Below, one piece after another: positions 1-64,000 of a stretch of DNA of 64,000 nucleotides. The DNA lies in NCBI GenBank assembly GCA_964347565.1, contig CAYFZD010000001.1, positions 3,019-67,018 on the forward strand, in the 5' to 3' direction. The notes beneath the pieces were generated by a model. That model was not told the DNA's origin. It ran no database searches and saw nothing but the letters and a program-made list of their open reading frames with translations. The position numbers and the translations under genes are program-made. How positions within the stretch are numbered: position 1 is the stretch's first letter; every line of letters starts with the position of its first letter. This DNA comes from an uncultured Pseudomonadales bacterium. GTDB lineage: Bacteria > Patescibacteriota > Microgenomatia > UBA1400 > UBA12108.

Positions 1-632
1 TACCTGGCCATGCGAGTTACTTTTGCCAATCAGCTCGCTGATCTCTGCGAGAAAAATGGGGCTGACGTCCAAGAAGTCATCAACGGGATTGGGTCTGATT
101 CACGGATTGGTGATCATTACTGGTACCCTGGTCTAGGATACGGAGGTTCGTGTCTCCCCAAAGACGTGAAAGAAATCGCGGCTTACGCCAAAAGTGTTGG
201 TGAAAAAGATAGTATTTTCATCGCTGTTGATGACCACAACGAGATCAGAATTCCTACCCTGATGGAGAAGTACAGCAAGGCAATAGGAGGATTCGACGGC
301 AAAAAAGTGGCAGTATTAGGTCTTTCTTTCAAACGCAACACCAACGACACTCGCGAGGCTCCAGCCAACAAAGTCATACCTTGGCTCAAAGTTCATGGCG
401 CAACCATCATAACCACCGATCCTCAGGTCAAGGCGGATTTTATCGATGCCTATCTAGCCGCTGAGGGAGCTCACGCACTCATGTTACTCATTGAATGGGA
501 CGAGTATCGAGAACTTGATCTTGCTAAACTATCATCCGTCATGGCCTCGCCCAAATATTTCTTCGATACCCGCAATCAATACGACCCCAAATTAGTTGAG
601 TCAGCGGGACTCAAATACCAAGGAGTGGGACG

Positions 633-636
<4 letters not shown>
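1..636 (+). CDS. Nucleotide-sugar dehydrogenase (UDP-glucose 6-dehydrogenase family), 5'-truncated at window edge
   Basis: Frame continues to position 1. Catalytic-Cys motif GGSCLPKDV and the C-terminal UDP-binding domain (GLSFKRNTNDTREAP) are typical of the UDPG/MGDP dehydrogenase family. UXS lies downstream, suggesting UDP-GlcA supply. Confidence 0.8.
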
Positions 637-2544
<1,908 letters not shown>

Positions 2545-2548
2545 TAGT

Positions 2549-3169
2549 ATGTACAAGAAATATCGAACGTCTATATATTTTGTATTAGGATGTCTGACTG
2601 GGATTGGGTTGACTTTATTCGGACCATATGTCAGAAAGCAATTGCTGTCTAATCCTGAAACCAAATTTAATACCTTCCATAGTTCTCGTGCTTCTTTTAG
2701 TTTTCAACATCCCAACGATTTTCCCATTACACCGTTATCTGACCAATCCATATATCAGTTTGCAGACGAAAACTATATCGAATGGATCAATCTAGGCACC
2801 CTTGATTTCACACCAAATGCTCCATCAATGGGGGAAGGATTTCTTATAGTTAAAAGAATCCCCTGTATGATTACGGGAACTTACGAGGAACTTATTTTGC
2901 AAGAATACAAGGACTTAATAGCTGGGTGGAAAAGGATTGATAATAGAGCAGATACAACTCTCCCGATAATTGTAAAAACAAAATTGGGCAACAAAGATGC
3001 CTACAAAATTACAAATAATAATCCAGATACAACTGGAACTTTTGACAATACAAGCTACGAAATTGATACGTTTAGTCCGTGTCTACGATATCGACTCTAT
3101 ATAACACCCAGAGATAAAGAACGTACTAAGCAGATGGAAGAAATCTTAAAAACTTTTAAGTTTGAATAA
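2549..3169 (+). CDS. Hypothetical protein with N-terminal TM anchor
   Basis: 206-aa ORF with one N-terminal hydrophobic helix and no recognisable motifs. Visibly AT-richer than flanking gmd/uxs. Confidence 0.45.
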   Translation: MYKKYRTSIYFVLGCLTGIGLTLFGPYVRKQLLSNPETKFNTFHSSRASFSFQHPNDFPITPLSDQSIYQFADENYIEWINLGTLDFTPNAPSMGEGFLIVKRIPCMITGTYEELILQEYKDLIAGWKRIDNRADTTLPIIVKTKLGNKDAYKITNNNPDTTGTFDNTSYEIDTFSPCLRYRLYITPRDKERTKQMEEILKTFKFE

Positions 3170-3170
3170 T

Positions 3171-4124
3171 ATGTCAAAAATTCTAATCACTGGTGGTGCC
3201 GGCTTCATTGGTAATCATCTGTGTGATCGCTTTCTAGCGGAAGGTCACGAAGTCATCTGTGTCGACAATTTCCTCTCCGGTTCTTCCGAGAATATCAAAC
3301 ATCTTGAGGGCAATCCCAATTTTACCTTGATCGAGCACGATGTTTGCCAGCCACTCACACAAAATCCGACTGGCTTAGACGCTATTTTCCATTTTGCCTG
3401 TCCAGCCTCCCCCAACCCTGCTAGTCCTGTGTCTTATCTCAACTTTCCGATAGAGACGCTGATGGTCACCACCCTGGGTTCTCAGCGGATGCTCGAGCTG
3501 GCTCACCAGAATCGTTGCCAAATAATCTTTGCTTCCACTAGCGAAGTCTATGGTGATCCTGCTGTGCACCCCCAGCCAGAGACTTACTGGGGACACGTCA
3601 ACCCCAACGGCCCTCGCTCTTGTTACGACGAAGGCAAAAGGGCCATGGAAGCCCTCGCCTTTGCCTACCATCGCCTGGGTCAAGCCCAGATCAAAGTCAT
3701 CCGCATCTTTAACACCTATGGCCCCAAGATGAGACTAGATGATGGTAGATTCACCATCAACTTGATCGATTGTTATCTGCACAACAAAGCCCTACCGATG
3801 TACGGGGATGGCTCTGCTACCCGTTCATTTTGCTACATCGACGATTTAGTTGAGGGGATCATGAAGATTTATCAGAGTGAAAAAGCCGTCGGCGAGGTTA
3901 TCAACCTCGGTAATCCTACAGAACTCACGATCACACAAGCAATCGAAATATTTGAAAATATTACTGGTAAAAAATTGTCCAAGGAGATGCGTGCGACCCT
4001 CACCGATGATCCTAAACGTCGCTGTCCAGACATTGGGAAAGCGAAAAAACTCCTAGATTGGGAACCAATGATAGATTTTGCGACTGGTATCAAGAAAACA
4101 CTCGAATCATACCAACATGCTTAA
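3171..4124 (+). CDS. uxs: UDP-glucuronate decarboxylase (UDP-xylose synthase)
   Basis: ILITGGAGFIGNHL plus the block YGDPAVHPQPETYWGHVNPNGPRSCYDEGKR, which is diagnostic for UXS/ArnA-decarboxylase type SDRs. ATG at 3171; the tracked ORF starts at TTG 3162. Confidence 0.85.
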   Translation: MSKILITGGAGFIGNHLCDRFLAEGHEVICVDNFLSGSSENIKHLEGNPNFTLIEHDVCQPLTQNPTGLDAIFHFACPASPNPASPVSYLNFPIETLMVTTLGSQRMLELAHQNRCQIIFASTSEVYGDPAVHPQPETYWGHVNPNGPRSCYDEGKRAMEALAFAYHRLGQAQIKVIRIFNTYGPKMRLDDGRFTINLIDCYLHNKALPMYGDGSATRSFCYIDDLVEGIMKIYQSEKAVGEVINLGNPTELTITQAIEIFENITGKKLSKEMRATLTDDPKRRCPDIGKAKKLLDWEPMIDFATGIKKTLESYQHA

Positions 4125-5292
4125 AATTGTCGTAGTCATTCCCACTTATAATGAATCAGGCAACGTCGCTCCAGTAACTTTGGCGCTAGACAAAGTTTTC
4201 CGGACTCTCAGAGATTATGATCCACATATTCTCTTCGTAGATGACAATTCTCCCGATGGCACCAGCCAGAAGATAGCACAGCTTATTGCTCGATATCCTT
4301 TTGTCCACATACTCAAGAACAAGCGTAAGGGTGGACTTGGCCATGCCTATAAAAAAGGTTTTACTTACGCCCTCGATAAACTCCACGCTGACATACTCTT
4401 CGAATTTGACGCGGATCTCCAGCACGACCCGCTCGTCATTCCCGACATGCTCAGAGCTATTGAAGATGGTGCTGACCTAGTGCTTGGCTCTCGTTACATC
4501 AGGGGAGGTGGCATTCCTTCCAAATGGCCCTGGTATCGAAAATTCCTCTCCGTCGTGGGCAACCTTTATATCAGGGTCATTATGGGTAACTTCCAGATTC
4601 ACGATTGGACTACCGGATACCGCGCCATTCGTGCTAAAGTAGTAGAGAGCCTCTTGCCACAAATGAACGGCACCTCCTTCACGGGATATGCCTGGCAAAT
4701 AGGTTTCTTGGTAAAAAGCCTCCAAGCAGGGGATAGAGTAACCGAAGTGCCTTTTGTTTTTACCGAACGCACAAGCGGTCACTCTAAGTTAGGCCCAGAA
4801 TATATTATTAACACCATGAGGTACATCATGAAAGTCAGGTTAAATCAAATCCTCCATAGTCGAATCCTGAAATTTGTCATGGTGGGAGGATTTGGTTCGC
4901 TTGTACAACTGACAGCTCTCCATTTTTATCGGTTATTCATCCAGACCAACTTAGGCCCGATTTCTCCCTATCAGATTGCACTGGTCTTGGCGATCGAGAC
5001 GGCCATCGTCAGCAACTTCACCTGGAGCAACCTCTGGACCTTCCGTGATCGCAAACTCAAACCAATCCAACTCCCTCTCAAATTCCTCCAGTTTAACTTA
5101 GCTTCTGGGGGTTCGCTCCTCCTCCAATTTATTATTGCTAGCCTAGGCGAGCGCTTCATCGGACTCTATACCATCTTTCAGATCTCCAAATTCTCTATCG
5201 ACACCGGCTTAGTCTATGCTGTAGTGGGGATTTTGATCGGTATGTTCTGGAATTTTTTCGCTTACACCCACCTAGTCTGGAAGAAAAAATAG
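4117..5292 (+). CDS. GT2 polyprenol-phosphate glycosyltransferase (DPM1/ArnC-like) fused to C-terminal GtrA-like 4-TM domain
   Basis: VVIPTYNESGN, FVDDNSPDGT and DADLQHDP motifs of Dpm1-type GT2. C-terminal 120 aa (ILKFVMVGGFGSLVQL...) has the GtrA-like topology. 8-nt overlap with uxs. Confidence 0.8.
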   Translation: MLKIVVVIPTYNESGNVAPVTLALDKVFRTLRDYDPHILFVDDNSPDGTSQKIAQLIARYPFVHILKNKRKGGLGHAYKKGFTYALDKLHADILFEFDADLQHDPLVIPDMLRAIEDGADLVLGSRYIRGGGIPSKWPWYRKFLSVVGNLYIRVIMGNFQIHDWTTGYRAIRAKVVESLLPQMNGTSFTGYAWQIGFLVKSLQAGDRVTEVPFVFTERTSGHSKLGPEYIINTMRYIMKVRLNQILHSRILKFVMVGGFGSLVQLTALHFYRLFIQTNLGPISPYQIALVLAIETAIVSNFTWSNLWTFRDRKLKPIQLPLKFLQFNLASGGSLLLQFIIASLGERFIGLYTIFQISKFSIDTGLVYAVVGILIGMFWNFFAYTHLVWKKK

Positions 5293-5293
5293 A

Positions 5294-6406
5294 CTACAGC
5301 AGCGCTCCCCAATTACTAATCGGTTGGATATTTCTAAGTACAAACTGCCAGCCCAGTAGATAAATAGGGATCAACATCAGCGCAATTCCCCACCAATACT
5401 TTCTCGGGATCCTCTCGATCAGTGGTGCGTATCCAAGTAGTGCTATTGGCGCAATCGGGAGGGCATATCGTGCTAAATCCCGGTGTGCCACAAATAGCAA
5501 AGTTGTCCCGTAGATTAGTCCCCATTTCTTGAGCATTGGCCAACGACCATTGACCATCGCTATCCCTACCCCGTAAAAGATGTATAGATAAATGATGTCC
5601 TCTCTCCACATATCGTTGATCCAGGTGGCCATATTCGAAAAAATCGAAAATGGCGGGAAAAATAAGTGCAGATTGTCACCAGAGTGAAAGTAGGCGAGAG
5701 GATCTCCATATCTCCAGCCGTAAAACCCAAATAACCCCACCAAAACAATCGGCATGAGTATGTAGGGAAGTAGGTCCTTGGGTCTACGCCACATACTCAA
5801 AAGATAAACACCAAAGAGTAAGATGCCTGGACTCCTAGTGAGCACCGCCAGTGCCCCAGCAACAGCACTAGGCCAGTATTTTTGTTTAATCGCCCAAGTT
5901 AGCGAGATGATCACAAGAAAAATAAATAGTGGTTCGTTGCTCCCGACTCCTCGGACTGAAAGCATGCGCGCAGGGAAAAACAGCCCGATCGTAGAAAGTA
6001 AAATAGCCAAATTTTTGTTTTTCAGGGTTGTGACAAAAAAGAAATATAACCCACCCGCCAACAGCAAATTCGACAAAATGATCGACAAAAGGAGTGCTTG
6101 TGGGGGTGTCAGAATGAAATCAAAAATCTTGATGAGACCTGCAAAAAGGGGGAAATGTGCGGCATAGTAAATTGGGTCGTTTCCCGTCAAAAATTGAGCG
6201 TTGATCGCTTCAATAGTTTTGGGGTTATATCCACTTTTTTCCACTACCAAGAAGTTTAATCCATCAAAATTCTGTACTACAGCCTCCATCCCTCGACGTG
6301 CAAAATCGATCCCCCAAAATTGACCTGTTTTGACCAAAAACGGTGCCCAGAAAACCATCAAGGAGAGACCTACGGCCATGAGTACGAGTAGCAAGTTACG
6401 CGCCAT
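5294..6406 (-). CDS. Polytopic membrane protein, PIG-V-like putative GT-C glycosyltransferase (paralog family A)
   Basis: About 9 predicted TM helices. Motif NFDGLNFL..EKSGY..AAHFPLFAGL is shared with 28.7-29.7k, 35431-36474 and 36489-37574. Confidence 0.55.
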   Translation of the reverse strand: MARNLLLVLMAVGLSLMVFWAPFLVKTGQFWGIDFARRGMEAVVQNFDGLNFLVVEKSGYNPKTIEAINAQFLTGNDPIYYAAHFPLFAGLIKIFDFILTPPQALLLSIILSNLLLAGGLYFFFVTTLKNKNLAILLSTIGLFFPARMLSVRGVGSNEPLFIFLVIISLTWAIKQKYWPSAVAGALAVLTRSPGILLFGVYLLSMWRRPKDLLPYILMPIVLVGLFGFYGWRYGDPLAYFHSGDNLHLFFPPFSIFSNMATWINDMWREDIIYLYIFYGVGIAMVNGRWPMLKKWGLIYGTTLLFVAHRDLARYALPIAPIALLGYAPLIERIPRKYWWGIALMLIPIYLLGWQFVLRNIQPISNWGALL

Positions 6407-6424
6407 ACCTATATACTACACGAT

Positions 6425-7135
6425 ATGCCAAAAAAACTCTCAAGCCTCTCCATTTTCATGCCTGCTTACAACGAGGAGGGCAATATCGCAGCTACGATCA
6501 TGGACGCGACGAAGGCAGCTAAGACTGTGGCAAACGATTATGAGATCATTGTGGTTAATGATGGTTCGCGTGATAAAACTGTCGAGATCGTCACTGGTTT
6601 ATCCCAGTTAGACCCCCATATCCGACTCATCAATCATTCTAAAAACCGGGGCTACGGTGCCGCGGTCAAAACTGGCCTTGGAGCCTGTCGCAAGAACTGG
6701 ATATTCTTTACGGACTCTGATGGACAGTTTCATTACGATGAGCTAGCCAAGTTTGTCGTCGCCACTGACTCAGCGGATTTGGTCATGGGCTATAGACGCA
6801 AACGGATGGATCCATTTCACCGTGTCTTTGTCGCTCAAGTCCTCCTCAAAATCTGGAATTTTGTCTTATTTGGCCTCACGGTTCGCGATGTCGACTGTGC
6901 CTACAAACTATTCTCTCGTAAACTCCTCCGCGCTATCAAACTCAAGACCGAGAGTGCCATTACAGTCTCAGAATTCATTATCAAGGCCAAGGCCGCCGGT
7001 TTCCGCATCACCCAGCTGCCAGTACAACACTACCCCAGGAGGTTTGGCGAACAAACAGGGGGGAATTGGCGAGTGATAATGCGTGCAGCCAGGGAGAGCT
7101 TTCGCATGTACAAAGAATTACACCCTCGCTCATGA
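6425..7135 (+). CDS. GT2 glycosyltransferase (polyprenol-phosphate sugar synthase type)
   Basis: IFMPAYNEEGNI, IIVVNDGSRDKT and FTDSDGQ (DxD) motifs. Confidence 0.8.
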   Translation: MPKKLSSLSIFMPAYNEEGNIAATIMDATKAAKTVANDYEIIVVNDGSRDKTVEIVTGLSQLDPHIRLINHSKNRGYGAAVKTGLGACRKNWIFFTDSDGQFHYDELAKFVVATDSADLVMGYRRKRMDPFHRVFVAQVLLKIWNFVLFGLTVRDVDCAYKLFSRKLLRAIKLKTESAITVSEFIIKAKAAGFRITQLPVQHYPRRFGEQTGGNWRVIMRAARESFRMYKELHPRS

Positions 7136-8646
7136 AGTTTATCCGTCAACATTTGCTGATCATACTTGTACTCCTCTTCGCCCTATTTTTACGGACATAT
7201 AATCTGAGTGCAACAATGACTTTTTTGGAAGATGAGGGGAGGGATCTCCTGGTCGTCCACCGCATGCTTGACACGTTTAGACCCGCGTTGATTGGCCCCC
7301 AGACCTCGACAGGAAACATGTATCTGGGGCCACTCTATTATTACTTGATTACTCCTGCCTTGTTTCTCGCTCAGATGAATCCGCTTGGACCTGTTATTTT
7401 TATTGCTTTAACTGGAGTCTTGACTGCTTGGCTATTGTATTACTTGGGCACCAAGTGGTTTGGTAAATCCGCGGGCATGCTCGCCGCCCTCATGTACGCA
7501 CTCCTACCACTCCCAGTGATTTTTACGCGCAATTCATGGAACCCCAATCTAGCGCCGCTTATCTCTCTGCTCATGCTCGCTTACCTCGTCAAAATTGTTC
7601 AGCATAAAATCTTTGTCAAAAAAGATTTTCTAATTCTGGGTTTATTAGCTGGTGCCCTCGTCCAGCTGCACTATATGGCTCTCCTGTTTCTCGTCGGGGT
7701 CGGACTTGCCCTCATCTACTACCTGCACAACTCTCTCCCGACTATCTTGCGGGGAGTCTGTGTCGCGCTCGTTGGTTTTATCATCACGCTCTCACCCTTT
7801 ATTCTTTTTGAGATTCGCAATGATTACGTCAATACCCACGCACTCACCCGCTTTGTGATGGCCAAAGAGGAACACAACATCCGCTACTCGCTCCCGCTGA
7901 CCTTGTGGGCGAGCAAAGTCGAGAGCACCTCCGTGCGCGTTTTCGCGAGCTTGTTTGGCCGTGATGCCCTCACGAGAGATCCCGCAAGAGTCACCATTAC
8001 CCTCATTGCCTCTCTCCTCCTGGTCATGACATTACTAGTCATCCGCAAAAAACATGACTCCCCCAGCCGGATTTATCGGGTGCTTTTTTTGACGTTCATC
8101 ATCCCTCTCGCCTTAACCGGCATTTACCAGGAAAATATTCATCTACACTATCTAGGTTTTTTCTTCCCTCTGATCTACCTACTCATCGCCAAGTCTCGCT
8201 TCGCCTGGATATTTTTCGTCGTGTGCCTCTGCTATGCCAGCCCGCAACTCCTTAGTTATTTACGCTCAGACGGTACTAACCAAGTCATCCGCGCTAAAGA
8301 AGTTATCGAGTATATCCTGCGCGACACGGCAGGGCGACCATACAATATTGTGAGTTCACGTAGTACCTCCTCTACCCCTTATCAATATTTCTCCGCCATC
8401 TCTAGCTTTCCCGCCACCACAGAGGCAGTGCCAGACGTTTATTTGATTTGCCAGGGGGCACCCTGCAGCGACGAAGACGTGAACACCCCCTTCTTCTTCA
8501 TCACTGGTCAGGCTCACCCCGCCATCCGAGCTTATCTGGGACACCCGCTCTCCAATTATTTTGAGGGTGAGCGGACGCTCCTAAGCAATGATCACGTCTC
8601 TCACGGCGCTTGGGTCGCCAAAATAAATGTTAAACTAGAGCCATGA
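7132..8646 (+). CDS. GT-C family membrane glycosyltransferase (ArnT/PMT-like)
   Basis: More than 10 TM helices. First periplasmic loop has TFLEDEGRDLLV (DE motif). ATGA overlap with upstream GT2. Confidence 0.7.
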   Translation: MKFIRQHLLIILVLLFALFLRTYNLSATMTFLEDEGRDLLVVHRMLDTFRPALIGPQTSTGNMYLGPLYYYLITPALFLAQMNPLGPVIFIALTGVLTAWLLYYLGTKWFGKSAGMLAALMYALLPLPVIFTRNSWNPNLAPLISLLMLAYLVKIVQHKIFVKKDFLILGLLAGALVQLHYMALLFLVGVGLALIYYLHNSLPTILRGVCVALVGFIITLSPFILFEIRNDYVNTHALTRFVMAKEEHNIRYSLPLTLWASKVESTSVRVFASLFGRDALTRDPARVTITLIASLLLVMTLLVIRKKHDSPSRIYRVLFLTFIIPLALTGIYQENIHLHYLGFFFPLIYLLIAKSRFAWIFFVVCLCYASPQLLSYLRSDGTNQVIRAKEVIEYILRDTAGRPYNIVSSRSTSSTPYQYFSAISSFPATTEAVPDVYLICQGAPCSDEDVNTPFFFITGQAHPAIRAYLGHPLSNYFEGERTLLSNDHVSHGAWVAKINVKLEP

Positions 8647-9398
8647 AACCCTTCGTTTCCGTCATTCTCCCCAATTACAACGAACTAGAGAATCTCAAAC
8701 GTGGGGTCTTGCTCTCGATTTATAAATACTTGAATGGTCAGAAATTCTCCTGGGAAGTGATCATCTCCGATGACGGCTCCACTGACGCGAGTATTAATTT
8801 TATCGAAAAGTTTATTAAAGTTCACCCAGGATTCAAATTCCTCAAGAACCCTCACGCCGGCAAGCCCTTTGCCCTTGCGAGCGCCCTCAAAGCGGCCCGA
8901 GGTGAGTATGTTCTATTTACCGACATGGATCAATCTACCCCTATCAACCAACTCGAGAAATTGATCCCCTATACCAAGGATGGTTTCAAAGTGGTCATCG
9001 GTTCTCGCGGGATTCGCCGACGTGACTCGAGCCTACTGCGTCAGCTGGCTTCCGTCATCTTCTTGCTGGCGAGGAAAATATTCCTCTTGCGCAACATCAA
9101 AGATACCCAGTGTGGTTTTAAACTGCTCCAAGCTGATTTAGCAAGAAATATCTTTTCGCGCATGCGACTATTCGGGAGATCCAGTCAATCTGTTGGATGG
9201 AAAGTCACGGCCTACGACGTCGAGATGCTCTTCCTCGCAGAGAAACTAGGTCAAGAAATCCAGGAAGTGAGGGTAGTATGGCAAGACGAGGATACAAGCT
9301 CAGGCAAAAAACGCAATTTCATCAAAGAAAGTGTCGAGATGTTCACCGAGATCTTGCGAGTGAGCGTGAATGACATGTTGGGCAAATACAATGTCTAA
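8643..9398 (+). CDS. GT2 glycosyltransferase (DPM1-like)
   Basis: VSVILPNYNELENL, VIISDDGSTDAS and FTDMDQS motifs. ATGA overlap with upstream gene. Confidence 0.8.
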   Translation: MKPFVSVILPNYNELENLKRGVLLSIYKYLNGQKFSWEVIISDDGSTDASINFIEKFIKVHPGFKFLKNPHAGKPFALASALKAARGEYVLFTDMDQSTPINQLEKLIPYTKDGFKVVIGSRGIRRRDSSLLRQLASVIFLLARKIFLLRNIKDTQCGFKLLQADLARNIFSRMRLFGRSSQSVGWKVTAYDVEMLFLAEKLGQEIQEVRVVWQDEDTSSGKKRNFIKESVEMFTEILRVSVNDMLGKYNV

Positions 9399-10515
9399 AT
9401 TATTATTTTTTCTATGGTTTTTTGTTGCTTTGGTTTTATTTGTCTATAGTTACGGTTTTGTCGATTTCAACTTGACCCTCTCCTCCCATCCCTTCGTGAC
9501 GAGCTTTGTTTCCTGGTCACAGCAATTAGCCATGTTTCATCGCTCCACTTCACTCTACGTTTATTTAGGTCTGATAGTCCTCCTCTACCTCCTATACTCA
9601 CTTACCCTATTACTCTACAGACCCAAAACCTTTCCTTGGCTTCTTGTTTCTTTGCTCGCTTTTATTTTTTCTATTAGCTACCCCTTTCTCTCATCTGACG
9701 TCTTTAAGTATCTCTTCGCAGCGAAAGAACTCCTCCTCTACCACGCCAATCCCCACACCATCGCCCCGTGGGTCTTTGAGGGGGACACATGGCTCCGCTT
9801 CATGCGCTGGATCCATACTCCCAGTCCCTATGGGCTGACGATGACAGCCCTCGCCGTGCCATATTATCTCTTGGGATTTGGCAAATTTGTTCCCACCCTC
9901 TATCTTTTCAAGCTCGACCAGGTCTTTTGGTATGGGCTCTCGATTTGGGTGATCGGGAAACTGGGGGGCAAAAGAGCCCTACTCGCCCAGCTATTTTTCG
10001 CGCTCAATCCCCTCGTCCTCCTAGAATGGCTAGTCAATTCGCATAATGATGCCCCGATGATTTCTCTCCTCCTCCTCTCGCTTTACCTACTGACCCTCGG
10101 TCGCAAACTCCCCTCATTGGTCGCTCTCATCTTCTCTATCGGCATTAAGTACGTCACAATCTTTGCTTTACCATTTCTTTTTTTCAAGAAACTTACCCAA
10201 TCATTCATCGTCCATAGTTCATTGGCCATTTTATTCCTCGCTCCCTTGCTCTATCACTATTCCTATCAATATCAGCCTTGGTACGTGACCTGGCTCGTCC
10301 CGTTTGCCGCTCTCTCTGGCTCCACTTTGCTCATGTCACTCACCGCCGCCTATAGCCTCGGCGCGCTCCTGCGCTATATCCCTTTCATCCAGATCGGCTT
10401 GTGGGAGGGGACTGCTCGCTACTTTGCCCTCCTCACGTTTACACCACTCGTCCTCACCCTTATCTATTTTCTAGCCCTTCATCTGTTCAAGAAATCAGCC
10501 AAAAACCCGCTATAA
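9391..10515 (+). CDS. Polytopic membrane protein (putative glycan-assembly GT-C / unknown family)
   Basis: 374 aa with about 10 hydrophobic helices and a conserved loop SSDVFKYLFAAKELLLYHANP. 8-nt overlap with upstream GT2. Confidence 0.5.
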   Translation: MSKLLFFLWFFVALVLFVYSYGFVDFNLTLSSHPFVTSFVSWSQQLAMFHRSTSLYVYLGLIVLLYLLYSLTLLLYRPKTFPWLLVSLLAFIFSISYPFLSSDVFKYLFAAKELLLYHANPHTIAPWVFEGDTWLRFMRWIHTPSPYGLTMTALAVPYYLLGFGKFVPTLYLFKLDQVFWYGLSIWVIGKLGGKRALLAQLFFALNPLVLLEWLVNSHNDAPMISLLLLSLYLLTLGRKLPSLVALIFSIGIKYVTIFALPFLFFKKLTQSFIVHSSLAILFLAPLLYHYSYQYQPWYVTWLVPFAALSGSTLLMSLTAAYSLGALLRYIPFIQIGLWEGTARYFALLTFTPLVLTLIYFLALHLFKKSAKNPL

Positions 10516-10522
10516 TGACTTT

Positions 10523-12022
10523 ATGCAGTGGTTTCCCAGACTCAGGAAAATTGATTGGCTAATTATTTTTGGTCTGGTAGTTGGATTTTTAGTCCTAGTG
10601 ACAGCCAATCTCACGCGCCTGCCCATCTTTGTCGATGAAGCCATTTATTTGCGCTGGGCGCAGATCGCCTGGCATGATGCGTCCTGGAGATTTATTAGTT
10701 TGACCGACGGAAAACAACCATTCTACACTTGGTTCGTGATCCCTTTCCTCAAATTCATCGACGATCCACTCTACGCCGGACGATTTGCCTCCGGTGTTTC
10801 CGGGCTGATCTCGGTGCTGGGTATGGGATATCTCGGCTATCTACTAGGCAACAAAAAGACCGGGCTTCTAGCCATGATCATCACGGCCCTCTCTCCATAT
10901 TTGTTCTTCTATTATCGCTTTGGGGTAATGGAGTCTACGCTCGTAGCCGGCTCGATTTGGGTCTGTAATTTCTCTATCCTCCTCGCTCGTTCCCGCCGAC
11001 TCGACGTGGCCATGCTCCTAGGTATGATCACGGGGGCGACTATTTTGACAAAATCTTCTGGCATGTTTTTCCTCCTGCTGATCCCCGCGGCCTATTTACT
11101 CGATTTTGATATTAAAAAACTGTTCACTCGATCGACATTCAATTACCTATGTCTGGTCTTGGTGTCCTGGGTTATCGCGGGCGTGATGTACAATGTCCAG
11201 CGTCTCTCTCCATGGATGCACATGATCGGTCAAAAAAACGCCTTCTTCATCGTGCCCTACGCCGATATTTTTAACGAATTTGGGCGATTGTCCAACAACT
11301 TCCTGGACGTTTGGCGTTGGCAGATCGGCTACACTACTATTCCTGTTTTGATCCTTGCGACATGCGGATTATATTTGATGATCAGAACAGATCTGCGTAA
11401 AGCACTTTTCCTCCTGACCTGGTTGCTTGCACCCATGGTGGGTACAATTTTACTGGCTCGCCTATTTGCCCCCCGCTACGTAGTTTTTGTTACTCCCTTT
11501 ATCCTCTACTTTGCCGTTTATGCCCTGAGTCAAATCCGCTCACTCAAACACACCATTATCGTGACCTTAATTTTCCTGGTCATGCCACTTTCTCTCATTA
11601 CCAAACTGATTACCGACCCCATCAACTATCCCTACGTCTCTGTAGATGAGGGCTACGTCAACGGCTGGTCGGCCGGCAATGGTACCAAACAGATTGCAGA
11701 CTGGGCACTGGGTCATATGCGCCAAACCGGCAAGCCCATGACCATCTTCACCGAGGGTACCTTTGGCATCCTTCCCCACGGCCTGGAGCTTTATGTGGAC
11801 GGTAGGGTAGAGGGACTCACGATCACAGGGCTCTACCCTATTTCTCAGATTCCACCAAGTCACGCCCTCGAATCAGTCAAAACTAATCCAGAAACCTATC
11901 TCGTGCTAAATAACACCCAGACTGTCTCGCAATTACCTGGATTAGAGCTCGTGGGAGAGTATCACAAATTTGATCCCTCATACACCATGCGACTCTACCG
12001 GGTTCTGACACCGGTTAAATAG
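10523..12022 (+). CDS. GT-C family membrane glycosyltransferase (ArnT/PMT-like)
   Basis: N-terminal TM followed by the loop motif LPIFVDEAIYLRWAQ (DE), then many TM helices and a C-terminal soluble domain. Confidence 0.7.
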   Translation: MQWFPRLRKIDWLIIFGLVVGFLVLVTANLTRLPIFVDEAIYLRWAQIAWHDASWRFISLTDGKQPFYTWFVIPFLKFIDDPLYAGRFASGVSGLISVLGMGYLGYLLGNKKTGLLAMIITALSPYLFFYYRFGVMESTLVAGSIWVCNFSILLARSRRLDVAMLLGMITGATILTKSSGMFFLLLIPAAYLLDFDIKKLFTRSTFNYLCLVLVSWVIAGVMYNVQRLSPWMHMIGQKNAFFIVPYADIFNEFGRLSNNFLDVWRWQIGYTTIPVLILATCGLYLMIRTDLRKALFLLTWLLAPMVGTILLARLFAPRYVVFVTPFILYFAVYALSQIRSLKHTIIVTLIFLVMPLSLITKLITDPINYPYVSVDEGYVNGWSAGNGTKQIADWALGHMRQTGKPMTIFTEGTFGILPHGLELYVDGRVEGLTITGLYPISQIPPSHALESVKTNPETYLVLNNTQTVSQLPGLELVGEYHKFDPSYTMRLYRVLTPVK

Positions 12023-12025
12023 TAT

Positions 12026-13480
12026 ATGAAGTACTATCTTCTGATCGCCCTGACGCTAGCCCTCCTCATTTTGTGGCCACTCCACGCACCTTCCACTTGG
12101 TATCCCATGCACGACTCTACCCATCTCACTCGCCTCAACCTTATCACCGACACGATTAACTCAGGACAGTTCCCCCCCATTTGGGCAGAGGGGATCAATA
12201 ATGGATACGGCTATCCACTCTTCCATTTTTATGCACCCCTTTTCCACTTTCTCTCATACGCCATCCACGTGCTCGGATTTGGGCTGGCTACTTCTCTTAA
12301 ACTAGCTCTTCTACTAGCTACTCTTGCGGGAGCATGGGGGATGCTAAAATGGGCAGGTCGCCGGGGCAGACTCGCCGGGACACTCGCCAGCGCCGCTTTT
12401 ATTCTCTCTCCCTACGGGGCTCTCAACCTCTATGTTCGCGGGGCTTATTCAGAATATCTCTCGCTCATGCTTCTGCCATGGGTTTTTCTTTCCTTAGAAT
12501 ATTTAAACACTCGCAAACAAGTTATTATTGCCGCCATCATGCTCTCACTTTTTTTCTTAAGTCACAACCTCGTGCCAATTCTCGCTACCCCTTTGATCAT
12601 CATTTGGGCCTTAGCCAATAATCCTACGCGTCTCAAAAATTTATTCTTGACCGCTCTCTTAGCCTTCGGTCTGACAGCCTGGTTCTTGCTCCCCGTGCTC
12701 GTTGAGCGCAGCTTCACCCAGACCGATCTAGTCGCCAAAACCACGAACTATGGACTCCACTTCGTCAATCCTGCTCAAATTTGGAATAGCACTTGGGGAT
12801 TTGGTGGCTCAGCACCTGGGGTGGAGGATGGTATGTCCTTCAAACTCGGTAAACTCCAGCTTCTCCTCGCCGGGCTTGGTGTCATCATGGCGATCAAAAA
12901 ACGCTCCCACATAGGTCTCCTCCTCGGTTTTGCCTCACTCTTTTATCTCTACCTAGCGACTCCGCTGAGTCGACCCCTCTGGGACATCCTCCCCGTTTTA
13001 CAAATGGTCCAGTTTCCCTGGCGTGCGCTCGGCGTCTCCAGTGTACTCCTCAGCTGGCTCGTTGGTTACGCGGTTGCTAGGATTCTCCCCCGTCCCTTCC
13101 GCCTGCTGATCTCTGTCTGTCTGATAGGAGCATTACTCGCCCTCAACCTCAAATATTTTTCTCCTCAGTCGATTATCTCTCCTCCAGACACCTCGCGTGA
13201 TATCGCCTCGGTCGTCCCTGAATATATGCCTCGCTGGATGAAGAATGTGCCCACCACTCCCGCTCTCCCCCTCGAGCGCGCTTATTACCCGACCTGGAAA
13301 GTTCTCCTCGATGGTCATTCAGTGCCTACTTCAGTGGATGAAAGTGGGATTTTGACTTATCCAAACCCGGATAACTCTACAAATATCCAACTAATCCAAT
13401 CTCACACTCCCCTGCAGAAATTTGCCTACGCCATCACCCTATTTACTGTTTTACTGACGATCATTTATGCCAAACATTAA
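12026..13480 (+). CDS. Polytopic membrane protein, HD-motif family (paralog family C)
   Basis: Loop WYPMHDSTHLTRL...GQFPPIWAEGINNGYGYP is paralogous to the N-terminus of 32092-34422 (THDGIFHLIR...GHFPVRWAGSLDNGFGLP). Confidence 0.55.
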   Translation: MKYYLLIALTLALLILWPLHAPSTWYPMHDSTHLTRLNLITDTINSGQFPPIWAEGINNGYGYPLFHFYAPLFHFLSYAIHVLGFGLATSLKLALLLATLAGAWGMLKWAGRRGRLAGTLASAAFILSPYGALNLYVRGAYSEYLSLMLLPWVFLSLEYLNTRKQVIIAAIMLSLFFLSHNLVPILATPLIIIWALANNPTRLKNLFLTALLAFGLTAWFLLPVLVERSFTQTDLVAKTTNYGLHFVNPAQIWNSTWGFGGSAPGVEDGMSFKLGKLQLLLAGLGVIMAIKKRSHIGLLLGFASLFYLYLATPLSRPLWDILPVLQMVQFPWRALGVSSVLLSWLVGYAVARILPRPFRLLISVCLIGALLALNLKYFSPQSIISPPDTSRDIASVVPEYMPRWMKNVPTTPALPLERAYYPTWKVLLDGHSVPTSVDESGILTYPNPDNSTNIQLIQSHTPLQKFAYAITLFTVLLTIIYAKH

Positions 13481-14813
13481 AACCTGGCTACTATTCTTTT
13501 TCGCTACATTGGTCGCCTACGCTGGCTCTCTCCGTTACGGGTTCTCCCAGGACGACTGGTACTTTCTCTTGATTTCTGACGCTCACAACCTCTCTGATAT
13601 GCTTAATTTTTTTAACCCGCTTGCCCAGTCTGGCTTTGCTTTCTTTCGCCCGCTTGGTACCCAACTATATTATTTGCTCTTCAATATGCACCCACTTTCC
13701 ATGCATCTGTTTATGCTCACAGTGCAAGCTCTCAATGGCTATTTAGTTATGCGCCTGGTGGGGAGGCTTAAATTAAAGTCCCCGACTCCTCTCATTGTGG
13801 GTTTGCTCTACACGATCTCTTCTGTCCACTTCCTCTCGCTCTTCTATATCGCCGCCACCCAGCAGCTGCTCGCCGCCACCTTCTCGCTCCTCTCATTGAT
13901 CTTTTTTCTCGATAGTAAATATCGATCAAGTGCCGCGCTCTTTGCTCTCGCCTTGTTATGTAAAGAAACTGCTATTGTAGTGCCAGGAGTCGCCCTGATT
14001 CTTACTCTCATCAGCCAATTACGACCCAAGCTTAAGCTATTTTTACCCTATGCGCTCGTCTTTGTTATTTATCTCCTCATACGTCTGGCTACTAGTTCGG
14101 GCGTCCAAAGCGAATATCAACTCACCCTTGGCCCCTCCCTCCTCACCAACCTCCGCTGGTACTACTTATTTGCCGCCAACCTACCAGAAGCCTTGGTCAG
14201 CTATGGCCTACCGCGCATGGGGATCAACTTTACTCAATTCATTCACGATTTTGGCATTTCAGCTTGGGTCATCATGATCAGTACAGGTCTGATATCCCTA
14301 TTTACCTTCATTCGCCTTATATATACTCGCCGTTGGCTCTATATCTTGTGGTTTGTCGTCTCCCTCGGTCCCATCCTCCTCCTGAGAGACCACCTCTACC
14401 CGCATTACCTCGATCTCGCCCTCATTCCTTTCCTTTTATTACTCACCCAGGATTTAAAAGTCAAATACCAATACTTAATCTCTCTCATATACATATTGGC
14501 GGCGATATACTCAATCCAGTTTAGCCAGGCTCACCACTGGACTACGGGGAGGGCAATTATGTCCTCGAGTGCTCAGACAAAACTAGACTGGAGCGAGATT
14601 TGTAGCCACGACTCGGTCGCATTCGTGGGGGAGGGGAGCCGACCACTTGAGCTCTCCTACACTCTCTCTTTGGAGAATGGCCCCAGAGTAATCTGTCAGA
14701 ATCCTGCGCTCAAGGTATACTACTTGACCGCCGAAGCCTTGGCGAAGGAGGTCGGGAAGAATACAATATCAGGGGAAGCCTACCTCGTCCCAATCGACTC
14801 TGTATTTGAATAA
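13467..14813 (+). CDS. GT-C family membrane glycosyltransferase (PMT/TMTC-like)
   Basis: First loop RYGFSQDDWYFLL (DD motif) after TM1, followed by a multi-TM body. Overlaps the upstream gene by 14 nt. Confidence 0.6.
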   Translation: MPNIKTWLLFFFATLVAYAGSLRYGFSQDDWYFLLISDAHNLSDMLNFFNPLAQSGFAFFRPLGTQLYYLLFNMHPLSMHLFMLTVQALNGYLVMRLVGRLKLKSPTPLIVGLLYTISSVHFLSLFYIAATQQLLAATFSLLSLIFFLDSKYRSSAALFALALLCKETAIVVPGVALILTLISQLRPKLKLFLPYALVFVIYLLIRLATSSGVQSEYQLTLGPSLLTNLRWYYLFAANLPEALVSYGLPRMGINFTQFIHDFGISAWVIMISTGLISLFTFIRLIYTRRWLYILWFVVSLGPILLLRDHLYPHYLDLALIPFLLLLTQDLKVKYQYLISLIYILAAIYSIQFSQAHHWTTGRAIMSSSAQTKLDWSEICSHDSVAFVGEGSRPLELSYTLSLENGPRVICQNPALKVYYLTAEALAKEVGKNTISGEAYLVPIDSVFE

Positions 14814-14814
14814 T

Positions 14815-16284
14815 ATGAGCAGTCTAAACATCGATAACATCAAATTGAAGGCGTTTAAGGGAGTCTTTACCCTCACTTTCCGTCGCCTCATCCTCAAAGT
14901 GATCGACACGGTGGGTGTTATCATCCTTGCCCGCGCCCTCACTCAGGACGTCTTTGGGATTTTTGGTATTATCAGCTTCGTCGTCTTTACTTTTCTCTCA
15001 TTCTTTTCTGATATTGGTTTTGGCGCGGCACTCATCCAGAAAAAAGAAGAGCTCACTCAGAATGACATCCGCACTACCTTCACGATCCAACAGTCTCTCG
15101 TCACTCTACTCCTGATCATCGCTTGGCTTGCCTCACCCTCCATCTCCCACTTCTATAACTTGGGATTGCAGGGGATTTGGCTGATCCGCGTTCTCTCCCT
15201 CTCTCTCTTTATCACCTCTTTCAAAACTATTCCCTCGATCCTCCTGGAGCGGGAGTTGAGATTCGAGAAGCTCGTCATCCCAGAGATCATCGAGACCTTG
15301 GTTTATAACGCCATCGCTGTCTACATGGCTCTCCACGGATATGGAGTCTGGAGCTTGGTGATTGCGATCCTTGCTAGAGTAGTGACCGGTGCCCTCGCCC
15401 TCAATTTGCTCTCTCCTTGGCGTATTGGCTGGGCATACTCGGCTACTTCTGCCCGCGCACTCCTCTCCTTTGGCGTCCCTTACCAATTAAATAGTGTCTT
15501 GGCCCTCATCAAAGACAATATTACCCCCACTCTGATCGCCTATTGGTATGGTCCTGCCGCCGTGGGGTTTGTGAATTTGGCCCAAAATATCGCCACCCGC
15601 CCCATGGAGATCATCAACATTGTCTCTCGTGTGATGTTCCCAGCTTATTCACGTCTCCAGCATGACACCGAGAGACTCAAACGCTGGATCGAGAAATCGG
15701 TCTCATTCATGGCCTACCTCTATATGCCAGCCATCACCGGGCTCCTCATCACCGCTCGCCCCATCCTCGAGTATCTCTACGCCGATAAGTCAGCCAAATG
15801 GCTCCCTTCACTACCCACGCTCCTGCTTTTCTTGGCCGGCGCCTACCCGATCATTGTCACGACCACCTATACCAACGCACTCTATGCCCTGGGTAAGCCT
15901 AAGGTGGTCTTGGCGCTCATGGCGCTCTATACTACGCTCACTTGGGTACTTGGAGTCCCACTGATCTACAAATATGGCTACGTCGGTATCGCCTTAGCCG
16001 GCTTTATCATTACTTATATAACCTTCCCGATCGTGATCCGAGAAATGAACAAAGTCGTTCGCATCTCCACCTGGGATTCACTAAAGCGTCCTCTACTAGC
16101 CAGTCTGATCATGGCGGGTGTGACCTATTATGTCAACGCCACCTTTACCCACTCACTACCCTCGCTCCTTTTCACCTGTATGGTGGGAATGGTAACATAT
16201 CTCTTGGCCATCTACTTGCTAGACGGATCCAAGCTGAAAAATGAGTTTGCTAGCTGGTTTGCGCTCATCGGTCGAAGATCCTGA
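14815..16284 (+). CDS. wzx: Polysaccharide biosynthesis protein / oligosaccharide flippase (MOP superfamily, Wzx-like)
   Basis: 489 aa with about 12-14 TM helices. N-terminus KGVFTLTFRRLILKVIDTVGVIILARAL is typical of Wzx/PST family proteins. Confidence 0.7.
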   Translation: MSSLNIDNIKLKAFKGVFTLTFRRLILKVIDTVGVIILARALTQDVFGIFGIISFVVFTFLSFFSDIGFGAALIQKKEELTQNDIRTTFTIQQSLVTLLLIIAWLASPSISHFYNLGLQGIWLIRVLSLSLFITSFKTIPSILLERELRFEKLVIPEIIETLVYNAIAVYMALHGYGVWSLVIAILARVVTGALALNLLSPWRIGWAYSATSARALLSFGVPYQLNSVLALIKDNITPTLIAYWYGPAAVGFVNLAQNIATRPMEIINIVSRVMFPAYSRLQHDTERLKRWIEKSVSFMAYLYMPAITGLLITARPILEYLYADKSAKWLPSLPTLLLFLAGAYPIIVTTTYTNALYALGKPKVVLALMALYTTLTWVLGVPLIYKYGYVGIALAGFIITYITFPIVIREMNKVVRISTWDSLKRPLLASLIMAGVTYYVNATFTHSLPSLLFTCMVGMVTYLLAIYLLDGSKLKNEFASWFALIGRRS

Positions 16285-16307
16285 GCGTAGTCGAAGGAAA
16301 ATAAAAT

Positions 16308-17927
16308 ATGAAAGAAAAAATCTCAGTTATTATCCCCACGGTGAACGCCTTTGAAGAACTCGATCTTGCGATCGAGAGTATCAAAAAAAACTCTGACCAC
16401 CCCATCGAATTTGTCATTGTCATCGACCCCGATATGAATACCGGCAAAGTAAACGATGATATCCTCAAAGTCTGTAAAAAACAAGGAGTCAAAGCCTGGG
16501 TAAACAAAGAGAATTTGGGACCCTACGGCAACTGGAACCGGGGAGCTGAGGTAGCCACAACCGATTGGCTCGTGTTTGCGACCGACGACCAATATTTTGC
16601 GCCTCACTGGGACTCTAATTTGCTCAAGTATTGGCAGCCCAAGAGACTTATTTCAGGTCGTCTCATCGAGCCTGGGATCATCCCCGTCTACAAAACCAAT
16701 ATCCAGCAAGATTTTGGGGTGCTACCCTCTGAATTTAGGGAAAAAGATTTTATCGCTTGGTGCCAAAGGCGTAAGGTAACTGGTTATACCCCAGACGGAT
16801 TCTTCATTCCCATGCTCCAGAAAAGGGCTGATTATGACGTTCTCGGTCACTATCCGGTCGCGGGCAAATTTGGGACTAGTACTGCCGTTAGTAACGACTA
16901 TCTCTATGTTCAAGCCGCACTCAAAAAAGGGTATGAGTTTGGCACCGCAGAAGACTCCTATTCTTACCATTTCCAAGCCAGTTCCTGGAAGAAAAAAACC
17001 TTGAAGCCGAGTGTCGCGGCGATTGTCCTCACCAAAAATGAAGAGCGTGACCTCGCCAAGTGTCTGAAATCTCTCGCTTGGGTCAGCGATATTTTTATCA
17101 TCGACTCTGGCTCCTCTGACAAGACTCTCTCCATCGCCAAACAATTTAAGGCCAAAATATTCACGCGAGAACTCGACAATTTTAGTGCCCAGCGCAACTT
17201 CGCCCTCTCCAAAGTAGGGAGTTACAACTGGGTACTGATGGTCGACGCCGATGAAGTGGTAGAGCCGGAGCTAGCCAAAGAACTGCAATTTTTTGCCAAA
17301 GATATCTACTTAGACGGAGTAAACGTCCCGCGCAAGAACTATATTTTTGGCAGATGGATCGAACATACCGACTGGTATCCGGATCATCGCCTCGTCTTTT
17401 TCCGTCCCAAGATGGTGCAATATGCTGGCGACGTGCATGAGCGACCTACGTTCGTGAAGGGGAACGGGACGACTGCGACCTCAACCCACCATCTACTCCA
17501 CCACAACTACGACAGTGTGCGTGAGTTCGTCGCGAAAAATCTCGTGGACTACCCAATGCAATATGCCCAAGTTTTACACGCCGACAAAGTCAAGTTCACA
17601 GCTCTAGACTTACTTTCCAAACCCCTCGCTGAGTTTATGCGACGCTTCTTCCTGACATCGGGCTACAAGGACGGTCTCTATGGTCTCATCTTGAGTGCCC
17701 TCATGGGTGTCCAAACACTTGTGGCCTACTGTTACCTCTGGGAGCTCCAGGGCAAGCGGGAGGAGCTCACGACACAGGAAACACAATCCCTATTTAACTC
17801 ACTGCGTGGCAAATCTAGTGAGCTATCCTACTGGCTCACCACTTTGGCCATAGAAAGTGCCTCCGGTGCTACCAAACTCTTCCACCGAGCTCATCGCAAA
17901 GCCTTAAAACTAGTGAAAGGCCTATGA
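16308..17927 (+). CDS. Tandem double-GT2 glycosyltransferase
   Basis: Domain 1: ISVIIPTVNAFEEL...FATDDQ. Domain 2 begins near aa 230: VAAIVLTKNEERDL...IIDSGSSDKT...VDADEVV, with a WaaE/KdtX-like amphipathic tail GYKDGLYGLIL...YLWELQG. Confidence 0.8.
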   Translation: MKEKISVIIPTVNAFEELDLAIESIKKNSDHPIEFVIVIDPDMNTGKVNDDILKVCKKQGVKAWVNKENLGPYGNWNRGAEVATTDWLVFATDDQYFAPHWDSNLLKYWQPKRLISGRLIEPGIIPVYKTNIQQDFGVLPSEFREKDFIAWCQRRKVTGYTPDGFFIPMLQKRADYDVLGHYPVAGKFGTSTAVSNDYLYVQAALKKGYEFGTAEDSYSYHFQASSWKKKTLKPSVAAIVLTKNEERDLAKCLKSLAWVSDIFIIDSGSSDKTLSIAKQFKAKIFTRELDNFSAQRNFALSKVGSYNWVLMVDADEVVEPELAKELQFFAKDIYLDGVNVPRKNYIFGRWIEHTDWYPDHRLVFFRPKMVQYAGDVHERPTFVKGNGTTATSTHHLLHHNYDSVREFVAKNLVDYPMQYAQVLHADKVKFTALDLLSKPLAEFMRRFFLTSGYKDGLYGLILSALMGVQTLVAYCYLWELQGKREELTTQETQSLFNSLRGKSSELSYWLTTLAIESASGATKLFHRAHRKALKLVKGL

Positions 17928-18850
17928 AAAAATCTCTCAAGATAAAGCACGCGGTCGTGCTTGTCAACTACAAAGTCTCAAAGGACACGATTGCTTGTGT
18001 GAAATCGATAGAAAAATGCAAAGATGCTCCCCATATTATCGTTGTCGACAATGGCTCGAGCGCAGAAGTAGTCCAAGAATTACGTGAAGCCTGTCCTGGT
18101 CTAGACATCATTGCCTCACCCACGAATGTCGGTTTCTCAGCGGGGAATAACCTTGGCATCAAAAAAGCCCTCAAGCTTGGTGCCCAGGTCGTCTATATCT
18201 TAAACAACGACACCCTCGTCGATCCCAACCTGTTTTTCCGGAGCTTCCGCTACGTGGCGGGCAAAAATCGCATCGCCGGGGGCAAAATCTACTATGCCAA
18301 AGGATACGAATTCCACGACGATCAAAAAGGGCAGGGGAATATCCTTTGGTACGCTGGGGGATACTTTAACTGGGAGAGTGTGATCGCGACTCATTACGGC
18401 GTCGACGAGGTCGACCATGGGCAGTACGACAAAATTAGGCCCGTCGACTTTATCACCGGATGTTTCCTCGCCGTCCCCCGCCAGGTTTTTCACAAGATTG
18501 GATTACTTGACGAACCTTTCTTCCTCTACCTCGAAGACACGGATTTCTGTCTTCACGCCAAAAAATTGGGTATCGAGGTCATGTACAACCCCAACTTAGT
18601 AATTTATCACTGCAACTCGAGCTCCACGGTCGCGGGGAGTCCACTGGTCGACTATTACATCACCCGTAACCGCTTCTTTATCGGCCGTCGCTATGGTACT
18701 CTCCGCCTCCGTTTTGCGCTTTTGCGCGAGGCACTATTTAGGAACTGGAGTTCGAGCGTCCGTCGCCTGGCATTTTTTGACTATCTATTTGGTAGAATGG
18801 GTAATAGAAATGAAGCAATCTTCGCCCTTGCGGCCAAATTGGATAAATAG
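17924..18850 (+). CDS. GT2 glycosyltransferase (rhamnosyltransferase WbbL-like)
   Basis: AVVLVNYKVSKDT, IIVVDNGSS and NVGFSAGNNLGI motifs. ATGA overlap with upstream gene. Confidence 0.8.
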   Translation: MKKSLKIKHAVVLVNYKVSKDTIACVKSIEKCKDAPHIIVVDNGSSAEVVQELREACPGLDIIASPTNVGFSAGNNLGIKKALKLGAQVVYILNNDTLVDPNLFFRSFRYVAGKNRIAGGKIYYAKGYEFHDDQKGQGNILWYAGGYFNWESVIATHYGVDEVDHGQYDKIRPVDFITGCFLAVPRQVFHKIGLLDEPFFLYLEDTDFCLHAKKLGIEVMYNPNLVIYHCNSSSTVAGSPLVDYYITRNRFFIGRRYGTLRLRFALLREALFRNWSSSVRRLAFFDYLFGRMGNRNEAIFALAAKLDK

Positions 18851-20243
18851 CTTAGGTTTGTTTTTTGCGCTTTCTGTTGGTTTTGTGCTTTATCTTCGCC
18901 TCGGTCGTGACTTTCTCTTTGACTGGGATGAAGGGATCTACGCTGAGCTTGGGAGACAGCTCCTCGCGACCAAGGATTTCCTGGTCGCTTCCTGGAACGG
19001 CGCTCCCTGGCTCGAGAAGCCTCCTGGTATTGCCTGGGTTTCTGCACTAGGCATCATGTTTGGCGGTGAGACTGCCTATGGTGCCCGCCTCCTCATGCCA
19101 TTATTTGCGGTCTATACCCTCTACATCGTCTATCGGATTGGGACTCATCTGGGGGGATGGAAACATGGTCTGATTGCGGCGGGGGTACTCGCCACCTTCA
19201 ATCTGTTTCTCGGTCGCACACGGGCCGTGAATACCGACATGCCACTCCTTGCGAGCATCACGACTACAGTGTTATTTTTACTCGAAAATCGTCCCGCTTG
19301 GTGGGTAGCTTTCTCGGTCTTTGGGGGAGTCTGGTTCAAAGGGATCGCCGGTTTACTCTCTGTAATTATCGCTCTCCCACTTCTCCTCTCCAAATCAAAA
19401 AAATTCCTCGCATTGTTCATTATTTATTGTTCATTGTTCATTATCCCTTGGCATCTCTACACTTATCTCAAATACGGTCAGGATTTCTTGACTCCCTATT
19501 TCTATGAGCAAGTCCTGCGTCGCGCCACGGCCCAGATAGAGTTTCATTTTGAGACTCGCTGGTACTACTTTAATTATCTCTACGAAAATTTGGGGCTTGG
19601 AGTGTTACTCGTTTCTTTTGTGGGGGCGCTCGCGACTCTCATGAGCAAAAAAAATTGGTATCTCTTGTGGTGGGTTTTCTCCCCACTCGCCATCTTCACA
19701 CTCGCCAAGACGAGACTCTTTTGGTACATTTTACCCGTATACCCTGCCCTCGCCCTGCTCATTGCCCAGGCAATTGGAGCGTGGCAAAAAGATCGGACTT
19801 CCCGGGGCGTAGTTGCCATTCTAGCCATAGGGATTTGGGCACAGGCACTTCTGCTCTCAGCCCGCTCAGTCGAATATAGGAAATTCGCCTCCCCCGTTCC
19901 GGATCGTATCTATGTTGCCCAGGAATTAGGCCGACTCACAAGTGACGAGCTCCTCATCCTCGTCCCGCCCTCTGAGCGCCTCGCCGAGGCTCTCCTGCCA
20001 TCAGTGGCTCGTCTTACCTCTAGTTTCCGCTACGGAGGGATGCCCTCGGTCGTGTTCTATTATGGTGGACCCGTTGAGTTTTACTACGACGTCGACAAGT
20101 TTCGGGCGGATTGGACCAAACAGCCCTCACCCACGGCACTCATAGCCACAGAGGACGCCCAGCTCGTTCCTGGCTCAAGCAATACTATCGTTTCTACCAA
20201 AACCTATCTGGGTATCCAGAAGGGGGTCTATGCTCTCCGTTAG
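18810..20243 (+). CDS. GT-C family membrane glycosyltransferase (ArnT/PMT-like)
   Basis: Loop DWDEGIYAELGRQLL (DE motif), more than 10 TM helices and a C-terminal soluble domain. In-frame Met at 18810; the tracked ORF at 18693 overlaps the upstream gene. Confidence 0.65.
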   Translation: MKQSSPLRPNWINSLGLFFALSVGFVLYLRLGRDFLFDWDEGIYAELGRQLLATKDFLVASWNGAPWLEKPPGIAWVSALGIMFGGETAYGARLLMPLFAVYTLYIVYRIGTHLGGWKHGLIAAGVLATFNLFLGRTRAVNTDMPLLASITTTVLFLLENRPAWWVAFSVFGGVWFKGIAGLLSVIIALPLLLSKSKKFLALFIIYCSLFIIPWHLYTYLKYGQDFLTPYFYEQVLRRATAQIEFHFETRWYYFNYLYENLGLGVLLVSFVGALATLMSKKNWYLLWWVFSPLAIFTLAKTRLFWYILPVYPALALLIAQAIGAWQKDRTSRGVVAILAIGIWAQALLLSARSVEYRKFASPVPDRIYVAQELGRLTSDELLILVPPSERLAEALLPSVARLTSSFRYGGMPSVVFYYGGPVEFYYDVDKFRADWTKQPSPTALIATEDAQLVPGSSNTIVSTKTYLGIQKGVYALR

Positions 20244-20994
20244 CACACAGATCGCTCGTGGCGACGATCTCGCTACTTTTGCCCAAATGTTAAAAAGTGT
20301 GGAGTTTGCAGGGGAGCTCATCATCTTTAACATGGAGCGGACTGACGCGCCCGCCCTCGCTCTCTTTAAAAGATTTAATGCGCGTGTGATAGAGGTTGTG
20401 ACCCCCAAGATTGTCGAGGGTATTCGGGCTAGGCAGGTCAAAGAAGCAAAAGGGGAGTGGGTACTCATCATGGATTTTGACGAAGTTGTCACCCCCTCAC
20501 TCCAAGGAGAAATTAAGGCATTGATTGATAACCTCGCTTCCTGTTCGTCCTACGCGATCCCCAGGGACAACTACTCTCTAGGTTACCCATTGCGCCATGG
20601 AGGCTGGGAGCGCGACTATGTCGTGCGTCTGATCCGCAAGAATGATTTTATGGATTGGCCCACTAATATTCATAGCTCGCCGGTGATGAAGGGGAGTATG
20701 ATCAAGACTCTCCATCCCATGGAGCATCACAAAGATGCCAGTCTCTCTCAGATGGTCGAGAAAACCAACCGCTATAGCGACATCGAAGCAAAATTATTTT
20801 TTGACGGACACCTCCCTCCTGTCTCCGCCCTCACTTTAATTCGCAAAAGTGGGATGGAATTCCTCCGCCGCTATATTCTCAAAAAAGGTTTTCTCGACGG
20901 GGCCATCGGCCTCCTCCAATCTCTCTATCAAAGTTATTCTGTCTTCATCACCTACGCCAAGCTCTACGAGCTCCAACACAAATCAAAATCATGA
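20230..20994 (+). CDS. GT2 glycosyltransferase, WaaE/KdtX-like subfamily (variant nucleotide-binding motif)
   Basis: MDFDEVV (DxD) and C-terminal GFLDGAIGLLQSLYQSY...YELQH are paralogous to 31317-32090 and to domain 2 of 16308-17927. The first Asp of the usual VVD motif is Asn (IIFNME). Confidence 0.65.
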   Translation: MLSVSTQIARGDDLATFAQMLKSVEFAGELIIFNMERTDAPALALFKRFNARVIEVVTPKIVEGIRARQVKEAKGEWVLIMDFDEVVTPSLQGEIKALIDNLASCSSYAIPRDNYSLGYPLRHGGWERDYVVRLIRKNDFMDWPTNIHSSPVMKGSMIKTLHPMEHHKDASLSQMVEKTNRYSDIEAKLFFDGHLPPVSALTLIRKSGMEFLRRYILKKGFLDGAIGLLQSLYQSYSVFITYAKLYELQHKSKS

Positions 20995-21716
20995 AAAAGG
21001 AAACTTTCGTTTTACTCCCTGGCTACGATGGAGATGGGATCGGCACTTTTTCTGAGTTAAATAGCTTACTTTCGGTCAAGCATAATTGCCTCGTCATCAA
21101 CTATCCCTATTACGGCCAAACCGACAGAGTCTATACACTTGACGAATTAGTCTCATATGTACACAAAATCACTAATCAGCGCAAACTTTCCCGTTTTCAT
21201 TTGGTTGGTTTTTCCATGGGCGGATTTGTTGCCGCAGCCTATGCCATCAGATATTCCTCCCAACTCAAGTCGTTGACCTTAATAAGCTCCGCCGTGACCC
21301 CTCTCTTATCTCCCCTCAATCAGCTCTCACTCGTGATGGCATATCATCTCTTCAAAATTCCTCTTCTCGCCAGATTATTCTCCCTTATATACTGTTCCCC
21401 TTATCTCAGCGATATGGTGAAGGATTCTCCCTTGCCCCCACCTAGGGATAATTTTCCGGTAGCGGAGGGATACCCAGTCTTTGGCACGCTAGCCAATGTT
21501 TTATACGAATCAACTCATTCGCAATTATCTACCCAAGCTAAGCTGGCAAAACTAGTCAAAAAAGCGATTCTTTTTGCCGACGACCCCTCGTTTCCTGCGG
21601 CGATCTACTCGCCTATACTCACAGATCTAGGATTCCGCATAGTCGTTCACGACCACGGCGGCCACGCAACACACCCTGATTATTGGAATATAGTGGGAAA
21701 GGACCTACTACGTTAA
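20991..21716 (+). CDS. Alpha/beta-hydrolase fold protein (esterase/lipase-like)
   Basis: Nucleophile elbow HLVGFSMGG (GxSxG) with a His near the C-terminus. ATGA overlap with upstream gene. Confidence 0.65.
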   Translation: MKKETFVLLPGYDGDGIGTFSELNSLLSVKHNCLVINYPYYGQTDRVYTLDELVSYVHKITNQRKLSRFHLVGFSMGGFVAAAYAIRYSSQLKSLTLISSAVTPLLSPLNQLSLVMAYHLFKIPLLARLFSLIYCSPYLSDMVKDSPLPPPRDNFPVAEGYPVFGTLANVLYESTHSQLSTQAKLAKLVKKAILFADDPSFPAAIYSPILTDLGFRIVVHDHGGHATHPDYWNIVGKDLLR

Positions 21717-21732
21717 TTCGAATTATCGTAGT
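21707..21732. promoter_or_regulatory. 26-bp near-palindromic operator-like site (copy 1): ACTACG-ttaATTCGAATtat-CGTAGT
   Basis: 24/26 self-complementary around a TTCGAA core. Spans the hydrolase stop codon and ends 9 nt upstream of the regulator ATG. 25/27 identical to copy 2 at 22187-22212. Confidence 0.45.
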
Positions 21733-21740
21733 ATAGATGT

Positions 21741-22184
21741 ATGTCTCAAGTATCTAAATATCAATTAAGCAACAAAATCTACACCAAAATTTTCAGTTTA
21801 TTCCCTCAGTTTCTGTATCGAATGACAAGTCACGGCAAACAAGCTGAGCTAGTGGACGCTTTTTTTACTCGTACTGAAAAAGTCGTGATCGCCAAGCGAG
21901 TTGCTATCGCCTTCATGCTCGTCAAAGGATATAAATATGACCAAATAGTCGGAAAACTCAAAGTTAGTCACGGTACAGTAGCCAAAATTGCTGATTCGTT
22001 AAAATCTCATAGTGATAGTGTTACTCAGGAACTCGGTAGCATCGCCAAGGAAGATTCATTTACCGACTTTTTGAATGCCATCGGATACCAAGCATCTAAA
22101 CTCCTCCCCCCAAAGGGTGGTAACTGGTCTGACTGGAGAGGTAGAATAGAACAAGAGAAGAAGGATGCAGAAACACCATTCTAG
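21741..22184 (+). CDS. Putative DNA-binding protein, TrpR/YerC-YecD-like
   Basis: 147 aa. Segment VIAKRVAIAFMLVKGYKYDQIVGKLKVSHGTVAKIADSL resembles the Trp-repressor-like HTH of YerC/YecD family proteins. Gene is bracketed by the two palindromic sites. Confidence 0.45.
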   Translation: MSQVSKYQLSNKIYTKIFSLFPQFLYRMTSHGKQAELVDAFFTRTEKVVIAKRVAIAFMLVKGYKYDQIVGKLKVSHGTVAKIADSLKSHSDSVTQELGSIAKEDSFTDFLNAIGYQASKLLPPKGGNWSDWRGRIEQEKKDAETPF

Positions 22185-22186
22185 AT

Positions 22187-22212
22187 ACTACGATGATTCG
22201 AATTATCGTAGT
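22187..22212. promoter_or_regulatory. 26-bp near-palindromic operator-like site (copy 2): ACTACG-atgATTCGAATtat-CGTAGT
   Basis: 24/26 self-complementary. Starts 3 nt after the regulator stop and ends 12 nt upstream of the GATase ATG. Confidence 0.45.
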
Positions 22213-22223
22213 GAGAAGCAATA

Positions 22224-22802
22224 ATGTCTATGAGAACATTGATAATCGATAACAGTTCGAAATACCTAGATCGCCTAGTAGAGTTGATTCGGCCAGATCA
22301 ACCAGTAGTCAGGGAATATTCCCAAATCTCTGGCTTGGAATCCGAACAATACGATCTAATTATTCTCTCCGGTGGGCACTCATTCTCTATCGTGGGAAAC
22401 GAGGACAAACTCGCCCAAGAAATAGCTCTTATCCAACAATCCACTATCCCCATCCTGGGGATTTGTTTTGGTTTCGAGCTCATCGCCCACACCTTTGATG
22501 CCATCATGCAGAGGATGCAGACAAAAGAAAACGGGATCCTCTCAATCAATAAACTAGCGGGCGATCCAATTTTTACCAATTTGAGCGATCTCAGCGTGTT
22601 TGAAAGTCATCGATGGGTGGTGAGTGATCCTGGACAATATTTAGTGCCACTGGCCCGGTCCAGAGATGGGATCGAAATCATCAAACACCAAACGAAACCA
22701 ATCTATGGCTTCCAGTTCCACCCAGAAATGTTCCCCGATCAGACACAAGGCGATGAATTATTCGCGAATTTTACAAAAATAGTACAAAATAGCGTTATAT
22801 GA
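22224..22802 (+). CDS. Class I glutamine amidotransferase-like protein (stand-alone GATase1)
   Basis: Catalytic GICFGFELIA (Cys) and FQFHPEM (His) triad context. 192 aa with no fused synthase domain. Confidence 0.7.
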   Translation: MSMRTLIIDNSSKYLDRLVELIRPDQPVVREYSQISGLESEQYDLIILSGGHSFSIVGNEDKLAQEIALIQQSTIPILGICFGFELIAHTFDAIMQRMQTKENGILSINKLAGDPIFTNLSDLSVFESHRWVVSDPGQYLVPLARSRDGIEIIKHQTKPIYGFQFHPEMFPDQTQGDELFANFTKIVQNSVI

Positions 22803-23824
22803 AAAAAGCCTTAATTGTCAGTCCCTATCTCGACCACTTAGGGGGAGGGGAGCGCTACATGCTCTCAGTGGCGAGCGTGCTCGAGTCCCTGGGACACGAA
22901 GTCTACTTTGCCTGGGATAACGTGGGAGAAATAACTACCCTCGCTGGTATGTTTGGACTCACACTAGAGCGACCCCAGCTCGACCCTAAAATAAAAAACC
23001 TATATATGACTCATAATCCATTATCCATGTATCTCTCCACTCGCCCCTATGACGTGGTTATCTACCTCTCTGACGGGAGCATTCCGCTCCTGGGTGGCAA
23101 ACGCAATATTCTCCATATGCAAGTACCCTTCCACGGGGTAGGGGGGAAATCCTGGAAAAATCAACTCAAAAACCATTTGATTCACACTGTCATCGTCAAC
23201 TCCAATTTCACTAAGGGGGTCATAGACCGGGAGTACGGGATTGATTCACTAACCATCTATCCTCCCGTCCCCGCCATCTCCCCTTCCACCAAAACCAAAA
23301 CTATCCTCTCCGTCGGCCGTTTCGAGCCCTCGCTTAACACCAAACATCAAGATATCCTGATCCAAGCCTTCCGCGAGCTCTCCCCTCAACTTCCAGGATG
23401 GAAATTGGTACTGGCGGGAGCTTCCTCTAACGAAGAGTGGGTTACTCAACTTCGCAATCTGGCTCATGATCTGCCAGTTGAGTTTGTGGTCAACGCTCCC
23501 TACGCCAATTTATGTGATCTCTACGCAAGCTCTACCATCTACTGGCACGCAGCAGGGTACGGAGTGGACGAACACAAGAACCCAGAGCTCACCGAGCACT
23601 TTGGGATCAGCACCGTGGAGGCGATCTCCGCAGGCTGTATCCCCCTCGTCATCCCTTCAGGTGGCCAAAAAGAAATAGTCACTGACCCCTCGCTCCAGTG
23701 GACGACTATCTCTGAATTAATCGTCAAGACTCTTGATGCAATCTCTACTCCTCCCAGCGTCACCCTTGACACTTCTCTCTACTCGATGGAGAATTTTATG
23801 AATCAAGTAAAAAAAATCTTATGA
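22799..23824 (+). CDS. GT4 glycosyltransferase (glycosyl transferase group 1)
   Basis: C-terminal EHFGISTVEAISAGCIPLV (E-x7-E GT4 signature). ATGA overlap with upstream gene. Confidence 0.85.
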   Translation: MKKALIVSPYLDHLGGGERYMLSVASVLESLGHEVYFAWDNVGEITTLAGMFGLTLERPQLDPKIKNLYMTHNPLSMYLSTRPYDVVIYLSDGSIPLLGGKRNILHMQVPFHGVGGKSWKNQLKNHLIHTVIVNSNFTKGVIDREYGIDSLTIYPPVPAISPSTKTKTILSVGRFEPSLNTKHQDILIQAFRELSPQLPGWKLVLAGASSNEEWVTQLRNLAHDLPVEFVVNAPYANLCDLYASSTIYWHAAGYGVDEHKNPELTEHFGISTVEAISAGCIPLVIPSGGQKEIVTDPSLQWTTISELIVKTLDAISTPPSVTLDTSLYSMENFMNQVKKIL

Positions 23825-25083
23825 CCCTCAAACAAATTCTTACTTCCAAAATTTTCCTCCTTGGCCTCCTCATCCGTTTCGTAGTCATGCCCTTTACGGG
23901 CCACTACGACATTCGAGGCATTAATTTCGCGGTCTACAACTTGCCATTTAAAGGTATCACCAACGTCTATGAGGTCGCCTCCCATGGTCCCGTCGATTAC
24001 CTGGTAAACGTCAATTTTGGTCGCGACTACTTTATCTATCCTCCTCTCAATTACTTTACGCTAGGCACTTTCATGTCTGTCCTTAAGCCGTTATACGGCT
24101 CGGAGTTCGTGAGCTGGATCGAAGGGTATGGCTCTGACACTCTATCGGTCGTGACACACCCGCATGTCTGGAGATATCTGTTCCTCATGAAAATTCCATA
24201 CCTCTTCTTCGACGTCCTCCTTCTATATATTCTGATCCAGTTTTTTAGCAAAGACAAGGATAAAGAACGTGCGCTTAAATACTGGTGGCTCAATCCAATC
24301 GTAATTTTCTTGCCTTATATTTGGGGTCAATTTGACATCATCCCCGCCGCCGTCATGTTGGCGGGGGTACTCGCCGGCTTTAAAAACAAACCATATCACG
24401 CAGCCTTGCTCCTAGGCCTTGCAGCATCGTTTAAAAACTACCCGCTCATTTTACTGCCCTTTATCGCCATTATTTTTGGCAAAAATATTTGGCAGATGAT
24501 CAAGCTAATGGTGGTGGGAATGCTCCCATTTATTCTCACTACCGCCCCATTCTGGAGTCACGAGTTTTTTCGCAAGACCGTTCTTTTCTCCTGGCAATCG
24601 CAAAAGATGATGGATTTTATGTGGGCGATTGGGGGGAGTGACGGAGTTTATCCCTTTTTTATTGGATACTTCTTGATCATCATGTGGAGCTTGTACAGGC
24701 TTAGGGGGAGGGCGGATCAAATTTTTACTCCCATGGTTATGACTCTAACCTGGTACTACGCAACCACCAATTTTCACCAGCAATGGTTCATGTGGGTATT
24801 ACCATATTTAGTCATTCTTTGCATCAGGGATACCAAGTTGAGACTGATTGGCTTAGGAGTGGTTGCTTTGTTTTTCCTGCGTTTGATCGAAATCCAAGCC
24901 AACGTCACCACGGAATTGTTCGTCTGGCTCGCTCCCGCTTTTGAAGATCTTCCCAAGTCTCGTTATCTGGTTGGACTAGCATATGATATCCACAAATTCC
25001 GCAACATTGTCAACAGCATGTTTATCGCCCTGGCTTTTTTTGTCAATGCTTATTTAGGTAGTCGTGTGAAAGAAAAAATATGA
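23821..25083 (+). CDS. Polytopic membrane protein (putative glycan-assembly membrane transferase, unknown family)
   Basis: 420 aa with about 11 hydrophobic helices and an aromatic-rich C-terminus. ATGA overlap with upstream gene. Confidence 0.5.
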   Translation: MTLKQILTSKIFLLGLLIRFVVMPFTGHYDIRGINFAVYNLPFKGITNVYEVASHGPVDYLVNVNFGRDYFIYPPLNYFTLGTFMSVLKPLYGSEFVSWIEGYGSDTLSVVTHPHVWRYLFLMKIPYLFFDVLLLYILIQFFSKDKDKERALKYWWLNPIVIFLPYIWGQFDIIPAAVMLAGVLAGFKNKPYHAALLLGLAASFKNYPLILLPFIAIIFGKNIWQMIKLMVVGMLPFILTTAPFWSHEFFRKTVLFSWQSQKMMDFMWAIGGSDGVYPFFIGYFLIIMWSLYRLRGRADQIFTPMVMTLTWYYATTNFHQQWFMWVLPYLVILCIRDTKLRLIGLGVVALFFLRLIEIQANVTTELFVWLAPAFEDLPKSRYLVGLAYDIHKFRNIVNSMFIALAFFVNAYLGSRVKEKI

Positions 25084-25604
25084 ACCGCCAGGATCAGCAC
25101 CAGCCACTCACTTCGACAATCACTCGGTTTTACGAGGGAGAGACAATCTCTCAGATCTTTTATAGTAACCGCAATGATCTAAACACCGTCAGTATTTGTA
25201 TCCGTAACCCAGACCGTGCCCTGACCCCCATGACCTTCAAGCTCATGGAGGGGGATACTGTAGTACGTAACCTCGAATTTAGCGGGGGTAATATAGACAA
25301 CGAAGATTGCACCAAATTCAAGTTTGATAAAATTGCCGACTCTAAACACAAAACATACGCCGCCACCATTAGCTCGCCTCCCGTAGACAAAAAACTCAGG
25401 AGTCCGGCTGCCTTTAGCATAGAGATGCACGAGGGGGTCATGCACTACAAGACTTTTTACTATCAGAGTGTAGGGGAGGTGGTTAAAGAGTCTACCACCC
25501 AGCTCTTTACTAGATTTGGCCAAGATCCGCTGTTTCTAATATTTTGGGCTACCGCGATAATCTACTTGATTACCCGCCTGCGTTTAGCGATACGTAAGAA
25601 ATGA
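25080..25604 (+). CDS. Hypothetical protein with C-terminal TM helix
   Basis: 174 aa. A soluble domain is followed by LFLIFWATAIIYLITRL. ATGA overlaps on both sides imply co-translation with its neighbours. Confidence 0.45.
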   Translation: MNRQDQHQPLTSTITRFYEGETISQIFYSNRNDLNTVSICIRNPDRALTPMTFKLMEGDTVVRNLEFSGGNIDNEDCTKFKFDKIADSKHKTYAATISSPPVDKKLRSPAAFSIEMHEGVMHYKTFYYQSVGEVVKESTTQLFTRFGQDPLFLIFWATAIIYLITRLRLAIRKK

Positions 25605-26947
25605 AATTTAAGTTACTCTTCCTTCTACTTATTTTTACCTCTGCCATCCTCTTGCGCTTTTGGAACTACGAGGGTCGCACTACCTACGGCTGGGATCAAT
25701 CGCGTGACGTCGGCGTGCTCGAGTCCGCACTCACGACTCATCAACTCCCACTACTGGGCCCAATCGTGCGAGGCGATGTGGGCGGATTCTATCTCGGTCC
25801 CCTCTACCACTACTTACTGGCACCTATTTATTCTCTCACCGGTCAGAACCCGCTCTCACTCGTGTGGACCTCGATCATGCTGGATGTGGGGGTGGCTATC
25901 GGACTTACTCTGGCATTTGGCTTCTCCGCCGGTCTCATCTGGGCGTTCTCCTCCATGCTCATCAACTCGTCGCTCACCCCATGGAATGTTTCTCTCATCC
26001 ACCCATGGGTCTTGGCTATCATTCTCCTCTCCAGTCGCCTCACGAGCTCGCGCAACATCTGTCTATTCTTATTACTCATCTCTGCCTCTACGAGTATTCA
26101 CTTGACCCTCATTCCGCTCGCCTTCTTACTCTTGCTCGTCGCCTCACCCACGATTGTCCGAGCTACCCACCGCGCCATTGAATATCTCTACTATTTTCTT
26201 GCTCTCATCCTGCCCCAAGTTCCCCTCATTTTATCGGATCTCAGGAGTGGAGGCGCCAACGCACGAGCGCTCAAAGATTTCCTCCTCATCAAATCGCACG
26301 AAGATCCAGTCTCCCTACTGGAATTTAGTCAAGCCTTATTTAGTAAAATTGGCTATACTACGTCGAGATTATTTGTGGGCGAGCCCTATTTAGCTTTTGG
26401 CTGTCTAGTTTTTGTGGCGCTCCTAATCTACGGACTTCTCCACTGGAGGATCCACAGGGCCGCAGGCTTATCTCTTATTATTACTTTCACACTGATCGTC
26501 ACGCTATTCATTTACCGTGACCCAAATTTTGCCGAGTACTACCTGAATGCGATGTTAGTTCCCCTTGTGATCCTCGTCTCTCTCGCTCTCACGCGCACTC
26601 CACGTCCTCTAGTTTATCTCGTTCTTCTGATTATGATTGGTCTCAACCTCCGCTCACTAGACTTCCGCACAAGCGCCTATTCTATGGGGGCCAAAAAAGA
26701 CTTACTCATCTCAGCCGCCCCGCATCTGCAAGAGGGGGTAGAACTCCGCCTGCTCTTACCAGACCACCAACAATTTGGGTTTGCCTATTATTTGACCACA
26801 TTAGGCATATCCAACGACCCTAGCAATCACCTCAAGCTTTATATCGCCCCCGCGCTCATCGAGCACGTACCTGCTCCCCCTGACGCCCAGTCAGTTGTTT
26901 TCCAAACTCAGCTCTCAGCCTTCCGCTTGGTAGTTTTTAGCAACTAG
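25601..26947 (+). CDS. Polytopic membrane protein, putative GT-C (ArnT-like)
   Basis: N-terminal TM, then loop TYGWDQSRDVGVLE followed by about 11 TM helices. Confidence 0.55.
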   Translation: MKFKLLFLLLIFTSAILLRFWNYEGRTTYGWDQSRDVGVLESALTTHQLPLLGPIVRGDVGGFYLGPLYHYLLAPIYSLTGQNPLSLVWTSIMLDVGVAIGLTLAFGFSAGLIWAFSSMLINSSLTPWNVSLIHPWVLAIILLSSRLTSSRNICLFLLLISASTSIHLTLIPLAFLLLLVASPTIVRATHRAIEYLYYFLALILPQVPLILSDLRSGGANARALKDFLLIKSHEDPVSLLEFSQALFSKIGYTTSRLFVGEPYLAFGCLVFVALLIYGLLHWRIHRAAGLSLIITFTLIVTLFIYRDPNFAEYYLNAMLVPLVILVSLALTRTPRPLVYLVLLIMIGLNLRSLDFRTSAYSMGAKKDLLISAAPHLQEGVELRLLLPDHQQFGFAYYLTTLGISNDPSNHLKLYIAPALIEHVPAPPDAQSVVFQTQLSAFRLVVFSN

Positions 26948-26961
26948 GGTAAAATCCTCCT

Positions 26962-27855
26962 ATGACCAAACCTAATGTTAGTATTGTCATCCCCTCCTGG
27001 AATAGCGAAAGTCAGCTCAAACAAAATCTACCCTATGTGTTCAAAGCGGCAGAGGCCGTCAAAGCCGAGATCGTGGTAGTGGATGATGCCAGCGCCTACG
27101 ACCAATCAGCTAAATATTTAAGATCACTAGGTAATAAAATTCGTTTTTATGAGAATAAAACTAATGGCGGCTTCTCCTACACCGTCAACCGTGGAGTCGA
27201 GCTCGCTAAAGGCGATATCGTCGTACTCCTCAACACAGACGTGCGACCCTCGCCCGATTGTTTTGTCAATTCGCTCTCCAAATTTTCTGATCCCTCTGTT
27301 TTTGCCGTGACCTTCAATAGTGGCGAGGCTTGGGCTGGTGGGAGATGGGAGGGCGGACTGCTCCAGCACGCCAAAGTAGAGCCAAGCAAAGACAACGCCG
27401 ACAAACAGAATCCAAGCCTCTGGGCCTCCGGTGGACAAGCCGCCTTCGATCGTGAAAAATGGATGTTACTTGGCGGGATGGATCTCCTCTACAAGCCCTT
27501 CTACTGGGAAGACGTCGATCTAGGATACCGAGCCTGGAAGAGGGGTTGGCGCATCATTTGGGATCCCAAGAGTAAGTGTGTCCACGATCATCAAAAAAGT
27601 GTCATTGCCAGCAACTTTACTCCCGAGTTTGTCAAAGCCACCGCTCAGCGCAATCAGTTCCTCTTCGTCTGGAAAAACATCCACAACTCAGAAATGTTAT
27701 GGTCGCATCTGCGCAAAATCCCCAGTTTCCTCAAAAATTACCCTCTCCCATTCCTGCGTGCCCTGCTCCTCTTGCCCTCAGCCTTGCGGGGGAGGGGAGT
27801 CGAGCAGCGCGCCTCCACTCGCAGTGATAGTGAGATACTAAAGATCTGGAGCTAA
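26962..27855 (+). CDS. GT2 glycosyltransferase
   Basis: VSIVIPSWNSESQL, VVVDDASAYD and WEDVDLGYRAWKRGW motifs. Confidence 0.8.
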   Translation: MTKPNVSIVIPSWNSESQLKQNLPYVFKAAEAVKAEIVVVDDASAYDQSAKYLRSLGNKIRFYENKTNGGFSYTVNRGVELAKGDIVVLLNTDVRPSPDCFVNSLSKFSDPSVFAVTFNSGEAWAGGRWEGGLLQHAKVEPSKDNADKQNPSLWASGGQAAFDREKWMLLGGMDLLYKPFYWEDVDLGYRAWKRGWRIIWDPKSKCVHDHQKSVIASNFTPEFVKATAQRNQFLFVWKNIHNSEMLWSHLRKIPSFLKNYPLPFLRALLLLPSALRGRGVEQRASTRSDSEILKIWS

Positions 27856-27857
27856 CT

Positions 27858-29720
27858 ATGGCACCCATGGTCTCGGTCATTATTGTCAACTACAACGCCG
27901 GCAAACTGCTGTCTAAGTCTGTCAACTCTGTCATCAACTTCCCGGGGGTAGAAGTAGTGGTGGCGGACAATGCCTCCCGCGATAACTCGTTTAAAGATCT
28001 AGTCGCTGGTCCCAGAATCCCCAACTTGGTCTTGATCGACAACGGCGCCAATATAGGTTTTGGCAAGGCCGTCAACCAGGCGGTCTTAAAGAGTCACGGC
28101 GAATATGTCTATCTCCTCAACCCTGACGCCTCCCTTAGCAAGACCGCCCTCGCTAGAATGGTGGAGACCGCCAAGGAGTATGGTGATCGTGCCATCATCG
28201 CCCCGCGCCTGGAGAATCCCGATGGTACTCCCCAATCCTCCTGTTACCGCCCACAAACGATTTGGAATGCCGTCAAAGAATACTGGTTAGGCAAATCAGG
28301 GTCATACGCCAAATATCTCCCTACTGGCAAATCTCCGGTGCAGGTCCACGCCGCCGTGGCCGCTGCCTGGCTTGTACCTCGGCAGGTTTGGGACGAGCTC
28401 GGGGGACTCAGCGACCGCTTTTTCCTCTATTTTGAAGATCTAGATATGTGCGACCGTGCGGGATCAGCTGGCATTCCTGTCATCTATGATCCCCGTGCTG
28501 TAGTAAAACACGCCCACGGCGTCTCCTCGCGTACCAACCCGATCGTGCTCAAGTTATTTACGAATTCTGCTTGGGAGTACCACGGCCGTCTCAAAAAAAT
28601 CTTGATCGACTTGATTATTCGTTTGCGAGACTTCTTCGTGCCACCCATTTCCGCCAAAAAAGTCACGGGGATTATCCTCCTCTACACACTGTTTATTCTT
28701 ACTATCGCCGCCCTGGGATATTTTTTACTCCCCGCCCGCTACGCCCCTCTGGCGCTAATTCCTGACGTCTATCATTCTAATTTCTTACTCTGGTCCTGGG
28801 CCAATTTTGACGGAGAACACTATCTTAGTATTGCCCAGCATGGCTATCAAACTATTCGCGGCCAGTCAGAGTACGCCTTCTTCCCACTCTATCCACTCCT
28901 CATTAATCTATTCAGTCGCACGGGTATGAGCGCCTACCTCGCCGCTCACTTAGTCACTCTCATCTCTGGAATAGGGTTTGTCTTTATCCTCTTAAAATGG
29001 GCTTCCAAGTACACCAAAAACCCGCTGACTCTTTTGTGGCTGACTTTGCTCTCACCCGGGGCAATTTATCTCTCTGCCATCTATTCCGAGCCCCTCTTCC
29101 TTCTACTCACTGTCTCCACCTTTTACTTTTGCGATAGACGGGAGTGGGGGAGAGCTACCTTGATGACAGCGCTTGCCACCGCTACCCGCGTCAATGGTAT
29201 TTTTCTCGTTCTATTTTTGCTCCTTAAATCTCGCTCCCCCAAAGTCCTTTTAGGCTTATCCGGAATCTTGGCCTACATTTACTATCTATGGCAAAAAACC
29301 GGCGATGGCCTGGCCTTTTTTCATGCTCAGTCCGGGTGGGAAAAATCCACCCTCACCGCCCCCTGGGTGACGCTAACCAACTATTTTACTGCGCTTACTA
29401 CAGGTTTTGTGCCTGATCTCACTCACCTAGTGGTCGCCATCGAAGTCCTCGTGACAGGGTTACTCATCTATCTACTTATCAAATTTTGGCGCCAGCATAA
29501 ACTAGATTCCGCCTACAAATATTACGCCCTCGCCAATCTCGCACTCCCCCTAGCTACTGGGTCTCTTGGCTCGATGCCTCGTTTCTCACTCGTTCTCTTC
29601 CCACTCTTTCTCATGATCCCCACCCAATCTCGCTCCTCACGCATTGTTCACTCTTCATTATTTATTATCATGAGTATGATAGGTATCATCCTCTTTACGC
29701 GGGGATATTGGTATGCTTAA
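27858..29720 (+). CDS. Fusion: N-terminal GT2 + C-terminal PIG-V-like polytopic membrane domain (family A)
   Basis: N-terminal VSVIIVNYNAGKLL...FEDLDMCDRA (GT2). From about aa 270 there are roughly 9 TM helices with NFDGEHYLSIAQHGYQ...FFPLYPLLINLFS. Confidence 0.75.
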   Translation: MAPMVSVIIVNYNAGKLLSKSVNSVINFPGVEVVVADNASRDNSFKDLVAGPRIPNLVLIDNGANIGFGKAVNQAVLKSHGEYVYLLNPDASLSKTALARMVETAKEYGDRAIIAPRLENPDGTPQSSCYRPQTIWNAVKEYWLGKSGSYAKYLPTGKSPVQVHAAVAAAWLVPRQVWDELGGLSDRFFLYFEDLDMCDRAGSAGIPVIYDPRAVVKHAHGVSSRTNPIVLKLFTNSAWEYHGRLKKILIDLIIRLRDFFVPPISAKKVTGIILLYTLFILTIAALGYFLLPARYAPLALIPDVYHSNFLLWSWANFDGEHYLSIAQHGYQTIRGQSEYAFFPLYPLLINLFSRTGMSAYLAAHLVTLISGIGFVFILLKWASKYTKNPLTLLWLTLLSPGAIYLSAIYSEPLFLLLTVSTFYFCDRREWGRATLMTALATATRVNGIFLVLFLLLKSRSPKVLLGLSGILAYIYYLWQKTGDGLAFFHAQSGWEKSTLTAPWVTLTNYFTALTTGFVPDLTHLVVAIEVLVTGLLIYLLIKFWRQHKLDSAYKYYALANLALPLATGSLGSMPRFSLVLFPLFLMIPTQSRSSRIVHSSLFIIMSMIGIILFTRGYWYA

Positions 29721-31320
29721 GCTCAAGTGGATCCTCATCCTCGCCACCATCCTCCGCCTATTGTGGCTCGACAAAGTCCCCCCTAGTCTCAACTGGGACG
29801 AAGTTTCCATGGGATACACGGCTTACAGTATAGGTGAGACGGGGATGGACGAATGGGGAGAAAGATTGCCAATCTTTTTCCGTTCCTACGGAGAATGGAA
29901 GTCAGCTGTCTATATTTACTTACTCGTGCCCTTTATCAAGATATTTGGACTGAGCGCCTTTGCAGTGCGACTCCCATCGGCTCTGGCGGGTATTCTCGCA
30001 GTCTATCTCACTTACTTGATAGGCCGAAAAATCTATAGTGAAAAAGTCGGTCTCTGGGCTTCTCTTTTCCTCGCCATCTCACCTTGGCATTTGTTACTCT
30101 CCCGCCCTGCCTTCGAAGCCAATGTATCCCTCACTTTGATCCTTGCCGGCCTTTTCTTTTTTCTGCGTTCATCGACCATCGTCCATTGGCCATCGACCAT
30201 TTTGTCTGGGATTTTCCTTGGCCTCGCTCCTCATACTTATAATAGCGCCAAAGTAGTAGTACCATTTTTAGTTCTCTACTTAATTTGGCAGACCAAATTT
30301 TACAAAAATATCAAACAACTTTCACTATTTGTAGTGATACTTACAGTCTTTGCCATCCCTATTATTCTCAATCTTTTTTCTGGACGTGCCCAGTTTCGCT
30401 ATTCTCAGGTCGGGGTCAGCACTGACCAATTCGGCTTAAACACTTTTGTGAATCATCGCAATAACCCTCAATTGCCCAAACTTCTTGGCAAATTAGCCTT
30501 CAATAAATATACCTATACGCTCCACTCAACCTTAAAAAACGGTTTATCCTACCTCAACCCGGCTTTTCTGCTAGTAGAGGCAGGAGATCATACCCAACAT
30601 CATCTCCCTTATCATGGCGTCCTCTATATCGGTGAGTTTGTTTTTGTTCTTTGTGGACTATATCATTTAAGCAAAAGCTCCAATCACCATTTGCGATTGT
30701 TACCTCTCGTCCTGATTTTTCTAGGCATCATCCCAGCCGCCCTCACCCGTGATGTCGGTCACGTTTTGCGCAGTATTTTGACCTTGCCGGGTTGGCAGCT
30801 CCTAGCAGGAATTGGTGTTATTGAACTTCAAAAATTGAAAACTCCGTACTTGAAAATTGTAAATTGGTTATTGGTTATTCAAATTGCTGTCTTTATGACA
30901 GCATATTTTTTCTGGTACCCCACTGCTTACGCTCGCGATTGGCAGTATGGTCTCAAAGAAACGGCTGCCTACGTACAGGAGCATGAGGGTGAGTACGAGG
31001 AAATCGTGGTCTCAAAATGGTTCGGCGAGACCCAGCTCTTTTTGGCTTTTTACAATCGCTGGGACCCTCTCTGGTATATGGAAGCCAACAAGCAAAATTT
31101 ACGCTACGAAACAGAGGGTAAGCTCTGGTTAGACCAGCTCGAAGAGTATAGTATAGGTAAATACACATTTAAGTACCTTAAATTTGGTGAACCCGTTTAC
31201 AAAAAAACGCTCTACGTCGGCAAGTTTGACGATTTTTTTGAAAATCCTCGAACCTTGGAAACGATTAATTATCCTGACGATTCGGTGGCCGTACATATTA
31301 TGGAAGGACTACCTAAATGA
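29713..31320 (+). CDS. GT-C family membrane glycosyltransferase (ArnT/PMT-like)
   Basis: Loop SLNWDEVSMGYTAYSIGETGMDEWG (DE motif), multi-TM body and C-terminal soluble domain. 8-nt overlap with upstream gene. Confidence 0.7.
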   Translation: MLKLKWILILATILRLLWLDKVPPSLNWDEVSMGYTAYSIGETGMDEWGERLPIFFRSYGEWKSAVYIYLLVPFIKIFGLSAFAVRLPSALAGILAVYLTYLIGRKIYSEKVGLWASLFLAISPWHLLLSRPAFEANVSLTLILAGLFFFLRSSTIVHWPSTILSGIFLGLAPHTYNSAKVVVPFLVLYLIWQTKFYKNIKQLSLFVVILTVFAIPIILNLFSGRAQFRYSQVGVSTDQFGLNTFVNHRNNPQLPKLLGKLAFNKYTYTLHSTLKNGLSYLNPAFLLVEAGDHTQHHLPYHGVLYIGEFVFVLCGLYHLSKSSNHHLRLLPLVLIFLGIIPAALTRDVGHVLRSILTLPGWQLLAGIGVIELQKLKTPYLKIVNWLLVIQIAVFMTAYFFWYPTAYARDWQYGLKETAAYVQEHEGEYEEIVVSKWFGETQLFLAFYNRWDPLWYMEANKQNLRYETEGKLWLDQLEEYSIGKYTFKYLKFGEPVYKKTLYVGKFDDFFENPRTLETINYPDDSVAVHIMEGLPK

Positions 31321-32090
31321 ATTTATCGATTGCCCTCGCCGTTTACAACGAAGCCGATAATCTCAGACAATGTCTCGACAGCGTCAAAGCGATTGCGGAT
31401 GAGATCGTGATCGTCGACGGGGAGTCCACCGATTCGACAGTAGCCATTGCCAAAGAGTTTGGGGCCAAAGTATTAAGTGAAGAGAATCGTCCCAACTTCC
31501 ACATCAACAAACAACACGCTATCGACGCTTGTAGCGGCGACTGGATCCTCCAGCTCGACGCCGACGAGCGCGTCTCCACTGCCTTGGCTACCGAGATCAA
31601 GCGTGTGATCAGTGACAAAATGACCAATCCTCCCTCAGCCTACTATCTCAAACGCCGCAACTATTACCTCGGACGCTGGATGAACAAGGGAGGGATGTAT
31701 CCAGACCCTGTTATCCGCCTGTTCCAAAAAGGCCAAGCAAGTCTCCCCCAAGCTAGTGTGCACGAGCTAATGTCAGTCACTGGTACCACCGCTTGGCTCC
31801 AAGAGGATCTACTCCATATCGCTGACCCCAGTTTTGCCCGCTACCTCTTGCGCAGCAACCGCTACACGACCCTCCAGGCTGAGGATTGGCTCAAAGAGGG
31901 GAAGCTGGGCACAGATACTTGGACTCTCTTGCGCTATATGATCCTCAAGCCCTTCTGGCAATTCTGCCTCATCTATTTCCGCCACAAGGGTTTTCAAGAC
32001 GGTTTTCCTGGGTTTGTTTTCGCTTGGTATTCTGGACTCCATCTGGCCAGTTCTTACGTTAAATACTGGGAAAAGAAATCGGCCAAGTAA
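31317..32090 (+). CDS. GT2 glycosyltransferase, WaaE/KdtX-like subfamily
   Basis: LSIALAVYNEADNL, IVIVDGESTDST, LDADERV and tail GFQDGFPGFVFAWYSG. ATGA overlap with upstream gene. Confidence 0.75.
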   Translation: MNLSIALAVYNEADNLRQCLDSVKAIADEIVIVDGESTDSTVAIAKEFGAKVLSEENRPNFHINKQHAIDACSGDWILQLDADERVSTALATEIKRVISDKMTNPPSAYYLKRRNYYLGRWMNKGGMYPDPVIRLFQKGQASLPQASVHELMSVTGTTAWLQEDLLHIADPSFARYLLRSNRYTTLQAEDWLKEGKLGTDTWTLLRYMILKPFWQFCLIYFRHKGFQDGFPGFVFAWYSGLHLASSYVKYWEKKSAK

Positions 32091-32091
32091 T

Positions 32092-34422
32092 ATGCGAAAA
32101 TCATGGGCCTCACATTTACCTTGGCTCTTAATAATTACTGTTGTAGCTATCTTTCTCACCCGCAATCTTTGGGGTACGCGTGCCTGGATAGAAACGCACG
32201 ATGGGATCTTTCATTTGATCAGGCAAGACGCCTTTGTCGATTCCTTCCGTAGCGGCCATTTTCCAGTTCGCTGGGCTGGCTCGCTCGATAACGGCTTTGG
32301 TCTGCCAATCTTTAACTATATATACCCGGGTCCCTACTATCTGGGGACACCACTATCACTGCTGGGACTCAGTGCCAAATGGGTGATTAAGCTGGTCGAG
32401 ATCTCACTCTATCTCTTGGGAGGAATCGGGATCTACACGCTATTTGCCCGCCGCCACAAGCTCTATGCCACCCTCTGTGCACTGCTCTATCTGACGACAC
32501 CCTATTTGCTCCTCAATCTTTTTGTGCGAGGCGCCCTAGGCGAGTTTATGGCGATCTCACTGATACCTTGGGTGTTAGTCTCCCTCATGGATATGCGCTC
32601 TCGCCAAACACTCGCTTGGTACCACCCACTCCCTTACTTCCTCTTGTTTATCAGTCACAATTTTTTGAGTTTTCTCTTTCTCCCGATATACCTCGCCATC
32701 ATATTTTTAGATCGAACTGCTCTCAAGATCGTGATCAAGAGTCTGTTTCTCTCTCTCTTACTCTCAGCCTTTTTTATAGTTCCCATGGTTTTCGAGCGTG
32801 ACTTACTCTACTCGGTTTCCACCGGCAATTTTACCTATAATTTTGCCGATCACTTTGTCTACCCCATGCAGCTTATCTACTCAAAATGGGGGATTGGTCA
32901 CTCCTATGCAGGCACGGGCGACGGGTTCTCGTTTGGACTCGGATTTGCGAATTTAGCCGTACTTTTCACCTCGTTGATCACCCTTTATCTCCGTCGAAGT
33001 CGCGATCTCTTCACTTACACAGGCCTGACTCTAATCGTTATTTTTTTCTTACTCCCTCTATCGCTCCCTATCTGGAAGATGTTACACCCTCTCCAAATCA
33101 TTCAGTTTCCCTGGCGTCTCCTGTCACTCACCACCATTACTATCCCGCTACTATCATTCTTCCTCCTAATGACGTATCACAAGTCTCGCTACCTACCCGC
33201 CGTTGCCACTGGGCTAATTGTCTTTAATCTCTATTTTGCTTCTCTTTACTCCACTCCCGCGTATTTCCAGAACAACGATCAGCTCGCTAACCAGTTATAT
33301 GTTCACTCAGGACAAACTACCACCTCATCTCGCCTGGAGATGCTACCTCGTTGGTCGCCACTTGAAGCGAGATGGATGGGGGAAGAGAACATGCGCATCG
33401 ATCAAGGTTCTTCGCAGATAACTTCCTCTAGCTCCACAGCAAGCAACCTGTCCTTTACCGCAGATGCCAACATGGAAGGCGTTGTATATCGTATTCGTCG
33501 TAATTATTTCCCCTCTTGGGTCGTCCGTGACGAGACGGGGATTAGTTATGCACTCAAGCCCACAGACGATGGAGAAATCAATTTTACAGGTAGATCTGGC
33601 CTCCACACTTACTCGGCTTATGTCGGCAGTACGAGAATCGAACTTCTAGCCAACTGGCTCAGTTTATTTACTCTTATCTATTTACTTAGTATGGCCCTAC
33701 GTCCCAAATTCAAAGATTATCTCGATTCTCGTTTTACGGGTTGGGATATCTCAATTGCCCTCCGCTATCTACCCATAGTGGATGCGCTAAAAAAAATCGC
33801 ACGTCCAAGTGACAAAATCCTCGAAGTTGGTTCCGAAATCACCGGCATTACTCCCTACTATAAGCGCCTTATTACTGGTCTAGATCAAGGCTTTGATTAC
33901 AAGAGGAGCAACAAATACTTAACACCTGTCGAGGGTAGCGCGACGAGCATGCCGTTTAAAGATCGTTCGTTCGATTACGTTATTTCTGTTGATTGTCTCG
34001 AACATATTCCCCCCAAATTACGTGCCAAAGCCGTTAAAGAAATGTTTAGAGTAGCCAAGAAGCAAATTTATCTTACCTTTCCGGTAGGCTCTCACTCTCA
34101 GAATATTGATAAAAGACTAGATCAATATTTCTACGAAAGAAACGGAGAACATTTTACCTATCTCACTGAGCACGTCGATTACGGCCTACCCGGTTTCGAC
34201 TTTATTCCAAATCTAGTAGCCGAGCATGCTGATTGGCAATTAAAAGTCCATGGTAATACAAGCACCTGGCTCTGGGTTCTCCTGCTAAAAATGGGCTTCT
34301 CTAATGTTCCTTGGCAAACGAGTATTTACAGACGTTTGCTCTTACTCCTTCCGCTCCTCAAACACTTTAATTTTGCGCCATGCTATAGGCAGTTATATAT
34401 CATTACCAGGGTTAGCGTATGA
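32092..34422 (+). CDS. Fusion: HD-motif polytopic membrane domain (family C) + C-terminal class I SAM-dependent methyltransferase
   Basis: N-terminal ~560 aa are paralogous to 12026-13480. C-terminal ILEVGSEITGITPYY...FDYVISVDCLEHIPP matches the Methyltransf_11-type motifs I and post-I. The tracked ORF start at 32014 overlaps the upstream gene; the Met at 32092 immediately follows its stop. Confidence 0.65.
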   Translation: MRKSWASHLPWLLIITVVAIFLTRNLWGTRAWIETHDGIFHLIRQDAFVDSFRSGHFPVRWAGSLDNGFGLPIFNYIYPGPYYLGTPLSLLGLSAKWVIKLVEISLYLLGGIGIYTLFARRHKLYATLCALLYLTTPYLLLNLFVRGALGEFMAISLIPWVLVSLMDMRSRQTLAWYHPLPYFLLFISHNFLSFLFLPIYLAIIFLDRTALKIVIKSLFLSLLLSAFFIVPMVFERDLLYSVSTGNFTYNFADHFVYPMQLIYSKWGIGHSYAGTGDGFSFGLGFANLAVLFTSLITLYLRRSRDLFTYTGLTLIVIFFLLPLSLPIWKMLHPLQIIQFPWRLLSLTTITIPLLSFFLLMTYHKSRYLPAVATGLIVFNLYFASLYSTPAYFQNNDQLANQLYVHSGQTTTSSRLEMLPRWSPLEARWMGEENMRIDQGSSQITSSSSTASNLSFTADANMEGVVYRIRRNYFPSWVVRDETGISYALKPTDDGEINFTGRSGLHTYSAYVGSTRIELLANWLSLFTLIYLLSMALRPKFKDYLDSRFTGWDISIALRYLPIVDALKKIARPSDKILEVGSEITGITPYYKRLITGLDQGFDYKRSNKYLTPVEGSATSMPFKDRSFDYVISVDCLEHIPPKLRAKAVKEMFRVAKKQIYLTFPVGSHSQNIDKRLDQYFYERNGEHFTYLTEHVDYGLPGFDFIPNLVAEHADWQLKVHGNTSTWLWVLLLKMGFSNVPWQTSIYRRLLLLLPLLKHFNFAPCYRQLYIITRVSV

Positions 34423-35450
34423 AAATCGCCATTTGCACTAGCCCACTCAAAAACAGCAGTAAAACGCGTGGGGTCGGGGTCTACACGCGCGAGCTCGTGA
34501 ACGCTCTACGCACCAGCTTCCCCACAGACCAGTTTATCGAGACTACGGGCAATCCCTATCAAAGCGGGATTGACCTCGTGCACTACCCCTTCTTTGATCC
34601 CTATTTTTTGACCCTGCCCTGGCGTTATTCGCTCCCCACCCTCATCACAATCCACGACCTCATTCCCCTCAAATATCCCACTCATTTCCCCGCGGGATTA
34701 CGTGGGCGACTCAAATGGGAGGTCCAAAAGATGAGGGCCCGAGCATCTGCTGGGATCATCACCGACTCTCTTAGCTCCGCAACGGATATTCAAGAGATAT
34801 TAAAAATTAAAGAAAACCGTATCCACGTGATCCCCTTGGCGTCTGCTACCGCTCGGACTGCCATGTCTCTTGCTCCTAAAATAAAAAAACTCTACCATCT
34901 TCCCGACCGCTATATTCTCTACGTAGGTGACGTCAACTGGAACAAAAATATCCCAGGACTAATCGACGCTTTCGCCAAGTTAGACAACTCCTCGACTCAT
35001 TTAGTGTTGGTGGGTAAAGTTTTTGCCGATAAGCCAGATATCCCAGAATTCAAAGTGGTGATGGAAGCCATAAAAAAATCTGGCAAATCAGAACTAATTC
35101 ATCTCATTGGCTACGTCCCTAGTCACCACCTCTCTGGGATTTACCGGGAAGCCACGCTCTACTGCCAGCCCTCCTGGGACGAGGGGTTCGGCCTCCCGAT
35201 CCTCGAGGCTATGAAAGCCGGCTGCCCGGTGGTAAGTAGTAATCGCGGCAGTCTGCCCGAGGTGGGAGGGGAGGCTGCACTTTATTTTAACCCTAGCTCA
35301 AATGAGCTCCCAGGAGTTTTACAATCACTCCTCTCCTCTCCCGCCAAGCGGGATTCACTCAAAGAGGCGGGTCTCCTCCAAGTCAAACAATTTACTTGGG
35401 ACAAAACTGCCAAACTGACCAGGGAGATTTATGCCCAAATGGTTGGTTGA
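34419..35450 (+). CDS. GT4 glycosyltransferase
   Basis: GFGLPILEAMKAGCPVVSSNRGSLPEVGGEAA signature. ATGA overlap with upstream gene. Confidence 0.85.
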   Translation: MKIAICTSPLKNSSKTRGVGVYTRELVNALRTSFPTDQFIETTGNPYQSGIDLVHYPFFDPYFLTLPWRYSLPTLITIHDLIPLKYPTHFPAGLRGRLKWEVQKMRARASAGIITDSLSSATDIQEILKIKENRIHVIPLASATARTAMSLAPKIKKLYHLPDRYILYVGDVNWNKNIPGLIDAFAKLDNSSTHLVLVGKVFADKPDIPEFKVVMEAIKKSGKSELIHLIGYVPSHHLSGIYREATLYCQPSWDEGFGLPILEAMKAGCPVVSSNRGSLPEVGGEAALYFNPSSNELPGVLQSLLSSPAKRDSLKEAGLLQVKQFTWDKTAKLTREIYAQMVG

Positions 35451-36474
35451 TATTTTCTCATCGACCATTAACCATTGGCCATTAGCCATTAGTTTTCCAT
35501 ACTACGATACTGATCTTGCCCCCTTTTATTCTCGCTTCTGGGCCACTTTTGCGCATTTTGACGGGATTCATTACTTGCGTATCGCACAACATGGATACGC
35601 CGACTGGGGTAGCCAGGCCTTTTTCCCCCTCTACCCGCTCCTAGTCCATCTACTCTCGCCCTTGTCTCCCTCGCCCCTAGCGGCAGGACTCTTTATTTCC
35701 TGGGCCTCGCTAATTTTTGCCATTGTAGGATTGCGTCGCCTTTTCCCTACTAGACCTCATTTGTTTTGGCTTGTGCTCGCTTTCCCCACGGCCTTTTTCT
35801 TTTTTACTGTTTATACCGAGTCTCTCTTTTTCGCGCTCTCTATTTGGTTTTTTGTCTTTTTATCACGTCAAAAATGGTGGCTCGCCGCTCTCCTCGCTGG
35901 TCTCGCTTCGGCCACCCGCCTGGTCGGTGTTTTCCTCGCCCTTAGTCTCTTGATCGAACTCTTCCGTCACCCATTATCCATGATCCATCGATCATTTATT
36001 GTCCTTTTCTCTGTCTCTGGACTTCTTGCCTACATGTATTTCCTATACCAGACAACCGGTGATCCACTCCTGTTCTTTCACGTCCAACCTATCTTTGGTG
36101 GAGGCAGGAGTGGGGGAGAGCTGATTCTGCTGCCCCAAGTCATATATCGCTACGCCAAAATTTTACTCACGACTAGCTACGACACTTTTGTTTTTTGGCG
36201 CTCATTTCTCGAACTTGGCTTCCTTACTTGGGCACTGTCATCTATTATTAAAAAGTTTAAAACCATACCTCTCTCTGCCAACTTCTATCTCATTCTCTCA
36301 GTTATCTTGCCCACGCTCTCTGGCTCCCTCTCATCCCTCCCTCGTTATCTCCTCGTCCTGACCCCTTGGCTATTGCCAGAGAGTAAGAGGGGGATACTGC
36401 TATACCTCGCCCTCGCCATCCCCCTGTTTGTACTTCTGATCTTACAGTTCGCAAGGGGTATATTTGTGAGCTAG
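35431..36474 (+). CDS. PIG-V-like polytopic membrane protein (family A paralog)
   Basis: HFDGIHYLRIAQHGYADWGSQAFFPLYPLLVHLLS plus about 9 TM helices. Confidence 0.6.
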   Translation: MPKWLVDIFSSTINHWPLAISFPYYDTDLAPFYSRFWATFAHFDGIHYLRIAQHGYADWGSQAFFPLYPLLVHLLSPLSPSPLAAGLFISWASLIFAIVGLRRLFPTRPHLFWLVLAFPTAFFFFTVYTESLFFALSIWFFVFLSRQKWWLAALLAGLASATRLVGVFLALSLLIELFRHPLSMIHRSFIVLFSVSGLLAYMYFLYQTTGDPLLFFHVQPIFGGGRSGGELILLPQVIYRYAKILLTTSYDTFVFWRSFLELGFLTWALSSIIKKFKTIPLSANFYLILSVILPTLSGSLSSLPRYLLVLTPWLLPESKRGILLYLALAIPLFVLLILQFARGIFVS

Positions 36475-36488
36475 GATATACTAGTTAT

Positions 36489-37574
36489 ATGAAAAAAGAT
36501 TTGTTGATCATCACGCTGCTATTCACATTTATTTCCTTGGTATTTTTTCTCTTCGCCAAAACTACGAGGGGAGGACTAGACAGTGTCTACAAAGCCTGGG
36601 ATGGGCCCAGCTATGTGATCGTCGCAGAGAGCCTCTATGTCCCCTCAGACGCTGTCTTGTACAACAGTATTCAGTCACCAGATATCCGCCCAGATTTTAC
36701 TTTCCTCCCCGCGCATTTCCCCCTTTACCCCCTCCTCATCCGGACATTCTCCCCCATTGGCTACTATCAAGCCATGCTCTTCGTCTCGCTTCTTTTTAGT
36801 CTCGCGACTCTGTTGGTCTTCTACCTGCTCGCTCGTCAACTGGGTCTCTCTGCCCCACTGCTGTTGACCTTGCCGATGATCCTCTTGCCACCCCGCTGGT
36901 TTATCATCGCCCATACCGGTAGCTCAGAACCCATTTTTTTCTTTTTTGTTTTGACCAGCCTCTTGTTTTATTTTCGTCGCCTCCCCTGGGCATCCGCGCT
37001 CGCGGCGAGCCTGGCTATGCTGACGCGTCCCCAAGGAGCTCTCCTGGGGCTCGGCTATCTCTTTATTGCTCTCATTCACCTCTACCGCTCTAGAGATCTA
37101 CGGCTCATCTTAAAGCGATACACCCAATACCTCCTCATCCCGCTCACCCTCCTCGCTGTATTTTGGTTCTATCAGCGCCAGACGGGAGATTTTTGGGCTT
37201 TCTTCTCAGCGATCTCGATTTTTCACCATTTTAGACTCAGCCTCTTCCCGACTTTTAATTTTGGGGCGCCTAATATCGAGACCTTTTGGCTTGAGGCCAA
37301 TGTGCTCTACTATTTCCTCTATCTTGCAGCCATCTTACGTTTGTATCACTCTGGTAAGTGGCAATTGGGGACCATCGGTCTCGTCTTTTATCTACCTCTT
37401 TTATTCCTCCAACACACCGACATCAGTCGCTACGCACTCCCCCTGATGCCGCTGGTCTTTATCGCTTTTGCGCAAGGTATGGCGAGCATGCCATTCAACC
37501 TCGCCACCATCCTCAGCATCCCGTCGATCTTCCTCTACACCACCAACTTTATTCTCTATAATCGCGCGCCCTGA
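36489..37574 (+). CDS. PIG-V-like polytopic membrane protein (family A paralog, divergent)
   Basis: AWDGPSYVIVAESLY...AHFPLYPLLIRTFSP plus about 9 TM helices. Confidence 0.55.
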   Translation: MKKDLLIITLLFTFISLVFFLFAKTTRGGLDSVYKAWDGPSYVIVAESLYVPSDAVLYNSIQSPDIRPDFTFLPAHFPLYPLLIRTFSPIGYYQAMLFVSLLFSLATLLVFYLLARQLGLSAPLLLTLPMILLPPRWFIIAHTGSSEPIFFFFVLTSLLFYFRRLPWASALAASLAMLTRPQGALLGLGYLFIALIHLYRSRDLRLILKRYTQYLLIPLTLLAVFWFYQRQTGDFWAFFSAISIFHHFRLSLFPTFNFGAPNIETFWLEANVLYYFLYLAAILRLYHSGKWQLGTIGLVFYLPLLFLQHTDISRYALPLMPLVFIAFAQGMASMPFNLATILSIPSIFLYTTNFILYNRAP

Positions 37575-37596
37575 TTTTGCTCTATAATACATATCT

Positions 37597-38364
37597 ATGT
37601 CACTCTCTCATTACGCCGAACTAGTGCGCGAGCTCTCCATCCGCGAGATCAAGGCCCGTTACAAGCAATCTGTCCTGGGTTATGCCTGGGTCATTTTGAA
37701 TCCATTTTTCCAGATGCTCGTGATGTCTTTTGTCTTCTCCAAAATCCTGCGATTCCCCACCCTCGGCGTACCCTATGCCATCTTTCTCTACGCTGGGCTC
37801 TTGCCCTGGAATTTGTTTGCTAACTCCCTAGTCAGTAGTACCAACGCTCTCGTCAGTAACGCCTCTCTACTCACGAAGATTTACTTCCCGAGGGAAATCT
37901 TCATCATTAGTACGACCCTCGCCAAGATCGTGGACTTTTTCCTCGCTTCCACAGTCTTCATTCTCTTTATGATTTTTTATCAACTCCCTATTACCTGGAA
38001 TATCCTCTGGTTCATCCCGATTTTCGCCATCCAGCAGCTCTTTACCTATGGTCTCTCTCTCATCCTCGCCTCGCTCAATCTTTTCTACCGAGACATCCAG
38101 TATGTGCTGACCCTGATCGTCATGGTCTGGATGTATTTAACTCCCGTTATCTACCCTACCGAGATCTTCCCCGAGCAATATAAGTGGATCTTCCAGCTCA
38201 ATCCCATGGCCGTGATCATCAACGCGTACAGGCAGACCATCCTGGGAGGGGGTATGCCCAATCTCACGAGTCTGGGGATCGGTCTCTTCGTTTCCCTCCT
38301 TGTCACCTTCGTTGGCATCAAACTATTTAAAAAATTAGAAGGGGTCTTTGCGGATGTAGTGTAG
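37597..38364 (+). CDS. wzm: ABC-2 type polysaccharide/teichoic-acid exporter permease (Wzm/TagG-like)
   Basis: LSIREIKARYKQSVLGYAWVILNPFFQML is the canonical ABC-2 N-terminus. 6 TM helices. Confidence 0.8.
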   Translation: MSLSHYAELVRELSIREIKARYKQSVLGYAWVILNPFFQMLVMSFVFSKILRFPTLGVPYAIFLYAGLLPWNLFANSLVSSTNALVSNASLLTKIYFPREIFIISTTLAKIVDFFLASTVFILFMIFYQLPITWNILWFIPIFAIQQLFTYGLSLILASLNLFYRDIQYVLTLIVMVWMYLTPVIYPTEIFPEQYKWIFQLNPMAVIINAYRQTILGGGMPNLTSLGIGLFVSLLVTFVGIKLFKKLEGVFADVV

Positions 38365-38397
38365 TCGCTTTGCGACATGGCTAATGATTAATGACTT

Positions 38398-38784
38398 ATG
38401 ACTAATATCGACAAAAATAAATATCTTAAGTTCGAAGAACTTCCCGTATGGAAGATTAGTTATCAACTAGCCTTGAATATTTACCGTGCTACAATGAATT
38501 TTCCAAAGGCAGAAGTATTTGGATTAACATCACAGATCAGACGATCCTCTTCTTCTGTTGGGGCAAATATTGCTGAAGGATTTTATAAAAATACTACTCC
38601 AGATCTAGTTCACTTCCTGTACATCGCACGAGGATCTGCAGGAGAAACACTACATCACCTTATGATGTCATACGATTTGAAATATATATCTGACGAGGAT
38701 TTTGTTTCTCTCAAAGACCAAGTAGAAAATACGCTTAGACAACTTTCCGCTTGGATAAAATCATTGGAAAATAAGCATCAATAG
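38398..38784 (+). CDS. Four-helix-bundle protein (23S rRNA intervening-sequence protein family)
   Basis: 128 aa. LPVWKISYQLALNIYRATMNFPK...GANIAEGF...YIARGSAGE pattern of the TIGR02436-type family. AT-rich relative to its neighbours. Inserted between wzm and wzt. Confidence 0.65.
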   Translation: MTNIDKNKYLKFEELPVWKISYQLALNIYRATMNFPKAEVFGLTSQIRRSSSSVGANIAEGFYKNTTPDLVHFLYIARGSAGETLHHLMMSYDLKYISDEDFVSLKDQVENTLRQLSAWIKSLENKHQ

Positions 38785-38785
38785 T

Positions 38786-39538
38786 ATGACCATAAATTTA
38801 GCCATCAGCCATCAGTCATCATCCATTAAAATAACTAACGTAAGTAAGTTATTTTTCAAGCAGGAGCAGAAAACGTTCAAAGAATTCTTGCCCGCCATCT
38901 TCACGGGCAAGAAAACAAGGGAGTGGTTCTGGGCACTCCAGGATATCAATCTGGAAATCAGGGCAGGGGAGACGCTCGGGATCATGGGACCCAATGGGAG
39001 CGGCAAGTCCACCCTCCTCAAGCTGATCGCTGGCGTCTCCCAGCCCACCAAAGGGACTATCACCGCGTTGGGTAGGGTAGCCCCCCTCATCGAGCTCGCG
39101 GCCGGGTTCCACCCCGAGCTCACCGGGCGCGAGAACGTTTATCTCAATGGCATCATCTTGGGTATGTCGCGCGCAGAGGTTGCGGACAAATTTAAGACCA
39201 TCGTCGATTTTGCCGAGCTTTGGGACTTTATCGACTCGCCGGTCAAGCACTACTCCTCTGGTATGTACCTGCGCCTCGCCTTTTCCGTGGCCATCCATAC
39301 TGACCCAGATATTCTCTTACTCGACGAGATCTTGGCGGTAGGGGATGAGCAGTTCCAGGCCAAATGCTTTGCCAAACTACGATCTCTCCAAAAACAAGGG
39401 AAAACCATCATCTACGTCTCACATGACAGCCAATCGGTCCGTGATTTTTGCACTAGGGCTATTCTGATTACCAAATCTAGGATAATCAAGGACGCCACCC
39501 CAAAAGTTATTTGTGATCTCTACTCTGCGCAGTCATAA
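38786..39538 (+). CDS. wzt: ABC exporter ATP-binding protein (Wzt/TagH-like, short form)
   Basis: Walker A GPNGSGKSTLLK, signature YSSGMYLRLAF and Walker B ILLLDEILAVGD. No C-terminal carbohydrate-binding extension. Confidence 0.85.
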   Translation: MTINLAISHQSSSIKITNVSKLFFKQEQKTFKEFLPAIFTGKKTREWFWALQDINLEIRAGETLGIMGPNGSGKSTLLKLIAGVSQPTKGTITALGRVAPLIELAAGFHPELTGRENVYLNGIILGMSRAEVADKFKTIVDFAELWDFIDSPVKHYSSGMYLRLAFSVAIHTDPDILLLDEILAVGDEQFQAKCFAKLRSLQKQGKTIIYVSHDSQSVRDFCTRAILITKSRIIKDATPKVICDLYSAQS

Positions 39539-40541
39539 GTTTTTCGATTGTTTTAAATATATACATCACTTTCTTGCTAGAGTCCGCGGTATATGCGAGC
39601 AAGTCTCCTCTGATCTGAACGTAATGAGCTTTCATGTATTCCAGCTTATCGTCAAAAGTAGCCAGTTTACGCAAATCTATCGACAACTGCTCGTATCCTA
39701 TGTCTGTACAATAATTTACGTTTTTTGGCTCGTAGGAGAGCGATAGAAAAGGGATCCCCATTTGAGTTGCGAATATGAGTGAATGGAGCCTCATGCCTAC
39801 CAAGTACCTGCTGGCTTTTAGCGCATCTAAGTTTGATTTAGTCGGCACACGACTAAAGTACTTCTTTAGTTCGTCTTGATCTGTTTTACCAAAAGAGCCG
39901 CTATAGAGGACTAGTGGGTAAACTTTATCAAACTTTTCTTTGACCAAACTAGCTAATTTATCCGGGTTCCACTTTGGTAAAGGGTAAAAATACTTAATCC
40001 ACGGCCTCTTCTCATACCAGCGTCCTAGTCTTTCATGCCACAGACTGTGTAATTCCAAGTCCCACCAAAACCAATCTCTCAGATTTAGTGTACAGCTATC
40101 GGTTGTTACCTCAGCACTCTTCTGATAAGGGTACATAAATGTAATATCAGGTCCAACTATAACTTTAAAGTGATCACCAAGCATCAGACTACTCTTACGG
40201 TCTCTGACATAAATAAATTCGGCCTTATTTTTTAGTACCTCCAATCCCTCCTTCATATCATCATTCAGCCCATCAGCCTCTATACTTATCCCAATACAGC
40301 CAAAGGGTTTAGTAATCTTGTTTAAAAAATCGACATACCTGCTAAAGCCCCGAAATATCAACCCGCCCCCCCCAATCAATACAAAATCACAAGAATTCAC
40401 TCTCCTTATCTCTAATATAGCCTGTAAAAACGACTTAAAGCGAATTATTTTGTGCTTGTGGAAATATTTCTTAATACAGTAATACATCCTTTCATCACCA
40501 AGATTATTGTTGCCCGACCATCCAATCAGTGCAATTTTCAT
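39507..40541 (-). CDS. Polysaccharide pyruvyl transferase (CsaB/WcaK family)
   Basis: N-terminus MKIALIGWSGNNNLGDERMYY and overall PS_pyruv_trans-like architecture. AT-rich. Confidence 0.65.
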   Translation of the reverse strand: MKIALIGWSGNNNLGDERMYYCIKKYFHKHKIIRFKSFLQAILEIRRVNSCDFVLIGGGGLIFRGFSRYVDFLNKITKPFGCIGISIEADGLNDDMKEGLEVLKNKAEFIYVRDRKSSLMLGDHFKVIVGPDITFMYPYQKSAEVTTDSCTLNLRDWFWWDLELHSLWHERLGRWYEKRPWIKYFYPLPKWNPDKLASLVKEKFDKVYPLVLYSGSFGKTDQDELKKYFSRVPTKSNLDALKASRYLVGMRLHSLIFATQMGIPFLSLSYEPKNVNYCTDIGYEQLSIDLRKLATFDDKLEYMKAHYVQIRGDLLAYTADSSKKVMYIFKTIEKLMTAQSRDHK

Positions 40542-41131
40542 ACAGAATTCTCTCCAAGCACAAAATACATTTTGTACGGCAGCCCCAATCTCTCTGCATT
40601 AATCTCACCCAAACTTACCTTCTCAAAATCATTATTCATCAGAGATGGAATGTCTTTTACCGAGTATTCGACTGCATCATCAACTCCAGGGATCTTTTTT
40701 TTATTGGATCCTTTAATTTTTTCTTTGCTATCGGTATCAGGATAGAACAGGAGAACTCTAGGGGAGATCTTAGCCAGTTTTTGCACCAACTTTGTCCGAG
40801 TAGATCCACTCACGCACTGGATCAATCCGCTATTCCACAAAAACTCAAATTTTTCTTCTATTTTAAATAGATCTCCATAGATGGTCTGACAGAGCACACC
40901 GTGGCGCTTGTATATATCTACGCTTGTCTTCAAACTGTCATCGCGGATATCGTTTAGAGTTACCTGATGCCCATCCATAGCCAAAAAATAGGAGATATGT
41001 CCCGTTCCGCTCCCCACCTCGATTATGTTAGGGTCATCACTCAGATTATCTCTAATTACGTGATATATTGCTTCACTGGCTCTCGTCCACAAGATGGGAT
41101 TGCGCATTTTGTTGTAGTAGAACATAATCAC
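40538..41131 (-). CDS. Class I SAM-dependent methyltransferase
   Basis: Motif I IIEVGSGTGHISYFLAMDGHQVTLNDI. ATGA overlap with the pyruvyl transferase gene. Confidence 0.7.
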   Translation of the reverse strand: MIMFYYNKMRNPILWTRASEAIYHVIRDNLSDDPNIIEVGSGTGHISYFLAMDGHQVTLNDIRDDSLKTSVDIYKRHGVLCQTIYGDLFKIEEKFEFLWNSGLIQCVSGSTRTKLVQKLAKISPRVLLFYPDTDSKEKIKGSNKKKIPGVDDAVEYSVKDIPSLMNNDFEKVSLGEINAERLGLPYKMYFVLGENSV

Positions 41132-41136
41132 ATTAT

Positions 41137-41775
41137 ATGATAGATTGGTTCAATTTACTTAAGCATCGCTCCTACCGCAAAGTTCAGGAAGTTAACCTAC
41201 TTTACCCCAATGAAGACTATATCTCTTCAGAACAAAATCTTAACAAAGCCGACCTTCATCGCTTTTCTTATATTTTCAAGTTGCACAAGCACTTAAAGGG
41301 GAGCATGCTCGATATCGGCTGTAATGACGGATATTTTATGCGGCATTTCCCCTGGAAATTTCACAAGTATACCGGCGTTGATTTATTTAGCATTACCAGA
41401 TACACAAAAGGAAGATACTGGCGGGAGCGGAAATACTATACCAAAAACTATCAAATTCGCTATAAACAGGGATATTTTGAGGATATTTCGGCTTCACTGG
41501 GACAATTCGACTTCATTTTCGCCGGAGAAATTATTGAACACGTCGAGGATCCGGAATTATTTTTAAAATCTGTAAAAAACAATTTGAAATCGGGTGCCAC
41601 TTGGTGTATCTCAACTCCGAATGCGATTGGGGGAGACCTACCCGAGCACAATCGTCAATTTAGCAAAAAATCACTCAACAAGCTACTGTCTAAGTATTTT
41701 ACGAAGTTCAAAATTTACGAAATCATATCTCCAGGAGATAGTTGGCCATTTTTAGTTGCGACTGGAAAGGGATAA
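41137..41775 (+). CDS. Class I SAM-dependent methyltransferase
   Basis: Motif I MLDIGCNDGYFM and post-I FIFAGEIIEHV. Confidence 0.7.
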   Translation: MIDWFNLLKHRSYRKVQEVNLLYPNEDYISSEQNLNKADLHRFSYIFKLHKHLKGSMLDIGCNDGYFMRHFPWKFHKYTGVDLFSITRYTKGRYWRERKYYTKNYQIRYKQGYFEDISASLGQFDFIFAGEIIEHVEDPELFLKSVKNNLKSGATWCISTPNAIGGDLPEHNRQFSKKSLNKLLSKYFTKFKIYEIISPGDSWPFLVATGKG

Positions 41776-41785
41776 CTTAATCAAT

Positions 41786-42508
41786 CTACGAATATTTTCG
41801 CTTAATCGCAAAAATCGCCGAAAATGACCTAAGTAATTCCATCAAATTGGCATTCGACTTGCCTTTCTCCCTATCTACAAATTTGAACGGAACTTCTACA
41901 AATCTAAAGCCATGCCGATAAAGTAGATAGAGAGTTTCGGATAATGCGATAAAGCCTTTTTGCTGGATGCGGCTGTGTACGATCAGTTTGACTGCCTCCC
42001 TTGGGTAACAGCGATAGCCATTAGTACAGTCACTAACCGGCACGTGTAAAATAGTACGGATATATGTGTTGGCAAATCTGCTCATGACCTTTCTTCTTAT
42101 TGACCAGTTCATAATTTTGCCGCCCCTGGTGTAGCGAGACGCCACCACAACAGTATTTGGTTCTCTTTTGTCCAAAATCCTAGGCATGTCCGTAGGCTTA
42201 TGGGAAAAATCGGCATCCATCTCAATAAAATACTCTATTTTTGGATTTTTGAGAGCCTCTTCAAATCCCGAGAGGACCGCCCCTCCTCGACCAGATTTTG
42301 ACCTTCTTACAATTAGAGAAACGCGACCATCTTTGTTGGATATGTACTTGCGCACTATCTCCGCGGTACCATCAGGTGAGTTGTCGTCCACAACATAGAT
42401 GTATGCACCCTCCACATTACTGCGTATTTGCTCGATCAAGTCCAGGATATTCTCCTTTTCGTTGTAGGTAGGGATTATTACCCCGATTGGTTCAAGTAAC
42501 TTCTTCAT
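41786..42508 (-). CDS. GT2 glycosyltransferase (dolichyl/polyprenyl-phosphate mannose synthase-like)
   Basis: GVIIPTYNEKENI, YVVDDNSPDGT and EMDADFSH motifs. Confidence 0.8.
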   Translation of the reverse strand: MKKLLEPIGVIIPTYNEKENILDLIEQIRSNVEGAYIYVVDDNSPDGTAEIVRKYISNKDGRVSLIVRRSKSGRGGAVLSGFEEALKNPKIEYFIEMDADFSHKPTDMPRILDKREPNTVVVASRYTRGGKIMNWSIRRKVMSRFANTYIRTILHVPVSDCTNGYRCYPREAVKLIVHSRIQQKGFIALSETLYLLYRHGFRFVEVPFKFVDREKGKSNANLMELLRSFSAIFAIKRKYS

Positions 42509-42518
42509 ACGTTTCTCG

Positions 42519-43703
42519 CTAAATTATAATTGGGGTAGGAAGCGGGATAATAAAATGACCCCCACTAGCCAAGTATTTTTTTTCTCGCTCAATAAAATTT
42601 TCTGCAAAAAACCACGGAAGGATCAGCATGTAATCAGGCTTCAATTTTCTGGCCTCTTCTTCAGATATGATTGGCATGCCCACACATTCCATATTCTTCC
42701 CGTATTTGTCCGGGTTTCGCTCTACGGCATAGGGGATTTGGTGGTGGTCTAGTCCACAGGTTTGCAACAAGGTACCTCCGCGAGTAGATGCTCCGTAGGC
42801 AAAAATAGTCTTCCCCTTGGATTTAAGATCGGCAACTATCTGTGTGATTGATCGCTTAACTTTATCTACTCTGCTGGCAAAACTAAATACGTTGATATTA
42901 GTTTCTTTTTTTATCATAGCTCCAACGCTATTGTCTACTTTCCGCTCACCGATACGGCAGATATAAGTTCGAATAGATCCGCCATTTAATTCGTTCTCTT
43001 CCACTTTAAAAGTCATCAGTCCATGTCGATTTAAGAGCATCTGGAGAGAAGTTAGGGAGTAATACTCCAAGTGCTCATGACAAATATTATCAAAGGCGCA
43101 GTTTTCAATCATCGACATCAGATAGTTTTGCTGAATGATAAATATCCCATTATCATTAAGGCAATCCTTAACATCATCGAGAAACTTACCCGGATCATCG
43201 AGATCATAGAACATCGAAATACAAGTAATCACTTGGAATTGAGAATCCAACGCTTCCTTATTGAAAAAGTCATAAACTATCTTATGTCTGTAACCCTTGA
43301 GCGTTTGTTTGGCGTATTTGGCAACATTTTTCGACGGGTCAATCCCCATTCGCATTAAGTCTTTTGTATACCCGCTCAGCAAGGTTCCGTCATTACAGGC
43401 GATATCCAAGACAGAGTCGCCATCTTGTACGTATTGCTCGGCCTGCTTGGCAATATCGTGCAAGTGTCGGACCATCGCGTCATTCACGCCAGACCTATAA
43501 CCATATCCATCATTCCAAAGTAGATCGGGATTTGTAGTATGTCTAAGTTGTACTAGGGTACACGCAGGGCACCTGACGAGTTCCAATGGGATTGCGACCG
43601 GATCATTACGAAAATCAACAATTTTTTGAGTTCCCAGCGAGAGTACCTCTTCCAGCTCGTCAAAGCCACACGAACGGCAGTTAGTAATGGTTTTATAGTT
43701 CAT
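42519..43703 (-). CDS. Zn-ribbon-containing SAM methyltransferase of the NDP-hexose C-methyltransferase (TylCIII-like) architecture
   Basis: N-terminal C-x2-C...C-x2-C (CRSCGFDELEEVLSLG...CPACTLVQL), central motif I VLDIACNDGT, and a C-terminal domain of about 150 aa. Size 394 aa fits the family. Confidence 0.55.
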   Translation of the reverse strand: MNYKTITNCRSCGFDELEEVLSLGTQKIVDFRNDPVAIPLELVRCPACTLVQLRHTTNPDLLWNDGYGYRSGVNDAMVRHLHDIAKQAEQYVQDGDSVLDIACNDGTLLSGYTKDLMRMGIDPSKNVAKYAKQTLKGYRHKIVYDFFNKEALDSQFQVITCISMFYDLDDPGKFLDDVKDCLNDNGIFIIQQNYLMSMIENCAFDNICHEHLEYYSLTSLQMLLNRHGLMTFKVEENELNGGSIRTYICRIGERKVDNSVGAMIKKETNINVFSFASRVDKVKRSITQIVADLKSKGKTIFAYGASTRGGTLLQTCGLDHHQIPYAVERNPDKYGKNMECVGMPIISEEEARKLKPDYMLILPWFFAENFIEREKKYLASGGHFIIPLPTPIII

Positions 43704-43730
43704 ATCCTAGTTAGTATAGAGAACAACCCC

Positions 43731-44705
43731 TTAATTTACTACCAATCGCAGTAGCTCACAATAGTACTTAGTTCCCCATGAGTTGATTTCTGTGTGAATG
43801 CTGGCGTCCGGTTTGCCACTAGACGTTGCATATTGATATAGCCCCCCGGCGGAGCTATTCCCTTGAACTCTTGCTGCCCATCCCAAAATTTGTTTTGCTT
43901 GATTTTTATACCCCACTTTCCAAAGCAATATTCCCATTTGAACAGATCCAGAAACGTAGGCAAATGTGGCTTTTGGGTAATAAGCAATATATCCATTAGG
44001 CTTTAGTCTCGGCAAAACATGTTTCTGGATAATTTTCTTTACTCGATCAATCTGCCCTAAAGCAACTAAGCCTTCAAGATAGTACGCTAGGGGGTGAGTA
44101 TAGTGGTAGTCGGCTTTGTTCATCTTTAAATTGACTAGACGCGAGGCTGTGTTGTAGTATTTTCTTTCTTTAGTCAGCTCGTACAAACTTATCAACCCCT
44201 CCGCATTTTTAACTTGAATATATGAGAAAGTACTCCCCCAATTAGATCCATCAGATGACTTTTGGTAGACAATTTTAGTATCGCGTTTCGTGTCGTAGAT
44301 CGGGAACATCAATCCGGAATCAATCTGCATCGATAACAAAAAATCTCCTGCGTGCCTAGCCGATATCAAGCAATCCTTCCGGCCGGTAGCTCTGTAAGCG
44401 TCAGTTAAACCAGTTATTATTTGTCCCGTATCAAAACTATACAACTTGTCCTTGTCATAAAAACTTGAATAACCGCCGCTTGGATGTTGTATCGATAAAA
44501 GCTTGTCTATTGCTTGTCCTACCACACTCTCATGTGACATTTGGTATCGGCAAAAGTATGATACCAGATAGCCGGTTACCTCCGGATACGGCTTAACCCA
44601 TCGGATTGACTTGTGAGACTCCAGGCTATGAGCCAAACCATAACGTATACAACTTTTCAAAAAATCCTCAGCCTGGCTCAACGAAGTACTACGATCTAAT
44701 TTCAT
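43731..44705 (-). CDS. Hypothetical protein, possible alpha/alpha-toroid repeat fold
   Basis: Repeated Gly/aromatic blocks (HPSGGYSSFY, SDGSNWGSTFSY, GNSSAGGLYQYA) are reminiscent of prenyltransferase/terpene-cyclase or (alpha/alpha)6-barrel repeats. No catalytic motif recognised. Confidence 0.35.
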   Translation of the reverse strand: MKLDRSTSLSQAEDFLKSCIRYGLAHSLESHKSIRWVKPYPEVTGYLVSYFCRYQMSHESVVGQAIDKLLSIQHPSGGYSSFYDKDKLYSFDTGQIITGLTDAYRATGRKDCLISARHAGDFLLSMQIDSGLMFPIYDTKRDTKIVYQKSSDGSNWGSTFSYIQVKNAEGLISLYELTKERKYYNTASRLVNLKMNKADYHYTHPLAYYLEGLVALGQIDRVKKIIQKHVLPRLKPNGYIAYYPKATFAYVSGSVQMGILLWKVGYKNQAKQILGWAARVQGNSSAGGLYQYATSSGKPDASIHTEINSWGTKYYCELLRLVVN

Positions 44706-45699
44706 AAATGTCTTTCAAAATATTTTCCCATCGTTTCTCCCAGGTGTGTTCTTTTAGTACTCTGCGGTAACTATTCTCTGCGATCCACTCTTGGTACTGT
44801 GGGTGTAGAAGGCAATATTGTACTGTGCGGATCAAGTCTTCCTCGCTGTGGTACCCCACAACGTCTACTCCATAAGTAAACAACGGGGCCATCTCAGTGT
44901 TAAATGAAGTCACAATACACGTACGACACGCCGCGGCCTCAAACAGTCCAACTTTTACATTATTGTATCCTGCGTAGGTTTGTGAGAATGACAAATATAT
45001 TCTCCCTGAATTAATTGCCCTCGTGTGATCCAGTCCATGGACTTCGTTACTAGATTGATCCCATCCCGAGCCGTATGTTTTAACGCTAAAGTACTCACGG
45101 AGTGCACTAACTATCTCAATCCTCTCCGGCCTAGCATGTCCCACTACCACCACGTCATATTGTTTTGATACTTTTCGTAACGGTTTATGTAGAGACGGAG
45201 AGGCTGCAAACGGCAGATGTCTATACTTGGAACTTTGCGGGTACTGTCTCTTTAGGGAGTGAAGAGAATTGGTATAAAACAAATCAAAATTATCGCCGTA
45301 AATCTGGCCGTTATCTGCAAATACGTCCGGGTCCGACAGTTCTATCCCCACGCATACTACTCTGCGGTTACTCAGCCACTCCTTGGTCTGCTCGGTTATC
45401 GCCATTCCCCCCGCATTGAGTACAACATAGTTTGGTTTGAGTTTGCCAACTAGTTTCACCAGTTTATTGTGATTTATCCACCGAATAGGGTAGGTGTGCC
45501 CTGGTCTAAGCTCCTCGCTATACCAATTCCCTGTGCTATTATCATAGATTTTTGTATCTACCAGCTCAGTGTGTCCTTTGTTCTTTAACTCCTGAGCCAT
45601 CAAATACACGACATCATTCTCTCCCATCCAGTAACTGCCAAGATGTACACCTGTTAAATTCATAAGTATTATCGTAAAATACATTATAGTATGAAACAA
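44689..45699 (-). CDS. CgeB-like glycosyltransferase (Glyco_trans_1_2 type)
   Basis: C-terminal GLFEAAACRTCIVTSF...YHSEEDL...YRRVLKEHTWEKRWENIL is typical of the CgeB/DUF3880 family. Confidence 0.55.
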   Translation of the reverse strand: MFHTIMYFTIILMNLTGVHLGSYWMGENDVVYLMAQELKNKGHTELVDTKIYDNSTGNWYSEELRPGHTYPIRWINHNKLVKLVGKLKPNYVVLNAGGMAITEQTKEWLSNRRVVCVGIELSDPDVFADNGQIYGDNFDLFYTNSLHSLKRQYPQSSKYRHLPFAASPSLHKPLRKVSKQYDVVVVGHARPERIEIVSALREYFSVKTYGSGWDQSSNEVHGLDHTRAINSGRIYLSFSQTYAGYNNVKVGLFEAAACRTCIVTSFNTEMAPLFTYGVDVVGYHSEEDLIRTVQYCLLHPQYQEWIAENSYRRVLKEHTWEKRWENILKDIYEIRS

Positions 45700-47964
45700 G
45701 CCAAAACCTCACCTATTATCCTTGGCTTCGCTTTTACCGACTCCTTGTCATTTAGATTGTGGCAAATCCTCTGCAAGTTCAAACAAATCACGGCCTACGA
45801 CGAATACAGACATATTACCGCCCTAACCAAAAGATATACGCGCGGCACCGACAATTGGATAAAGAAAGTCATCCTCCCGTCCAAGGCTTTTAAGCGTTGG
45901 CTCACTTACTACTCTCTTAAAATTCGCCTAAAAGATAAAATTTTCTTGACCGGAAAAAAATATTTACCCACTGTACTCAAAGTTTTTCTCAAAAAACACG
46001 CTCCTGCCTACTTCCCAGTGCCCATGAAACCGATTCCTCCAAGCATTCAGCACAAGTGGAACGAATGGGTTAACACCCGCTCAAATGCCAGTCTCGACAT
46101 TATCAACTTTGGGGTGATCGCCTACAATTACCGCATCCAGCGTCCACAGCACCTAGCCACAGAAATGACCAAATTGGGCCATCGGGTTTTCTACATCGAA
46201 AATGAGTTTGTCTATACTTCAAGTCACAAATTACCACAACTCACGGTGACCCAGCAAAGTGACAACCTTTTTGTAGTTAAATTATCGTCATCGATTAATT
46301 ACTTTATCTACCGGGATTCAATATCGGAAAAAGATAAAAAAATTCTCCTCTCGTCATTTAAAGTCTTGTTAAGGAAAGCTCGCATTCTCAATCCGGTAGC
46401 CAAGATCGACCACCCGTTCTGGGGATCTCTTGTCAATGATTTAAGCATGCCGGTTATTTACGACGCTATGGACCTTCACGCCGGTTTTAAAGAGACCTCG
46501 GCTTATAATCTGGAAAAAGAACAAACTCTCCTAAAACAATCCGACATTATTCTCTCCAGTTCCGACTACCTTACCAAACAATTTCACAAATTTAAATCTA
46601 AGACCTTATCACTCAAAAACGCCGGCGAGTATTCACACTTCGCGCATAATCAAATACTTAGGAATTCTCCACCTCCGGACTTTGCAGGCCTCAAACACCC
46701 CATCATCGGTTACTACGGAGCCATTGCCGATTGGTTTAACCCGGATCTAATAGAGGGAGTTGCCAAATCAATCCCCGAAGCCAGCATTGTGCTCATTGGT
46801 CACGTTAGCAACGAGAGGCTTTTGACACTGGCCAGTCGATATCCAAACATTCATTTATTAGGAGAGAAGTCATACTCCGACCTTCCCCGCTACCTAGCCA
46901 GCTTCGATGTCTGTCTCATTCCCTTCAAATTGACCAAACTCATCCAGGCTACAAACCCTGTCAAGATCTATGAATATTTTGCCTCTGGCAAACCGGTAGT
47001 GGCCACGTCTATACCGGAACTCATGCCCTACAAGAAAATTATTTACATGGCTGATACCGTCAGCACATATGTTTCTGCTGTCAAACGCGCAATCAAAGAA
47101 AACTCGGCTTTAAAACAAAAGTTACGCATTGCCGTAGCCAAAGCCAATACCTGGGTCCATCGAGCTAAGGTGCTCGAAGATCACCTTTTGCGCACCTTCT
47201 ACCCTAAAGTGAGTGTTATTATTCTAGTTTATAACCACAGTGATTTATCCAAAATCTCCATAGATACCACGCTAGATCGCTCAAAATATCCTAACTTTGA
47301 AGTTTTGGCTGTAGATAACTGCTCCGATCAAGAAACCAGGAAAATGCTTGAGCAGTATCGCGGTCGTAAAAATATCCGGCTAATTTTTAACTCAAAAAAT
47401 TATGGATTTGCCAAAGGTAATAATATTGGGATGGAGCGTGCGCGAGGTGATTATCTTCTCCTACTCAACAACGACGTTCGCGTAACTCCCGGCTGGATTG
47501 AGAGGCTTGTTTTCCATGCCAAATCAAACAATGTAGGGTTAGTTGGACCCGTTACCAATAGTATCGGCAACGAATCAAAGATCAAAATTCGCTACGACTC
47601 TGAAAATCAGAGCGAGATGGAAATGCAGTCCGCAGATTATGTATATGCTCACTGGGGAGAAACTCTAAAACTTCGTAATATCGCAGCCTTTGCTTGGATA
47701 AAGTCTAGGATGGTCTATAACAAAATTGGCGGGCTAGACGATCGTTTTGGCAGAGGACTATTCGAAGACGATGATTACTGTGTGCGCGTAGGTAATGCTA
47801 AATTGGATATTTTGTGTGCCGAAGATGCTTTTGTTCACCACTACGGTGGGGCTAGCACTAACTGGGGTAGTCCGGAATTCAAATTATTATTTAACACCAA
47901 CAAAACCAAATTTGAGACTAAATGGAAAATGAAATGGACTCCACATAAATACCGCAAAGAATAA
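45691..47964 (+). CDS. Multidomain glycosyltransferase: N-terminal unknown domain + GT4-like domain + C-terminal GT2 domain
   Basis: Middle region HPIIGYYGAIADWFN...IYEYFASGKPVVAT (GT4 C-terminal domain). C-terminal region KVSVIILVYNHSDL...LAVDNCSDQ...FEDDDYC (GT2). The start overlaps the divergent cgeB-like start by 9 bp, so the true start is uncertain. Confidence 0.65.
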   Translation: MKQAKTSPIILGFAFTDSLSFRLWQILCKFKQITAYDEYRHITALTKRYTRGTDNWIKKVILPSKAFKRWLTYYSLKIRLKDKIFLTGKKYLPTVLKVFLKKHAPAYFPVPMKPIPPSIQHKWNEWVNTRSNASLDIINFGVIAYNYRIQRPQHLATEMTKLGHRVFYIENEFVYTSSHKLPQLTVTQQSDNLFVVKLSSSINYFIYRDSISEKDKKILLSSFKVLLRKARILNPVAKIDHPFWGSLVNDLSMPVIYDAMDLHAGFKETSAYNLEKEQTLLKQSDIILSSSDYLTKQFHKFKSKTLSLKNAGEYSHFAHNQILRNSPPPDFAGLKHPIIGYYGAIADWFNPDLIEGVAKSIPEASIVLIGHVSNERLLTLASRYPNIHLLGEKSYSDLPRYLASFDVCLIPFKLTKLIQATNPVKIYEYFASGKPVVATSIPELMPYKKIIYMADTVSTYVSAVKRAIKENSALKQKLRIAVAKANTWVHRAKVLEDHLLRTFYPKVSVIILVYNHSDLSKISIDTTLDRSKYPNFEVLAVDNCSDQETRKMLEQYRGRKNIRLIFNSKNYGFAKGNNIGMERARGDYLLLLNNDVRVTPGWIERLVFHAKSNNVGLVGPVTNSIGNESKIKIRYDSENQSEMEMQSADYVYAHWGETLKLRNIAAFAWIKSRMVYNKIGGLDDRFGRGLFEDDDYCVRVGNAKLDILCAEDAFVHHYGGASTNWGSPEFKLLFNTNKTKFETKWKMKWTPHKYRKE

Positions 47965-47965
47965 T

Positions 47966-49033
47966 ATGAAAATAGCACTTATCCTAGGAACCAGACCGGA
48001 AATTATCAAATTCTCGCCGATCATCCGCGAACTACAGAATCGCCAACTGGAATTTTTTATTCTTCATTCTAATCAGCATTACTCTCCCGGTATGGATCAA
48101 CAGTTTTTTGCCGAACTATCCCTCCCGCAACCAAGGTATAACCTAGATGTTCACAATCTTCCCCAAGGTGCGATGGTAGGGCAAATGCTTCTCGGGATTG
48201 AACCAATCCTGATCGATGAAAAGCCAGATTGGGTTTTAGTAGAAGGGGACACTAACACCGTTTTAGCGGGTGCTCTTGCCGCTGCTAAACTAGGTATAAA
48301 GGTTGGGCATGTTGAGGCAGGTTTGCGCAGTTATGATCGTACAATGCCAGAAGAGCTCAATCGGATTGTTGCGGACCATCTCTCTGATGTTCTCTTCTGT
48401 CCCACGCATAACTCCGTCAAAATAGCGCTAGGGGAGGGAATACCCAAAGAAAAAGTCATCTTGACAGGCAACACCATAGTGGACGCCGTGGAGCAAAACC
48501 TTACCCTCGCTAAACAGTCCAAACTAGACGACAAGTACAAAAATCAAAACTATCTGCTCCTCACGATGCATCGCCCCTCCAATGTCGACACAAAGGCTGC
48601 CCTCTCCCAAGCCATTGCCTCCCTAGAGAGCCTCTCAGACGAGCTAAATGTCCCCATTATCTTCCCTGTGCACCCCCGCACAGATAACGCCCTCAAGCGA
48701 TTCCAATTAACTCCCAACCCAGCCAAAGTCAAGATCATTGACCCTGTTGGATATCTAGAAATGTTGCTACTCATGGAAAGTGCTCAGCTGATCATTACCG
48801 ACTCTGGCGGGATCCAAGAAGAGGCCTGTATCCTTCGTGTGCCCTGCATCACCATTCGTGACAATACAGAACGACCCGAAACGGTCGCAGTTGGTGCCAA
48901 CCTCATCGTGGGTACCTCCATTGTAGAAGTCATTACCGGAGCCAAAACCATGCTCGCAAAAACCCGTGACTGGCCCAACCCCTTTGGAGACGGTCATAGT
49001 GCAACAAGAATCGTTAATCAAATAATAGATTGA
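47966..49033 (+). CDS. wecB: UDP-N-acetylglucosamine 2-epimerase (non-hydrolysing)
   Basis: MKIALILGTRPEIIKFSPII, HVEAGLRSYDR and ITDSGGIQEEA blocks. Confidence 0.9.
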   Translation: MKIALILGTRPEIIKFSPIIRELQNRQLEFFILHSNQHYSPGMDQQFFAELSLPQPRYNLDVHNLPQGAMVGQMLLGIEPILIDEKPDWVLVEGDTNTVLAGALAAAKLGIKVGHVEAGLRSYDRTMPEELNRIVADHLSDVLFCPTHNSVKIALGEGIPKEKVILTGNTIVDAVEQNLTLAKQSKLDDKYKNQNYLLLTMHRPSNVDTKAALSQAIASLESLSDELNVPIIFPVHPRTDNALKRFQLTPNPAKVKIIDPVGYLEMLLLMESAQLIITDSGGIQEEACILRVPCITIRDNTERPETVAVGANLIVGTSIVEVITGAKTMLAKTRDWPNPFGDGHSATRIVNQIID

Positions 49034-50556
49034 GTATGAGAAAGTTCTTCTACAGTCAATTTGGTTCCATCGCTGTCATTCTAGGCTCCTGGATTACTCT
49101 CACATACACCCTATATTTTTACCAGATCAATACTCAGCTGGCCGACACTACATTTATCGCGCAAATTTTGCAAAACTTCCGCCACACTCCGATTATGCAA
49201 ACCAGCATGGGCAATTCAATTGTTGAATCAATGGATATTATCTGGGGTAAACCTGCCGATTATGTCTGCACTCTCCCCTTAACTACCCATTTTACCAATA
49301 TGCCCTGGTTCCATTACTATTTCGCACTTTACCTACTCATGCCACTTGCCTGGATAATTAACATCCCGATCTTACTTGCCGGCGTACAAGCAGCCATTTA
49401 TCTATCGGTGCTACTATTCACCTATTATTTTGCAAGGAAACACAATCTCAGCCGGCTCGGCGCCATACTATTACTAGCTTTGGTTGCCCAACATCCTCTC
49501 TGGATAGAAGGTCTCTATGGCCAGTTTTATGTCAATCGCCTTTTTCTGCCGTTTTCTGCTCTATTTATTTGGCTCATAGAGAAAAAGAAAATTAATTACT
49601 ACGCTCTTGCACTTGCCGGCATCATGGCAATCAGTACCAATGAGGTATATGGCATCGCCATAGCCACGATTATTGTTTCGTACTTTTGGATCAACAAAGT
49701 AGTCGATCGCAAATTATGCTTGCTCGCTGGAGCATTCATCATCTACAGTTTTGTCTCTATGTCACTCATCCAGCGGAATCTAGGGCTCACTCTCCCCCAA
49801 ACGGATTTTTTGAGTAAAACGGCCGGAGGGGGGATTGGCACCTTAATTTCAAGACTAACGACAGATCTACTCGATCAAAAAACTCTAATTTTCTTGGGAG
49901 TAAATCTTGTTTCAATAGGTGTCTTAGCGATTTTGTCAGTTCGCTCAATTCTTCCCTTTTTCCTAATTCTCCTCCCCAACCTATTCATTAATATCGGAGG
50001 TGCAGAGAAAACAGGATGGTCAACCCACTATCATGCCTCGTATTTCGTGCCGCTCATCTGGTTAAGCATCTTGGGGATTTCACGTCTTAACAAACATCGA
50101 CGCCTTCAACTCACACTACTCGTTGGATTCATCATCCTGACGGCTTGGATTAACCCCTATACCGGCAAGTTACGCGATACTCCGCGATACAGTTTCCGTG
50201 ACATTTATCAAAAATCCCGCACCTATCCTTCACTTAGTCCAGTTTATCTCAACTTTCGTGAACGTCTTGAAATGGCGGTGGGAGAGAGACAATCAGTGAG
50301 CCTCTTAGAGCCGCTGGCTTATCATCTCTACTCACATCAAACATACTATTATCCTCACAACATCGAAAGCGTAGATAGCGTGATTCTCCGCTATGACCCA
50401 AGTGAGGTTGGTGATGAGCGGTATTCGTCGATTAGTTACGGTAAACAATTTGATCCTCTCATGGATGCTTGTATCCTTGACCGCATGAAAAAAGATGGAT
50501 ACAAACTGGACAACCCTACTATCGTAGATGACTGGGCTGTAATCAAACGTAAGTAG
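49030..50556 (+). CDS. Polytopic membrane protein (508 aa), paralog of 52282-53808
   Basis: Shared N-terminal loop DTTFIAQILQNFRHTPIMQT...YVCTLPLTTHFTNMPWFHYYFALYLL and identical length to the paralog. ATGA overlap with wecB. Confidence 0.55.
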   Translation: MSMRKFFYSQFGSIAVILGSWITLTYTLYFYQINTQLADTTFIAQILQNFRHTPIMQTSMGNSIVESMDIIWGKPADYVCTLPLTTHFTNMPWFHYYFALYLLMPLAWIINIPILLAGVQAAIYLSVLLFTYYFARKHNLSRLGAILLLALVAQHPLWIEGLYGQFYVNRLFLPFSALFIWLIEKKKINYYALALAGIMAISTNEVYGIAIATIIVSYFWINKVVDRKLCLLAGAFIIYSFVSMSLIQRNLGLTLPQTDFLSKTAGGGIGTLISRLTTDLLDQKTLIFLGVNLVSIGVLAILSVRSILPFFLILLPNLFINIGGAEKTGWSTHYHASYFVPLIWLSILGISRLNKHRRLQLTLLVGFIILTAWINPYTGKLRDTPRYSFRDIYQKSRTYPSLSPVYLNFRERLEMAVGERQSVSLLEPLAYHLYSHQTYYYPHNIESVDSVILRYDPSEVGDERYSSISYGKQFDPLMDACILDRMKKDGYKLDNPTIVDDWAVIKRK

Positions 50557-50576
50557 TTATTATTTCTCCGTAGCTA

Positions 50577-51347
50577 CTAAATCCGCTGACCACCATTCAC
50601 ATTTAACGTATGTCCCGTAATAAAGCTAGAAAGATCAGAAACTAAAAAGTAGACGGCATTAGCCACATCTTGTGGCGTGCCAAGTCGCTTTAATGGGATT
50701 TGCTTAGCCACATTGTTCTGTCTATCCTTACTCCAGCTCTCGGTCATACCGGTAGGGTAAATCGGTCCAGGTGCTACTACATTCACTCGTATACCCCGCT
50801 CAGACAACTGGCTGGCGTACAATTTCGAAAGCTGGATCACCCCAGCCTTAGCCACGGCATACCCAATTTTTATGGGAAGTTTAGTGGGGAGGGGTGAAGT
50901 AAGACCTTGCCCATTCAGAGAACCCATGTTGACTATCGATCCACCGTTTCTAATCAAAGGTGATAAGAGTCGACAAGCAAGTTGAGTGCTTAGTAAGTTT
51001 AGCTCAAGATCTAGGGTAAACGCCTTATCAAATATATCACCGGGTAAGGTCGCATGGCTACCTCCGGCATTATTCACTAAAATATCTATTGATCCGACAT
51101 CTTTTCTAACTTCTTTCTCTAAACGCTTTATATCCTGACCCTTAGTGATGTCGGACACATACCACCACACCCTTACTTTATATTTAGAGACAAATACTTT
51201 CACAATATCTCTTAATTTCAAATCATTGCGAGCAATCAGAACGAGGTCACAACCCTCTGCTGCTAGTTTCTCTGCGATCGCCAAACCAATACCTGAGCTT
51301 GCACCCGTCACCAACGCAACCTTACCATTAAGCGTCTGTATCTTCAT
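50577..51347 (-). CDS. SDR-family oxidoreductase (short-chain dehydrogenase/reductase)
   Basis: KVALVTGASSGIGLAIA Rossmann motif and classical SDR length (256 aa). Confidence 0.85.
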   Translation of the reverse strand: MKIQTLNGKVALVTGASSGIGLAIAEKLAAEGCDLVLIARNDLKLRDIVKVFVSKYKVRVWWYVSDITKGQDIKRLEKEVRKDVGSIDILVNNAGGSHATLPGDIFDKAFTLDLELNLLSTQLACRLLSPLIRNGGSIVNMGSLNGQGLTSPLPTKLPIKIGYAVAKAGVIQLSKLYASQLSERGIRVNVVAPGPIYPTGMTESWSKDRQNNVAKQIPLKRLGTPQDVANAVYFLVSDLSSFITGHTLNVNGGQRI

Positions 51348-52285
51348 TTTTTTACCCCTACTATTTTATCGATCACATAAACTGGTCGGTTCTTTACCTC
51401 CTCAACCAGCACTTGGATATATTTACCCAGTATTCCCATGCCAAACAGTAATACATTTCCCAGGAAAAACATCGCCAGCAATAAAGTCGGCAGTGTCTCG
51501 TATGGTATTCGCCAAAACGAATGATATCCAACATAAATTACAACCAATGTCACTGACAAGCAAACAAGGAACAAACTCGCATACATCAATAAGTCTAGTA
51601 ATAGGTAAGAAAACCCATAAATTCCTCTCTCTGCGTACTTAAAGTAAGAAATCCAATTATAGGCACTGGACCCATATAATCGTTGTTTTCTATGGTATTT
51701 CACAAACGCAACTTTAAATCCAATCCAGACACGCAAGCCGCGGAAAAAACGAAATTTTTCCGGTAAAGTTCTCAAGGCATCAAGCGCTTTGCGATCGAGC
51801 AAAGAAAACTCGGATGTATTCACAGGAATATCTAAATCTGAAATTCTTTTAAAAATATAGTAAAAAGCTCGCCTTAAAAGCGTCGTAAAAATATCTTCTT
51901 GAGTATTGAGGTATCGCCCTGCTACTATATTGTAGCCCTGTTCCCATTTCTTAATAAATTTTAAGATCAACTCAGGGGGATCTTGTAGATCACATGGGAG
52001 TATCACTATCGCTTCACCAACTGCATTGTGCATCAGGGCAGCAACAGAAGCCTCAAATCCAAAGTTGCGAGACAGAAACACTCCACGGGCAGTCTTGTCT
52101 TTTTTTATGACATTAAGGATCTTTCTGCGTGTTTCATCCGTGCTACCATTATCGACAAATAAGAACTGAAAAATATAATCAGGAGCTTTCTTTAAAATTG
52201 CCTGAGTTATATTATAAGTGCGCTCTACATTTTCCTCCTCATTAAAGCACGGAATTCCAATGGTTACTATCTTTTTAGCTTTCAT
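51344..52285 (-). CDS. GT2 polyprenol-phosphate glycosyltransferase (GtrB/ArnC-like) with C-terminal TM helices
   Basis: VTIGIPCFNEEENV, FVDNGSTDETR and LPCDLQDPP motifs, plus two C-terminal hydrophobic helices. ATGA overlap with the SDR. Confidence 0.8.
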   Translation of the reverse strand: MKAKKIVTIGIPCFNEEENVERTYNITQAILKKAPDYIFQFLFVDNGSTDETRRKILNVIKKDKTARGVFLSRNFGFEASVAALMHNAVGEAIVILPCDLQDPPELILKFIKKWEQGYNIVAGRYLNTQEDIFTTLLRRAFYYIFKRISDLDIPVNTSEFSLLDRKALDALRTLPEKFRFFRGLRVWIGFKVAFVKYHRKQRLYGSSAYNWISYFKYAERGIYGFSYLLLDLLMYASLFLVCLSVTLVVIYVGYHSFWRIPYETLPTLLLAMFFLGNVLLFGMGILGKYIQVLVEEVKNRPVYVIDKIVGVKK

Positions 52286-53808
52286 AGTGCTGTTTTCCTT
52301 TTAATAACCGCCCATTCATCGACAACTATTATATTGTCAAAGTCAAAACCACCTCGCTTCATCCGCTCAATAATACAAAGATCAAGATCAGGATCTTGCT
52401 GACTATAATTAATCGAATGAAAACGCCGATCAATAGTCTCCTTATCATTATATCTCAAAACAACTGTACTGACGCTATCGATCCCCATGGGATAATAGTA
52501 CATTTTGTGATCGTGTAAATTGTACGAAATTGCCTCAGGCACACTCAAAGTTGCCTCATCACCCACTGCCTCACGCAAACGCCTGCGGAAATCGAGCGAT
52601 AACGCTGATTTTTGATACTGATAGCGAACACCTTGTATTAGTTTTTTTGCCGCAATAGTTGGTCTCTCATTTATCTTTAAAGTCGCTGGGTTTATCCACA
52701 TCGTAAACATAATCGCTAAACCAATTAGCGCGGCCTGAATTCTAGGTCTATTATTCAACTTACTTAGTCCGATCAGACTAATCCAAATTAAAGGGACAAA
52801 GTATCCAATATGATAATGTGTTGACCATCCAATTTTCTCAGCACCTCCTACCGTAACAAGCACATTTGGCCCAAGCAAAAGCATCATTGGAAAGATGAGT
52901 CGAACATTGATCAGTGCAAATACCCCCATAGCCAAAAAATTAACTATCAGGAATATTTGTGTCCCCGGTTCTGCCAACCGCAACCAGACACTCCTTAAAA
53001 GACTACCCAAGCCATGTCCAAAAAGACTACCCAGCGAACTAGTTTGTGTTGAACCAAGAGGGAAATGTCTCTGAATATAAGCAGTTGAAATTGCCCCAAA
53101 TCCAAGCAAAGCAATCGCTAAGATAGATATCCTTCGATCAAATTTTTTATAAATCCACATATAACTACATAACATAATAAAAATTGTAATCCCATATATT
53201 TCATTCGTGCTAGCTGCCAATATACTAGCTAAAAACACAAGGGCATAATTAATTTTTGACTTATCTAGCAGCAGGATCAAGATGGCACTAAAAGGCAAGA
53301 AAAATCGATTAAAATATAGCTGACCTGTCAATCCTTGATCCCACAGCGGGTGCTGCATAACCAAAAGTACAAAAAAGGCAGACAAAGCAATGCTAAATTT
53401 CTTTTGACGAGCCAATATATAGGCAAAGACGAGAATAGAAGTATAAATACCAGCGTGGAGTACGGCAATCATTAGGGGAATATCCATCATCCGAGCGAGC
53501 GGGATCAAGAGGTAGGCAATAAAATAGTGGTGACCCCATGGAGTATCCGTGAATTTTGACTCTAAATCCATCGAACAAACTTCTGCTGCTGGCTTATACC
53601 ACACGTGGTCAATTGATTCTGTAGTAGAGGTGTAGTATGTAGTCTGCATTGTTAGCGTCTGCTTGAAGTTGTGTAGCACCTGCGCTACAAATGCCGTATC
53701 ACCAACCTGATTTTTAATATTCAAGAAAAAGAGGAAATAACTAAGAACGCCCCATAAAAAAAATGCAATCAAGGCAACAACAGTTTTCTCCTGAAAAACT
53801 TTCTTCAT
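52282..53808 (-). CDS. Polytopic membrane protein (508 aa), paralog of 49030-50556; GtrC-position partner of upstream GT2
   Basis: N-terminal loop DTAFVAQVLHNFKQTLTMQT...EVCSMDLESKFTDTPWGHHYFIAYLL. ATGA overlaps on both sides. Confidence 0.55.
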   Translation of the reverse strand: MKKVFQEKTVVALIAFFLWGVLSYFLFFLNIKNQVGDTAFVAQVLHNFKQTLTMQTTYYTSTTESIDHVWYKPAAEVCSMDLESKFTDTPWGHHYFIAYLLIPLARMMDIPLMIAVLHAGIYTSILVFAYILARQKKFSIALSAFFVLLVMQHPLWDQGLTGQLYFNRFFLPFSAILILLLDKSKINYALVFLASILAASTNEIYGITIFIMLCSYMWIYKKFDRRISILAIALLGFGAISTAYIQRHFPLGSTQTSSLGSLFGHGLGSLLRSVWLRLAEPGTQIFLIVNFLAMGVFALINVRLIFPMMLLLGPNVLVTVGGAEKIGWSTHYHIGYFVPLIWISLIGLSKLNNRPRIQAALIGLAIMFTMWINPATLKINERPTIAAKKLIQGVRYQYQKSALSLDFRRRLREAVGDEATLSVPEAISYNLHDHKMYYYPMGIDSVSTVVLRYNDKETIDRRFHSINYSQQDPDLDLCIIERMKRGGFDFDNIIVVDEWAVIKRKTAL

Positions 53809-54776
53809 GATTCAAGCATTTTTTTGTACCAACGATATATCGATGGTAGTTCTTTTTTTAGATTACTCTTTGGAGTCCATTTAATCCTGTCGTTGATCTT
53901 GGTAAAGTCCAGTGACTGGTAAGGAATTTCATTGGCTGCGGAACTCAACATTTTGACAGAAATTTTTCTTCGAAATACTTCCTCAGCAATCTTTATCACT
54001 TCTTTCACATTAAGGGTTTCTTTTGAACCAAAATTAAAAGCTTCACCTCGCACCTGATCAAAGTTATTCATAATTTGAAGATATCCCCTAGCCACGTCCT
54101 TGACATAAAGATAATCACGTACGTAGGTGCCATCACTACGTAACTCAAGTGGTTGTTTATGCACAAGAGACTTCATAATTCCGGGGATAATACGCGAAAG
54201 ATTCAAGTCGCCTTCTCCATAAATATTACCAAAACGAGTTGTTACAACTGGTAAGCCATAGGTTTGCACATACGAAGTGCAGATCAAATCAGCTGCAGAC
54301 TTTGATACTTCATACGGGTGATCACCCTGTAGTCGGTCAGTCTCCTTATATTTCCCCTCATTCAGCTTACCGTAAGCCTTATCCGACGAAGCGACTATGA
54401 TGCCTCTTACCGTTTTTACCTGTCTACATGCTTCGAGGATTGTTGCAGTCCCCATAATATTTGTATCCAATGTATACATTGGATCAACTAACGCTACCTC
54501 AACAATTGGTTGGGCTGCTAAATGCAAAACGTATTCTATATTAAATCTTGTAATAAGATTTAATATCCCTTCGTAGTTTCGTACATCAACTTGTGCTGTA
54601 GTTACTTTTTGGTCTAAATGTCGGCTAAAAAAGTAGGATTTAGGTTCATTCATAATCGTTGTAGCCACTACCTGCGCGCCTGTCATTACCAATTGGTCCA
54701 CTACATGTGATCCAACAAATCCGGTGCCGCCAGTAACCAACACTCTTTTATCGTTTATCATTACCAAACCTTCCAC
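53805..54776 (-). CDS. rfbG: CDP-glucose 4,6-dehydratase
   Basis: KRVLVTGGTGFVGSHV. HLAAQPIVEVALVDPMYTLDTNIMGT, SDKAYG and HPYEVSKSAADL align with Yersinia/Salmonella DdhB as recalled from memory. Adjacent to rfbF. Confidence 0.7.
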   Translation of the reverse strand: MEGLVMINDKRVLVTGGTGFVGSHVVDQLVMTGAQVVATTIMNEPKSYFFSRHLDQKVTTAQVDVRNYEGILNLITRFNIEYVLHLAAQPIVEVALVDPMYTLDTNIMGTATILEACRQVKTVRGIIVASSDKAYGKLNEGKYKETDRLQGDHPYEVSKSAADLICTSYVQTYGLPVVTTRFGNIYGEGDLNLSRIIPGIMKSLVHKQPLELRSDGTYVRDYLYVKDVARGYLQIMNNFDQVRGEAFNFGSKETLNVKEVIKIAEEVFRRKISVKMLSSAANEIPYQSLDFTKINDRIKWTPKSNLKKELPSIYRWYKKMLES

Positions 54777-55537
54777 GGGGCAATCCCGCTATTCCAAATT
54801 CTATTTAACTCCTCAACTTCTTTAATTGTATCCATGCAAAACCAAAAACCCGTATGTTTATACATCGACAATTCGTTTCTTTTCGTAAGCCTACGTAAAG
54901 CAGGGTGTTCGGTTTCACCGGCACGTAAGTAGGTAAATATTCGCCTATCAAATACCATAAAACCTCCGTTAACCCAATCATTGAGACGTGGTTTTTCGTT
55001 GAAGTTATTGATATGGTTATTTTTTGTTACAGTAATGGCGCCATATTTTGACCGTGGGTGAATACCTGTAAGAGTACCGATTGTTTTCTGTCTAGCATGA
55101 AATTTAAGTAATCTAGAAATATTTACATCACATACCCCATCGCCATATGTCAACATAAAATAAGGGTCTTCTTTGGGAATGTACTGTCTACACTTGAGAA
55201 TGCGCTCACCCGGCTCGGTTTCTAGACCAGTATCTACAAAAGTAATCTTAAAATCATCAACTTCTGAACGATTCTCGAGATGATATTCGACCTGATGCGT
55301 TTTGGACTCTAAAGTAAAATCAGAAGTAAATGCTTTCTGGTTTAAGAAAAAATCTTTGATGTAATCAGCCTTGTAACCAAGTGCAAGTATAAATTCATTA
55401 AATCCGTGCTTACTATAGGTCTTCATGATATGCCAAAGAATTGGCTTGTTGCCCACATACACCATCGGTTTTGGCTTAAACTCAGTTTCTTCTTTAAGCC
55501 GAGTTCCTGCTCCTCCGCACAGAATTATCACTTTCAT
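54761..55537 (-). CDS. rfbF: Glucose-1-phosphate cytidylyltransferase
   Basis: MKVIILCGGAGTRLKEETEFKPKPMV...GNKPILWHIM is the canonical RfbF N-terminus. 258 aa. Confidence 0.85.
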   Translation of the reverse strand: MKVIILCGGAGTRLKEETEFKPKPMVYVGNKPILWHIMKTYSKHGFNEFILALGYKADYIKDFFLNQKAFTSDFTLESKTHQVEYHLENRSEVDDFKITFVDTGLETEPGERILKCRQYIPKEDPYFMLTYGDGVCDVNISRLLKFHARQKTIGTLTGIHPRSKYGAITVTKNNHINNFNEKPRLNDWVNGGFMVFDRRIFTYLRAGETEHPALRRLTKRNELSMYKHTGFWFCMDTIKEVEELNRIWNSGIAPWKVW

Positions 55538-55580
55538 TAAACTCCTTGATTTGGGCAGAGATAAAACGTCCTAAAAGGAT

Positions 55581-56906
55581 ATGATAATTATGACACGAAT
55601 ACATCAGGGTAGCAATTGGCTGTATAATTACACATCGATGAACAAAAAATCTGCATTTATTGCCGGAGAAACATACGTTCCGGTTTCTGGTAAGGTCTTC
55701 GATCGGGCTGAAATCGATAATGCCATTGAAGCCGCGGAGGACGGATGGTGGACAGAGGGCAGGTGGGCCAAAAAGTTTGAAGGTCAGTTTGGTCAGTACC
55801 TGGGGGCAAATCACGTCACTTTGGTCAACTCAGGCTCTAGTGCCAATCTCAATGCCCTCGCCTCACTTACTTCAAAGATTTGGGGCGACAGCCAGCTCAA
55901 ACCAGGGGATGAGTACATTACTTGTGCAGTAGGGTTTCCTACGACAGTTAACCCAGGAGTTCAGCATGGACTGGTGCCGGTATTTGTTGATGCTGAGCTC
56001 GACACTTTTAACATCGACGCTGCCAAGATAGAGGCGGCCATAACCCCCAAAACTAAACTCCTCATGTTCGCACATACTCTCGGCAAGCCCTACAACCTGG
56101 AGATTATTATGGCTCTCCGCAAAAAGTACAAATTATGGGTGATAGAGGATTGCTGTGATGCCTTGGGCTCAACTTACGATAAGAAATTGGTAGGAACATT
56201 TGGTGATATTGCCACCTTCTCGTTTTATCCAGCTCATCAAATTACCATGGGTGAGGGGGGTGCTATAGTAACCAACAATCCTCTCCTACATAGAGAAATT
56301 CGCAAGTTTCGTGACTGGGGCCGTGACTGCTATTGTGATCCCGGTAAAGACAATACTTGCGGACGTAGATTCAAGTGGAAACTAGGCGAGCTACCTTACG
56401 GCTACGATCACAAGTATATTTACAGTCAAATCGGGTACAACCTCAAACTTACCGATTTTGGCCCGGCCATCGGGGTAGCTCAACTGGCCAAACTCCCCAA
56501 GTTTATCAAAAGACGAAAAGTGAACTATCAGACTCTCTATAAATTTTTCTCGCAATACCCCGATTATTTCCATCTTTTAACTACCGGTGACAAAGAAGAT
56601 CCTTGTTGGTTTGGTTTCCCGCTCCTGGTCAAAGAAACCGCCCCCTTTACGCGTAATGATTTAACCGAGTACCTTGAACTACATAAAATTGGTACCAGAA
56701 ATATCTTTTCAGGAAATTTGCTGAGGCATCCCGCCTACACTGATATAAAGAAAAAACGCGTAATGGGCAAAATGACGGTCGCTGACCGAGTAATGAATCA
56801 GGCTTGTTGGTTAGGAGTCTTTCCCGGCATCCAGGCACCGCAAATGAGATACGTTCTGAAAACACTTAGTGAATTTATAAAACAAATACCAACCCTTACC
56901 GCTTAA
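55581..56906 (+). CDS. rfbH: CDP-6-deoxy-D-xylo-4-hexulose-3-dehydrase (E1; PMP-dependent DegT-family)
   Basis: Near-colinear to RfbH/DdhC as recalled: TLVNSGSSANL, ITCAVGFPTTVNP, IEDCCDALG, FSFYPAHQITMGEGG (His replaces the aminotransferase Lys), FRDWGRDCYCDPGKDNTCG. The true start may be Met 55590. Confidence 0.85.
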   Translation: MIIMTRIHQGSNWLYNYTSMNKKSAFIAGETYVPVSGKVFDRAEIDNAIEAAEDGWWTEGRWAKKFEGQFGQYLGANHVTLVNSGSSANLNALASLTSKIWGDSQLKPGDEYITCAVGFPTTVNPGVQHGLVPVFVDAELDTFNIDAAKIEAAITPKTKLLMFAHTLGKPYNLEIIMALRKKYKLWVIEDCCDALGSTYDKKLVGTFGDIATFSFYPAHQITMGEGGAIVTNNPLLHREIRKFRDWGRDCYCDPGKDNTCGRRFKWKLGELPYGYDHKYIYSQIGYNLKLTDFGPAIGVAQLAKLPKFIKRRKVNYQTLYKFFSQYPDYFHLLTTGDKEDPCWFGFPLLVKETAPFTRNDLTEYLELHKIGTRNIFSGNLLRHPAYTDIKKKRVMGKMTVADRVMNQACWLGVFPGIQAPQMRYVLKTLSEFIKQIPTLTA

Positions 56907-58656
56907 TACAACTATAAATAACTGTTTCGGAGAAATATATTTCGCGTTGTAGGTAAGGATCTTTAAAAGCTTTCCCTAAGTATTCACAGTTAGAATCCTG
57001 GTAAATTTTAAGTGATGGAATAGAGACATCATTTGGCTTATCTGCAAGCACGATGACTTTTTGGTGGGACATGCTACGCTGAAGATTGTCTTTAATCGCA
57101 AGACTAATCTTTGAGTCGTTCATAATTGCCTCATATTGACGAGAAGTTACTCCGTCGTAGACCGGCAACCCATTGAGATAGCCCATGTATCCCACATAAG
57201 TGACAGGTCCCCTATAAAGTGTAATGACGGCGTCATATGGAGTAAAGAGTTTCTTGTACTCGCGGACCATGTTTGACCAGTTATCTCGTCCTACGAGCGC
57301 TAGACCGGCTTTGTACTCACCCAAATAATAAGGATTAACCCCAGGCGTTTTGAGCGTTGGATGTGGTCTCCAGGAAAAATCGGTTTTCAAGCTAGTGATA
57401 CTCCCCAAGAATACCACTCCCAAAAGCAAATATTTATACTTCATGACCCATTTATCGGTGACTTTAAAGTTCCATGGTTCATTTATGATTACGATCAGGG
57501 TCATCAAGTTGAGCGCAATATAGTAGCGGGCGTACCCCACTAGGTGCGACCACAGCAAATAGGTCAGTACCAGCAAACCATACTTCAGCGATCTTTTTCT
57601 AATCATCAACCAAATCGAGAGTCCATAACCAATAATTGGGATTGGGGCATAGAATATTTTGGCAAATGTTGAGACAATGCCTTCGGCGTATCTATCTCCA
57701 AATTGACCAATAATTGGCCAAACTACTGTTTGCCACATAGTTTGGGGGCCAAACAGAGTTTGAGCAAAGTTGCCTGGAGCGTATAGCGGTGATTTGAAAA
57801 TCCCATTAAATAATCCTGAGAGAGCATTGCCGGTTTCCAAGTATAACCGTACGAAAAATAAGCTTGACACGAGCCCGTAAGCGACAACTTTACCCCACTC
57901 AATGTTCTTGCGATTTAGCATGGCGTAATAAATCAAAATTGGCGCTACAAACACGGAGTTCGACTGTTTCATAAGGATCGCACTGAGCGTCATGATCATG
58001 GCAAAAGTCTTATTTGTCTTCTTGGCCATGAATAAATACAATGCTTCTAGACAAAAAGCGAGAGATCCGTAGTCACCCATCAGGGTTCCACTCACCCCCA
58101 GTAAGTGAGGGATAAAAGGGAGGATCAAAAAGAGAGCTGTTAGACATAGTCTTTGTGTCTTACTTCTTAGCTCTGCTGACAACCTGAGATAGAGTGAAAC
58201 CATCCAAATGCTCGTGAGCAGATAGAATAGCCAAATGGTAGCTCTCAGCCCCAAAGTATATAGAAATGGAGTGTAGTTCATATCCAGTGGCAAGTAGAAA
58301 TACTGCAGAAAATTCATCGGCATGAAATTGGCGTTCTGCCACAATCGATTAGCGTAATCACCCCACATCATATGCGCGGCCAAGTCGTCATATGTGGGGT
58401 ATACGAGCGGGAAGCGAATGAGGGTGATCAGGAGGTATGGAATGATCACGAGCCATCCCTTGCCGATATTCTCAACTCTAAAGTTGGAGTAGTATTTCTT
58501 CACCCCGAGACCTGCAATCAGCAAGCACACTACTCGCAGTATCACTATCTCTAGCGTGTTGGGTGTCCAGCTGGTTAGCACCGAAATGGTGGACAGGTAG
58601 AGAATGTTAGAAATACTGAGTACAAACAGAGCAAACGGCACGATACTTAGAACCAT
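56896..58656 (-). CDS. Polytopic membrane protein with C-terminal soluble domain (possible glycan polymerase / GT-C-like)
   Basis: About 12 hydrophobic helices in the first ~430 aa. Loop YPTYDDLAAHMMWGDY loosely resembles the HD-motif family C. C-terminal ~150 aa are hydrophilic. Confidence 0.45.
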   Translation of the reverse strand: MVLSIVPFALFVLSISNILYLSTISVLTSWTPNTLEIVILRVVCLLIAGLGVKKYYSNFRVENIGKGWLVIIPYLLITLIRFPLVYPTYDDLAAHMMWGDYANRLWQNANFMPMNFLQYFYLPLDMNYTPFLYTLGLRATIWLFYLLTSIWMVSLYLRLSAELRSKTQRLCLTALFLILPFIPHLLGVSGTLMGDYGSLAFCLEALYLFMAKKTNKTFAMIMTLSAILMKQSNSVFVAPILIYYAMLNRKNIEWGKVVAYGLVSSLFFVRLYLETGNALSGLFNGIFKSPLYAPGNFAQTLFGPQTMWQTVVWPIIGQFGDRYAEGIVSTFAKIFYAPIPIIGYGLSIWLMIRKRSLKYGLLVLTYLLWSHLVGYARYYIALNLMTLIVIINEPWNFKVTDKWVMKYKYLLLGVVFLGSITSLKTDFSWRPHPTLKTPGVNPYYLGEYKAGLALVGRDNWSNMVREYKKLFTPYDAVITLYRGPVTYVGYMGYLNGLPVYDGVTSRQYEAIMNDSKISLAIKDNLQRSMSHQKVIVLADKPNDVSIPSLKIYQDSNCEYLGKAFKDPYLQREIYFSETVIYSCIKR

Positions 58657-59306
58657 TTCACAACTTTCTGGTTGATCCCAAAACGTTTCAAATATTGATC
58701 ATCTTTTTTACTAACGTTAGGAGTTATCGCGTATATCGTGTCTGGATCCATCAGTTTAACCATCATTTCCACCCCTGCTTGATTAGGATTCATTTCATAC
58801 CCATAGCTATTAAACGGGGTAATCACCCTGCAGCGTTTAACGTTTAACCTACCCAGTACTCCCGTGGTATCGACCAGGTTGTTGGTCACCACACTACTCT
58901 TCATCGAGAGGCTCTGCATTGTCCCCAGATATCCTTTGATTATCGCTGTATTTTTGAGAGCTACAGCCAGGTCGGTAACTTGATCGGTCAGGGCAATCAT
59001 TTGTGGATGGTACTTAAGTATTTGGAGGATTTCCATTTGGACCAGTATCCCTACTCCGGTCGCAAAATCTTTTTTCAACAGTTTAATCAGATTAAATTTG
59101 TTCCACCATGCCATCTTGATCAGTGCGCTAGGCGATAGCTTGAGAGCTCGCTTTACAATTGCTCCAATATTGCCATGCTCTGTCACGTCGCGCACAAAAG
59201 CCGCCATATTCGGCACCACAAAATTTTGGTTTTTAGCATACGATTTGTCTTTCTCCCAAAAGACAAGTTTGGTAGATTCAATTTGCTTTTGCATATGCCT
59301 CCCCAA
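58647..59306 (-). CDS. Hypothetical protein
   Basis: 219-aa ORF with no recognised motifs. Overlaps neighbouring genes at both ends, which suggests it is real and co-translated. Confidence 0.4.
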   Translation of the reverse strand: MGRHMQKQIESTKLVFWEKDKSYAKNQNFVVPNMAAFVRDVTEHGNIGAIVKRALKLSPSALIKMAWWNKFNLIKLLKKDFATGVGILVQMEILQILKYHPQMIALTDQVTDLAVALKNTAIIKGYLGTMQSLSMKSSVVTNNLVDTTGVLGRLNVKRCRVITPFNSYGYEMNPNQAGVEMMVKLMDPDTIYAITPNVSKKDDQYLKRFGINQKVVKWF

Positions 59307-61164
59307 TCATCTGCTCAACACAGCGAGCAAACTCCATATCGTTCGCAATTTTTGCTTTTGCATTAGTTAGCGAATCCACAAACAATTGATCCTCAATATA
59401 ATAGGCTTCTCCCCCGGACTTGGGATTTAAGTTATAAACCGAGTGGTTTAGCGGGATGGCGTAGTAGGGGATTGTCTCGGTTCTTTTGCCGGTTTTGATG
59501 GTGAGCTTTTTGTCGCTAAAGCGGATACTGCCTTCGCTCCCCACGATCTCGTATTCGATTGTCATGACGGGGTACCCCGCGATACTCCAGTTAGCATTTA
59601 GTTTTCCCGCAATTCCGCTTTTATGTTTTAGGACCAACTGAGCTTTGTCCTCAACTTCATTGCCGTATAGGTAATCTAGTTTGGATCGACTTACCCTTGC
59701 CTGCCCAAAGAGATACTGAACTATTGAAAATGCATGCGGGCCTGGGTTAGCCAGGACTCCTCCTCCCGACAGATTCTTCTTAAACAACCATCCTTTCTTA
59801 GGACCAAATACTTCGCTATGGCGCAAATTAATTGTGTAGTTTTTGATCGCGCCAATCCTTTTTTGCTCGATCAACGCTTTGGTGTACTCTATCTCTCGTT
59901 TATAGACCCAAAAGTATCCGGCCACGCTCCCTGGATATTTTTTGCCCCAATCACTGGACTTCACGTAAACAGGTTTTTCGACAAAAAACGGAACTTGTTT
60001 CGCCAAACAAAGATCAATTATTTCTTTGTGGGCAAAAGTCGGGGTACAGATAAATACAGCATCCACTGACTCATGTTTGAATGCTTCTTGCAGTGAGGTA
60101 TAGAAGCTTGCCTGGATACCCATACTTAGAGCCGTTTGTCCAAGCGATACATCTTGATCCACTATCGCCACAATGTTGGCGTCTTTTATCACCGATAGTG
60201 CTGTTGAGTGCATGATTCCCATTTTTCCCAGTCCTACCATAATGATCTTTTTGCCCGCTTTTTTCTTGCTCCCTAAATATTTTGCCACCCCTTCACTAGT
60301 GCTAGTGAGATTTAGTTTCAGATCCTTTATCGCTTGGCGTGGGTTACAGTTCGTATTTTGAGTCGAACCCAAGACGTTATCCACGTTAATAGATAAGCCT
60401 GGGATTAGCTTCGTCGCTAGATAGACCAGCGCTAACCCAAGGAGAGCGGGAATATGCACTATTGGTTTAGAGATCCCTACTTGTTGTTGGATCAGTCTCA
60501 CCAAGTTATCAAAAGTAATTTTCTTGGGGTCACCCAGGTCATAAATTTTATGGATACTCTTTGGGATTTCAAGTGTCTTAATAATCGAGCGAGCGAGATC
60601 TACCACATCGATTGGGTATAGCTCCCATTTCCCGTTACCAATCACAGGAACAAACGGCAGTTTCTCCGTGTATTTACGTATGGTTTGGAATAGTGTTTCT
60701 TCGCCTTCTCCATACACCAAGCTTGGTTTCAGCGTTGTCCAGTCGATGTCTTTTTGCTGGATAATTTCGTCACTCTGACGTTTTGATTCTCCATACACTC
60801 CGCGAAATCTGATCTTAGTTGATTGTGAACTAATATTGATCACTCTGTTGCTCTTAAACTTACCTTCTCTCGCCAGCCTCACGACATTGTGGGCACCACT
60901 TAAGTTGACGCTGTAACTCAGCTTGGGGTGATATTTATTGGCCGCCAAATGCACAATCGTCTCGACCTTCCCTAATTTCTCAGAGTAGCTCTCATATTCG
61001 GTAATATCCGCATATAACATGCTGAGATTATGATGGGGAGCAAAAGGAGGAATGGTACCAGGCCTAGCCATGGCCAGAACCCCATAATCCTGTACCAGGA
61101 GTTCCTCTACAACTGTTCTCCCGATAAATCCCGTCGCACCTGTCACTAAAACCAGTTGTTTCAT
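59278..61164 (-). CDS. Fusion: NAD-dependent epimerase/dehydratase-like SDR domain + Gfo/Idh/MocA-family oxidoreductase domain
   Basis: N-terminal LVLVTGATGFIGRTVV (extended SDR, about 300 aa). C-terminal IIMVGLGKMGIMHSTAL...IVAIVDQD...FICTPTFAHKEI...EKP (Gfo/Idh/MocA Rossmann plus EKP motif). Confidence 0.7.
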   Translation of the reverse strand: MKQLVLVTGATGFIGRTVVEELLVQDYGVLAMARPGTIPPFAPHHNLSMLYADITEYESYSEKLGKVETIVHLAANKYHPKLSYSVNLSGAHNVVRLAREGKFKSNRVINISSQSTKIRFRGVYGESKRQSDEIIQQKDIDWTTLKPSLVYGEGEETLFQTIRKYTEKLPFVPVIGNGKWELYPIDVVDLARSIIKTLEIPKSIHKIYDLGDPKKITFDNLVRLIQQQVGISKPIVHIPALLGLALVYLATKLIPGLSINVDNVLGSTQNTNCNPRQAIKDLKLNLTSTSEGVAKYLGSKKKAGKKIIMVGLGKMGIMHSTALSVIKDANIVAIVDQDVSLGQTALSMGIQASFYTSLQEAFKHESVDAVFICTPTFAHKEIIDLCLAKQVPFFVEKPVYVKSSDWGKKYPGSVAGYFWVYKREIEYTKALIEQKRIGAIKNYTINLRHSEVFGPKKGWLFKKNLSGGGVLANPGPHAFSIVQYLFGQARVSRSKLDYLYGNEVEDKAQLVLKHKSGIAGKLNANWSIAGYPVMTIEYEIVGSEGSIRFSDKKLTIKTGKRTETIPYYAIPLNHSVYNLNPKSGGEAYYIEDQLFVDSLTNAKAKIANDMEFARCVEQMIGEAYAKAN

Positions 61165-62090
61165 TTTTGTGCGACCAAAAGCAAATTATCTGCGACTTTC
61201 TTAGATTTTGGAGAGTCGATTGTGTTTGCCAACAGTATCTGAGCGTAGGTAATACCCATCATCTTCATATTGAGCTCTGCCCCTGCCCGGGTGACAAAAT
61301 CAAACCACAGCTTGGGTAGATTGTCCCTCACAATGCGGTAGATTAAATTAACAATACCGCTGCGGAATTTTTGGATACTCCCGGAAAAAATTTTGTAAAA
61401 AACAGGGTTATATATCTTGTCTACTCGCGCTTGTTTGGCACCATAAATACTCTGTCCCAGCTTGGTTAGCTCGTCGTGGGTATATTCGTGCTCATGTGGA
61501 GGCACGAGCCGCAAAGAGGGAGTGTCATTTGGGTTTAAGCCGTAAACATTTTGAGACTTGTTGCGCTCCGGGGTACCTATAAATGCCATGCCCCCCGTTT
61601 TTAGTAATCGCTTACTTTCAGCCACAAATTTGTAACCATCGTCTTTGTTGACGTGCTCGATTACGTGGGAGGAGATAACAAAGTCCATCGACCCTGCTCG
61701 CAGGGAAGTTTTCTGGGCACTATCATGAATAAATTTGACTCCGTACTGCCCGTATGATGATTTAGCATAACTAATGCACGCTTCACTATAGTCAGTCCCG
61801 ACTATTTCCATGTCCGGGAAAATTGACTGCATATAAGCGAGGAGTCGCCCGCTCCCAGAGCCCAGCTCTACCAGTCGCAATCCTTTAGTGCTTGCTAGCT
61901 TGCGCAAGTAACGTATCACAGACAAGTAGATGGGTAGGACGGTCCCAAAATGGAATAGGGGACTTCGCAGTTCGCTCCCGGCACCCTCGCGCGCAACCCG
62001 GCTGTCCATCGCAGGAATTGCGTGGGTAGTATGCCACTGCCAGTACTCACTAGCCTCATTACTTAAGTCTGAATATTTTATCTTTAACAT
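61161..62090 (-). CDS. Class I SAM-dependent methyltransferase
   Basis: Motif I LRLVELGSGSGRLLAYM and post-I MDFVISSHVIEHV. ATGA overlap with the upstream gene. Confidence 0.7.
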   Translation of the reverse strand: MLKIKYSDLSNEASEYWQWHTTHAIPAMDSRVAREGAGSELRSPLFHFGTVLPIYLSVIRYLRKLASTKGLRLVELGSGSGRLLAYMQSIFPDMEIVGTDYSEACISYAKSSYGQYGVKFIHDSAQKTSLRAGSMDFVISSHVIEHVNKDDGYKFVAESKRLLKTGGMAFIGTPERNKSQNVYGLNPNDTPSLRLVPPHEHEYTHDELTKLGQSIYGAKQARVDKIYNPVFYKIFSGSIQKFRSGIVNLIYRIVRDNLPKLWFDFVTRAGAELNMKMMGITYAQILLANTIDSPKSKKVADNLLLVAQK

Positions 62091-62100
62091 AATATAGTGA

Positions 62101-62805
62101 TTATTCTACAAATTTGTATTTTAACAAGGTGTAAATCGCATGTAAGCCATCGCGCCAATTGATTTTTTTACCTTCGGCTACTTTTCTTCCTCGATAGGAT
62201 ATCTCCACTTCATAAATAGGTATATTTTTCTTCGCTATTTTTGCTGTAATTTCTGGGCAAAAATCGAACTTTTTACATACCAGGGAAACAGAATCAAGTA
62301 AGCTGGCGTCAAACACCTTATAACCAGTTGCTTCATCAGTAATGTTTGTCGTATACAGTATGTTAGTTAGCCAGTTGATAAATTGTCCGCCAACATAAAA
62401 TACCCAGCCTCCATGATGCATCTTGGAGTGAGTCAACATTCTCGACCCATAAACAACCCTGGCTTTACCTTGTAATATAGGTGCAAGTAGTTTGGGATAG
62501 TCGCTCGGACTATATTCTAGGTCAGCATCCTGAACCAAGATGATGTCGCCCGTTGACATCTCAAAACCATGTCGTAGTGCCGCCCCCTTACCTTTGTTAT
62601 ATGGCTGGTAATAGACTCTTATGTTCTTGTTTCTCAATCTCCTTAAAATATCACGAGTTTTGTCAGTCGACCCATCATCCACCACAATAATCTCTTTGTG
62701 AAGTCCAAGAGTATTAGACTGTATCACTCTTTTGATAATTTTCGCTATTGTCTGCTCTTCGTTGTAGACAGGGATGATGATAGAAACAGTTTTATATTTT
62801 TCCAT
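62101..62805 (-). CDS. GT2 glycosyltransferase (DPM1-like)
   Basis: VSIIIPVYNEEQTI, IVVDDGSTDKT and VQDADLEYSP motifs. Confidence 0.8.
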   Translation of the reverse strand: MEKYKTVSIIIPVYNEEQTIAKIIKRVIQSNTLGLHKEIIVVDDGSTDKTRDILRRLRNKNIRVYYQPYNKGKGAALRHGFEMSTGDIILVQDADLEYSPSDYPKLLAPILQGKARVVYGSRMLTHSKMHHGGWVFYVGGQFINWLTNILYTTNITDEATGYKVFDASLLDSVSLVCKKFDFCPEITAKIAKKNIPIYEVEISYRGRKVAEGKKINWRDGLHAIYTLLKYKFVE

Positions 62806-62887
62806 GCAGATATTGTACTATAGGAGGCACCATGTCAGCTAATCGCTAATTTGACAACCAGCTATCAATAGGTGTTAATTAAACATA

Positions 62888-63967
62888 ATGCCAAAAAATA
62901 AGTATCGTCCATCCATTCTCCATCGTCCACTACTCATCACGGTCGCCTTAGCCGTCGTTCTCTTGCTTGTGACCGCCAATATCTCGACCACCCACAACTT
63001 TACTCCCAACACCTCAAGTGTCTTAGGCGAAGGAGAGGAGAGTGAAGAACAAAAGCAAGCTGAGGAAGCAGCCAAAGAGTCTGCCAAGCAAGCGGAAGAA
63101 ATCCAAAAAGAAAGTACTAAACAAGCAGAAGAACTGTCAAAGCAACAACAAGAGCAACAGAAAGAAACTGTCGAGACCACTCCTGCGGGCAGTTCGCGCC
63201 CCTCCAGTTTATCCGTGAACGCAATCAAATCAAAGACAGAAACAATCTCTCCTAGTGGCCTCAAAATGAAAACAGAGACTGAAGGTAGTAAGCAAGAGAC
63301 CGAGATTGAAACCGCCGATGGACAAAAAATCAAAACCAAAATTGAAGACGATGGCACCACCAAGATAGAAATCGAAAATGGCACTCTCAAATTAGTCTAT
63401 CGCATGGAAAACGGGCAATTAGCTCTCAGGGTAGAAGACGAGGAAGGTGACGAGGTAGAAATAGAAGACGACGAACTCGATGAACTAGAGAATGAAGTCG
63501 AAAACGAGCTAGGGGACGATGACCTCAAACTTACTCCAACCACCAATAATCAACTAGCGCTCACTAGCAATCGAGTGGCAGCTATCACCGGCTACCCACT
63601 CTCTATCAACGTTGAAACCAAGCAACTCACCATCACTACTCCCCAGGGACAGCGAGTGGTCACAGTGCTACCCGACGAAGCGGTCGCCAATCTGCTCGCC
63701 ACCGGCCTCATCAATCAGGTCGAGTCAACCCTTACTGATACTGATATACAGGGTGAATTGGGGGCACTCAGCGGGGTTGTCGGTATTGATATTCGCGACG
63801 GCGAGATCGTCTATAAAATAGACGGGGTCAAAACCCATCGATTGCTGGGCTTGATTCCCGTTGATACTCAAACCACGGCTTTTGTCTCTGCCGACACAGG
63901 CACTGTGGTCGCTCAAGAACGCTCTATCCTCGCCAATATCATCGATTTCCTCTCCCCCACACTCTAA
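62888..63967 (+). CDS. Membrane-anchored/secreted acidic, Ser/Thr-rich coiled-coil protein (hypothetical)
   Basis: N-terminal TM or signal anchor (LLITVALAVVLLLVTA). An E/K/Q-rich low-complexity coiled-coil region, then an acidic block (EDEEGDEVEIEDDELDELENEVENE), then a Thr-rich C-terminal domain. Confidence 0.5.
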   Translation: MPKNKYRPSILHRPLLITVALAVVLLLVTANISTTHNFTPNTSSVLGEGEESEEQKQAEEAAKESAKQAEEIQKESTKQAEELSKQQQEQQKETVETTPAGSSRPSSLSVNAIKSKTETISPSGLKMKTETEGSKQETEIETADGQKIKTKIEDDGTTKIEIENGTLKLVYRMENGQLALRVEDEEGDEVEIEDDELDELENEVENELGDDDLKLTPTTNNQLALTSNRVAAITGYPLSINVETKQLTITTPQGQRVVTVLPDEAVANLLATGLINQVESTLTDTDIQGELGALSGVVGIDIRDGEIVYKIDGVKTHRLLGLIPVDTQTTAFVSADTGTVVAQERSILANIIDFLSPTL

Positions 63968-64000
63968 GCTCTCCACTATAGACAACCCCTCTCAATTTGC

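Follow-up and report, generated by a model that had tools for sequence, protein, structure and literature searches.

A conserved, tightly packed gene cluster for probable cell-envelope glycoconjugate biosynthesis in a Microgenomates bacterium

A 64-kb window (the whole stretch of DNA that was analysed) from an uncultured Microgenomates-class bacterium of the CPR/Patescibacteria, an organism with a tiny genome, holds a region that probably forms the conserved core of a gene cluster for making a cell-envelope glycoconjugate, co-directional, tightly packed and served by multiple promoters. The cluster is built of known enzyme families, and its gene order is typical of a Microgenomates lineage and not confined to the window genome. 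A literature search turned up no account of this gene order, in keeping with an earlier note on this DNA that had recognised no matching system. The proposed role would mean that a tiny-genome CPR bacterium gives about 40 kb of conserved genes to a complex extracellular surface sugar polymer.

Organization and conservation of the cluster

Positions 4078/4117-39538 are tiled by 32 ORFs, each 100 aa or longer, and the ORF listing bears out the earlier observation that 31 of them lie on the + strand, the sole exception being 5294-6406. All ten 4-nt ATGA overlaps noted before are present in the sequence (7132/7135, 8643/8646, 17924/17927, 20991/20994, 22799/22802, 23821/23824, 25080/25083, 25601/25604, 31317/31320 and 34419/34422). 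The other junctions had been described as overlaps of 8-41 nt, which holds for seven of them (8, 8, 8, 14, 14, 20 and 41 nt); 14 further junctions are spaced, five by 1-3 nt and nine by 7-39 nt, the latter figure being the maximum within the + strand run. Five genes in the run have no evident part in glycan assembly: 20991 encodes an alpha/beta hydrolase, 21741 a TrpR-like protein, 22224 a class-I glutamine amidotransferase, 38398 a four-helix-bundle/23S-IVS protein and 25080 a 174-aa protein without a family match.

The left border at 4117 is arbitrary and the cluster begins upstream of it, as the co-directional run reaches leftwards to base 10 or before through five extra + strand nucleotide-sugar genes. 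The first of these (10..636) encodes the C-terminal part of a UDP-glucose/GDP-mannose dehydrogenase (Pfam UDPG_MGDP_dh 85.6 bits, UDPG_MGDP_dh_C 83.3 bits) that is cut by the window start and has a full-length orthologue at the equivalent position in L089 (loci of related genomes are denoted by L and a number). It is followed by an SDR-type NDP-sugar epimerase/dehydratase (633..1574; GDP_Man_Dehyd 241.6 bits, Epimerase 191.3 bits) for which a search of NCBIfam equivalogs gave none at cutoff, and by GDP-mannose 4,6-dehydratase, Gmd (1579..2544; TIGR01472 gmd 459.1 bits against a cutoff of 415). Next come a 206-aa protein (2549..3169), which has a single hydrophobic helix near its N-terminus (residues 7-25) and had no match in Pfam or NCBIfam, and an SDR-type NDP-sugar epimerase/dehydratase/reductase (3171..4124; GDP_Man_Dehyd 160.5 bits, Epimerase 159.6 bits) whose specificity the NCBIfam search did not resolve. 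Families were assigned across the cluster by comparison with Pfam, NCBIfam and PDB.

Independent strand choice for each gene is a poor null model for co-directionality. Stronger evidence against chance comes from independently assembled genomes of other species, which share the order, the orientation, the minus-strand exception and the 41-nt overlap. Independent MAGs of other species have all the genes between the UDP-sugar dehydrogenase and wzt, these two included, in this order at 50-80% identity, and the synteny search the earlier note had called for thus shows an arrangement typical of a Microgenomates lineage; the minus-strand position of 5294..6406 is kept in L088 and L089. Clusters with several GT-C genes, smaller than this one, are spread through the class, a set of 41 more distant Microgenomates-class genomes having a median of 5 GT-C-like ORFs per ~21 kb.

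GT-C membrane transferases

Seventeen polytopic membrane proteins were counted (14 GT-C candidates, Wzx, Wzm and a GT2-GtrA fusion), as against the roughly 14 reported earlier, and the DE/DD motif ascribed to at least six of them was found in five or six, near the claimed number. That GT-C-type transferases are unusually numerous for one glycan-assembly locus agrees with the 14 candidates, and the family search of the membrane ORFs matched transporter families only for the expected Wzx and Wzm. By sequence, the candidates fall into no fewer than five families (PMT_2, PTPS_related, GT87/MptA_B, PIG-V-like and a short PMT-like family that is unassigned). Eight exceed the Pfam gathering score, and 5294, 25601 and 35431 are tied to assigned GT-Cs by paralogy. 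An Asp just after TM1 is invariant within each aligned family; it belongs to a PMT/ArnT-like DE, DD or ED pair in 7132, 10523, 13467, 18810 and 29713 and to WDQ in 25601, and the remaining proteins have a single conserved Asp in the loop after TM1. From the GT-C fold, we infer that these loops lie on the outer face.

The PMT_2 members, all on the + strand, are 7132..8646 (29.8 bits against a cutoff of 26.1; ED after TM1), which is ATGA-coupled to the GT2 gene before it (6425), 10523..12022 (35.9 bits; DE after TM1), 18810..20243 (39.8 bits; DWDE), which overlaps the preceding gene by the 41 nt found identically in L088, and 29713..31320 (57.3 bits; WDE), the strongest match in the cluster, whose L005 orthologue additionally has PF02366 PMT. 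A divergent PMT_2 paralogue (25601..26947, +) resembles 7132 (E 2e-11) and has 8-9 hydrophobic helices; its L005 and L007 orthologues are flagged as weak PMT_2. PTPS_related is represented by 12026..13480 (+; 40.3 bits against a cutoff of 26.4), which is weakly AftD-N-like (GT-C_AftD E 0.0015, below cutoff), and by its paralogue (2.4e-50) 32092..34422 (+; 30.6 bits), which carries a C-terminal SAM methyltransferase (Methyltransf_11 37.9 bits). This fusion is kept in L009 and L010 (query coverage 99% and 92%) and split into two genes in L007. The GT87 family includes 23821..25083 (+; 30.4 bits against a cutoff of 25), and 9391..10515 (+) is assigned to the MptA_B family since PF26314 MptA_B_family is recorded on an identical protein.

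The protein encoded at 27858..29720 (+) fuses an N-terminal cytoplasmic GT2 (61.7 bits) to a C-terminal PIG-V/Mannosyl_trans2-type GT-C (47.8 bits). The GT2 half is like heparosan synthase and TarS, unlike DPMS. About 50 full-length orthologues have 44-81% identity, NFDGEHY is invariant, and the best 150 matches among 1.84 billion proteins include only three full-length representatives of 50%-identity clusters. A stand-alone PIG-V-like paralogue of the C-terminal half (35431..36474, +; phmmer E 7.4e-38) shares the motif HFDGIHYLRIAQHGY with it and seemingly lacks the first helix that its relatives have. The short (~360 aa) PMT-like family includes 36489..37574 (+), which received no Pfam assignment and whose model has the GT-C fold. 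On the - strand, 5294..6406, with NFDG after TM1, is a paralogue of it (E 1.1e-30). The weakest assignment of the set is the probable GT-C transferase 13467..14813 (+), for which PMT_2 is below cutoff (E 0.0011) and hhalign against the 36489 family gives a probability of 84.5% (E 6.9e-6), with DD after TM1.

GT2 and GT4 glycosyltransferases

The richness in glycan GT2 domains claimed earlier stands, and the count of at least 11 falls to ten by Pfam and paralogy. Nine are above the Pfam threshold (4117, 6425, 8643, two in 16308, 17924, 26962, 27858 and 31317), and 20230 is below it. The two GT4 genes claimed, 22799..23824 (+; 67.9 bits) and 34419..35450 (+; 99 bits), both have Pfam Glycos_transf_1, the latter being closest among solved structures to an MshA-type GT4 (2.1e-20).

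Three GT2 genes may supply lipid-linked sugars. The first (4117..5292, +) encodes a polyprenyl-phosphate mannose synthase-like GT2 (Glycos_transf_2 91.1 bits) with a C-terminal GtrA/DPMS four-helix membrane domain (GtrA_DPMS_TM 58.7 bits), and it matches P. furiosus DPMS (5MLZ) over its full length (E 2.2e-49); the membrane domain may be merely the anchor of the synthase and no flippase. The others are an ArnC/GtrB-like catalytic domain (6425..7135, +; 104 bits), nearest to ArnC (9.5e-18) and GtrB sll0501 (2.4e-14), and a DPMS/ArnC/GtrB-like GT2 (8643..9398, +; 81.5 bits), nearest to DPMS (6.5e-11), ArnC (3e-10) and GtrB (5e-9). Their closest solved relatives, and their coupling to GT-C genes by ATGA or 8-nt overlaps, make them candidate polyprenyl-phosphate-sugar synthases; both lack membrane helices and may instead be plain NDP-sugar GT2 enzymes.

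The remaining GT2 genes, all on the + strand, encode a double-GT2 enzyme (16308..17927; 120.2 bits in two stretches) and the single-domain enzymes 17924..18850 (44.4 bits; Glyco_tranf_2_3 43.9 bits), 26962..27855 (62.3 bits; Glyco_tranf_2_3 57.9 bits) and 31317..32090 (75 bits). The GT2-like protein 20230..20994 scores 20.4 bits, where the cutoff is 23.3, and has 16308 and 31317 as paralogues (about 1e-23).

Export and accessory genes

The Wzx flippase and Wzm/Wzt exporter named in the earlier note were confirmed by Pfam. Wzx (14815..16284, +) is a MOP-family protein (Polysacc_synt_3 213 bits; below the NCBIfam cutoffs, MOP flippase at E 3.8e-50 and O-glycosylation flippase at E 8.5e-43), Wzm (37597..38364, +) is an ABC-2 type permease (ABC2_membrane 69.5 bits), and Wzt (38786..39538, +; ABC_tran 86 bits) is a 250-aa ATPase without a C-terminal glycan-binding domain. 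The four-helix-bundle/23S rRNA intervening-sequence protein (38398..38784, +; 23S_rRNA_IVP 123.6 bits, TIGR02436 119.2 bits) sits between wzm and wzt and is missing from the corresponding spacer in L005. The alpha/beta hydrolase (20991..21716, +; Abhydrolase_1 56.2 bits) is a lineage-specific insertion that, of the relatives compared, only L010 shares, and the amidotransferase (22224..22802, +; GATase 79.7 bits) is an insertion of the window lineage with an orthologue in none of the loci compared. The 174-aa protein (25080..25604, +) has a C-terminal membrane helix, gave no family match in the searches and is conserved at the same position in 8 loci (33-54% identity). The searches of the 64-kb window turned up neither an initiating phosphoglycosyltransferase (Bac_transf or MraY-like) nor a Wzy polymerase, a ligase or an LCP transferase.

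Transcription and its possible regulation

The region had been described as a super-operon, and a single transcription unit is not supported, given conserved internal -10-like boxes, a divergent spacer and a regulator gene bracketed by palindromes. Internal promoters, which the earlier note had itself named as evidence against one transcript, are predicted at 7 of 11 spaced starts, where a TANNNT box lies 6-8 nt before the ATG (P about 8e-5). Of 82 spaced gene starts, 28% have a TANNNT that begins at -12 and 10% one that begins at -13, against a background of ~3-4% at other positions and 5% at tight junctions. Shine-Dalgarno cores precede just 12 of 58 genes (13% at random positions), and among the spaced starts an SD-like AAGGA stands before 16308 alone. 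Orthologous junctions retain the boxes although the flanks diverge, which implies that the boxes are leaderless internal promoters, as predicted from sequence.

Between the minus-strand gene 5294..6406 and 6425 lies an 18-nt divergent spacer (6407..6424), near-identical in L089, in which TATACT (6412-6417, +) overlaps TAGTAT (6413-6418, -). The spacer is too short for 5' UTRs, which points to leaderless transcripts both ways. Further boxes, all on the + strand, are TATAAT at 10511..10516 (6 nt before ATG 10523; kept in L088 and L089), TAAAAT at 26950..26955 (6 nt before ATG 26962, with TTGGTA 17 nt upstream), TATACT at 36477..36482 (6 nt before ATG 36489; TATACT or CATAAT in 5 of 6 genomes including the window) and TATAAT at 37583..37588 (8 nt before ATG 37597 of wzm; in 4 of 4 genomes including the window). 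A promoter scan matched 26927-26955, and TAnAAT stands at equal distance in 11 of 12 genomes including the window. The box at 10511-10516 overlaps the stop codon of the gene upstream. No transcription terminators were detected, and read-through and nested transcripts are therefore likely and the units not independent. The cluster is best read from these predicted promoters as a multi-promoter, tightly packed, co-directional array and not as one giant operon.

A candidate regulator, the TrpR-like (PF01371) helix-turn-helix protein (21741..22184, +; Trp_repressor 33.7 bits against a cutoff of 27), occupies an equivalent place in 6 related genomes (52-79% identity) and is absent from the L003 locus. 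Palindromes of 27-28 nt centred on ATTCGAAT bracket the gene in 6 genomes. The near-perfect 28-nt copy TACTACGTTAATTCGAATTATCGTAGTA (21706..21733) holds in its right arm a TAGTAT box (21729-21734) 6 nt before ATG 21741, and equivalents precede the orthologous gene in L005, L007, L010, L013 and L016. The second copy, TACTACGATGATTCGAATTATCGTAGT (22186..22212), follows the stop codon of the trpR-like gene by 2 nt and precedes ATG 22224 by 11 nt; L005 and L007 have perfect palindromes there. The palindromes could be RNA hairpins, and 22186..22212 is foldable as one (-13.3 kcal/mol) with no U tract. As operators, these candidate sites before the trpR-like gene and the downstream block would probably allow the TrpR-like protein to control the right half of the cluster.

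Proposed pathway and comparison with known systems

The assignment of proteins to families and folds, the synteny, the conservation of the promoter boxes and the presence of the palindromes are direct observations, and to these we add, by inference, sugar identities, step order, transcript structure and the link between regulator and operator. The UDP-sugar dehydrogenase, Gmd and three SDR enzymes would provide a GDP-mannose-derived 6-deoxyhexose and precursors of the UDP-uronate type. On the cytoplasmic face, soluble or peripheral GT2 and GT4 enzymes may then assemble a backbone or oligosaccharide that is lipid-linked and would be carried to the outer face by the ABC-2 exporter Wzm/Wzt, by the flippase Wzx or by the two together. 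Polyprenyl phosphate would be loaded with sugars by 4117, 6425 and 8643, each adjoining a GT-C gene, and the 14 GT-C-fold transferases would use these lipid-phosphate sugars as donors to add residues and branches outside the membrane. The stepwise extracytoplasmic elaboration envisaged earlier fits the position of the putative synthase genes immediately upstream of GT-C genes. The product may be modified by the methyltransferase domain and, in the window lineage, also by the hydrolase and amidotransferase; the acceptor would be a wall polysaccharide, a lipoglycan or a protein. Transcription would start at several conserved internal promoters with the -10 box 6-8 nt before the ATG, yielding leaderless mRNAs, and translation within units would proceed by stop/start overlaps instead of Shine-Dalgarno sites.

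The best parallels among known systems are the three-component/Rha-CWPS pathways and those for mycobacterial LAM/AG. The likeness to mycobacterial LM, LAM and arabinogalactan drawn in the earlier note holds as an analogy but not as membership, since the Emb/Aft arabinosyltransferases and DPA synthesis, which are hallmarks of the mycobacterial pathways, are absent from the cluster.

Organization and gene content of the glycan cluster

In the six-frame ORF list, the stretch from 4078/4117 to 39538 is tiled by 32 ORFs, which are named here by their left coordinate and lie on the + strand unless marked. As the earlier note had described, 31 of the 32 are co-directional, the only ORF on the - strand being 5294-6406. 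The run extends further to the left than the start at 4117 given in that note, as five more + strand genes precede it up to the window edge. The ATGA overlaps at 7132, 8643, 17924, 20991, 22799, 23821, 25080, 25601, 31317 and 34419 are all present in the junction table, for which ATG starts were picked at overlaps. Overlaps of 8-41 nt occur at seven of the other junctions and spacers at the rest, of 1-3 nt at five and of 7-39 nt at nine, which brings the overlapping junctions to 17 and leaves 39 nt as the largest spacer of the + strand run. GC content is even over 4-38 kb (0.46-0.51) and falls to 0.39-0.45 beyond 40 kb. A tRNA scan and an Rfam scan of the whole window gave no match.

Pfam scans of all 58 window proteins indicate glycan biosynthesis throughout the window. 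Genes at the left end encode a UDP-sugar dehydrogenase, Gmd (TIGR01472, 459 bits versus a cutoff of 415) and three SDR epimerase/dehydratases. The region contains 14 polytopic candidate GT-C transferases (GT-C being a polytopic membrane glycosyltransferase fold) and ten GT2 domains, nine of them above threshold and that of 20230 recognized through paralogy at about 1e-23; the count of at least 11 GT2 domains made previously was thus a little too large. Two GT4 genes, a Wzx flippase (213 bits), Wzm and Wzt are all present, as had been reported. Genes in the cluster without an evident role in glycan synthesis encode an alpha/beta hydrolase, a TrpR-like protein, a class-I amidotransferase, a four-helix-bundle (23S IVS) protein and a 174-aa protein without a family. 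The Wzm/Wzt pair (ABC2_membrane, 69.5 bits; ABC_tran, 86 bits) is adjacent in the related locus L005 and is separated in the window by the four-helix-bundle gene. No protein among the 58 matches the Glycos_transf_4 (MraY-like) or Bac_transf families of initiating polyprenyl-phosphate phosphoglycosyltransferases, and such an enzyme may be encoded elsewhere in the genome. Likewise, the 58 proteins include no match to the Wzy_C/O-antigen-ligase or Wzz families; by analogy with WpsI in Lactococcus (PMC9574508), a GT-C could replace Wzy. To the left of the cluster, the 206-aa protein of 2549-3169 has an N-terminal helix and no family match.

Conservation of gene order and identity of the host

Gene tables of related contigs and a tblastn matrix were used to examine synteny. 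The shared order begins with the dehydrogenase, the SDR enzymes, a GT2-GtrA gene and the minus-strand GT-C, and continues with GT2, PMT_2, GT2, MptA_B, PMT_2, PTPS_related, GT-C and Wzx. These are followed by a double GT2, GT2, PMT_2, GT2-like, (TrpR-like), GT4, GT87, a small protein and GT-C, and then by GT2, GT2-PIG-V, PMT_2, GT2, PTPS_related(-MT), GT4, PIG-V-like, GT-C, Wzm and Wzt. Other species, with 50-80% protein identity, maintain this order, among them that of the 897-kb contig of GCA_020724785.1, and compared with L005 the synteny stops after wzt. In 41 loci of at least 18 kb from more distant members of the class, a median of 5 GT-C-like ORFs is present in the ~21 kb that surround the PIG-V-like gene, and multi-GT-C clusters are therefore a class-wide trait, of which this clade has the largest version among the loci compared.

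Lineage-specific insertions (the hydrolase, the amidotransferase and the four-helix-bundle gene) lie at spaced junctions. The alpha/beta hydrolase (20991-21716) and the class-I glutamine amidotransferase (22224-22802) both interrupt the conserved order in this way; the latter has no counterpart among the related loci examined and is located between the second of the two palindromes described below and the GT4 gene, which that palindrome directly precedes in relatives. The gene at 38398-38784 between wzm and wzt, of the four-helix-bundle or 23S rRNA intervening-sequence type (TIGR02436, 119 bits), looks like a small mobile or selfish insertion; the corresponding spacer of L005 is an empty 123-nt gap. 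The 174-aa protein of 25080-25604, which has a C-terminal helix and no family match, occupies the same position between the GT87 and PMT-like genes in eight related loci.

MAGs that contain homologues of 27858, 9391 and 36489 bear the names Microgenomates group, Roizmanbacteria, Collierbacteria, Daviesbacteria, Woesebacteria and Ca. Microgenomatus, which places the host in the Microgenomates class of the CPR/Patescibacteria. Several related MAG records (L010, L013, L014, L016, L028 and others) are titled 'uncultured Gammaproteobacteria/Pseudomonadales bacterium' despite carrying a Microgenomates-type cluster. These titles appear to be placeholders or wrong taxonomy, as the same protein family is elsewhere labelled Microgenomates, Daviesbacteria or Woesebacteria.

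GT-C membrane proteins and candidate donor synthases

Eight of the 14 GT-C candidates reach a Pfam gathering score, namely 7132, 10523, 18810 and 29713 (PMT_2), 12026 and 32092 (PTPS_related), 23821 (GT87) and 27858 (Mannosyl_trans2). A protein identical to 9391 carries PF26314 (MptA_B_family), and all-against-all phmmer comparison relates 35431 to the PIG-V half of 27858 (7e-38), 25601 to 7132 (2e-11) and 5294 to 36489 (1e-30). The weakest assignment is that of 13467, with a sub-threshold PMT_2 match (E 0.0011) and an hhalign probability of 84.5% against the 36489 family. Kyte-Doolittle scans found 6-11 hydrophobic helices in each of the 14 ORFs, the range looked for in GT-C proteins being about 7-13.

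Searches of PDB sequences with profiles of the 36489 and 9391 families, as well as with 29713 and 22799, returned no meaningful match, so a fold comparison was needed for the first two families, which are without a local Pfam match. Weak PDB matches to KtrB (E 0.02) were taken as chance. AF2 models of 36489 and 9391, built from alignments of 47 and 45 homologues, are all-helical bundles (pLDDT 94.3 and 93.1) with the three-dimensional fold of GT-C enzymes. A DE, DD, ED or single-Asp motif directly follows TM1 in all 14 candidates, and the alignments A1-A3 of the 27858, 36489 and 9391 families contain an invariant Asp (D38 in A2, D25 in A3 and D318 in A1). Based on the fold, the Asp loop would be the first extracytoplasmic loop and so be placed on the outer face. 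The earlier assignment of the membrane ORFs to GT-C families holds, the only transporters among them being the expected Wzx and Wzm.

Two of the GT-C candidates are fusion proteins. The GT2-PIG-V fusion 27858 has about 50 full-length orthologues, and only three full-length 50%-identity cluster representatives were found among the best 150 matches in 1.84 billion proteins; in outgroup genomes the PIG-V-like protein is stand-alone. The GT2 half of 27858 was considered as a polyprenyl-phosphate-sugar synthase serving its own GT-C half, a role left unsupported by its solved relatives, which are heparosan synthase and TarS-type enzymes and not DPMS, ArnC or GtrB. The PTPS_related-methyltransferase fusion 32092 corresponds to two separate genes in the related locus L007.

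Candidate polyprenyl-phosphate-sugar synthases, recognized by homology, are 4117, 6425 and 8643. The first aligns over its full length with the Pyrococcus dolichol-phosphate-mannose synthase 5MLZ (E 2.2e-49) and has a fused GtrA_DPMS_TM domain (58.7 bits) that may be an anchor only; 6425 matches ArnC (9.5e-18) and GtrB (2.4e-14), and 8643 matches DPMS (6.5e-11) and ArnC (3e-10). The window contains no stand-alone GtrA gene and does contain a Wzx-type flippase. Each synthase gene adjoins a GT-C gene, 6425 and 7132 sharing an ATGA overlap, 8643 and 9391 overlapping by 8 nt and 4117 abutting 5294(-), and these adjacencies are kept in the related loci L088 and L089. Based on the adjoining DPMS/ArnC/GtrB-like genes, polyprenyl-phosphate-linked sugars are the putative donors of the GT-Cs.

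Assembly model and competing interpretations

In the best-supported model, which is considered likely, cytoplasmic GT2 and GT4 enzymes would make a lipid-linked glycan, which would be exported through Wzm/Wzt and/or Wzx; three GT2 synthases would form polyprenyl-phosphate sugars, from which the fourteen GT-Cs would extend the glycan stepwise outside the membrane. In a more far-reaching reading, it is tentatively proposed that CPR bacteria of the Microgenomates class, with genomes of ~1 Mb, build an envelope glycopolymer resembling LAM/AG or Rha-CWPS largely extracellularly, using at least 14 GT-Cs encoded in one block. In this proposal the 27858 fusion would be bifunctional, with a GT-A nucleotide-sugar site inside and a GT-C lipid-sugar site outside, expression would involve leaderless internal promoters and a TrpR-like repressor, and the polymer would be a main determinant of the surface and hence of host attachment.

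It is possible instead, though somewhat unlikely, that two or more independent glycan pathways are merely co-located, one dependent on Wzx and another on the ABC transporter, along with separate three-component decoration modules. Wzx and Wzm/Wzt are indeed both present, there are three different donor synthases, and predicted promoters split the modules, for example the GT2 + GT-C pairs of 6425-10515 and the block of 26962-36474. Yet the modules remain joined in an unchanged order between species (50-80% identity), and the dual-chain Rha-CWPS systems of lactococci and streptococci make one product with the help of an ABC exporter, a Wzx flippase and GT-Cs (PMC9574508).

A less probable alternative, which we consider unlikely, is that the GT-Cs are mainly PMT-like protein O-glycosyltransferases that place Wzx-flipped oligosaccharides on surface proteins such as pili or an S-layer rather than on a polysaccharide or lipoglycan. 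The cluster has six to seven PMT_2 members and the window is without a ligase or LCP enzyme, both of which fit such a role, but PMT_2 also includes ArnT-type lipid and glycan transferases, and the substrates of the MptA_B, GT87 and PIG-V-type families are glycolipids or glycans. PF02366 (PMT) was found only in L005, on its orthologue of 29713; no window protein matches PF02366, MIR or PMT_4TMC at an E value of 0.01 or less, and on these families membership in the GT39 protein O-mannosyltransferase group fails. Wzx matches the NCBIfam O-glycosylation flippase model with an E value of 8.5e-43, although its score of 147 bits is far under the cutoff of 720. The Wzm/Wzt exporter and the ten GT2 domains, moreover, are typical of polymer synthesis.

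Predicted transcription units and the TrpR-like candidate regulator

Generic promoter and terminator scans over 3-41 kb were uninformative, with counts equal to the shuffled expectation; terminator-like sites occur at chance level inside genes, with none in spacers. A promoter signal emerged only when position relative to the ATG was taken into account. At 7 of 11 spaced starts in the region a TANNNT box begins 12-14 nt before the ATG and ends 6-8 nt before it: TATACT (6412-6417) before 6425, TAGTAT on the - strand before the start at 6406, TATAAT (10511-10516) before 10523, TAGTAT before 21741, TAAAAT (26950-26955, with TTGGTA 17 nt upstream) before 26962, TATACT (36477-36482) before 36489 and TATAAT (37583-37588) before wzm at 37597. 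Leaderless mRNAs are characterized by a -10 hexamer that ends at this distance from the ATG, as is established in Actinobacteria and Deinococcus. When the window and 11 related loci are pooled (82 spaced starts), 28% of the starts have a box beginning at -12 and 10% have one beginning at -13, as against about 3-4% at other positions and 5% at tight junctions. Orthologous junctions are non-independent samples, and the binomial value is for this reason only indicative. Conservation is the stronger argument for promoters. With the window counted, TAnAAT at the 26962 junction is present in 11 of 12 genomes with diverged flanks, and TATAAT is present in 4 of 4 before wzm and in 3 of 3 before 10523. 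The divergent spacer at 6407-6424, which is 18 nt long, has no space for leaders.

Shine-Dalgarno cores precede 12 of the 58 genes, compared with 13% at random positions. Because these cores are so scarce, stop/start overlap is probably the main translation route for downstream cistrons. TATAAT-like boxes 6-8 nt before the ATG occur at many spaced starts across the window, including upstream of 62805(-). The pattern points to leaderless transcription and translation as a common mode in this Microgenomates lineage; no published report of a leaderless pattern in CPR was found.

The TrpR-like gene (PF01371) at 21741-22184 has on either side a copy of a 27-28-nt palindrome with ATTCGAAT at its centre (21706-21733 and 22186-22212), and the right arm of the first copy contains a -10-like box. 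Corresponding pairs, which bring the size range to 26-28 nt, occur in L005 (about 1193-1222 and 1668-1695), in L007 (about 1210-1236 and 1684-1710) and in L010, L013 and L016, and in these five loci the second palindrome lies directly before the GT4 gene. The ATTCGAAT core is kept in six genomes, and the arms, which differ between lineages, are still palindromic. These features make the palindromes candidate operators for autoregulation of the trpR-like gene and control of the right-hand block. They may possibly act as RNA hairpins, given that the downstream copies can fold as AU-rich hairpins (-11 to -17 kcal/mol) with no U tract. The module is absent from the 897-kb genome, which marks it as a clade-level addition.

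From the predicted promoters, we conclude that the region is a multi-promoter cluster, with predicted units starting at or before base 10 and at 6406(-), 6425, 10523, 21741, about 22224, 26962, 36489 and 37597. Read-through between units is probable, as no terminators are evident. The earlier note had taken the region to be a 35-kb, translationally coupled super-operon, which as a single polycistronic unit would be served by one upstream promoter. The co-directionality, the 17 overlapping junctions, the short spacers, the chance level of terminator-like sites and the conserved gene order all fit that description, but it is rendered quite improbable by the conserved -10-like boxes at 7 of 11 spaced starts, which are predicted internal promoters. 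Further points against it are that a conserved minus-strand gene breaks the run behind the 18-nt divergent spacer, that a regulator gene sits mid-cluster between conserved palindromes, and that the lineage-specific genes 20991, 22224 and 38398 are inserted exactly at spaced junctions. A chimeric or collapsed contig, conceivable in that the window is from a 134-kb contig of a metagenome assembly and has abundant paralogues, was ruled out for all practical purposes, since the same order recurs in independent NCBI, JGI, ENA and Logan assemblies, including the 897-kb contig, and the paralogues are diverged (the closest pair, with a phmmer E value of 1e-146, is only 45% identical) with no long exact repeats.

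The right part of the window

The sequence from 39507 to 64000 is glycan-related as well, with genes on mixed strands, a GC content of 0.39-0.45 that is lower than the 0.47-0.51 of the cluster, and no synteny with L005, and it is probably a strain-variable glycan module. Its genes encode a pyruvyl transferase, several methyltransferases including a sugar C-methyltransferase, a 757-aa GT4+GT2 fusion, a UDP-GlcNAc 2-epimerase, a DegT aminotransferase, a nucleotidyltransferase and a 628-aa SDR+GFO/IDH fusion. Two 508-aa polytopic paralogues at 49030-50556 (+) and 52282-53808 (-), which are 45% identical, weakly similar to DUF2079 and inverted around SDR and GT2 genes, may be two further GT-C-like enzymes. 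Two more proteins have neither a Pfam/NCBIfam match nor a paralogue in the window, one of 586 aa with about 8 hydrophobic helices (56896-58656, -) and one of 219 aa (58647-59306, -).

Significance

CPR/Patescibacteria account for a large share of bacterial diversity and are nearly all uncultured, with minimal genomes and a presumed attachment to other cells. The scale of gene investment, with glycan genes across the 64-kb window and a conserved ~40-kb core encoding 14 predicted lipid-sugar-dependent transferases, implies that an elaborate surface glycoconjugate is important to the biology of these bacteria. We know of no characterised bacterial locus with at least 14 GT-C genes. Full-text searches of the literature on Microgenomates, Patescibacteria and CPR glycosyltransferases or leaderless transcription gave no published description of this cluster and brought up only a PIM-like gene set in Saccharibacteria (PMC6031116). 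As its parts belong to known families and its enzymology follows known principles, the cluster extends known paradigms and overturns none. What would set it apart is how many and how diverse the GT-Cs of its one conserved block are, its occurrence in an uncultured organism with a minimal genome, the two fusions and the predicted leaderless, TrpR-linked expression. The cluster offers conserved genes that can be tested, including two families without a Pfam assignment, the rare GT2-GT-C fusion and the GT-C-methyltransferase fusion, while the leaderless-promoter pattern, the scarce Shine-Dalgarno sites and the TrpR-like/palindrome module bear on gene and operon calling in CPR genomes.

Comparison with known systems

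ABC-transporter-dependent O-antigen pathways, such as those for E. coli O9a and Klebsiella O2a, resemble the cluster in their adjacent Wzm/Wzt, their cytoplasmic polymerisation by GT2/GT4 enzymes and a methyltransferase domain with a possible role in chain capping; the short Wzt of the window, which lacks a glycan-binding domain, resembles the Klebsiella O2a type. Those loci, however, are 6-10 kb in size, have no or one GT-C and belong to a diderm host with a WaaL ligase; the CPR host, by contrast, presumably has a monoderm envelope.

In three- and four-component extracytoplasmic glycosylation systems (GtrA/GtrB/GtrC, ArnC/ArnT, CsdA/CsdB/CflA and GacI/J/K/L), a GT2 synthase gene adjoins a GT-C gene, as it does here (PMC11127046, PMC9574508). 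The GT-C fold with a conserved Asp after TM1 is also shared; a Wzx-type flippase is present in the window, as is a GtrA-type membrane domain, which may be an anchor only. In the known systems each module has a single GT-C, and a genome usually contains one to three modules; in the window, by contrast, one conserved block has 14 GT-Cs of at least five sequence families and no more than three candidate donor synthases. The GtrA-like domain is fused to a synthase here, as in archaeal DPMS, and two of the synthase candidates are without membrane helices.

The mycobacterial and corynebacterial pathways for LM, LAM and AG (PimE, MptA/B/C, Emb, Aft, Ppm1 and a galactan exporter of the Wzm/Wzt type) likewise use many GT-Cs that act outside the membrane on polyprenyl-phosphate sugars, and ABC-2 export of a backbone built by GT2 enzymes. 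The likeness to these pathways drawn in the earlier note is borne out in part. The MptA/MptB-type member 9391, the PimE-type (GT87) member 23821 (30.4 bits) and the DPMS-like 4117 are family-level matches and not evidence of orthology. The cluster falls outside the mycobacterial system itself for want of the Emb/Aft and DPA-synthesis features, in that no window protein matches the arabinosyltransferase (Emb/AftA/AftB-type), UbiA (DPPR synthase) or DprE (DprE1/E2) families, GT-C_AftD being sub-threshold only (17 bits versus a cutoff of 26), and neither DPA-synthesis genes nor a PimA-type start was found in the window. Mycobacterial LM/LAM/AG genes are scattered over a 4.4-Mb genome, whereas those of the window are gathered in a single block, the genome being probably about 1 Mb in size.

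The rhamnose-rich wall polysaccharide clusters of Gram-positive bacteria are the closest analogues, and the mycobacterial pathways too are near. In the Rha-CWPS clusters of lactococci, streptococci and enterococci (PMC9574508), a single 20-25-kb cluster encodes an ABC-2 exporter for a backbone built in the cytoplasm, a Wzx flippase for a polyprenyl-phosphate-linked oligosaccharide, and GT-Cs that polymerise or graft outside the membrane of a monoderm envelope. The window differs in having a Gmd-based supply of 6-deoxyhexose in place of rml genes or a rhamnosyltransferase signature, and neither an LCP transferase nor an initiating enzyme was found in it. Its GT-Cs are three to five times commoner than in the Rha-CWPS clusters, and it alone has the GT2-GT-C and GT-C-methyltransferase fusions, the predicted leaderless promoters and the TrpR-like regulator.

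Follow-up and report, generated by a model that had tools for sequence, protein, structure and literature searches.

In a 64-kb stretch of DNA (the window) from an uncultivated Microgenomates-group bacterium with small cells (Candidate Phyla Radiation/Patescibacteria), a surface-sugar locus places glycosyltransferase genes beside genes for polytopic membrane proteins. Does this order reflect paired enzymes, with each synthase of a lipid-linked sugar serving the membrane transferase encoded next to it? An initial annotation had proposed as much, describing at least five modules in which a Dpm1/ArnC/GtrB-type GT2 gene is followed by a GT-C-like membrane gene. The open reading frames behind this proposal are all present; its five GT2 genes are all GT2 by Pfam, and its seven membrane partners are all GT-C-like, five of them above the Pfam gathering score (7132, 10523, 18810, 27858 and 29713; genes are named by their first coordinate). 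The window as a whole contains six polyprenyl-phosphate-type synthases and 16 GT-C-like genes, and it is probably a cell-envelope glycan locus in which several multi-component transmembrane glycosylation systems are packed together.

Polyprenyl-Phosphate-Type Synthases

Six genes belong to the Dpm1/ArnC/GtrB subclass (4117, 6425, 8643, 41786, 51344 and 62101), and for all six the best PDB sequence matches are ArnC, GtrB and DPMS. At the head of the locus, and kept in relatives, is a DPMS-type polyprenyl-phosphate glycosyltransferase (4117..5292, plus strand) in which a GT2 domain is joined with a GtrA/DPMS transmembrane domain (Pfam Glycos_transf_2 and GtrA_DPMS_TM); it matches Pyrococcus DPMS (PDB 5mlz) over residues 13-365 (E = 8.5e-50). 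A GtrB-type enzyme (51344..52285, minus strand) matches GtrB (5ekp) over residues 7-311 (E = 2.5e-56) and carries two C-terminal TM helices (232-250 and 268-286). Two further minus-strand genes, a Dpm1-like one (41786..42508; PDB DPMS 7.4e-27, ArnC 4.5e-14; NCBIfam PpgS, ArnC) and an AglJ/Dpm1-like one (62101..62805; PDB DPMS 1.6e-20, ArnC 1.9e-17; TIGR04182 AglJ, 124.9 bits), are without a GT-C neighbor. The latter is the first gene of an operon whose last gene encodes a polytopic protein (56896-58656) with no family or profile match.

The remaining two, GT2-a and GT2-b, have no TM segment. GT2-a (6425..7135, plus strand), Dpm1/PpgS-like by PDB, NCBIfam and Foldseek comparison, matches ArnC (9.5e-18), GtrB (2.4e-14) and DPMS (1.2e-8) in alignments that reach residue ~216-227; its best NCBIfam matches are ArnC, PgfS, Dol-P-hexose transferase and PpgS, and its N-terminus from 6425 is conserved among homologues. 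When its AF2 model (pLDDT 79.9) was searched with Foldseek, the best 24 PDB matches were all ArnC, GtrB or DPMS, over ~225-240 aligned columns. GT2-b (8643..9398, plus strand) matches DPMS (6.5e-11) and ArnC (3e-10) as a single sequence; its family profile (35 sequences) ranks DPMS (3.9e-31), GtrB (1.6e-27) and ArnC (2.3e-24) first, in alignments extending through an invariant K-D-T-Q-C-G-F-K motif.

The lack of TM helices in GT2-a and GT2-b would also suit ordinary cytoplasmic assembly, in which both act as conventional Leloir transferases and lengthen an oligosaccharide carried on polyprenyl diphosphate within the cell. The locus also encodes a Wzx flippase and an ABC-2 transporter, such as Wzx/Wzy-type and ABC-dependent pathways use. 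The polytopic proteins would then be polymerases, ligases, oligosaccharyltransferase-like enzymes or non-catalytic scaffolds or, alternatively, would take donors only from the TM-anchored DPMS- and GtrB-type synthases. We regard such assembly as unlikely. Dpm1 and PpgS are polyprenyl-phosphate synthases without a TM segment. GacI, acting with GacJ, is another (PMC8035078). By sequence, profile and fold, GT2-a and GT2-b match the three solved polyprenyl-phosphate enzymes best, in alignments that cover the acceptor half, whereas those of another GT2, GT2-d, cover the nucleotide-binding half only. Moreover, family searches of the window genes returned no Wzy or O-antigen-ligase match.

The subclass label had been given to five GT2 genes, but it fits only three (6425, 8643 and 51344). 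GT2-c (17924..18850, plus strand) is a WbbL/GlfT-type GT2 (TIGR01556 rhamnosyltransferase, 73.6 bits) with galactofuranosyltransferase 9dtp as its sole PDB match (7.5e-7), and it was rejected as a synthase on these grounds. GT2-d (26962..27855, plus strand) is a generic GT2 (Glyco_tranf_2_3, MftF/EpsD-like; Pfam, NCBIfam); even its family profile matches DPMS, GtrB and ArnC at positions ~2-125 only, the N-terminal nucleotide-binding half, its longer matches being ppGalNAc-transferases, and it too was rejected by sequence. The initial annotation had itself named such affiliations as evidence against its proposal. Modules 3 (17924) and 4 (26962) are thus not supported as synthase/GT-C pairs, whereas modules 1, 2 and 5 are supported by best PDB matches, GT-C-like neighbors and neighborhoods that recur in diverged relatives. 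Three synthases had been overlooked (4117-5292, 41786-42508 and 62101-62805), the first of which adjoins a GT-C gene in a pair conserved in relatives; the count of at least five was thus roughly right by accident.

GT-C Genes

The 16 GT-C-like genes, nine of them absent from the initial annotation, span at least five subfamilies: PMT_2, MptA/B-GT87, PTPS-related, PIG-V-like and DUF2079-related. Assignment was based on Pfam matches above the gathering score (PMT_2, 26.1; Mannosyl_trans2, 22.4), a precomputed MptA_B_family match, profile-profile links and acidic residues after TM1. Convergent with the DPMS gene is a PIG-V-like GT-C membrane protein (5294..6406, minus strand; eight predicted TM segments) with an FDG motif, D48-G49 being conserved in 16 homologues. 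By BLAST it matches 36489 and the PIG-V-like domain of 27858-29720, and by hhalign the PMT_2 family of 10523 (90.5%).

The segment 6425-12022 reads synthase, GT-C, synthase, GT-C, GT-C. Its first GT-C gene (7132..8646, plus strand; ~10 TM segments) is of PMT_2 type (29.9 bits against a cut-off of 26.1), with D34 and D38, in the loop after TM1, conserved in 29 homologues. The second (9391..10515, plus strand), found in some relatives only, is of MptA/MptB (GT87-like) type (precomputed PF26314 MptA_B_family match; TIGR03459, 3.9e-6); an S-x-D-[VIL]-F-x-Y loop is conserved in seven homologues, and hhalign relates it to the 7132 family (80.7%). The third (10523..12022, plus strand) is again of PMT_2 type (35.9 bits), with D38-E39 invariant after TM1 in 26 homologues. 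These are followed on the same strand by a PTPS_related/AftD-like gene (12026-13480; Pfam PTPS_related, 40.3 bits) and a GT-C-like gene with a weak PMT_2 match below the cut-off (13467-14813; 19.6 bits), which show hhalign links of 96.8% and 86.9% to the 7132 family and a conserved H29-D30. The same operon then encodes a Wzx/MOP-type flippase (14815..16284, plus strand; Pfam Polysacc_synt_3, 213 bits), whose position is conserved in relatives.

Farther downstream, all on the plus strand, the ArnT-like GT-C gene (18810..20243; PMT_2, 40.0 bits; ArnT PRK13279, 63.6 bits) is no conserved partner of GT2-c: in three relatives there is no ArnT-like gene between the orthologues of GT2-c and GT2_20230, and the next gene is a GT2. 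A GT87 GT-C-like gene (23821-25083; 30.4 bits) and a GT-C-like paralogue of 7132 (25601-26947; BLAST E = 1.7e-12, hhalign 99.3%) follow; a 174-aa gene sits between the two. The product of 27858..29720, listed as a membrane partner, does have a GT-C domain (PIG-V-like, C-terminal; Mannosyl_trans2, 47.8 bits) but is no plain partner, as a WbbL-like GT2 domain (Glycos_transf_2) is fused at its N-terminus. This fusion is conserved in at least 50 clusters; in two relatives a stand-alone PIG-V-like protein (~370 aa) occupies its position, and the orthologue of the next gene, PMT_2-type 29713..31320 (57.3 bits), keeps its place in both. The series ends with a GT-C-like gene combining PTPS_related and methyltransferase domains (32014-34422), a GT4 gene (34419-35450) and two PIG-V-like GT-C-like genes (35431-36474 and 36489-37574), as assigned by Pfam. 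The GT-C-like genes of this stretch show BLAST paralogy to 12026, 27858 and 5294, with hhalign links of 97.4% and 100% to the 5294 family.

In the minus-strand module, a GT-C-fold membrane protein of a small DUF2079-related family (52282..53808), with D37 as its conserved loop acidic residue, is encoded directly upstream of the GtrB-type gene; the order is thus GT-C (53808->52282) then GT2 (52285->51344), the reverse of that first described. A paralogue (49030..50556, plus strand) shares 45% identity (BLAST E = 3.6e-157; DUF2079 weak at 16.2 bits). Sugar-nucleotide genes lie alongside, including GMD (459 bits, above its cut-off), Ugd, SDR enzymes and RfbH (55581-56906, plus strand; PRK15407, 621.4 bits; cut-off 423). 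Next to the module, together with RfbH, are genes for a CDP-glucose 4,6-dehydratase-like protein (53805-54776, minus strand; TIGR02622, 201.7 bits) and a glucose-1-phosphate cytidylyltransferase-like protein (54761-55537, minus strand; TIGR02623, 276.5 bits, below the cut-off of 300.25), and in one relative the DUF2079-like, GtrB-type and CDP-sugar genes form one operon. Given this proximity to CDP-hexose pathway genes, the sugar of the GtrB module (51344-53808) may derive from a CDP-sugar.

Gene Order and Pairing

Tight coupling had been taken as a sign of stoichiometric pairs. Stop and start codons do overlap at most of the junctions concerned, with ATGA-type 4-nt overlaps at 7132/7135, 8643/8646 and 52282/52285, 8-nt overlaps at 9391/9398 and 29713/29720, and a 41-nt overlap at 18810/18850, where the start codon of the 18810 gene is uncertain; 27855->27858 (2 nt) and 10515->10523 (7 nt) are instead gaps. 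However, 29 of the 48 same-strand junctions across the window overlap, so overlap says nothing specific about GT2/GT-C pairs. When the order of the window's 59 genes was shuffled, GT2|GT-C junctions averaged 7.5, fewer than the 13 in the actual order (P = 0.009). When only polyprenyl-phosphate-type GT2s are counted, four of six adjoin a GT-C gene, with 3.0 expected (P = 0.33), which in this GT-C-dense locus does not exceed chance.

A core order of DPMS, PIG-V-like, GT2-a, PMT_2, GT2-b, MptA/B-like, PMT_2, PTPS-related, Wzx is kept in Patescibacteria by the closer of 80 metagenome loci collected around homologues of GT2-b, with identities as low as 38%. The same order is found in a relative whose GT2-a is 78% identical, and many loci repeat the DPMS(+)/PIG-V-like(-) arrangement. 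In Patescibacteria loci, among them those of Woesebacteria and Saccharibacteria, the gene after GT2-a is of PMT_2 type; outside Patescibacteria, the gene after its homologues (~40% identity) mostly encodes a soluble protein. The upstream neighbors of GT2-b are polytopic in 28 of 35 assessable cases, its downstream neighbors polytopic or GT-C-like in 19-21 of 34; in relatives the gene usually found downstream is the 10523-type PMT_2 gene. The 7132-type PMT_2 gene occurs in one to three copies upstream of GT2-b among relatives, and the gene preceding it is GT2-a in four loci, DPMS in four and PIG-V-like in eight.

Because these combinations differ between loci, 1:1 pairing is unproven, and with six synthases for 16 GT-Cs the donors are probably shared; the stoichiometric reading is not supported by these observations. 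The shifting neighbors, and the GT-C genes that likewise adjoin the non-synthase GT2s 17924, 26962 and 31317, also fit the cytoplasmic alternative, under which GT2 and GT-C genes would alternate as members of one shared pathway and not as donor/user pairs.

Proposed Mechanism and Comparison With Known Systems

Under the preferred reading, that of packed transmembrane glycosylation systems, the six Dpm1/ArnC/GtrB-type enzymes would each charge polyprenyl phosphate with one sugar, taken from a nucleotide sugar, at the cytoplasmic face. The lipid-linked monosaccharide would be flipped, with the GtrA-type domain of the DPMS gene and Wzx 14815 as candidate flippases; no GtrA, SMR or MATE flippase is encoded by a gene of its own in the 64-kb window. 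Outside, the 16 GT-C-fold transferases would spend the lipid-linked sugar on lengthening or decorating a surface glycan or a glycoprotein, the lipid-linked acceptor being presumably made and exported by soluble GT2 and GT4 enzymes, Wzx and the ABC-2 transporter.

Protein O-glycosylation follows the same donor logic and differs in the acceptor only: the PMT_2-type GT-Cs would modify surface proteins (S-layer, pilins, Ser/Thr-rich regions) in place of a polysaccharide. PMT enzymes of actinobacteria and GtrB plus GT-C systems of streptococci glycosylate proteins, a paper on streptococcal O-glycosylation reportedly discusses GtrB and GT-C enzymes, and a low-complexity secreted protein is encoded at 62888-63967. 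Nevertheless, we consider this acceptor quite improbable, as PMT_2 also includes ArnT and the GT-Cs that glycosylate teichoic acid and rhamnan (PMC8035078), the accompanying Wzx, ABC-2 transporter, pyruvyl transferase, methyltransferases and many soluble GTs resemble a polysaccharide locus, and 16 GT-Cs in five subfamilies exceed the number in protein glycosylation systems described so far.

A parallel is the GacI/J/K/L system, in which a TM-less synthase, as in GT2-a and GT2-b, acts with a Wzx-type flippase (PMC8035078); no GacJ/DPM3-like anchor gene was identified here for either synthase. Adjacent GT-A/GT-C pairs and GT-Cs of PMT_2 type likewise belong to the organization described for transmembrane glycosylation systems (PMC8035078). 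The mechanism is already known, and what is unusual about this locus is its density, in an uncultivated lineage.

Gene Content and Setting of the Locus

The window corresponds to bases ~3253-67252 of a 134,480-bp metagenome contig (ENA ERZ27247837 k141_119302), and the close homologues of its proteins carry the source names Microgenomates group and Candidatus Woesebacteria, both belonging to the Candidate Phyla Radiation (Patescibacteria). Glycan synthesis accounts for nearly all of the 59 genes. Thirteen contain a GT2 domain and four are of the GT4 type; these are accompanied by a Wzx flippase, an ABC-2 transporter, methyltransferases, a pyruvyl transferase and many polytopic membrane proteins. 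The nucleotide-sugar enzymes comprise a UDP-glucose dehydrogenase, a true GDP-mannose 4,6-dehydratase (459 bits), several SDR enzymes, a UDP-GlcNAc 2-epimerase and an RfbF/G/H-like set.

Several other features accompany the glycan genes. In the middle of the locus (21741-22802) are genes for a Trp-repressor-like protein and a class-I glutamine amidotransferase, and the position of the former is matched in the related loci L169 and L170. A gene for a “23S rRNA-intervening sequence protein” (38398-38784; PF05635, 123.6 bits) is located between the ABC-2 permease and ATPase genes. The product of an ORF at 62888-63967 has a TM segment at its N-terminus and then a long low-complexity region rich in E, K, Q and T; it may be located at the cell surface and serve as a substrate for glycosylation. 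The G+C content is 0.39-0.45 at 40001-56000, compared with 0.45-0.51 at 1-40000. This low-G+C section, which carries the pyruvyl transferase, methyltransferases and a GtrB-type synthase with its membrane partner, may by analogy with O-antigen loci be a variable or acquired part. GC skew is below zero in all 2-kb bins across 1-64000 (cumulative -4.16), and its negative peaks over membrane-protein genes at 8-16 kb and 36-38 kb probably reflect the codon composition of hydrophobic proteins.

Synthase-Type GT2 Enzymes

The initial annotation had proposed five GT2 genes as polyprenyl-phosphate-sugar synthases of the Dpm1/ArnC/GtrB type, each followed by a GT-C-like membrane gene: module 1 (6425-7135 with 7132-8646), module 2 (8643-9398 with 9391-10515 and 10523-12022), module 3 (17924-18850 with 18810-20243), module 4 (26962-27855 with 27858-29720 and 29713-31320) and, on the minus strand, module 5 (51344-52285 with 52282-53808). 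All of the listed ORFs are present. PF00535 was found above cut-off in these five GT2s and in three further genes, which are named here, like others below, by their start positions (4117, 41786 and 62101). Each GT2 was compared with all PDB chains, and for six of the eight, namely 6425, 8643, 51344, 4117, 41786 and 62101, polyprenyl-phosphate enzymes are the nearest relatives of known structure, and the homology continues through the acceptor half.

The GtrB-type GT2 of module 5 (51344-52285, minus strand) aligns with GtrB from end to end at 2.5e-56, its two TM helices (232-250 and 268-286) included. The product of 6425-7135 (GT2-a) matches ArnC (9.5e-18), GtrB (2.4e-14) and DPMS (1.2e-8), with alignments reaching residue ~216-227. 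Its predicted structure (pLDDT 79.9) contains helices at 135-149 and 215-232; the best 24 Foldseek matches are without exception ArnC, GtrB or DPMS, in alignments to these of ~218-242 columns for a model of 236 residues. The database gene call for GT2-a begins at Met12 of the 236-aa product in the window. The product of 8643-9398 (GT2-b) matches DPMS (6.5e-11) and ArnC (3e-10) as a single sequence, and DPMS (3.9e-31), GtrB (1.6e-27) and ArnC (2.3e-24) rank first with a profile of 35 homologues. The profile alignment passes through an invariant K-D-T-Q-C-G-F-K motif, the DTQCGFK part of which may resemble Alg5. The DxD metal site is invariant in both proteins (D97/D99 in GT2-a and D94/D96 in GT2-b). 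Neither possesses a TM segment, while 51344 has two and 4117 a GtrA-type TM domain. GT2-a is also highly conserved, with 70-90% identity across >100 clusters and 3580 matches at E <= 1e-10; in the related locus L002 it is better conserved (405 of 528 bits) than its GT-C neighbor (637 of 1115 bits).

Modules 3 and 4 gave a different result. The sole PDB match of 17924-18850 (GT2-c) is a galactofuranosyltransferase (7.5e-7), and its best NCBIfam model is TIGR01556, “rhamnosyltransferase”. For 26962-27855 (GT2-d), DPMS, GtrB and ArnC match only the nucleotide-binding half (~2-125), even when a profile is used, and the longer matches are to ppGalNAc-transferases. Within the window, synthase-type GT2s match each other in BLAST, often over most of the protein, whereas their matches to 26962 extend only to ~residue 100. 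GT2s lying outside the polyprenyl-phosphate group had been named in advance as the finding that would count against the proposal; the PDB and profile matches place both 17924 and 26962 there by sequence, and they were rejected as synthases. The assignment to the lipid-phosphate subclass thus holds for modules 1, 2 and 5 on PDB, profile and fold matches and fails for modules 3 and 4. Conversely, three synthase-type GT2s had been overlooked, bringing the total to six: 4117-5292, a GT2 with a GtrA/DPMS TM domain that is a full-length homologue of Pyrococcus DPMS (8.5e-50), and, on the minus strand, 41786-42508 (DPMS, 7.4e-27) and the AglJ/Dpm1-like 62101-62805 (DPMS, 1.6e-20; AglJ model, 125 bits).

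GT-C Membrane Proteins

GT-Cs are polytopic proteins with ~7-13 TM helices (PMC11127046, PMC8035078). Grouping of the polytopic proteins by Pfam, BLAST and profile-profile comparison (hhalign) yielded 16 GT-C-like genes in the window: six PMT_2-like (7132, 25601, 10523, 29713, 18810 and 13467), two MptA/B-GT87-like (9391 and 23821), two PTPS-related or AftD-like (12026 and the N-terminal domain of 32014), four PIG-V-like (5294 on the minus strand, the C-terminal domain of 27858, 35431 and 36489) and two DUF2079-related (49030 and, on the minus strand, 52282), the last two being 45% identical to each other. The membrane partners proposed initially all prove to be GT-C-like. All are polytopic by hydropathy segments; PMT_2 exceeds the Pfam cut-off in 7132, 10523, 18810 and 29713, Mannosyl_trans2 (PIG-V) was found in the C-terminal half of 27858-29720, and a precomputed MptA_B_family match exists for 9391-10515. 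When the three-dimensional fold of the partner without a Pfam match, 52282-53808, was tested, it came out as GT-C; the AF2 model of this product is helical through residue ~415.

A conserved acidic residue in the loop after TM1 is the usual signature of GT-Cs (PMC8035078). Such residues are conserved across homologues in 7132 (D34/D38), 10523 (D38-E39), 12026 (H29-D30), 5294 (D48), 9391 (D103) and 52282 (D37, invariant), and we infer that this loop faces outside. A relaxed Pfam search returned nothing usable for 25601, 5294, 36489 and 56896-58656; hhalign placed the first three among the GT-Cs and left the fourth unplaced. The latter gene, on the minus strand, encodes a 586-aa polytopic protein and closes the operon that starts with the AglJ/Dpm1-like GT2 (62101-62805); its product has no Pfam match, no profile match and no homologue within the fetched loci.

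Two of the GT-C domains occur in fused proteins. At 27858-29720, a WbbL-like GT2 domain is joined to the PIG-V-like domain, and this fusion is kept in at least 50 protein clusters; in the Microgenomates loci L169 and L170, the corresponding position is occupied by an unfused PIG-V-like protein, preceded by a distinct 299-aa GT2. At 32014-34422, a single 802-aa ORF combines a PTPS-related GT-C domain with a C-terminal SAM-methyltransferase domain. The TTG start of this ORF overlaps the preceding gene by 77 nt, so the real start is probably further downstream.

Gene Order and Conservation

The stop and start codons of the proposed partners had been described as overlapping, and this tight coupling as a sign of stoichiometric donor-synthase/transferase pairs. 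Most pairs do overlap, by 4 or 8 nt; small gaps separate 27855 from 27858 and 10515 from 10523, and in the minus-strand module 5 the membrane gene lies upstream of the GT2. However, 29 of the 48 same-strand junctions in the window overlap, so overlap is uninformative on specific coupling and was discarded as a sign of it. Junctions between a GT2 and a GT-C gene are more frequent than in shuffled gene orders (13 observed vs 7.5 expected, P = 0.009), and a GT-C neighbor was found for four of the six synthase-type GT2s (3.0 expected, P = 0.33). As 16-17 of the 59 genes are GT-C-like, adjacency alone is weak evidence.

Conservation in relatives provides stronger evidence. Synteny was taken from a metagenome scan, since a scan of genome contigs with GT2-a gave one close relative; most of its matches were at ~40%, in other phyla, and had no GT-C neighbor. 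Exact look-ups of two window proteins led to short contigs that widened the context no further. One relative, whose GT2-a is 78% identical, matches the gene order of the window between Ugd and the double GT2. The metagenome scan covered 80 loci around GT2-b homologues; the nearer of these, down to 38% identity, share a core with the order DPMS, PIG-V-like (minus strand), GT2-a, PMT_2 (one to three copies), GT2-b, MptA/B-like (optional), PMT_2, PTPS-related, Wzx, double GT2, GT2-c, GT2. In close homologues, the gene directly upstream of GT2-b is polytopic in 28 of the 35 assessable cases, and the downstream gene is polytopic or GT-C-like in 19-21 of 34. A PMT_2-type gene follows GT2-a in Patescibacteria loci, including those of Woesebacteria and Saccharibacteria, while the ~40% homologues in Chloroflexota, Acidobacteriota and other phyla are mostly without one.

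Linkage between synthase and GT-C is conserved in relatives for modules 1, 2 and 5, as well as for the DPMS gene and its PIG-V-like neighbor. This last pair (4117-6406), convergent and situated to the left of the focal segment, is kept in many relatives and amounts to an additional synthase/GT-C module, absent from the original list. Module 3 lacks such conservation: the orthologue of GT2-c in L091, L101 and L111 is directly adjoined by the following GT2, and no GT-C intervenes. The order of module 4 (GT2-d, PIG-V-like, PMT_2, GT2, PTPS-related) is conserved, yet GT2-d lies outside the synthase subclass.

The upstream neighbor of the PMT_2 gene is GT2-a in four loci, DPMS in four and PIG-V-like in eight; because it varies, pair boundaries cannot be read from gene order, and GT2-a and 7132 are ruled out as an obligate pair. 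The generality of the overlaps, this varying neighbor and the count of six synthases to 16 GT-Cs together argue against stoichiometric 1:1 pairs at the level of gene counts and order. There is precedent for one synthase serving two GT-Cs, e.g., GttA with GtlB and GttB (PMC8035078).

The GtrB Module and Its CDP-Hexose Genes

In the segment 49030-56906, the two DUF2079-related paralogues flank the GtrB-type gene, and RfbF-, RfbG- and RfbH-like genes, resembling those of the CDP-3,6-dideoxyhexose pathway, lie alongside. The RfbH match (621 bits) is above cut-off and the RfbF-like match (276 bits) just under it; the RfbG-like match scores 202 bits. In L163, module 5 occurs as one operon of nucleotidyltransferase, dehydratase, DUF2079-like, GtrB-type, DegT-family and SDR genes, and in L166 two DUF2079-like paralogues surround a GtrB-sized GT2.

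Neither membrane protein reaches the gathering score of DUF2079 (PF09852): 52282 has no match, and 49030 scores 16.2 bits against a cut-off of 28.2. Ten of the 21 members of the 52282 family match DUF2079 at E <= 0.1 (best 8.2e-10), and at E <= 0.001 the family has 584 representatives out of 1.84 billion. On these sequence relationships, the 52282/49030 group would best be described as a small DUF2079-related family. No GT2 fusion was found among its longer members; a GDSL lipase domain occurs in one member. GtrB-type enzymes have been described with UDP-sugars as donors (PMC11127046), and it would be unusual for such an enzyme to make its lipid donor from a CDP-sugar.

Proposed Mechanism and Sugars

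The cytoplasmic synthases would generate polyprenyl-phosphate-monosaccharides, which would be flipped across the membrane, and the sugars would then be transferred on the outer face by the GT-Cs. Candidate flippases are limited to the GtrA_DPMS_TM domain fused to 4117-5292 and the Wzx gene at 14815-16284; no stand-alone GtrA, SMR or MATE match occurs among the annotated window genes. The ratio of six synthases to 16 GT-Cs, together with the presence of MptA/B-, AftD- and PIG-V-like families, suggests that the GT-Cs may build a backbone as well as side chains, by analogy with mycobacterial lipoglycans. Possible sugars of the left-hand operon are a GDP-6-deoxyhexose and either UDP-glucuronate or UDP-xylose, and for the GtrB module the RfbH, RfbF-like and RfbG-like matches point to a CDP-derived 3,6-dideoxyhexose as a possibility.

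A more far-reaching proposal, which we consider rather unlikely to hold as a whole, is that the main envelope glycan of Microgenomates is built largely outside the membrane by 16 GT-Cs fed by about six polyprenyl-phosphate-sugar donors, with one of these donors, a polyprenyl-phosphate-linked 3,6-dideoxyhexose or its precursor, being formed by the GtrB-type enzyme from a CDP-sugar and consumed by the new DUF2079-related GT-C. Microgenomates genomes are small, and assembly by many GT-Cs at such a scale is otherwise known from mycobacterial lipoarabinomannan and arabinogalactan. We know of no lipid-linked donor of the 3,6-dideoxyhexose type described so far.

Significance

The original observation of repeated synthase/GT-C modules is therefore confirmed in part, and its interpretation is supported for modules 1, 2 and 5 but not for modules 3 and 4 or for 1:1 pairing. 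The mechanism is well known, and genomes with three separate GT-A/GT-C pairs have already been described; as the principle is established, the value of the locus lies in its scale, lineage and new family members. Its unusual points are the density of 16 GT-Cs and six synthases in 64 kb, the lineage, the fusion of a GT2 with a PIG-V-like domain, and the linkage of a DUF2079-related GT-C to CDP-hexose genes and a GtrB-type synthase. A search of the open literature found no paper on GT-C or mannosyltransferase arrays in the Candidate Phyla Radiation (Patescibacteria) and nothing relevant on DUF2079.

To our knowledge, the envelope chemistry of these bacteria is essentially uncharted. They probably live attached to host cells, which makes it likely that their surface glycans play a part in attachment. 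The conserved locus, with six predicted synthases and 16 GT-Cs, predicts a complex glycan built outside the membrane and supplies concrete genes and candidate catalytic residues for heterologous expression. The DUF2079-related family with its GtrB-type synthase and CDP-hexose genes, as well as the conserved GT2/PIG-V-like fusion, are candidates for a wider GT-C classification.

Comparison With Known Systems

Pentofuranose side-chain systems consist of a PPPRS, a MATE flippase and a GT136 GT-C (PMC11127046). The window shares with them the predicted use of a polyprenyl-phosphate-linked monosaccharide by a GT-C outside the membrane and the presence of auxiliary sugar-modifying enzymes; it differs in that its synthases are GT2s rather than PRPP-dependent PPPRS and in having no MATE flippase.

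With respect to the Gtr systems of O-antigen glucosylation and the Arn system of lipid A modification, the product of 51344 resembles GtrB of GtrA/GtrB/GtrC in aligning over its full length, both TM helices included. GT2-a is nearest to ArnC in sequence and predicted fold, 18810 is ArnT-like, and, as in arn, donor-making genes lie within the operon. Unlike in GtrB/GtrC and ArnC/ArnT, the GT-C beside the GtrB-type gene is DUF2079-related and of neither GtrC nor ArnT type. The nearby precursor genes belong to a CDP-hexose pathway, whereas GtrB-type enzymes have been described with UDP-sugars (PMC11127046), and the window has no GtrA or ArnE/F gene.

The eukaryotic and archaeal dolichol-phosphate pathways (Dpm1/DPMS and Alg5 serving ALG3/9/12, ALG6/8/10, PMT and PIG-M/V) have counterparts in the DPMS homologue and the PIG-V-like and PMT-like GT-Cs. 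Here, however, the genes form a bacterial operon, oligosaccharyltransferase is represented in the window by weak sub-threshold STT3 matches only, and the lipid carrier is presumably of undecaprenyl type rather than dolichol.

Mycobacterial and corynebacterial lipomannan, lipoarabinomannan and arabinogalactan are assembled by Ppm1 with PimE, MptA, MptB, MptC, Emb and Aft enzymes, with many GT-Cs building the glycan outside the membrane from few polyprenyl-phosphate-sugar donors. The window likewise encodes MptA/B-family, GT87 and AftD-like (PTPS-related) proteins, a relationship at the family level only. Its annotated genes include no DPPRS, DprE1/E2 (decaprenyl-phospho-arabinose) or PIM genes, the lineage is unrelated, and the genes lie in a single locus, whereas the mycobacterial ones are dispersed.

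Gram-positive bacteria possess multi-component transmembrane glycosylation systems such as CsbB/GtcA/YfhO, GtlA/GtlB, CsdA-F/CflA and GacI/GacJ/GacK/GacL (PMC8035078, PMC5836110). These combine a GT-A polyprenyl-phosphate-sugar synthase with a GT-C, often of the PMT_2 type, usually encoded by adjacent genes; several pairs within a genome, three in L. lactis and three in B. subtilis, may share one flippase (PMC8035078). In the GacI/J/K/L variant, the synthase is without a TM segment and the flippase is of the Wzx type (PMC8035078), an arrangement that the focal operon resembles. In comparison with the Gram-positive systems, the window has neither a stand-alone GtrA/GtcA gene nor a GacJ-like partner, and its host is a Candidate Phyla Radiation bacterium. 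Its MptA/B-like, PIG-V-like, PTPS-related and DUF2079-related GT-Cs are unreported in those systems, and, unlike them, it packs 16 GT-Cs and six synthases into one locus.

What the first reader, a model, noticed from the sequence alone, without database searches (positions are those of the whole stretch)
21706..22215. Two copies of a 26-bp near-palindrome bracketing a TrpR/YerC-like gene inside the GT array
ACTACGttaATTCGAATtatCGTAGT (21707-21732) and ACTACGatgATTCGAATtatCGTAGT (22187-22212) are 25/27 identical to each other, and each is 24/26 self-complementary around a TTCGAA centre. A chance 17-mer identity in 64 kb is expected about 0.1 times. Copy 1 overlaps the stop of the alpha/beta-hydrolase gene and sits 9 nt upstream of the small putative HTH gene (21741-22184). 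Copy 2 sits 3 nt after its stop and 12 nt upstream of the GATase1 gene. This geometry fits dimeric-repressor operators that autoregulate and gate read-through into the downstream half of the operon. Alternatively the sites could be the boundaries of an inserted cassette.
Basis: seen in the sequence. Interest (0 to 1): 0.65.

Follow-up and report, generated by a model that had tools for sequence, protein, structure and literature searches.

The report
Operator palindromes of a TrpR-like regulator
Two near-identical 26-28 bp palindromes bracket a small Trp-repressor-like gene inside a giant glycosylation operon of an uncultured ultra-small (CPR/Microgenomates-type) bacterium; they are most likely that protein's own DNA binding sites, making an ordinary kind of gene switch in a group whose regulation is almost unknown.

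Summary
Palindromes at 21707-21732 and 22187-22212 are 24/26 identical, each is 12/13 self-paired, and the 64-kb window holds no other copy.

They flank a 147-aa protein with the Trp-repressor fold. I fetched 19 homologous genes by protein alone. Eighteen carry such a palindrome 5-13 nt before the ATG, and 17 carry one just after the stop. This holds even for a 30%-identical homologue in a different gene neighbourhood.

The centre is ATTCGAAT in 17 of the 19 and always keeps TCGA. The outer arms fall into classes: ACTAC, ACTTC, GTATC and ACTCT. These classes track residues 77, 78 and 81 of the predicted recognition helix. Four such assignments were predicted before the DNA was fetched, and all four held.

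The motif also occurs at a few other places per genome, usually about 8 nt before start codons, for example of NUDIX and FemAB-like genes. It was absent from the viral contig collection.

Best reading: these are operators of an autoregulated TrpR-family regulator that also controls the downstream half of the glycosyltransferase array. Binding and repression are inferred, not shown.

The inserted-cassette, REP-like and RNA-hairpin readings are less well supported. This is a new member of a known kind, of moderate interest.

The parts
21706..21733 (.). Operator O1. The 26-bp near-palindrome is ACTACG-TTA-ATTCGAAT-TAT-CGTAGT at 21707-21732; with the Y/R flank it is 28 bp. It overlaps the stop codon of the upstream abhydrolase gene and ends 8 nt before the ATG of the TrpR-like gene.
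   Evidence: A homologous site lies 5-13 nt upstream of the ATG in 18 of 19 homologous genes fetched by protein. The 28-bp extent comes from information content.
21741..22184 (+). Gene for a 147-aa TrpR/YerC-like helix-turn-helix protein, the predicted regulator. Residues about 10-105 have the TrpR fold. The recognition helix starts at S76-H77-G78-T79-V80-A81-K82. A family-specific C-terminal extension carries the motif PPKGGNWSxWR.
   Evidence: Pfam PF01371. PDB sequence hits 3kor, 3g1c and 3frw. AlphaFold2 pLDDT 78 and Foldseek top hits to E. coli TrpR 1trr/1tro with TM 0.76-0.81. hhalign to TrpR maps H77/G78/A81/K82 to I79/A80/T83/R84. 1104 family representatives at E<=1e-10.
22186..22213 (.). 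Operator O2. The 26-bp near-palindrome is ACTACG-ATG-ATTCGAAT-TAT-CGTAGT at 22187-22212. It starts 2 nt after the stop of the TrpR-like gene and ends 11 nt before the ATG of the GATase1 gene.
   Evidence: A homologous site follows the stop in 17 of 19 homologous genes, and lies 8-25 nt before the next gene, usually the GT4 gene.
21729..21734 (+). -10-like hexamer TAGTAT, 6 nt upstream of the ATG. It overlaps the last 4 bp of O1. This is a candidate promoter for a leaderless trpR-like mRNA (inferred).
   Evidence: Read directly from the sequence. In this window and related loci SD motifs are nearly absent, and -10-like hexamers peak 6 nt upstream of ATGs. It was not reported by the sigma-70 scan, which requires a -35 element.
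20991..21716 (+). Alpha/beta-hydrolase gene, a variable accessory gene at this junction. Its stop codon lies inside O1.
   Evidence: Pfam Abhydrolase_1 at 5e-15. It is present in some homologous loci (L120, where it has its own extra palindrome) and absent in others (L122, L123, L127).
22224..22802 (+). Class-I glutamine amidotransferase gene, a variable accessory gene and the first gene downstream of O2.
   Evidence: Pfam GATase at 3e-22. The same arrangement occurs in L032 and L132. In most loci it is absent and O2 directly precedes the GT4 gene.
22799..23824 (+). GT4-family glycosyltransferase gene. It is the conserved first gene of the downstream half of the array and the likely regulated target of O2.
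   Evidence: Pfam Glycos_transf_1 at 1e-18. Its relatives lie 8-25 nt downstream of a palindrome in 15 loci.

Best explanation
The two palindromes are DNA operators for the protein encoded between them. That protein is a 147-aa member of the Trp-repressor (TrpR/HisR-YerC) superfamily. It belongs to a large subfamily found in records named Microgenomates group, Collierbacteria and Woesebacteria. Proposed mechanism (inferred): a symmetric oligomer of the protein binds each 26-28 bp site. The start of its recognition helix (residues 77, 78 and 81) reads the outer 5-bp arms, and conserved parts of the protein read the TCGA-centred core. O1 ends 8 nt before the gene's own ATG. The genome has no Shine-Dalgarno signals and seems to use leaderless or very short-leader mRNAs. 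Occupancy of O1 would therefore cover the promoter and start region and autoregulate the gene. O2 ends 11 nt before the next gene. It would control the downstream half of the glycosyltransferase array in the same way, by occluding an internal promoter, by blocking polymerases arriving from upstream, or both. A handful of further sites per genome extend the regulon; they lie upstream of NUDIX, FemAB-like, MFS, SDR and other genes. What is shown: the sites, their conservation, their position, and the protein/site co-variation. What is inferred: binding, stoichiometry, the sign of regulation, and the ligand.
For: (1) The protein has the TrpR fold. In this family, 18-20 bp palindromic operators with lineage-specific consensus are described. 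A candidate HisR site also lies upstream of the hisR regulator gene in R. gnavus (PMC9413887).

(2) 19 homologous genes were fetched by protein, not by motif. 18 have a palindrome 5-13 nt upstream of the ATG, and 17 have one right after the stop. This includes L006, which is about 30% identical and lies between PEP-synthase-like and deformylase genes rather than in a GT array.

(3) Arm class follows the residues aligned with TrpR I79/A80/T83. H/F/Y77 with A or S at 81 goes with ACTAC. T77 with G78 goes with ACTTC. T77 with S78 goes with GTATC. G81 goes with ACTCT, unless residues 77-78 are T-S, when the arms are GTATC (L131). I predicted the class for P0014, P0064, P0071 and P0074 before fetching, and all four held. 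P0077 fitted as well, and P0033 kept GTATC arms.

(4) The pattern is not just phylogeny. L129a (A81, ACTAC arms) is 67-72% identical to the G81/ACTCT clade but only 51-55% identical to the H77 clade. L127 (T77, ACTTC arms) is 74-75% identical to the window protein and L001. All 13 distinct 147-aa proteins found next to ACTAC-selected sites have H, F or Y at 77 and A at 81, although 44 of the 92 homologues have T77 or G81.

(5) The rare core variants CTTCGAAG (L129b) and AATCGATT (L131) appear on both flanks of the gene concerned.

(6) Of 120 evaluable unique site instances, 61 lie within 40 nt upstream of an ORF start. The modal gap among oriented sites is 8 nt. Sites recur upstream of related genes in lineages with different arm classes: NUDIX, FemAB-like and GT4.

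(7) Copy number is low. There are 2 sites in 64 kb, 4 exact sites at 3 places on a 554-kb contig, and none in IMG/VR.
Against: There is no experimental binding data. A 26-28 bp site, with arm centres about 21 bp apart, is longer than a TrpR-type dimer is known to span. The stoichiometry (dimer, tandem dimers, or a role for the C-terminal extension) is therefore unexplained. Sites are unusually perfect for a regulon, and symmetric double changes are frequent (9 of 11 pairs). A hairpin model predicts that equally well. No conserved -35-like element lies upstream of the sites, and the sigma-70 scan finds no + strand promoter at either copy, so the promoter placement is conjecture. Different arm classes occur in tandem or as hybrids in one genome, which requires additional paralogues that I could only show for one locus (L129). 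The protein/arm correlation rests on about 20 lineages and was not tested with a formal phylogenetic method.
Confidence: 0.72

Rival explanations
1. The palindromes act as RNA stem-loops in the polycistronic transcript. They could be intercistronic processing or stability elements, or translational gates just upstream of SD-less start codons. On this reading the TrpR-like protein is irrelevant or only indirectly linked.
For: The sites lie inside a co-directional, tightly packed operon and would be transcribed. They fold as hairpins of -9.2 and -14.2 kcal/mol; copy 2 has z=-3.0. Self-complementarity is kept through double-sided changes at 9 of 11 pairs and exceeds shuffled controls.
Against: Sequence, not just pairing, is conserved. 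The core and loop bases are invariant or nearly so across lineages, and the would-be loop TCGA is itself self-complementary. The two freely varying positions (6/21 and 9/18) are unpaired in 33-37% of unique sites. In gene-sense orientation most mismatches I read are A.C, not G.U. Copy 1 folds no better than shuffles (z=-0.84). All copies in one genome share the same arms, and these track the neighbouring protein's recognition helix. Hybrid sites with non-pairing arms are conserved in three lineages. Sites also occur in divergent intergenic regions (L006/L062). There is no Rfam match.
Confidence: 0.1
2. The palindromes are a REP-like or mobile repeat, or recombination sites that mark boundaries of inserted gene cassettes. 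On this reading the flanked gene is the element's cognate DNA-binding protein, analogous to REP-RAYT.
For: A single-copy gene is flanked on both sides by a repeat that is also dispersed in intergenic DNA and has lineage-specific variants, which resembles REP/RAYT logic. The variable accessory genes sit exactly at palindrome-bearing junctions, and some carry an extra copy. These are the abhydrolase (three sites in L005 and L120), the KNTase_C-like gene (L007) and GATase1 (window, L032, L132).
Against: Copy number is a few per genome, not tens to hundreds. The TrpR-like gene is syntenic in the GT array from 52% to 100% identity, and keeps both palindromes where no accessory gene exists (L122, L123, L127). 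The other sites lie at conserved positions before related genes, with a fixed gap of about 8 nt to the ATG. The flanked protein has no catalytic (HUH, DDE or recombinase) domain. There are no copies in viral contigs.
Confidence: 0.06
3. The sites are bound by some other factor, and the TrpR-like gene is merely one of its targets. Candidates are a nucleoid or segregation protein of the parS/matS kind, or RNA polymerase itself using the NATNAT halves as divergent -10 elements.
For: The sites are high-information, near-perfect palindromes typical of architectural sites. The core is the same across most arm classes. Each half contains NATNAT with the A2 and T6 of a -10 hexamer. No other promoter element is conserved nearby.
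Against: This does not explain why arm class and the rare core variants change together with the adjacent protein's recognition helix. It also does not explain why even a 30%-identical homologue in another gene context keeps both flanking sites.
Confidence: 0.08

Closest known systems
HisR (YerC/YecD) histidine repressors of Firmicutes, TrpR family (PMC9413887)
   Same: Small all-helical TrpR-fold HTH protein. The best PDB sequence matches are 3kor, 3g1c and 3frw; the paper discusses a HisR from Eubacterium eligens, the source organism of 3g1c. Operators are palindromic with lineage-specific consensus. A candidate site lies upstream of the regulator's own gene. The regulon has only a few operons.
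   Different: HisR proteins are under 100 aa, and their operators are 20 bp (cacTTTAnnnnnnTAAAgtg). Here the protein is 147 aa with a conserved C-terminal extension, and the site is 26-28 bp with a TCGA-centred core. The protein scores below the NCBIfam YerC/YecD cutoff (19.3 against 42.2). The neighbours are glycosyltransferases, not his genes. The ligand is unknown.
E. coli Trp repressor TrpR and its trp/aroH/trpR operators
   Same: The fold matches (Foldseek TM 0.76-0.81 to 1tro and 1trr). The variable residues 77/78/81/82 align with the DNA-facing I79/A80/T83/R84. R53, T43, T79 and S86 align with the TrpR residues R54, T44, T81 and S88, which from my own knowledge line its ligand and DNA region. 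The operator is palindromic. From my own knowledge, TrpR is autoregulated and TrpR dimers can bind in tandem (1trr).
   Different: About 20% identity. The protein scores below the TIGR01321 cutoff (17.9 against 67.25). The operator is 18-20 bp (TGTACTnGTnnACnAGTACA), against 26-28 bp here. No tryptophan genes lie nearby.
REP sequences with their RAYT genes
   Same: A dispersed intergenic palindrome with lineage-specific sequence, with copies flanking a single-copy gene.
   Different: REPs number tens to hundreds per genome, and the flanked gene is a HUH tyrosine transposase. Here there are a few copies, the flanked protein is a TrpR-fold HTH, and the sites keep a fixed spacing to start codons.

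Membership tests
Trp repressor superfamily (Pfam PF01371) | Sequence match above Pfam's gathering score | tested here: met
   33.7 bits against a cutoff of 27, E=4e-8, residues 21-98.
Trp repressor superfamily (Pfam PF01371) | TrpR-type all-helical fold with a helix D-turn-helix E DNA-reading head | tested here: met
   AlphaFold2 model with pLDDT about 90 over residues 11-100. The 32 best Foldseek PDB hits are all E. coli TrpR, with target TM 0.68-0.81 (0.76-0.81 for the top hits 1trr/1tro). hhalign gives 90% probability. The intertwined dimer itself was not modelled.
TrpR proper (NCBIfam TIGR01321 equivalog) | Score above the equivalog cutoff, and association with trp/aro genes | tested here: not met
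   17.9 bits against a cutoff of 67.25. The neighbours are GT2, GT4, PMT_2 and GT87 genes.
YerC/YecD = HisR (NCBIfam TIGR02531) | Score above the cutoff; length about 100 aa; his-gene regulon | tested here: not met
   19.3 bits against a cutoff of 42.2. Length is 147 aa with a conserved extension. No his genes lie near any site.
TrpR/HisR-type regulation | Palindromic operator near the regulator's own start (autoregulation) and near target genes | tested here: met
   The site lies 5-13 nt upstream of the ATG in 18 of 19 homologous genes. Other sites have a modal gap of 8 nt to the start codon of target genes. The length is 26-28 bp instead of 18-20 bp.
TrpR/HisR-type regulation | Sequence-specific DNA binding modulated by an amino-acid corepressor | not testable with these tools
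   There is only indirect support: arm class co-varies with helix residues 77/78/81. The ligand is unknown.
REP/RAYT (REPIN) systems | Tens to hundreds of copies per genome, and a flanked HUH (Y1) transposase gene | tested here: not met
   2 copies in 64 kb and 4 exact copies on a 554-kb contig. The flanked protein has the TrpR fold with no HUH domain.
Intrinsic terminators | GC-rich stem followed by a T-run | tested here: not met
   The stems are AT-rich and are followed by A-rich sequence. The terminator scan does not report them.
Known structured RNA families (Rfam 15) | Covariance-model match | tested here: not met
   Nothing lies at either palindrome at E<=1.

The most novel reading that the evidence does not exclude
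The sites form a modular operator code. A near-universal TCGA-centred core carries swappable 5-bp arms that are read by residues 77, 78 and 81 of a family with more than 1000 sequence clusters. Conserved hybrid operators (ACTACG...TAGAGT upstream of G81-type genes in three lineages) and tandem sites of different classes (before NUDIX genes) would then mean that paralogous TrpR-like proteins act as heterodimers or side by side. This would give a small combinatorial network that controls cell-surface glycosylation in ultra-small CPR bacteria. The palindrome-bearing junctions may also serve as preferred entry points for accessory genes.
Probability: 0.22. Interest if true: 0.65.

Novelty: new member of a known kind. 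Interest (0 to 1): 0.45.

Why it matters
My full-text searches found no description of a transcription-factor binding motif in Microgenomates, or of this motif anywhere. If the reading is right, this gives a concrete and testable regulator-operator pair. It also gives a simple residue-to-base specificity rule, for a family with over a thousand sequence clusters. And it identifies a control point in the middle of the very large glycosylation gene arrays typical of these bacteria. The many natural arm and helix variants make it a convenient system for studying how a repressor and its sites co-evolve. As a mechanism it remains an ordinary autoregulated repressor.

Tried and rejected
1. Cassette insertion of the TrpR-like gene. 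Rejected because the gene is syntenic across the family, with or without accessory neighbours.

2. High-copy REP/MITE. Rejected on copy number and on promoter-proximal placement.

3. Phage or mobile origin. Both motif classes scanned against IMG/VR gave no match.

4. Known RNA family. None found.

5. Intrinsic terminator or sigma-70 promoter on the + strand. The scan reports neither. The two - strand promoter-like hits (GATAAT inside each palindrome) depend on a -35 made of the first codons, and the palindrome-to-ATG gap varies from 5 to 13 nt in homologues. I therefore treat them as chance; overall the scan found 4 sites against 3.5 expected.

6. A conserved -35 element upstream of the sites. 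There is no information content there.

7. tRNA T-arm resemblance (TTCGAAT). By my reading of the sequence, the stem register does not fit. No tRNA scan was run.

8. A restriction-site explanation for TTCGAA. The hexamer is only mildly depleted, 11 observed against 22+/-4 expected.

9. A G.U-versus-A.C strand test for an RNA hairpin. By my reading, most mismatches in the sense orientation are A.C. The sites are phylogenetically related, so I give this little weight.

10. DNA-looping phasing between O1 and O2. By my count from the site coordinates, the spacing varies from 476 to 496 bp with no helical register.

11. Literature. My searches found no description of this motif or of CPR TrpR-like regulators.
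Full report
**Observation**

The window has ACTACGTTAATTCGAATTATCGTAGT at 21707-21732 and ACTACGATGATTCGAATTATCGTAGT at 22187-22212. The two are 24/26 identical, or 25/27 with the preceding T (family D12). Each is self-complementary at 12 of 13 pairs. Allowing three mismatches, the 26-mer occurs only at these two places, and never in 100 dinucleotide shuffles. Looser searches for the core or a half-site add nothing above chance, apart from one lone half-site at 2535-2548. The abhydrolase stop codon lies inside copy 1. There are 8 nt to the ATG at 21741, 2 nt from the stop to copy 2, and 11 nt to the GATase1 ATG.

**The gene and its setting**

The ORF at 21741-22184 encodes 147 aa and matches Pfam Trp_repressor above threshold.

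- A profile of the family hits the YerC/HisR-like structures 3kor, 3g1c and 3frw.
- An AlphaFold2 model is confident over residues 11-100. Its best PDB matches are E. coli TrpR, including the operator complexes 1tro and 1trr, with TM 0.76-0.81.
- The last ~40 residues are a family-specific extension, modelled with low confidence. They carry the conserved motif PPKGGNWSxWR.
- The protein scores below the NCBIfam cutoffs for both TrpR and YerC/YecD. It is a distinct subfamily.
- That subfamily is large: 1104 cluster representatives at E<=1e-10, mostly 145-150 aa. Named records among the homologues point to the Microgenomates group, Collierbacteria and Woesebacteria.

The gene sits inside a long + strand array of glycosyltransferase genes whose stops and starts mostly overlap by 4 bp. 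The two junctions that carry the palindromes are among the few in this stretch that do not overlap.

**Not a recent cassette**

In loci fetched through homologous proteins of 52-100% identity, the gene always occupies the same place. The order is GT2, GT2, PMT_2, a ~258-aa gene, [optional accessory gene], the TrpR-like gene, [optional accessory gene], then GT4 and onward. The accessory genes vary:

- an alpha/beta hydrolase in the window and L120 (read from the flanking sequence in L003 and L005);
- a KNTase_C-like gene in L004/L007;
- GATase1 in the window, L032 and L132.

Loci without any accessory gene (L122, L123, L127) still have a palindrome on each side of the TrpR-like gene.

**Conservation of the sites**

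I fetched 19 distinct homologous genes by protein alone. Of these, 18 have a palindrome 5-13 nt upstream of the ATG, and 17 have one starting 2-9 nt after the stop. Some loci have a third copy in front of the accessory gene (L005, L120). L004/L007 have two upstream copies and none downstream.

The Woesebacteria-type homologue (L006, L062) is about 30% identical. It lies between a PEP-synthase-like gene and peptide deformylase rather than in a GT array. It nevertheless has perfect copies on both flanks. The association is therefore with the protein, not with the glycosylation array.

**Anatomy of the site**

The consensus is Y-ACTAC-n-AT-n-ATTCGAAT-n-AT-n-GTAGT-R, 28 bp in all.

- The centre is ATTCGAAT in 17 of the 19 protein-fetched genes. 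Two variants were found, CTTCGAAG (second paralogue in L129) and AATCGATT (L131). Each appears on both flanks of the gene concerned, and TCGA is always kept.
- The outer arms fall into four classes: ACTAC, ACTTC, GTATC and ACTCT.
- Positions 6/21 and 9/18 vary freely. They are non-complementary in 37% and 33% of unique sites. All other pairs are complementary in 85% or more of unique sites.

**Protein-site co-variation**

hhalign places residues H77, G78, A81 and K82 opposite TrpR I79, A80, T83 and R84. From established TrpR structural work, cited from my own knowledge, these form the DNA-facing start of helix E. The observed rule is:

| Residues | Arm class | Loci |
|---|---|---|
| H, F or Y at 77, with A or S at 81 | ACTAC | window, L001, L002, L004, L006, L084, L129a, L132 and all motif-selected loci |
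| T77 with G78 | ACTTC | L003, L125, L127 |
| T77 with S78 | GTATC | L005, L120, L122, L131 |
| G81 (residues 77-78 not T-S) | ACTCT | L123, L128, L130 |

I formulated the rule after (note) and then fetched P0014, P0074, P0064 and P0071. All four matched the prediction. P0077 also fitted. P0033 kept GTATC arms, as T-S predicts, but with a changed core.

The pattern is not simply phylogeny. Outside the helix, L129a (ACTAC arms) is 67-72% identical to the ACTCT clade but only 51-55% identical to the H77 clade. L127 (ACTTC arms) is 74-75% identical to the window protein and L001. All 13 distinct 147-aa proteins found next to ACTAC-selected metagenome sites carry H, F or Y at 77 and A at 81, whereas 44 of the 92 database homologues carry T77 or G81. 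This is my strongest argument that the neighbouring protein reads these sites.

**Sites elsewhere**

A metagenome scan for ACTAC-N4-ATTCGAAT-N4-GTAGT returned 108 stretches. Roughly a quarter lie next to a TrpR-like gene and the rest lie elsewhere.

- One 553.7-kb contig has exact sites at three places, one of which is the pair flanking its TrpR-like gene. That suggests a few sites per genome.
- Of 120 evaluable unique site instances, 61 lie within 40 nt upstream of an ORF start and 23 more lie within 150 nt. Nineteen fall inside mechanically called ORFs, several of which are obvious start-codon over-extensions.
- Among oriented sites, the gap to the ATG has a sharp mode at 8 nt.
- Recurrent downstream genes are the TrpR-like gene itself, GT4, a NUDIX hydrolase, a FemAB-like gene, the abhydrolase, deformylase, and MFS, SDR, SNase, GNAT and methyltransferase genes.
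- NUDIX and FemAB-like genes carry sites in several lineages. At NUDIX the second site of the tandem differs in arm class between lineages, which is what a conserved regulon looks like.
- Before NUDIX genes an ACTAC-type site is usually paired in tandem with a site of a second class.
- G81-type genes have a conserved hybrid upstream site, ACTACG or ACTTCG on one side and TAGAGT on the other, in three lineages.
- L129 shows that two paralogues can coexist in one array. Cross-regulation between paralogues is therefore plausible but unproven.
- Neither the ACTAC nor the GTATC motif occurs in IMG/VR.

**DNA site or RNA hairpin?**

Symmetric double changes are frequent, at 9 of 11 pairs and above shuffled controls. 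A symmetric protein with class-specific arms predicts this, and so does a hairpin. Several things favour DNA recognition:

- Sequence identity is conserved, not just pairing. This includes the centre that would form the loop, and that centre is itself self-complementary.
- The only freely varying positions are often unpaired.
- Hybrid sites are conserved.
- All sites within one genome share the same arms, and those arms track the protein.
- Copy 1 folds no better than shuffled sequence (z=-0.84), although copy 2 does (z=-3.0).
- There is no Rfam match.

I cannot exclude an additional RNA-level effect, because the sites are transcribed in the operon.

**How it probably works (inference)**

Window genes almost never have a Shine-Dalgarno motif. 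In this window and related loci, -10-like hexamers peak 6 nt upstream of ATGs, which suggests leaderless or very short-leader mRNAs. In the window, TAGTAT (21729-21734) lies 6 nt before the ATG and overlaps the right arm of O1. In the gene-proximal half of oriented sites, position 21 is often A, which gives TATAGT or CATAGT. A protein on O1 would therefore cover the promoter and start region of its own gene. A protein on O2 would cover that of the next gene, and would thereby control the downstream GT4-led half of the array. It could also act as a roadblock to polymerases coming from upstream.

These points remain conjecture. No conserved -35 element exists upstream, and the sigma-70 scan gives no + strand hit, so the promoter placement is unconfirmed. 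Repression rather than activation is assumed by analogy with TrpR and HisR. The arms are about 21 bp apart centre to centre, more than a TrpR dimer spans. Tandem dimers, or contacts from the C-terminal extension, are needed, and I could not test this.

**Comparison with known systems**

The closest described system is HisR (YerC), a TrpR-family repressor with 20-bp lineage-specific palindromes and a candidate site upstream of its own gene in R. gnavus (PMC9413887). Next is TrpR itself. The present case shares the fold, the palindromic operator and a site at the regulator's own gene. It differs in five ways: protein length (147 aa against under 100-108), operator length (26-28 bp against 18-20), the TCGA-centred core with swappable arms, the regulon (cell-envelope and glycosylation genes, not amino-acid biosynthesis), and the mid-operon position. 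It resembles REP/RAYT only in the flanked-gene geometry, and it fails both defining tests for that system.

**Verdict**

It is a new member, a distinct subfamily, of a known kind of regulator-operator system. My full-text searches found no prior description of this motif or of TrpR-like regulators in these bacteria. Interest is moderate. The clean residue-to-arm rule and the hybrid and tandem operators are the parts most worth an experiment.

Noticed in passing
window, all gene starts (e.g. 10523, 37597, 5294-6406 on the - strand, 36489): Almost no gene has a Shine-Dalgarno motif. -10-like hexamers (TATAAT, TATACT, TAGTAT) peak 6 nt upstream of ATGs, which suggests widespread leaderless or very short-leader mRNAs in this lineage.
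   Followed up: partly
L037 ~1050-1075, L052, L053 ~2124-2146, L093, L065, L110, L105, L119, L027: A second dispersed imperfect inverted repeat, CCTTCAAGG-N5-CCTTGTAGG, lies next to several palindromes. One example sits between the tandem sites and the TATGAT/ATG of the NUDIX gene. It may be another operator or promoter element.
   Followed up: no
L129 1364-1807 and 9876-10319: Two 147-aa TrpR-like paralogues occur in one glycosyltransferase array. The second (Q77...M83) is flanked on both sides by ACTTCGATACTTCGAAGTATCGAAGT, a palindrome with an altered core, CTTCGAAG.
   Followed up: partly
L131 ~9970-10000 and 10450-10475: The homologue with T77-S78-G81-R82 is flanked by GTATCGATGAATCGATTCATCGATAC. 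It has the expected GTATC arms but a different core, AATCGATT. The core therefore also co-evolves with the protein.
   Followed up: partly
L123 9970-9995, L128 9970-9995, L130 9968-9993; also L015 5137-5162: Hybrid operators are conserved across lineages. One arm is of one class (ACTACG or ACTTCG) and the other arm is of the ACTCT class (TAGAGT). This hints at heterodimers or cross-regulation between paralogues.
   Followed up: partly
L037, L038, L053, L093, L023, L082, L057, L060; L015, L044, L052, L072, L090, L104: Tandem pairs of palindromes of two different arm classes lie 0-9 nt apart, most often upstream of a NUDIX hydrolase gene.
   Followed up: partly
window 2535-2548: A lone half-site, CGAAAAATAGTAGT, has one mismatch to the half-site consensus and abuts the ATG of ORF 2549-3169. 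There is no matching left half, so it may be chance.
   Followed up: no
window 6425-39538: About 33 kb of uninterrupted + strand genes, many with 4-bp stop/start overlaps. Every one checked (17924-26947) is GT2, GT4, PMT_2 or GT87, or has no Pfam match, and homologous loci add PTPS_related and Mannosyl_trans2. The same array order recurs across homologous loci.
   Followed up: partly
L126 1182-2249 and 2331-2693: A DDE transposase gene lies directly upstream of a TrpR-like gene called as 120 aa. At this locus the upstream palindrome is missing, so an insertion probably destroyed it.
   Followed up: no
window, whole: The hexamer TTCGAA is mildly under-represented, with 11 observed against 22+/-4.3 expected from shuffles. 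Two of the 11 are the palindrome centres.
   Followed up: no
L001-L003 record titles: Three MAG records that carry this CPR-type locus are titled 'uncultured Pseudomonadales bacterium'. This conflicts with the Microgenomates, Collierbacteria and Woesebacteria names of other homologues and looks like a mislabel.
   Followed up: no
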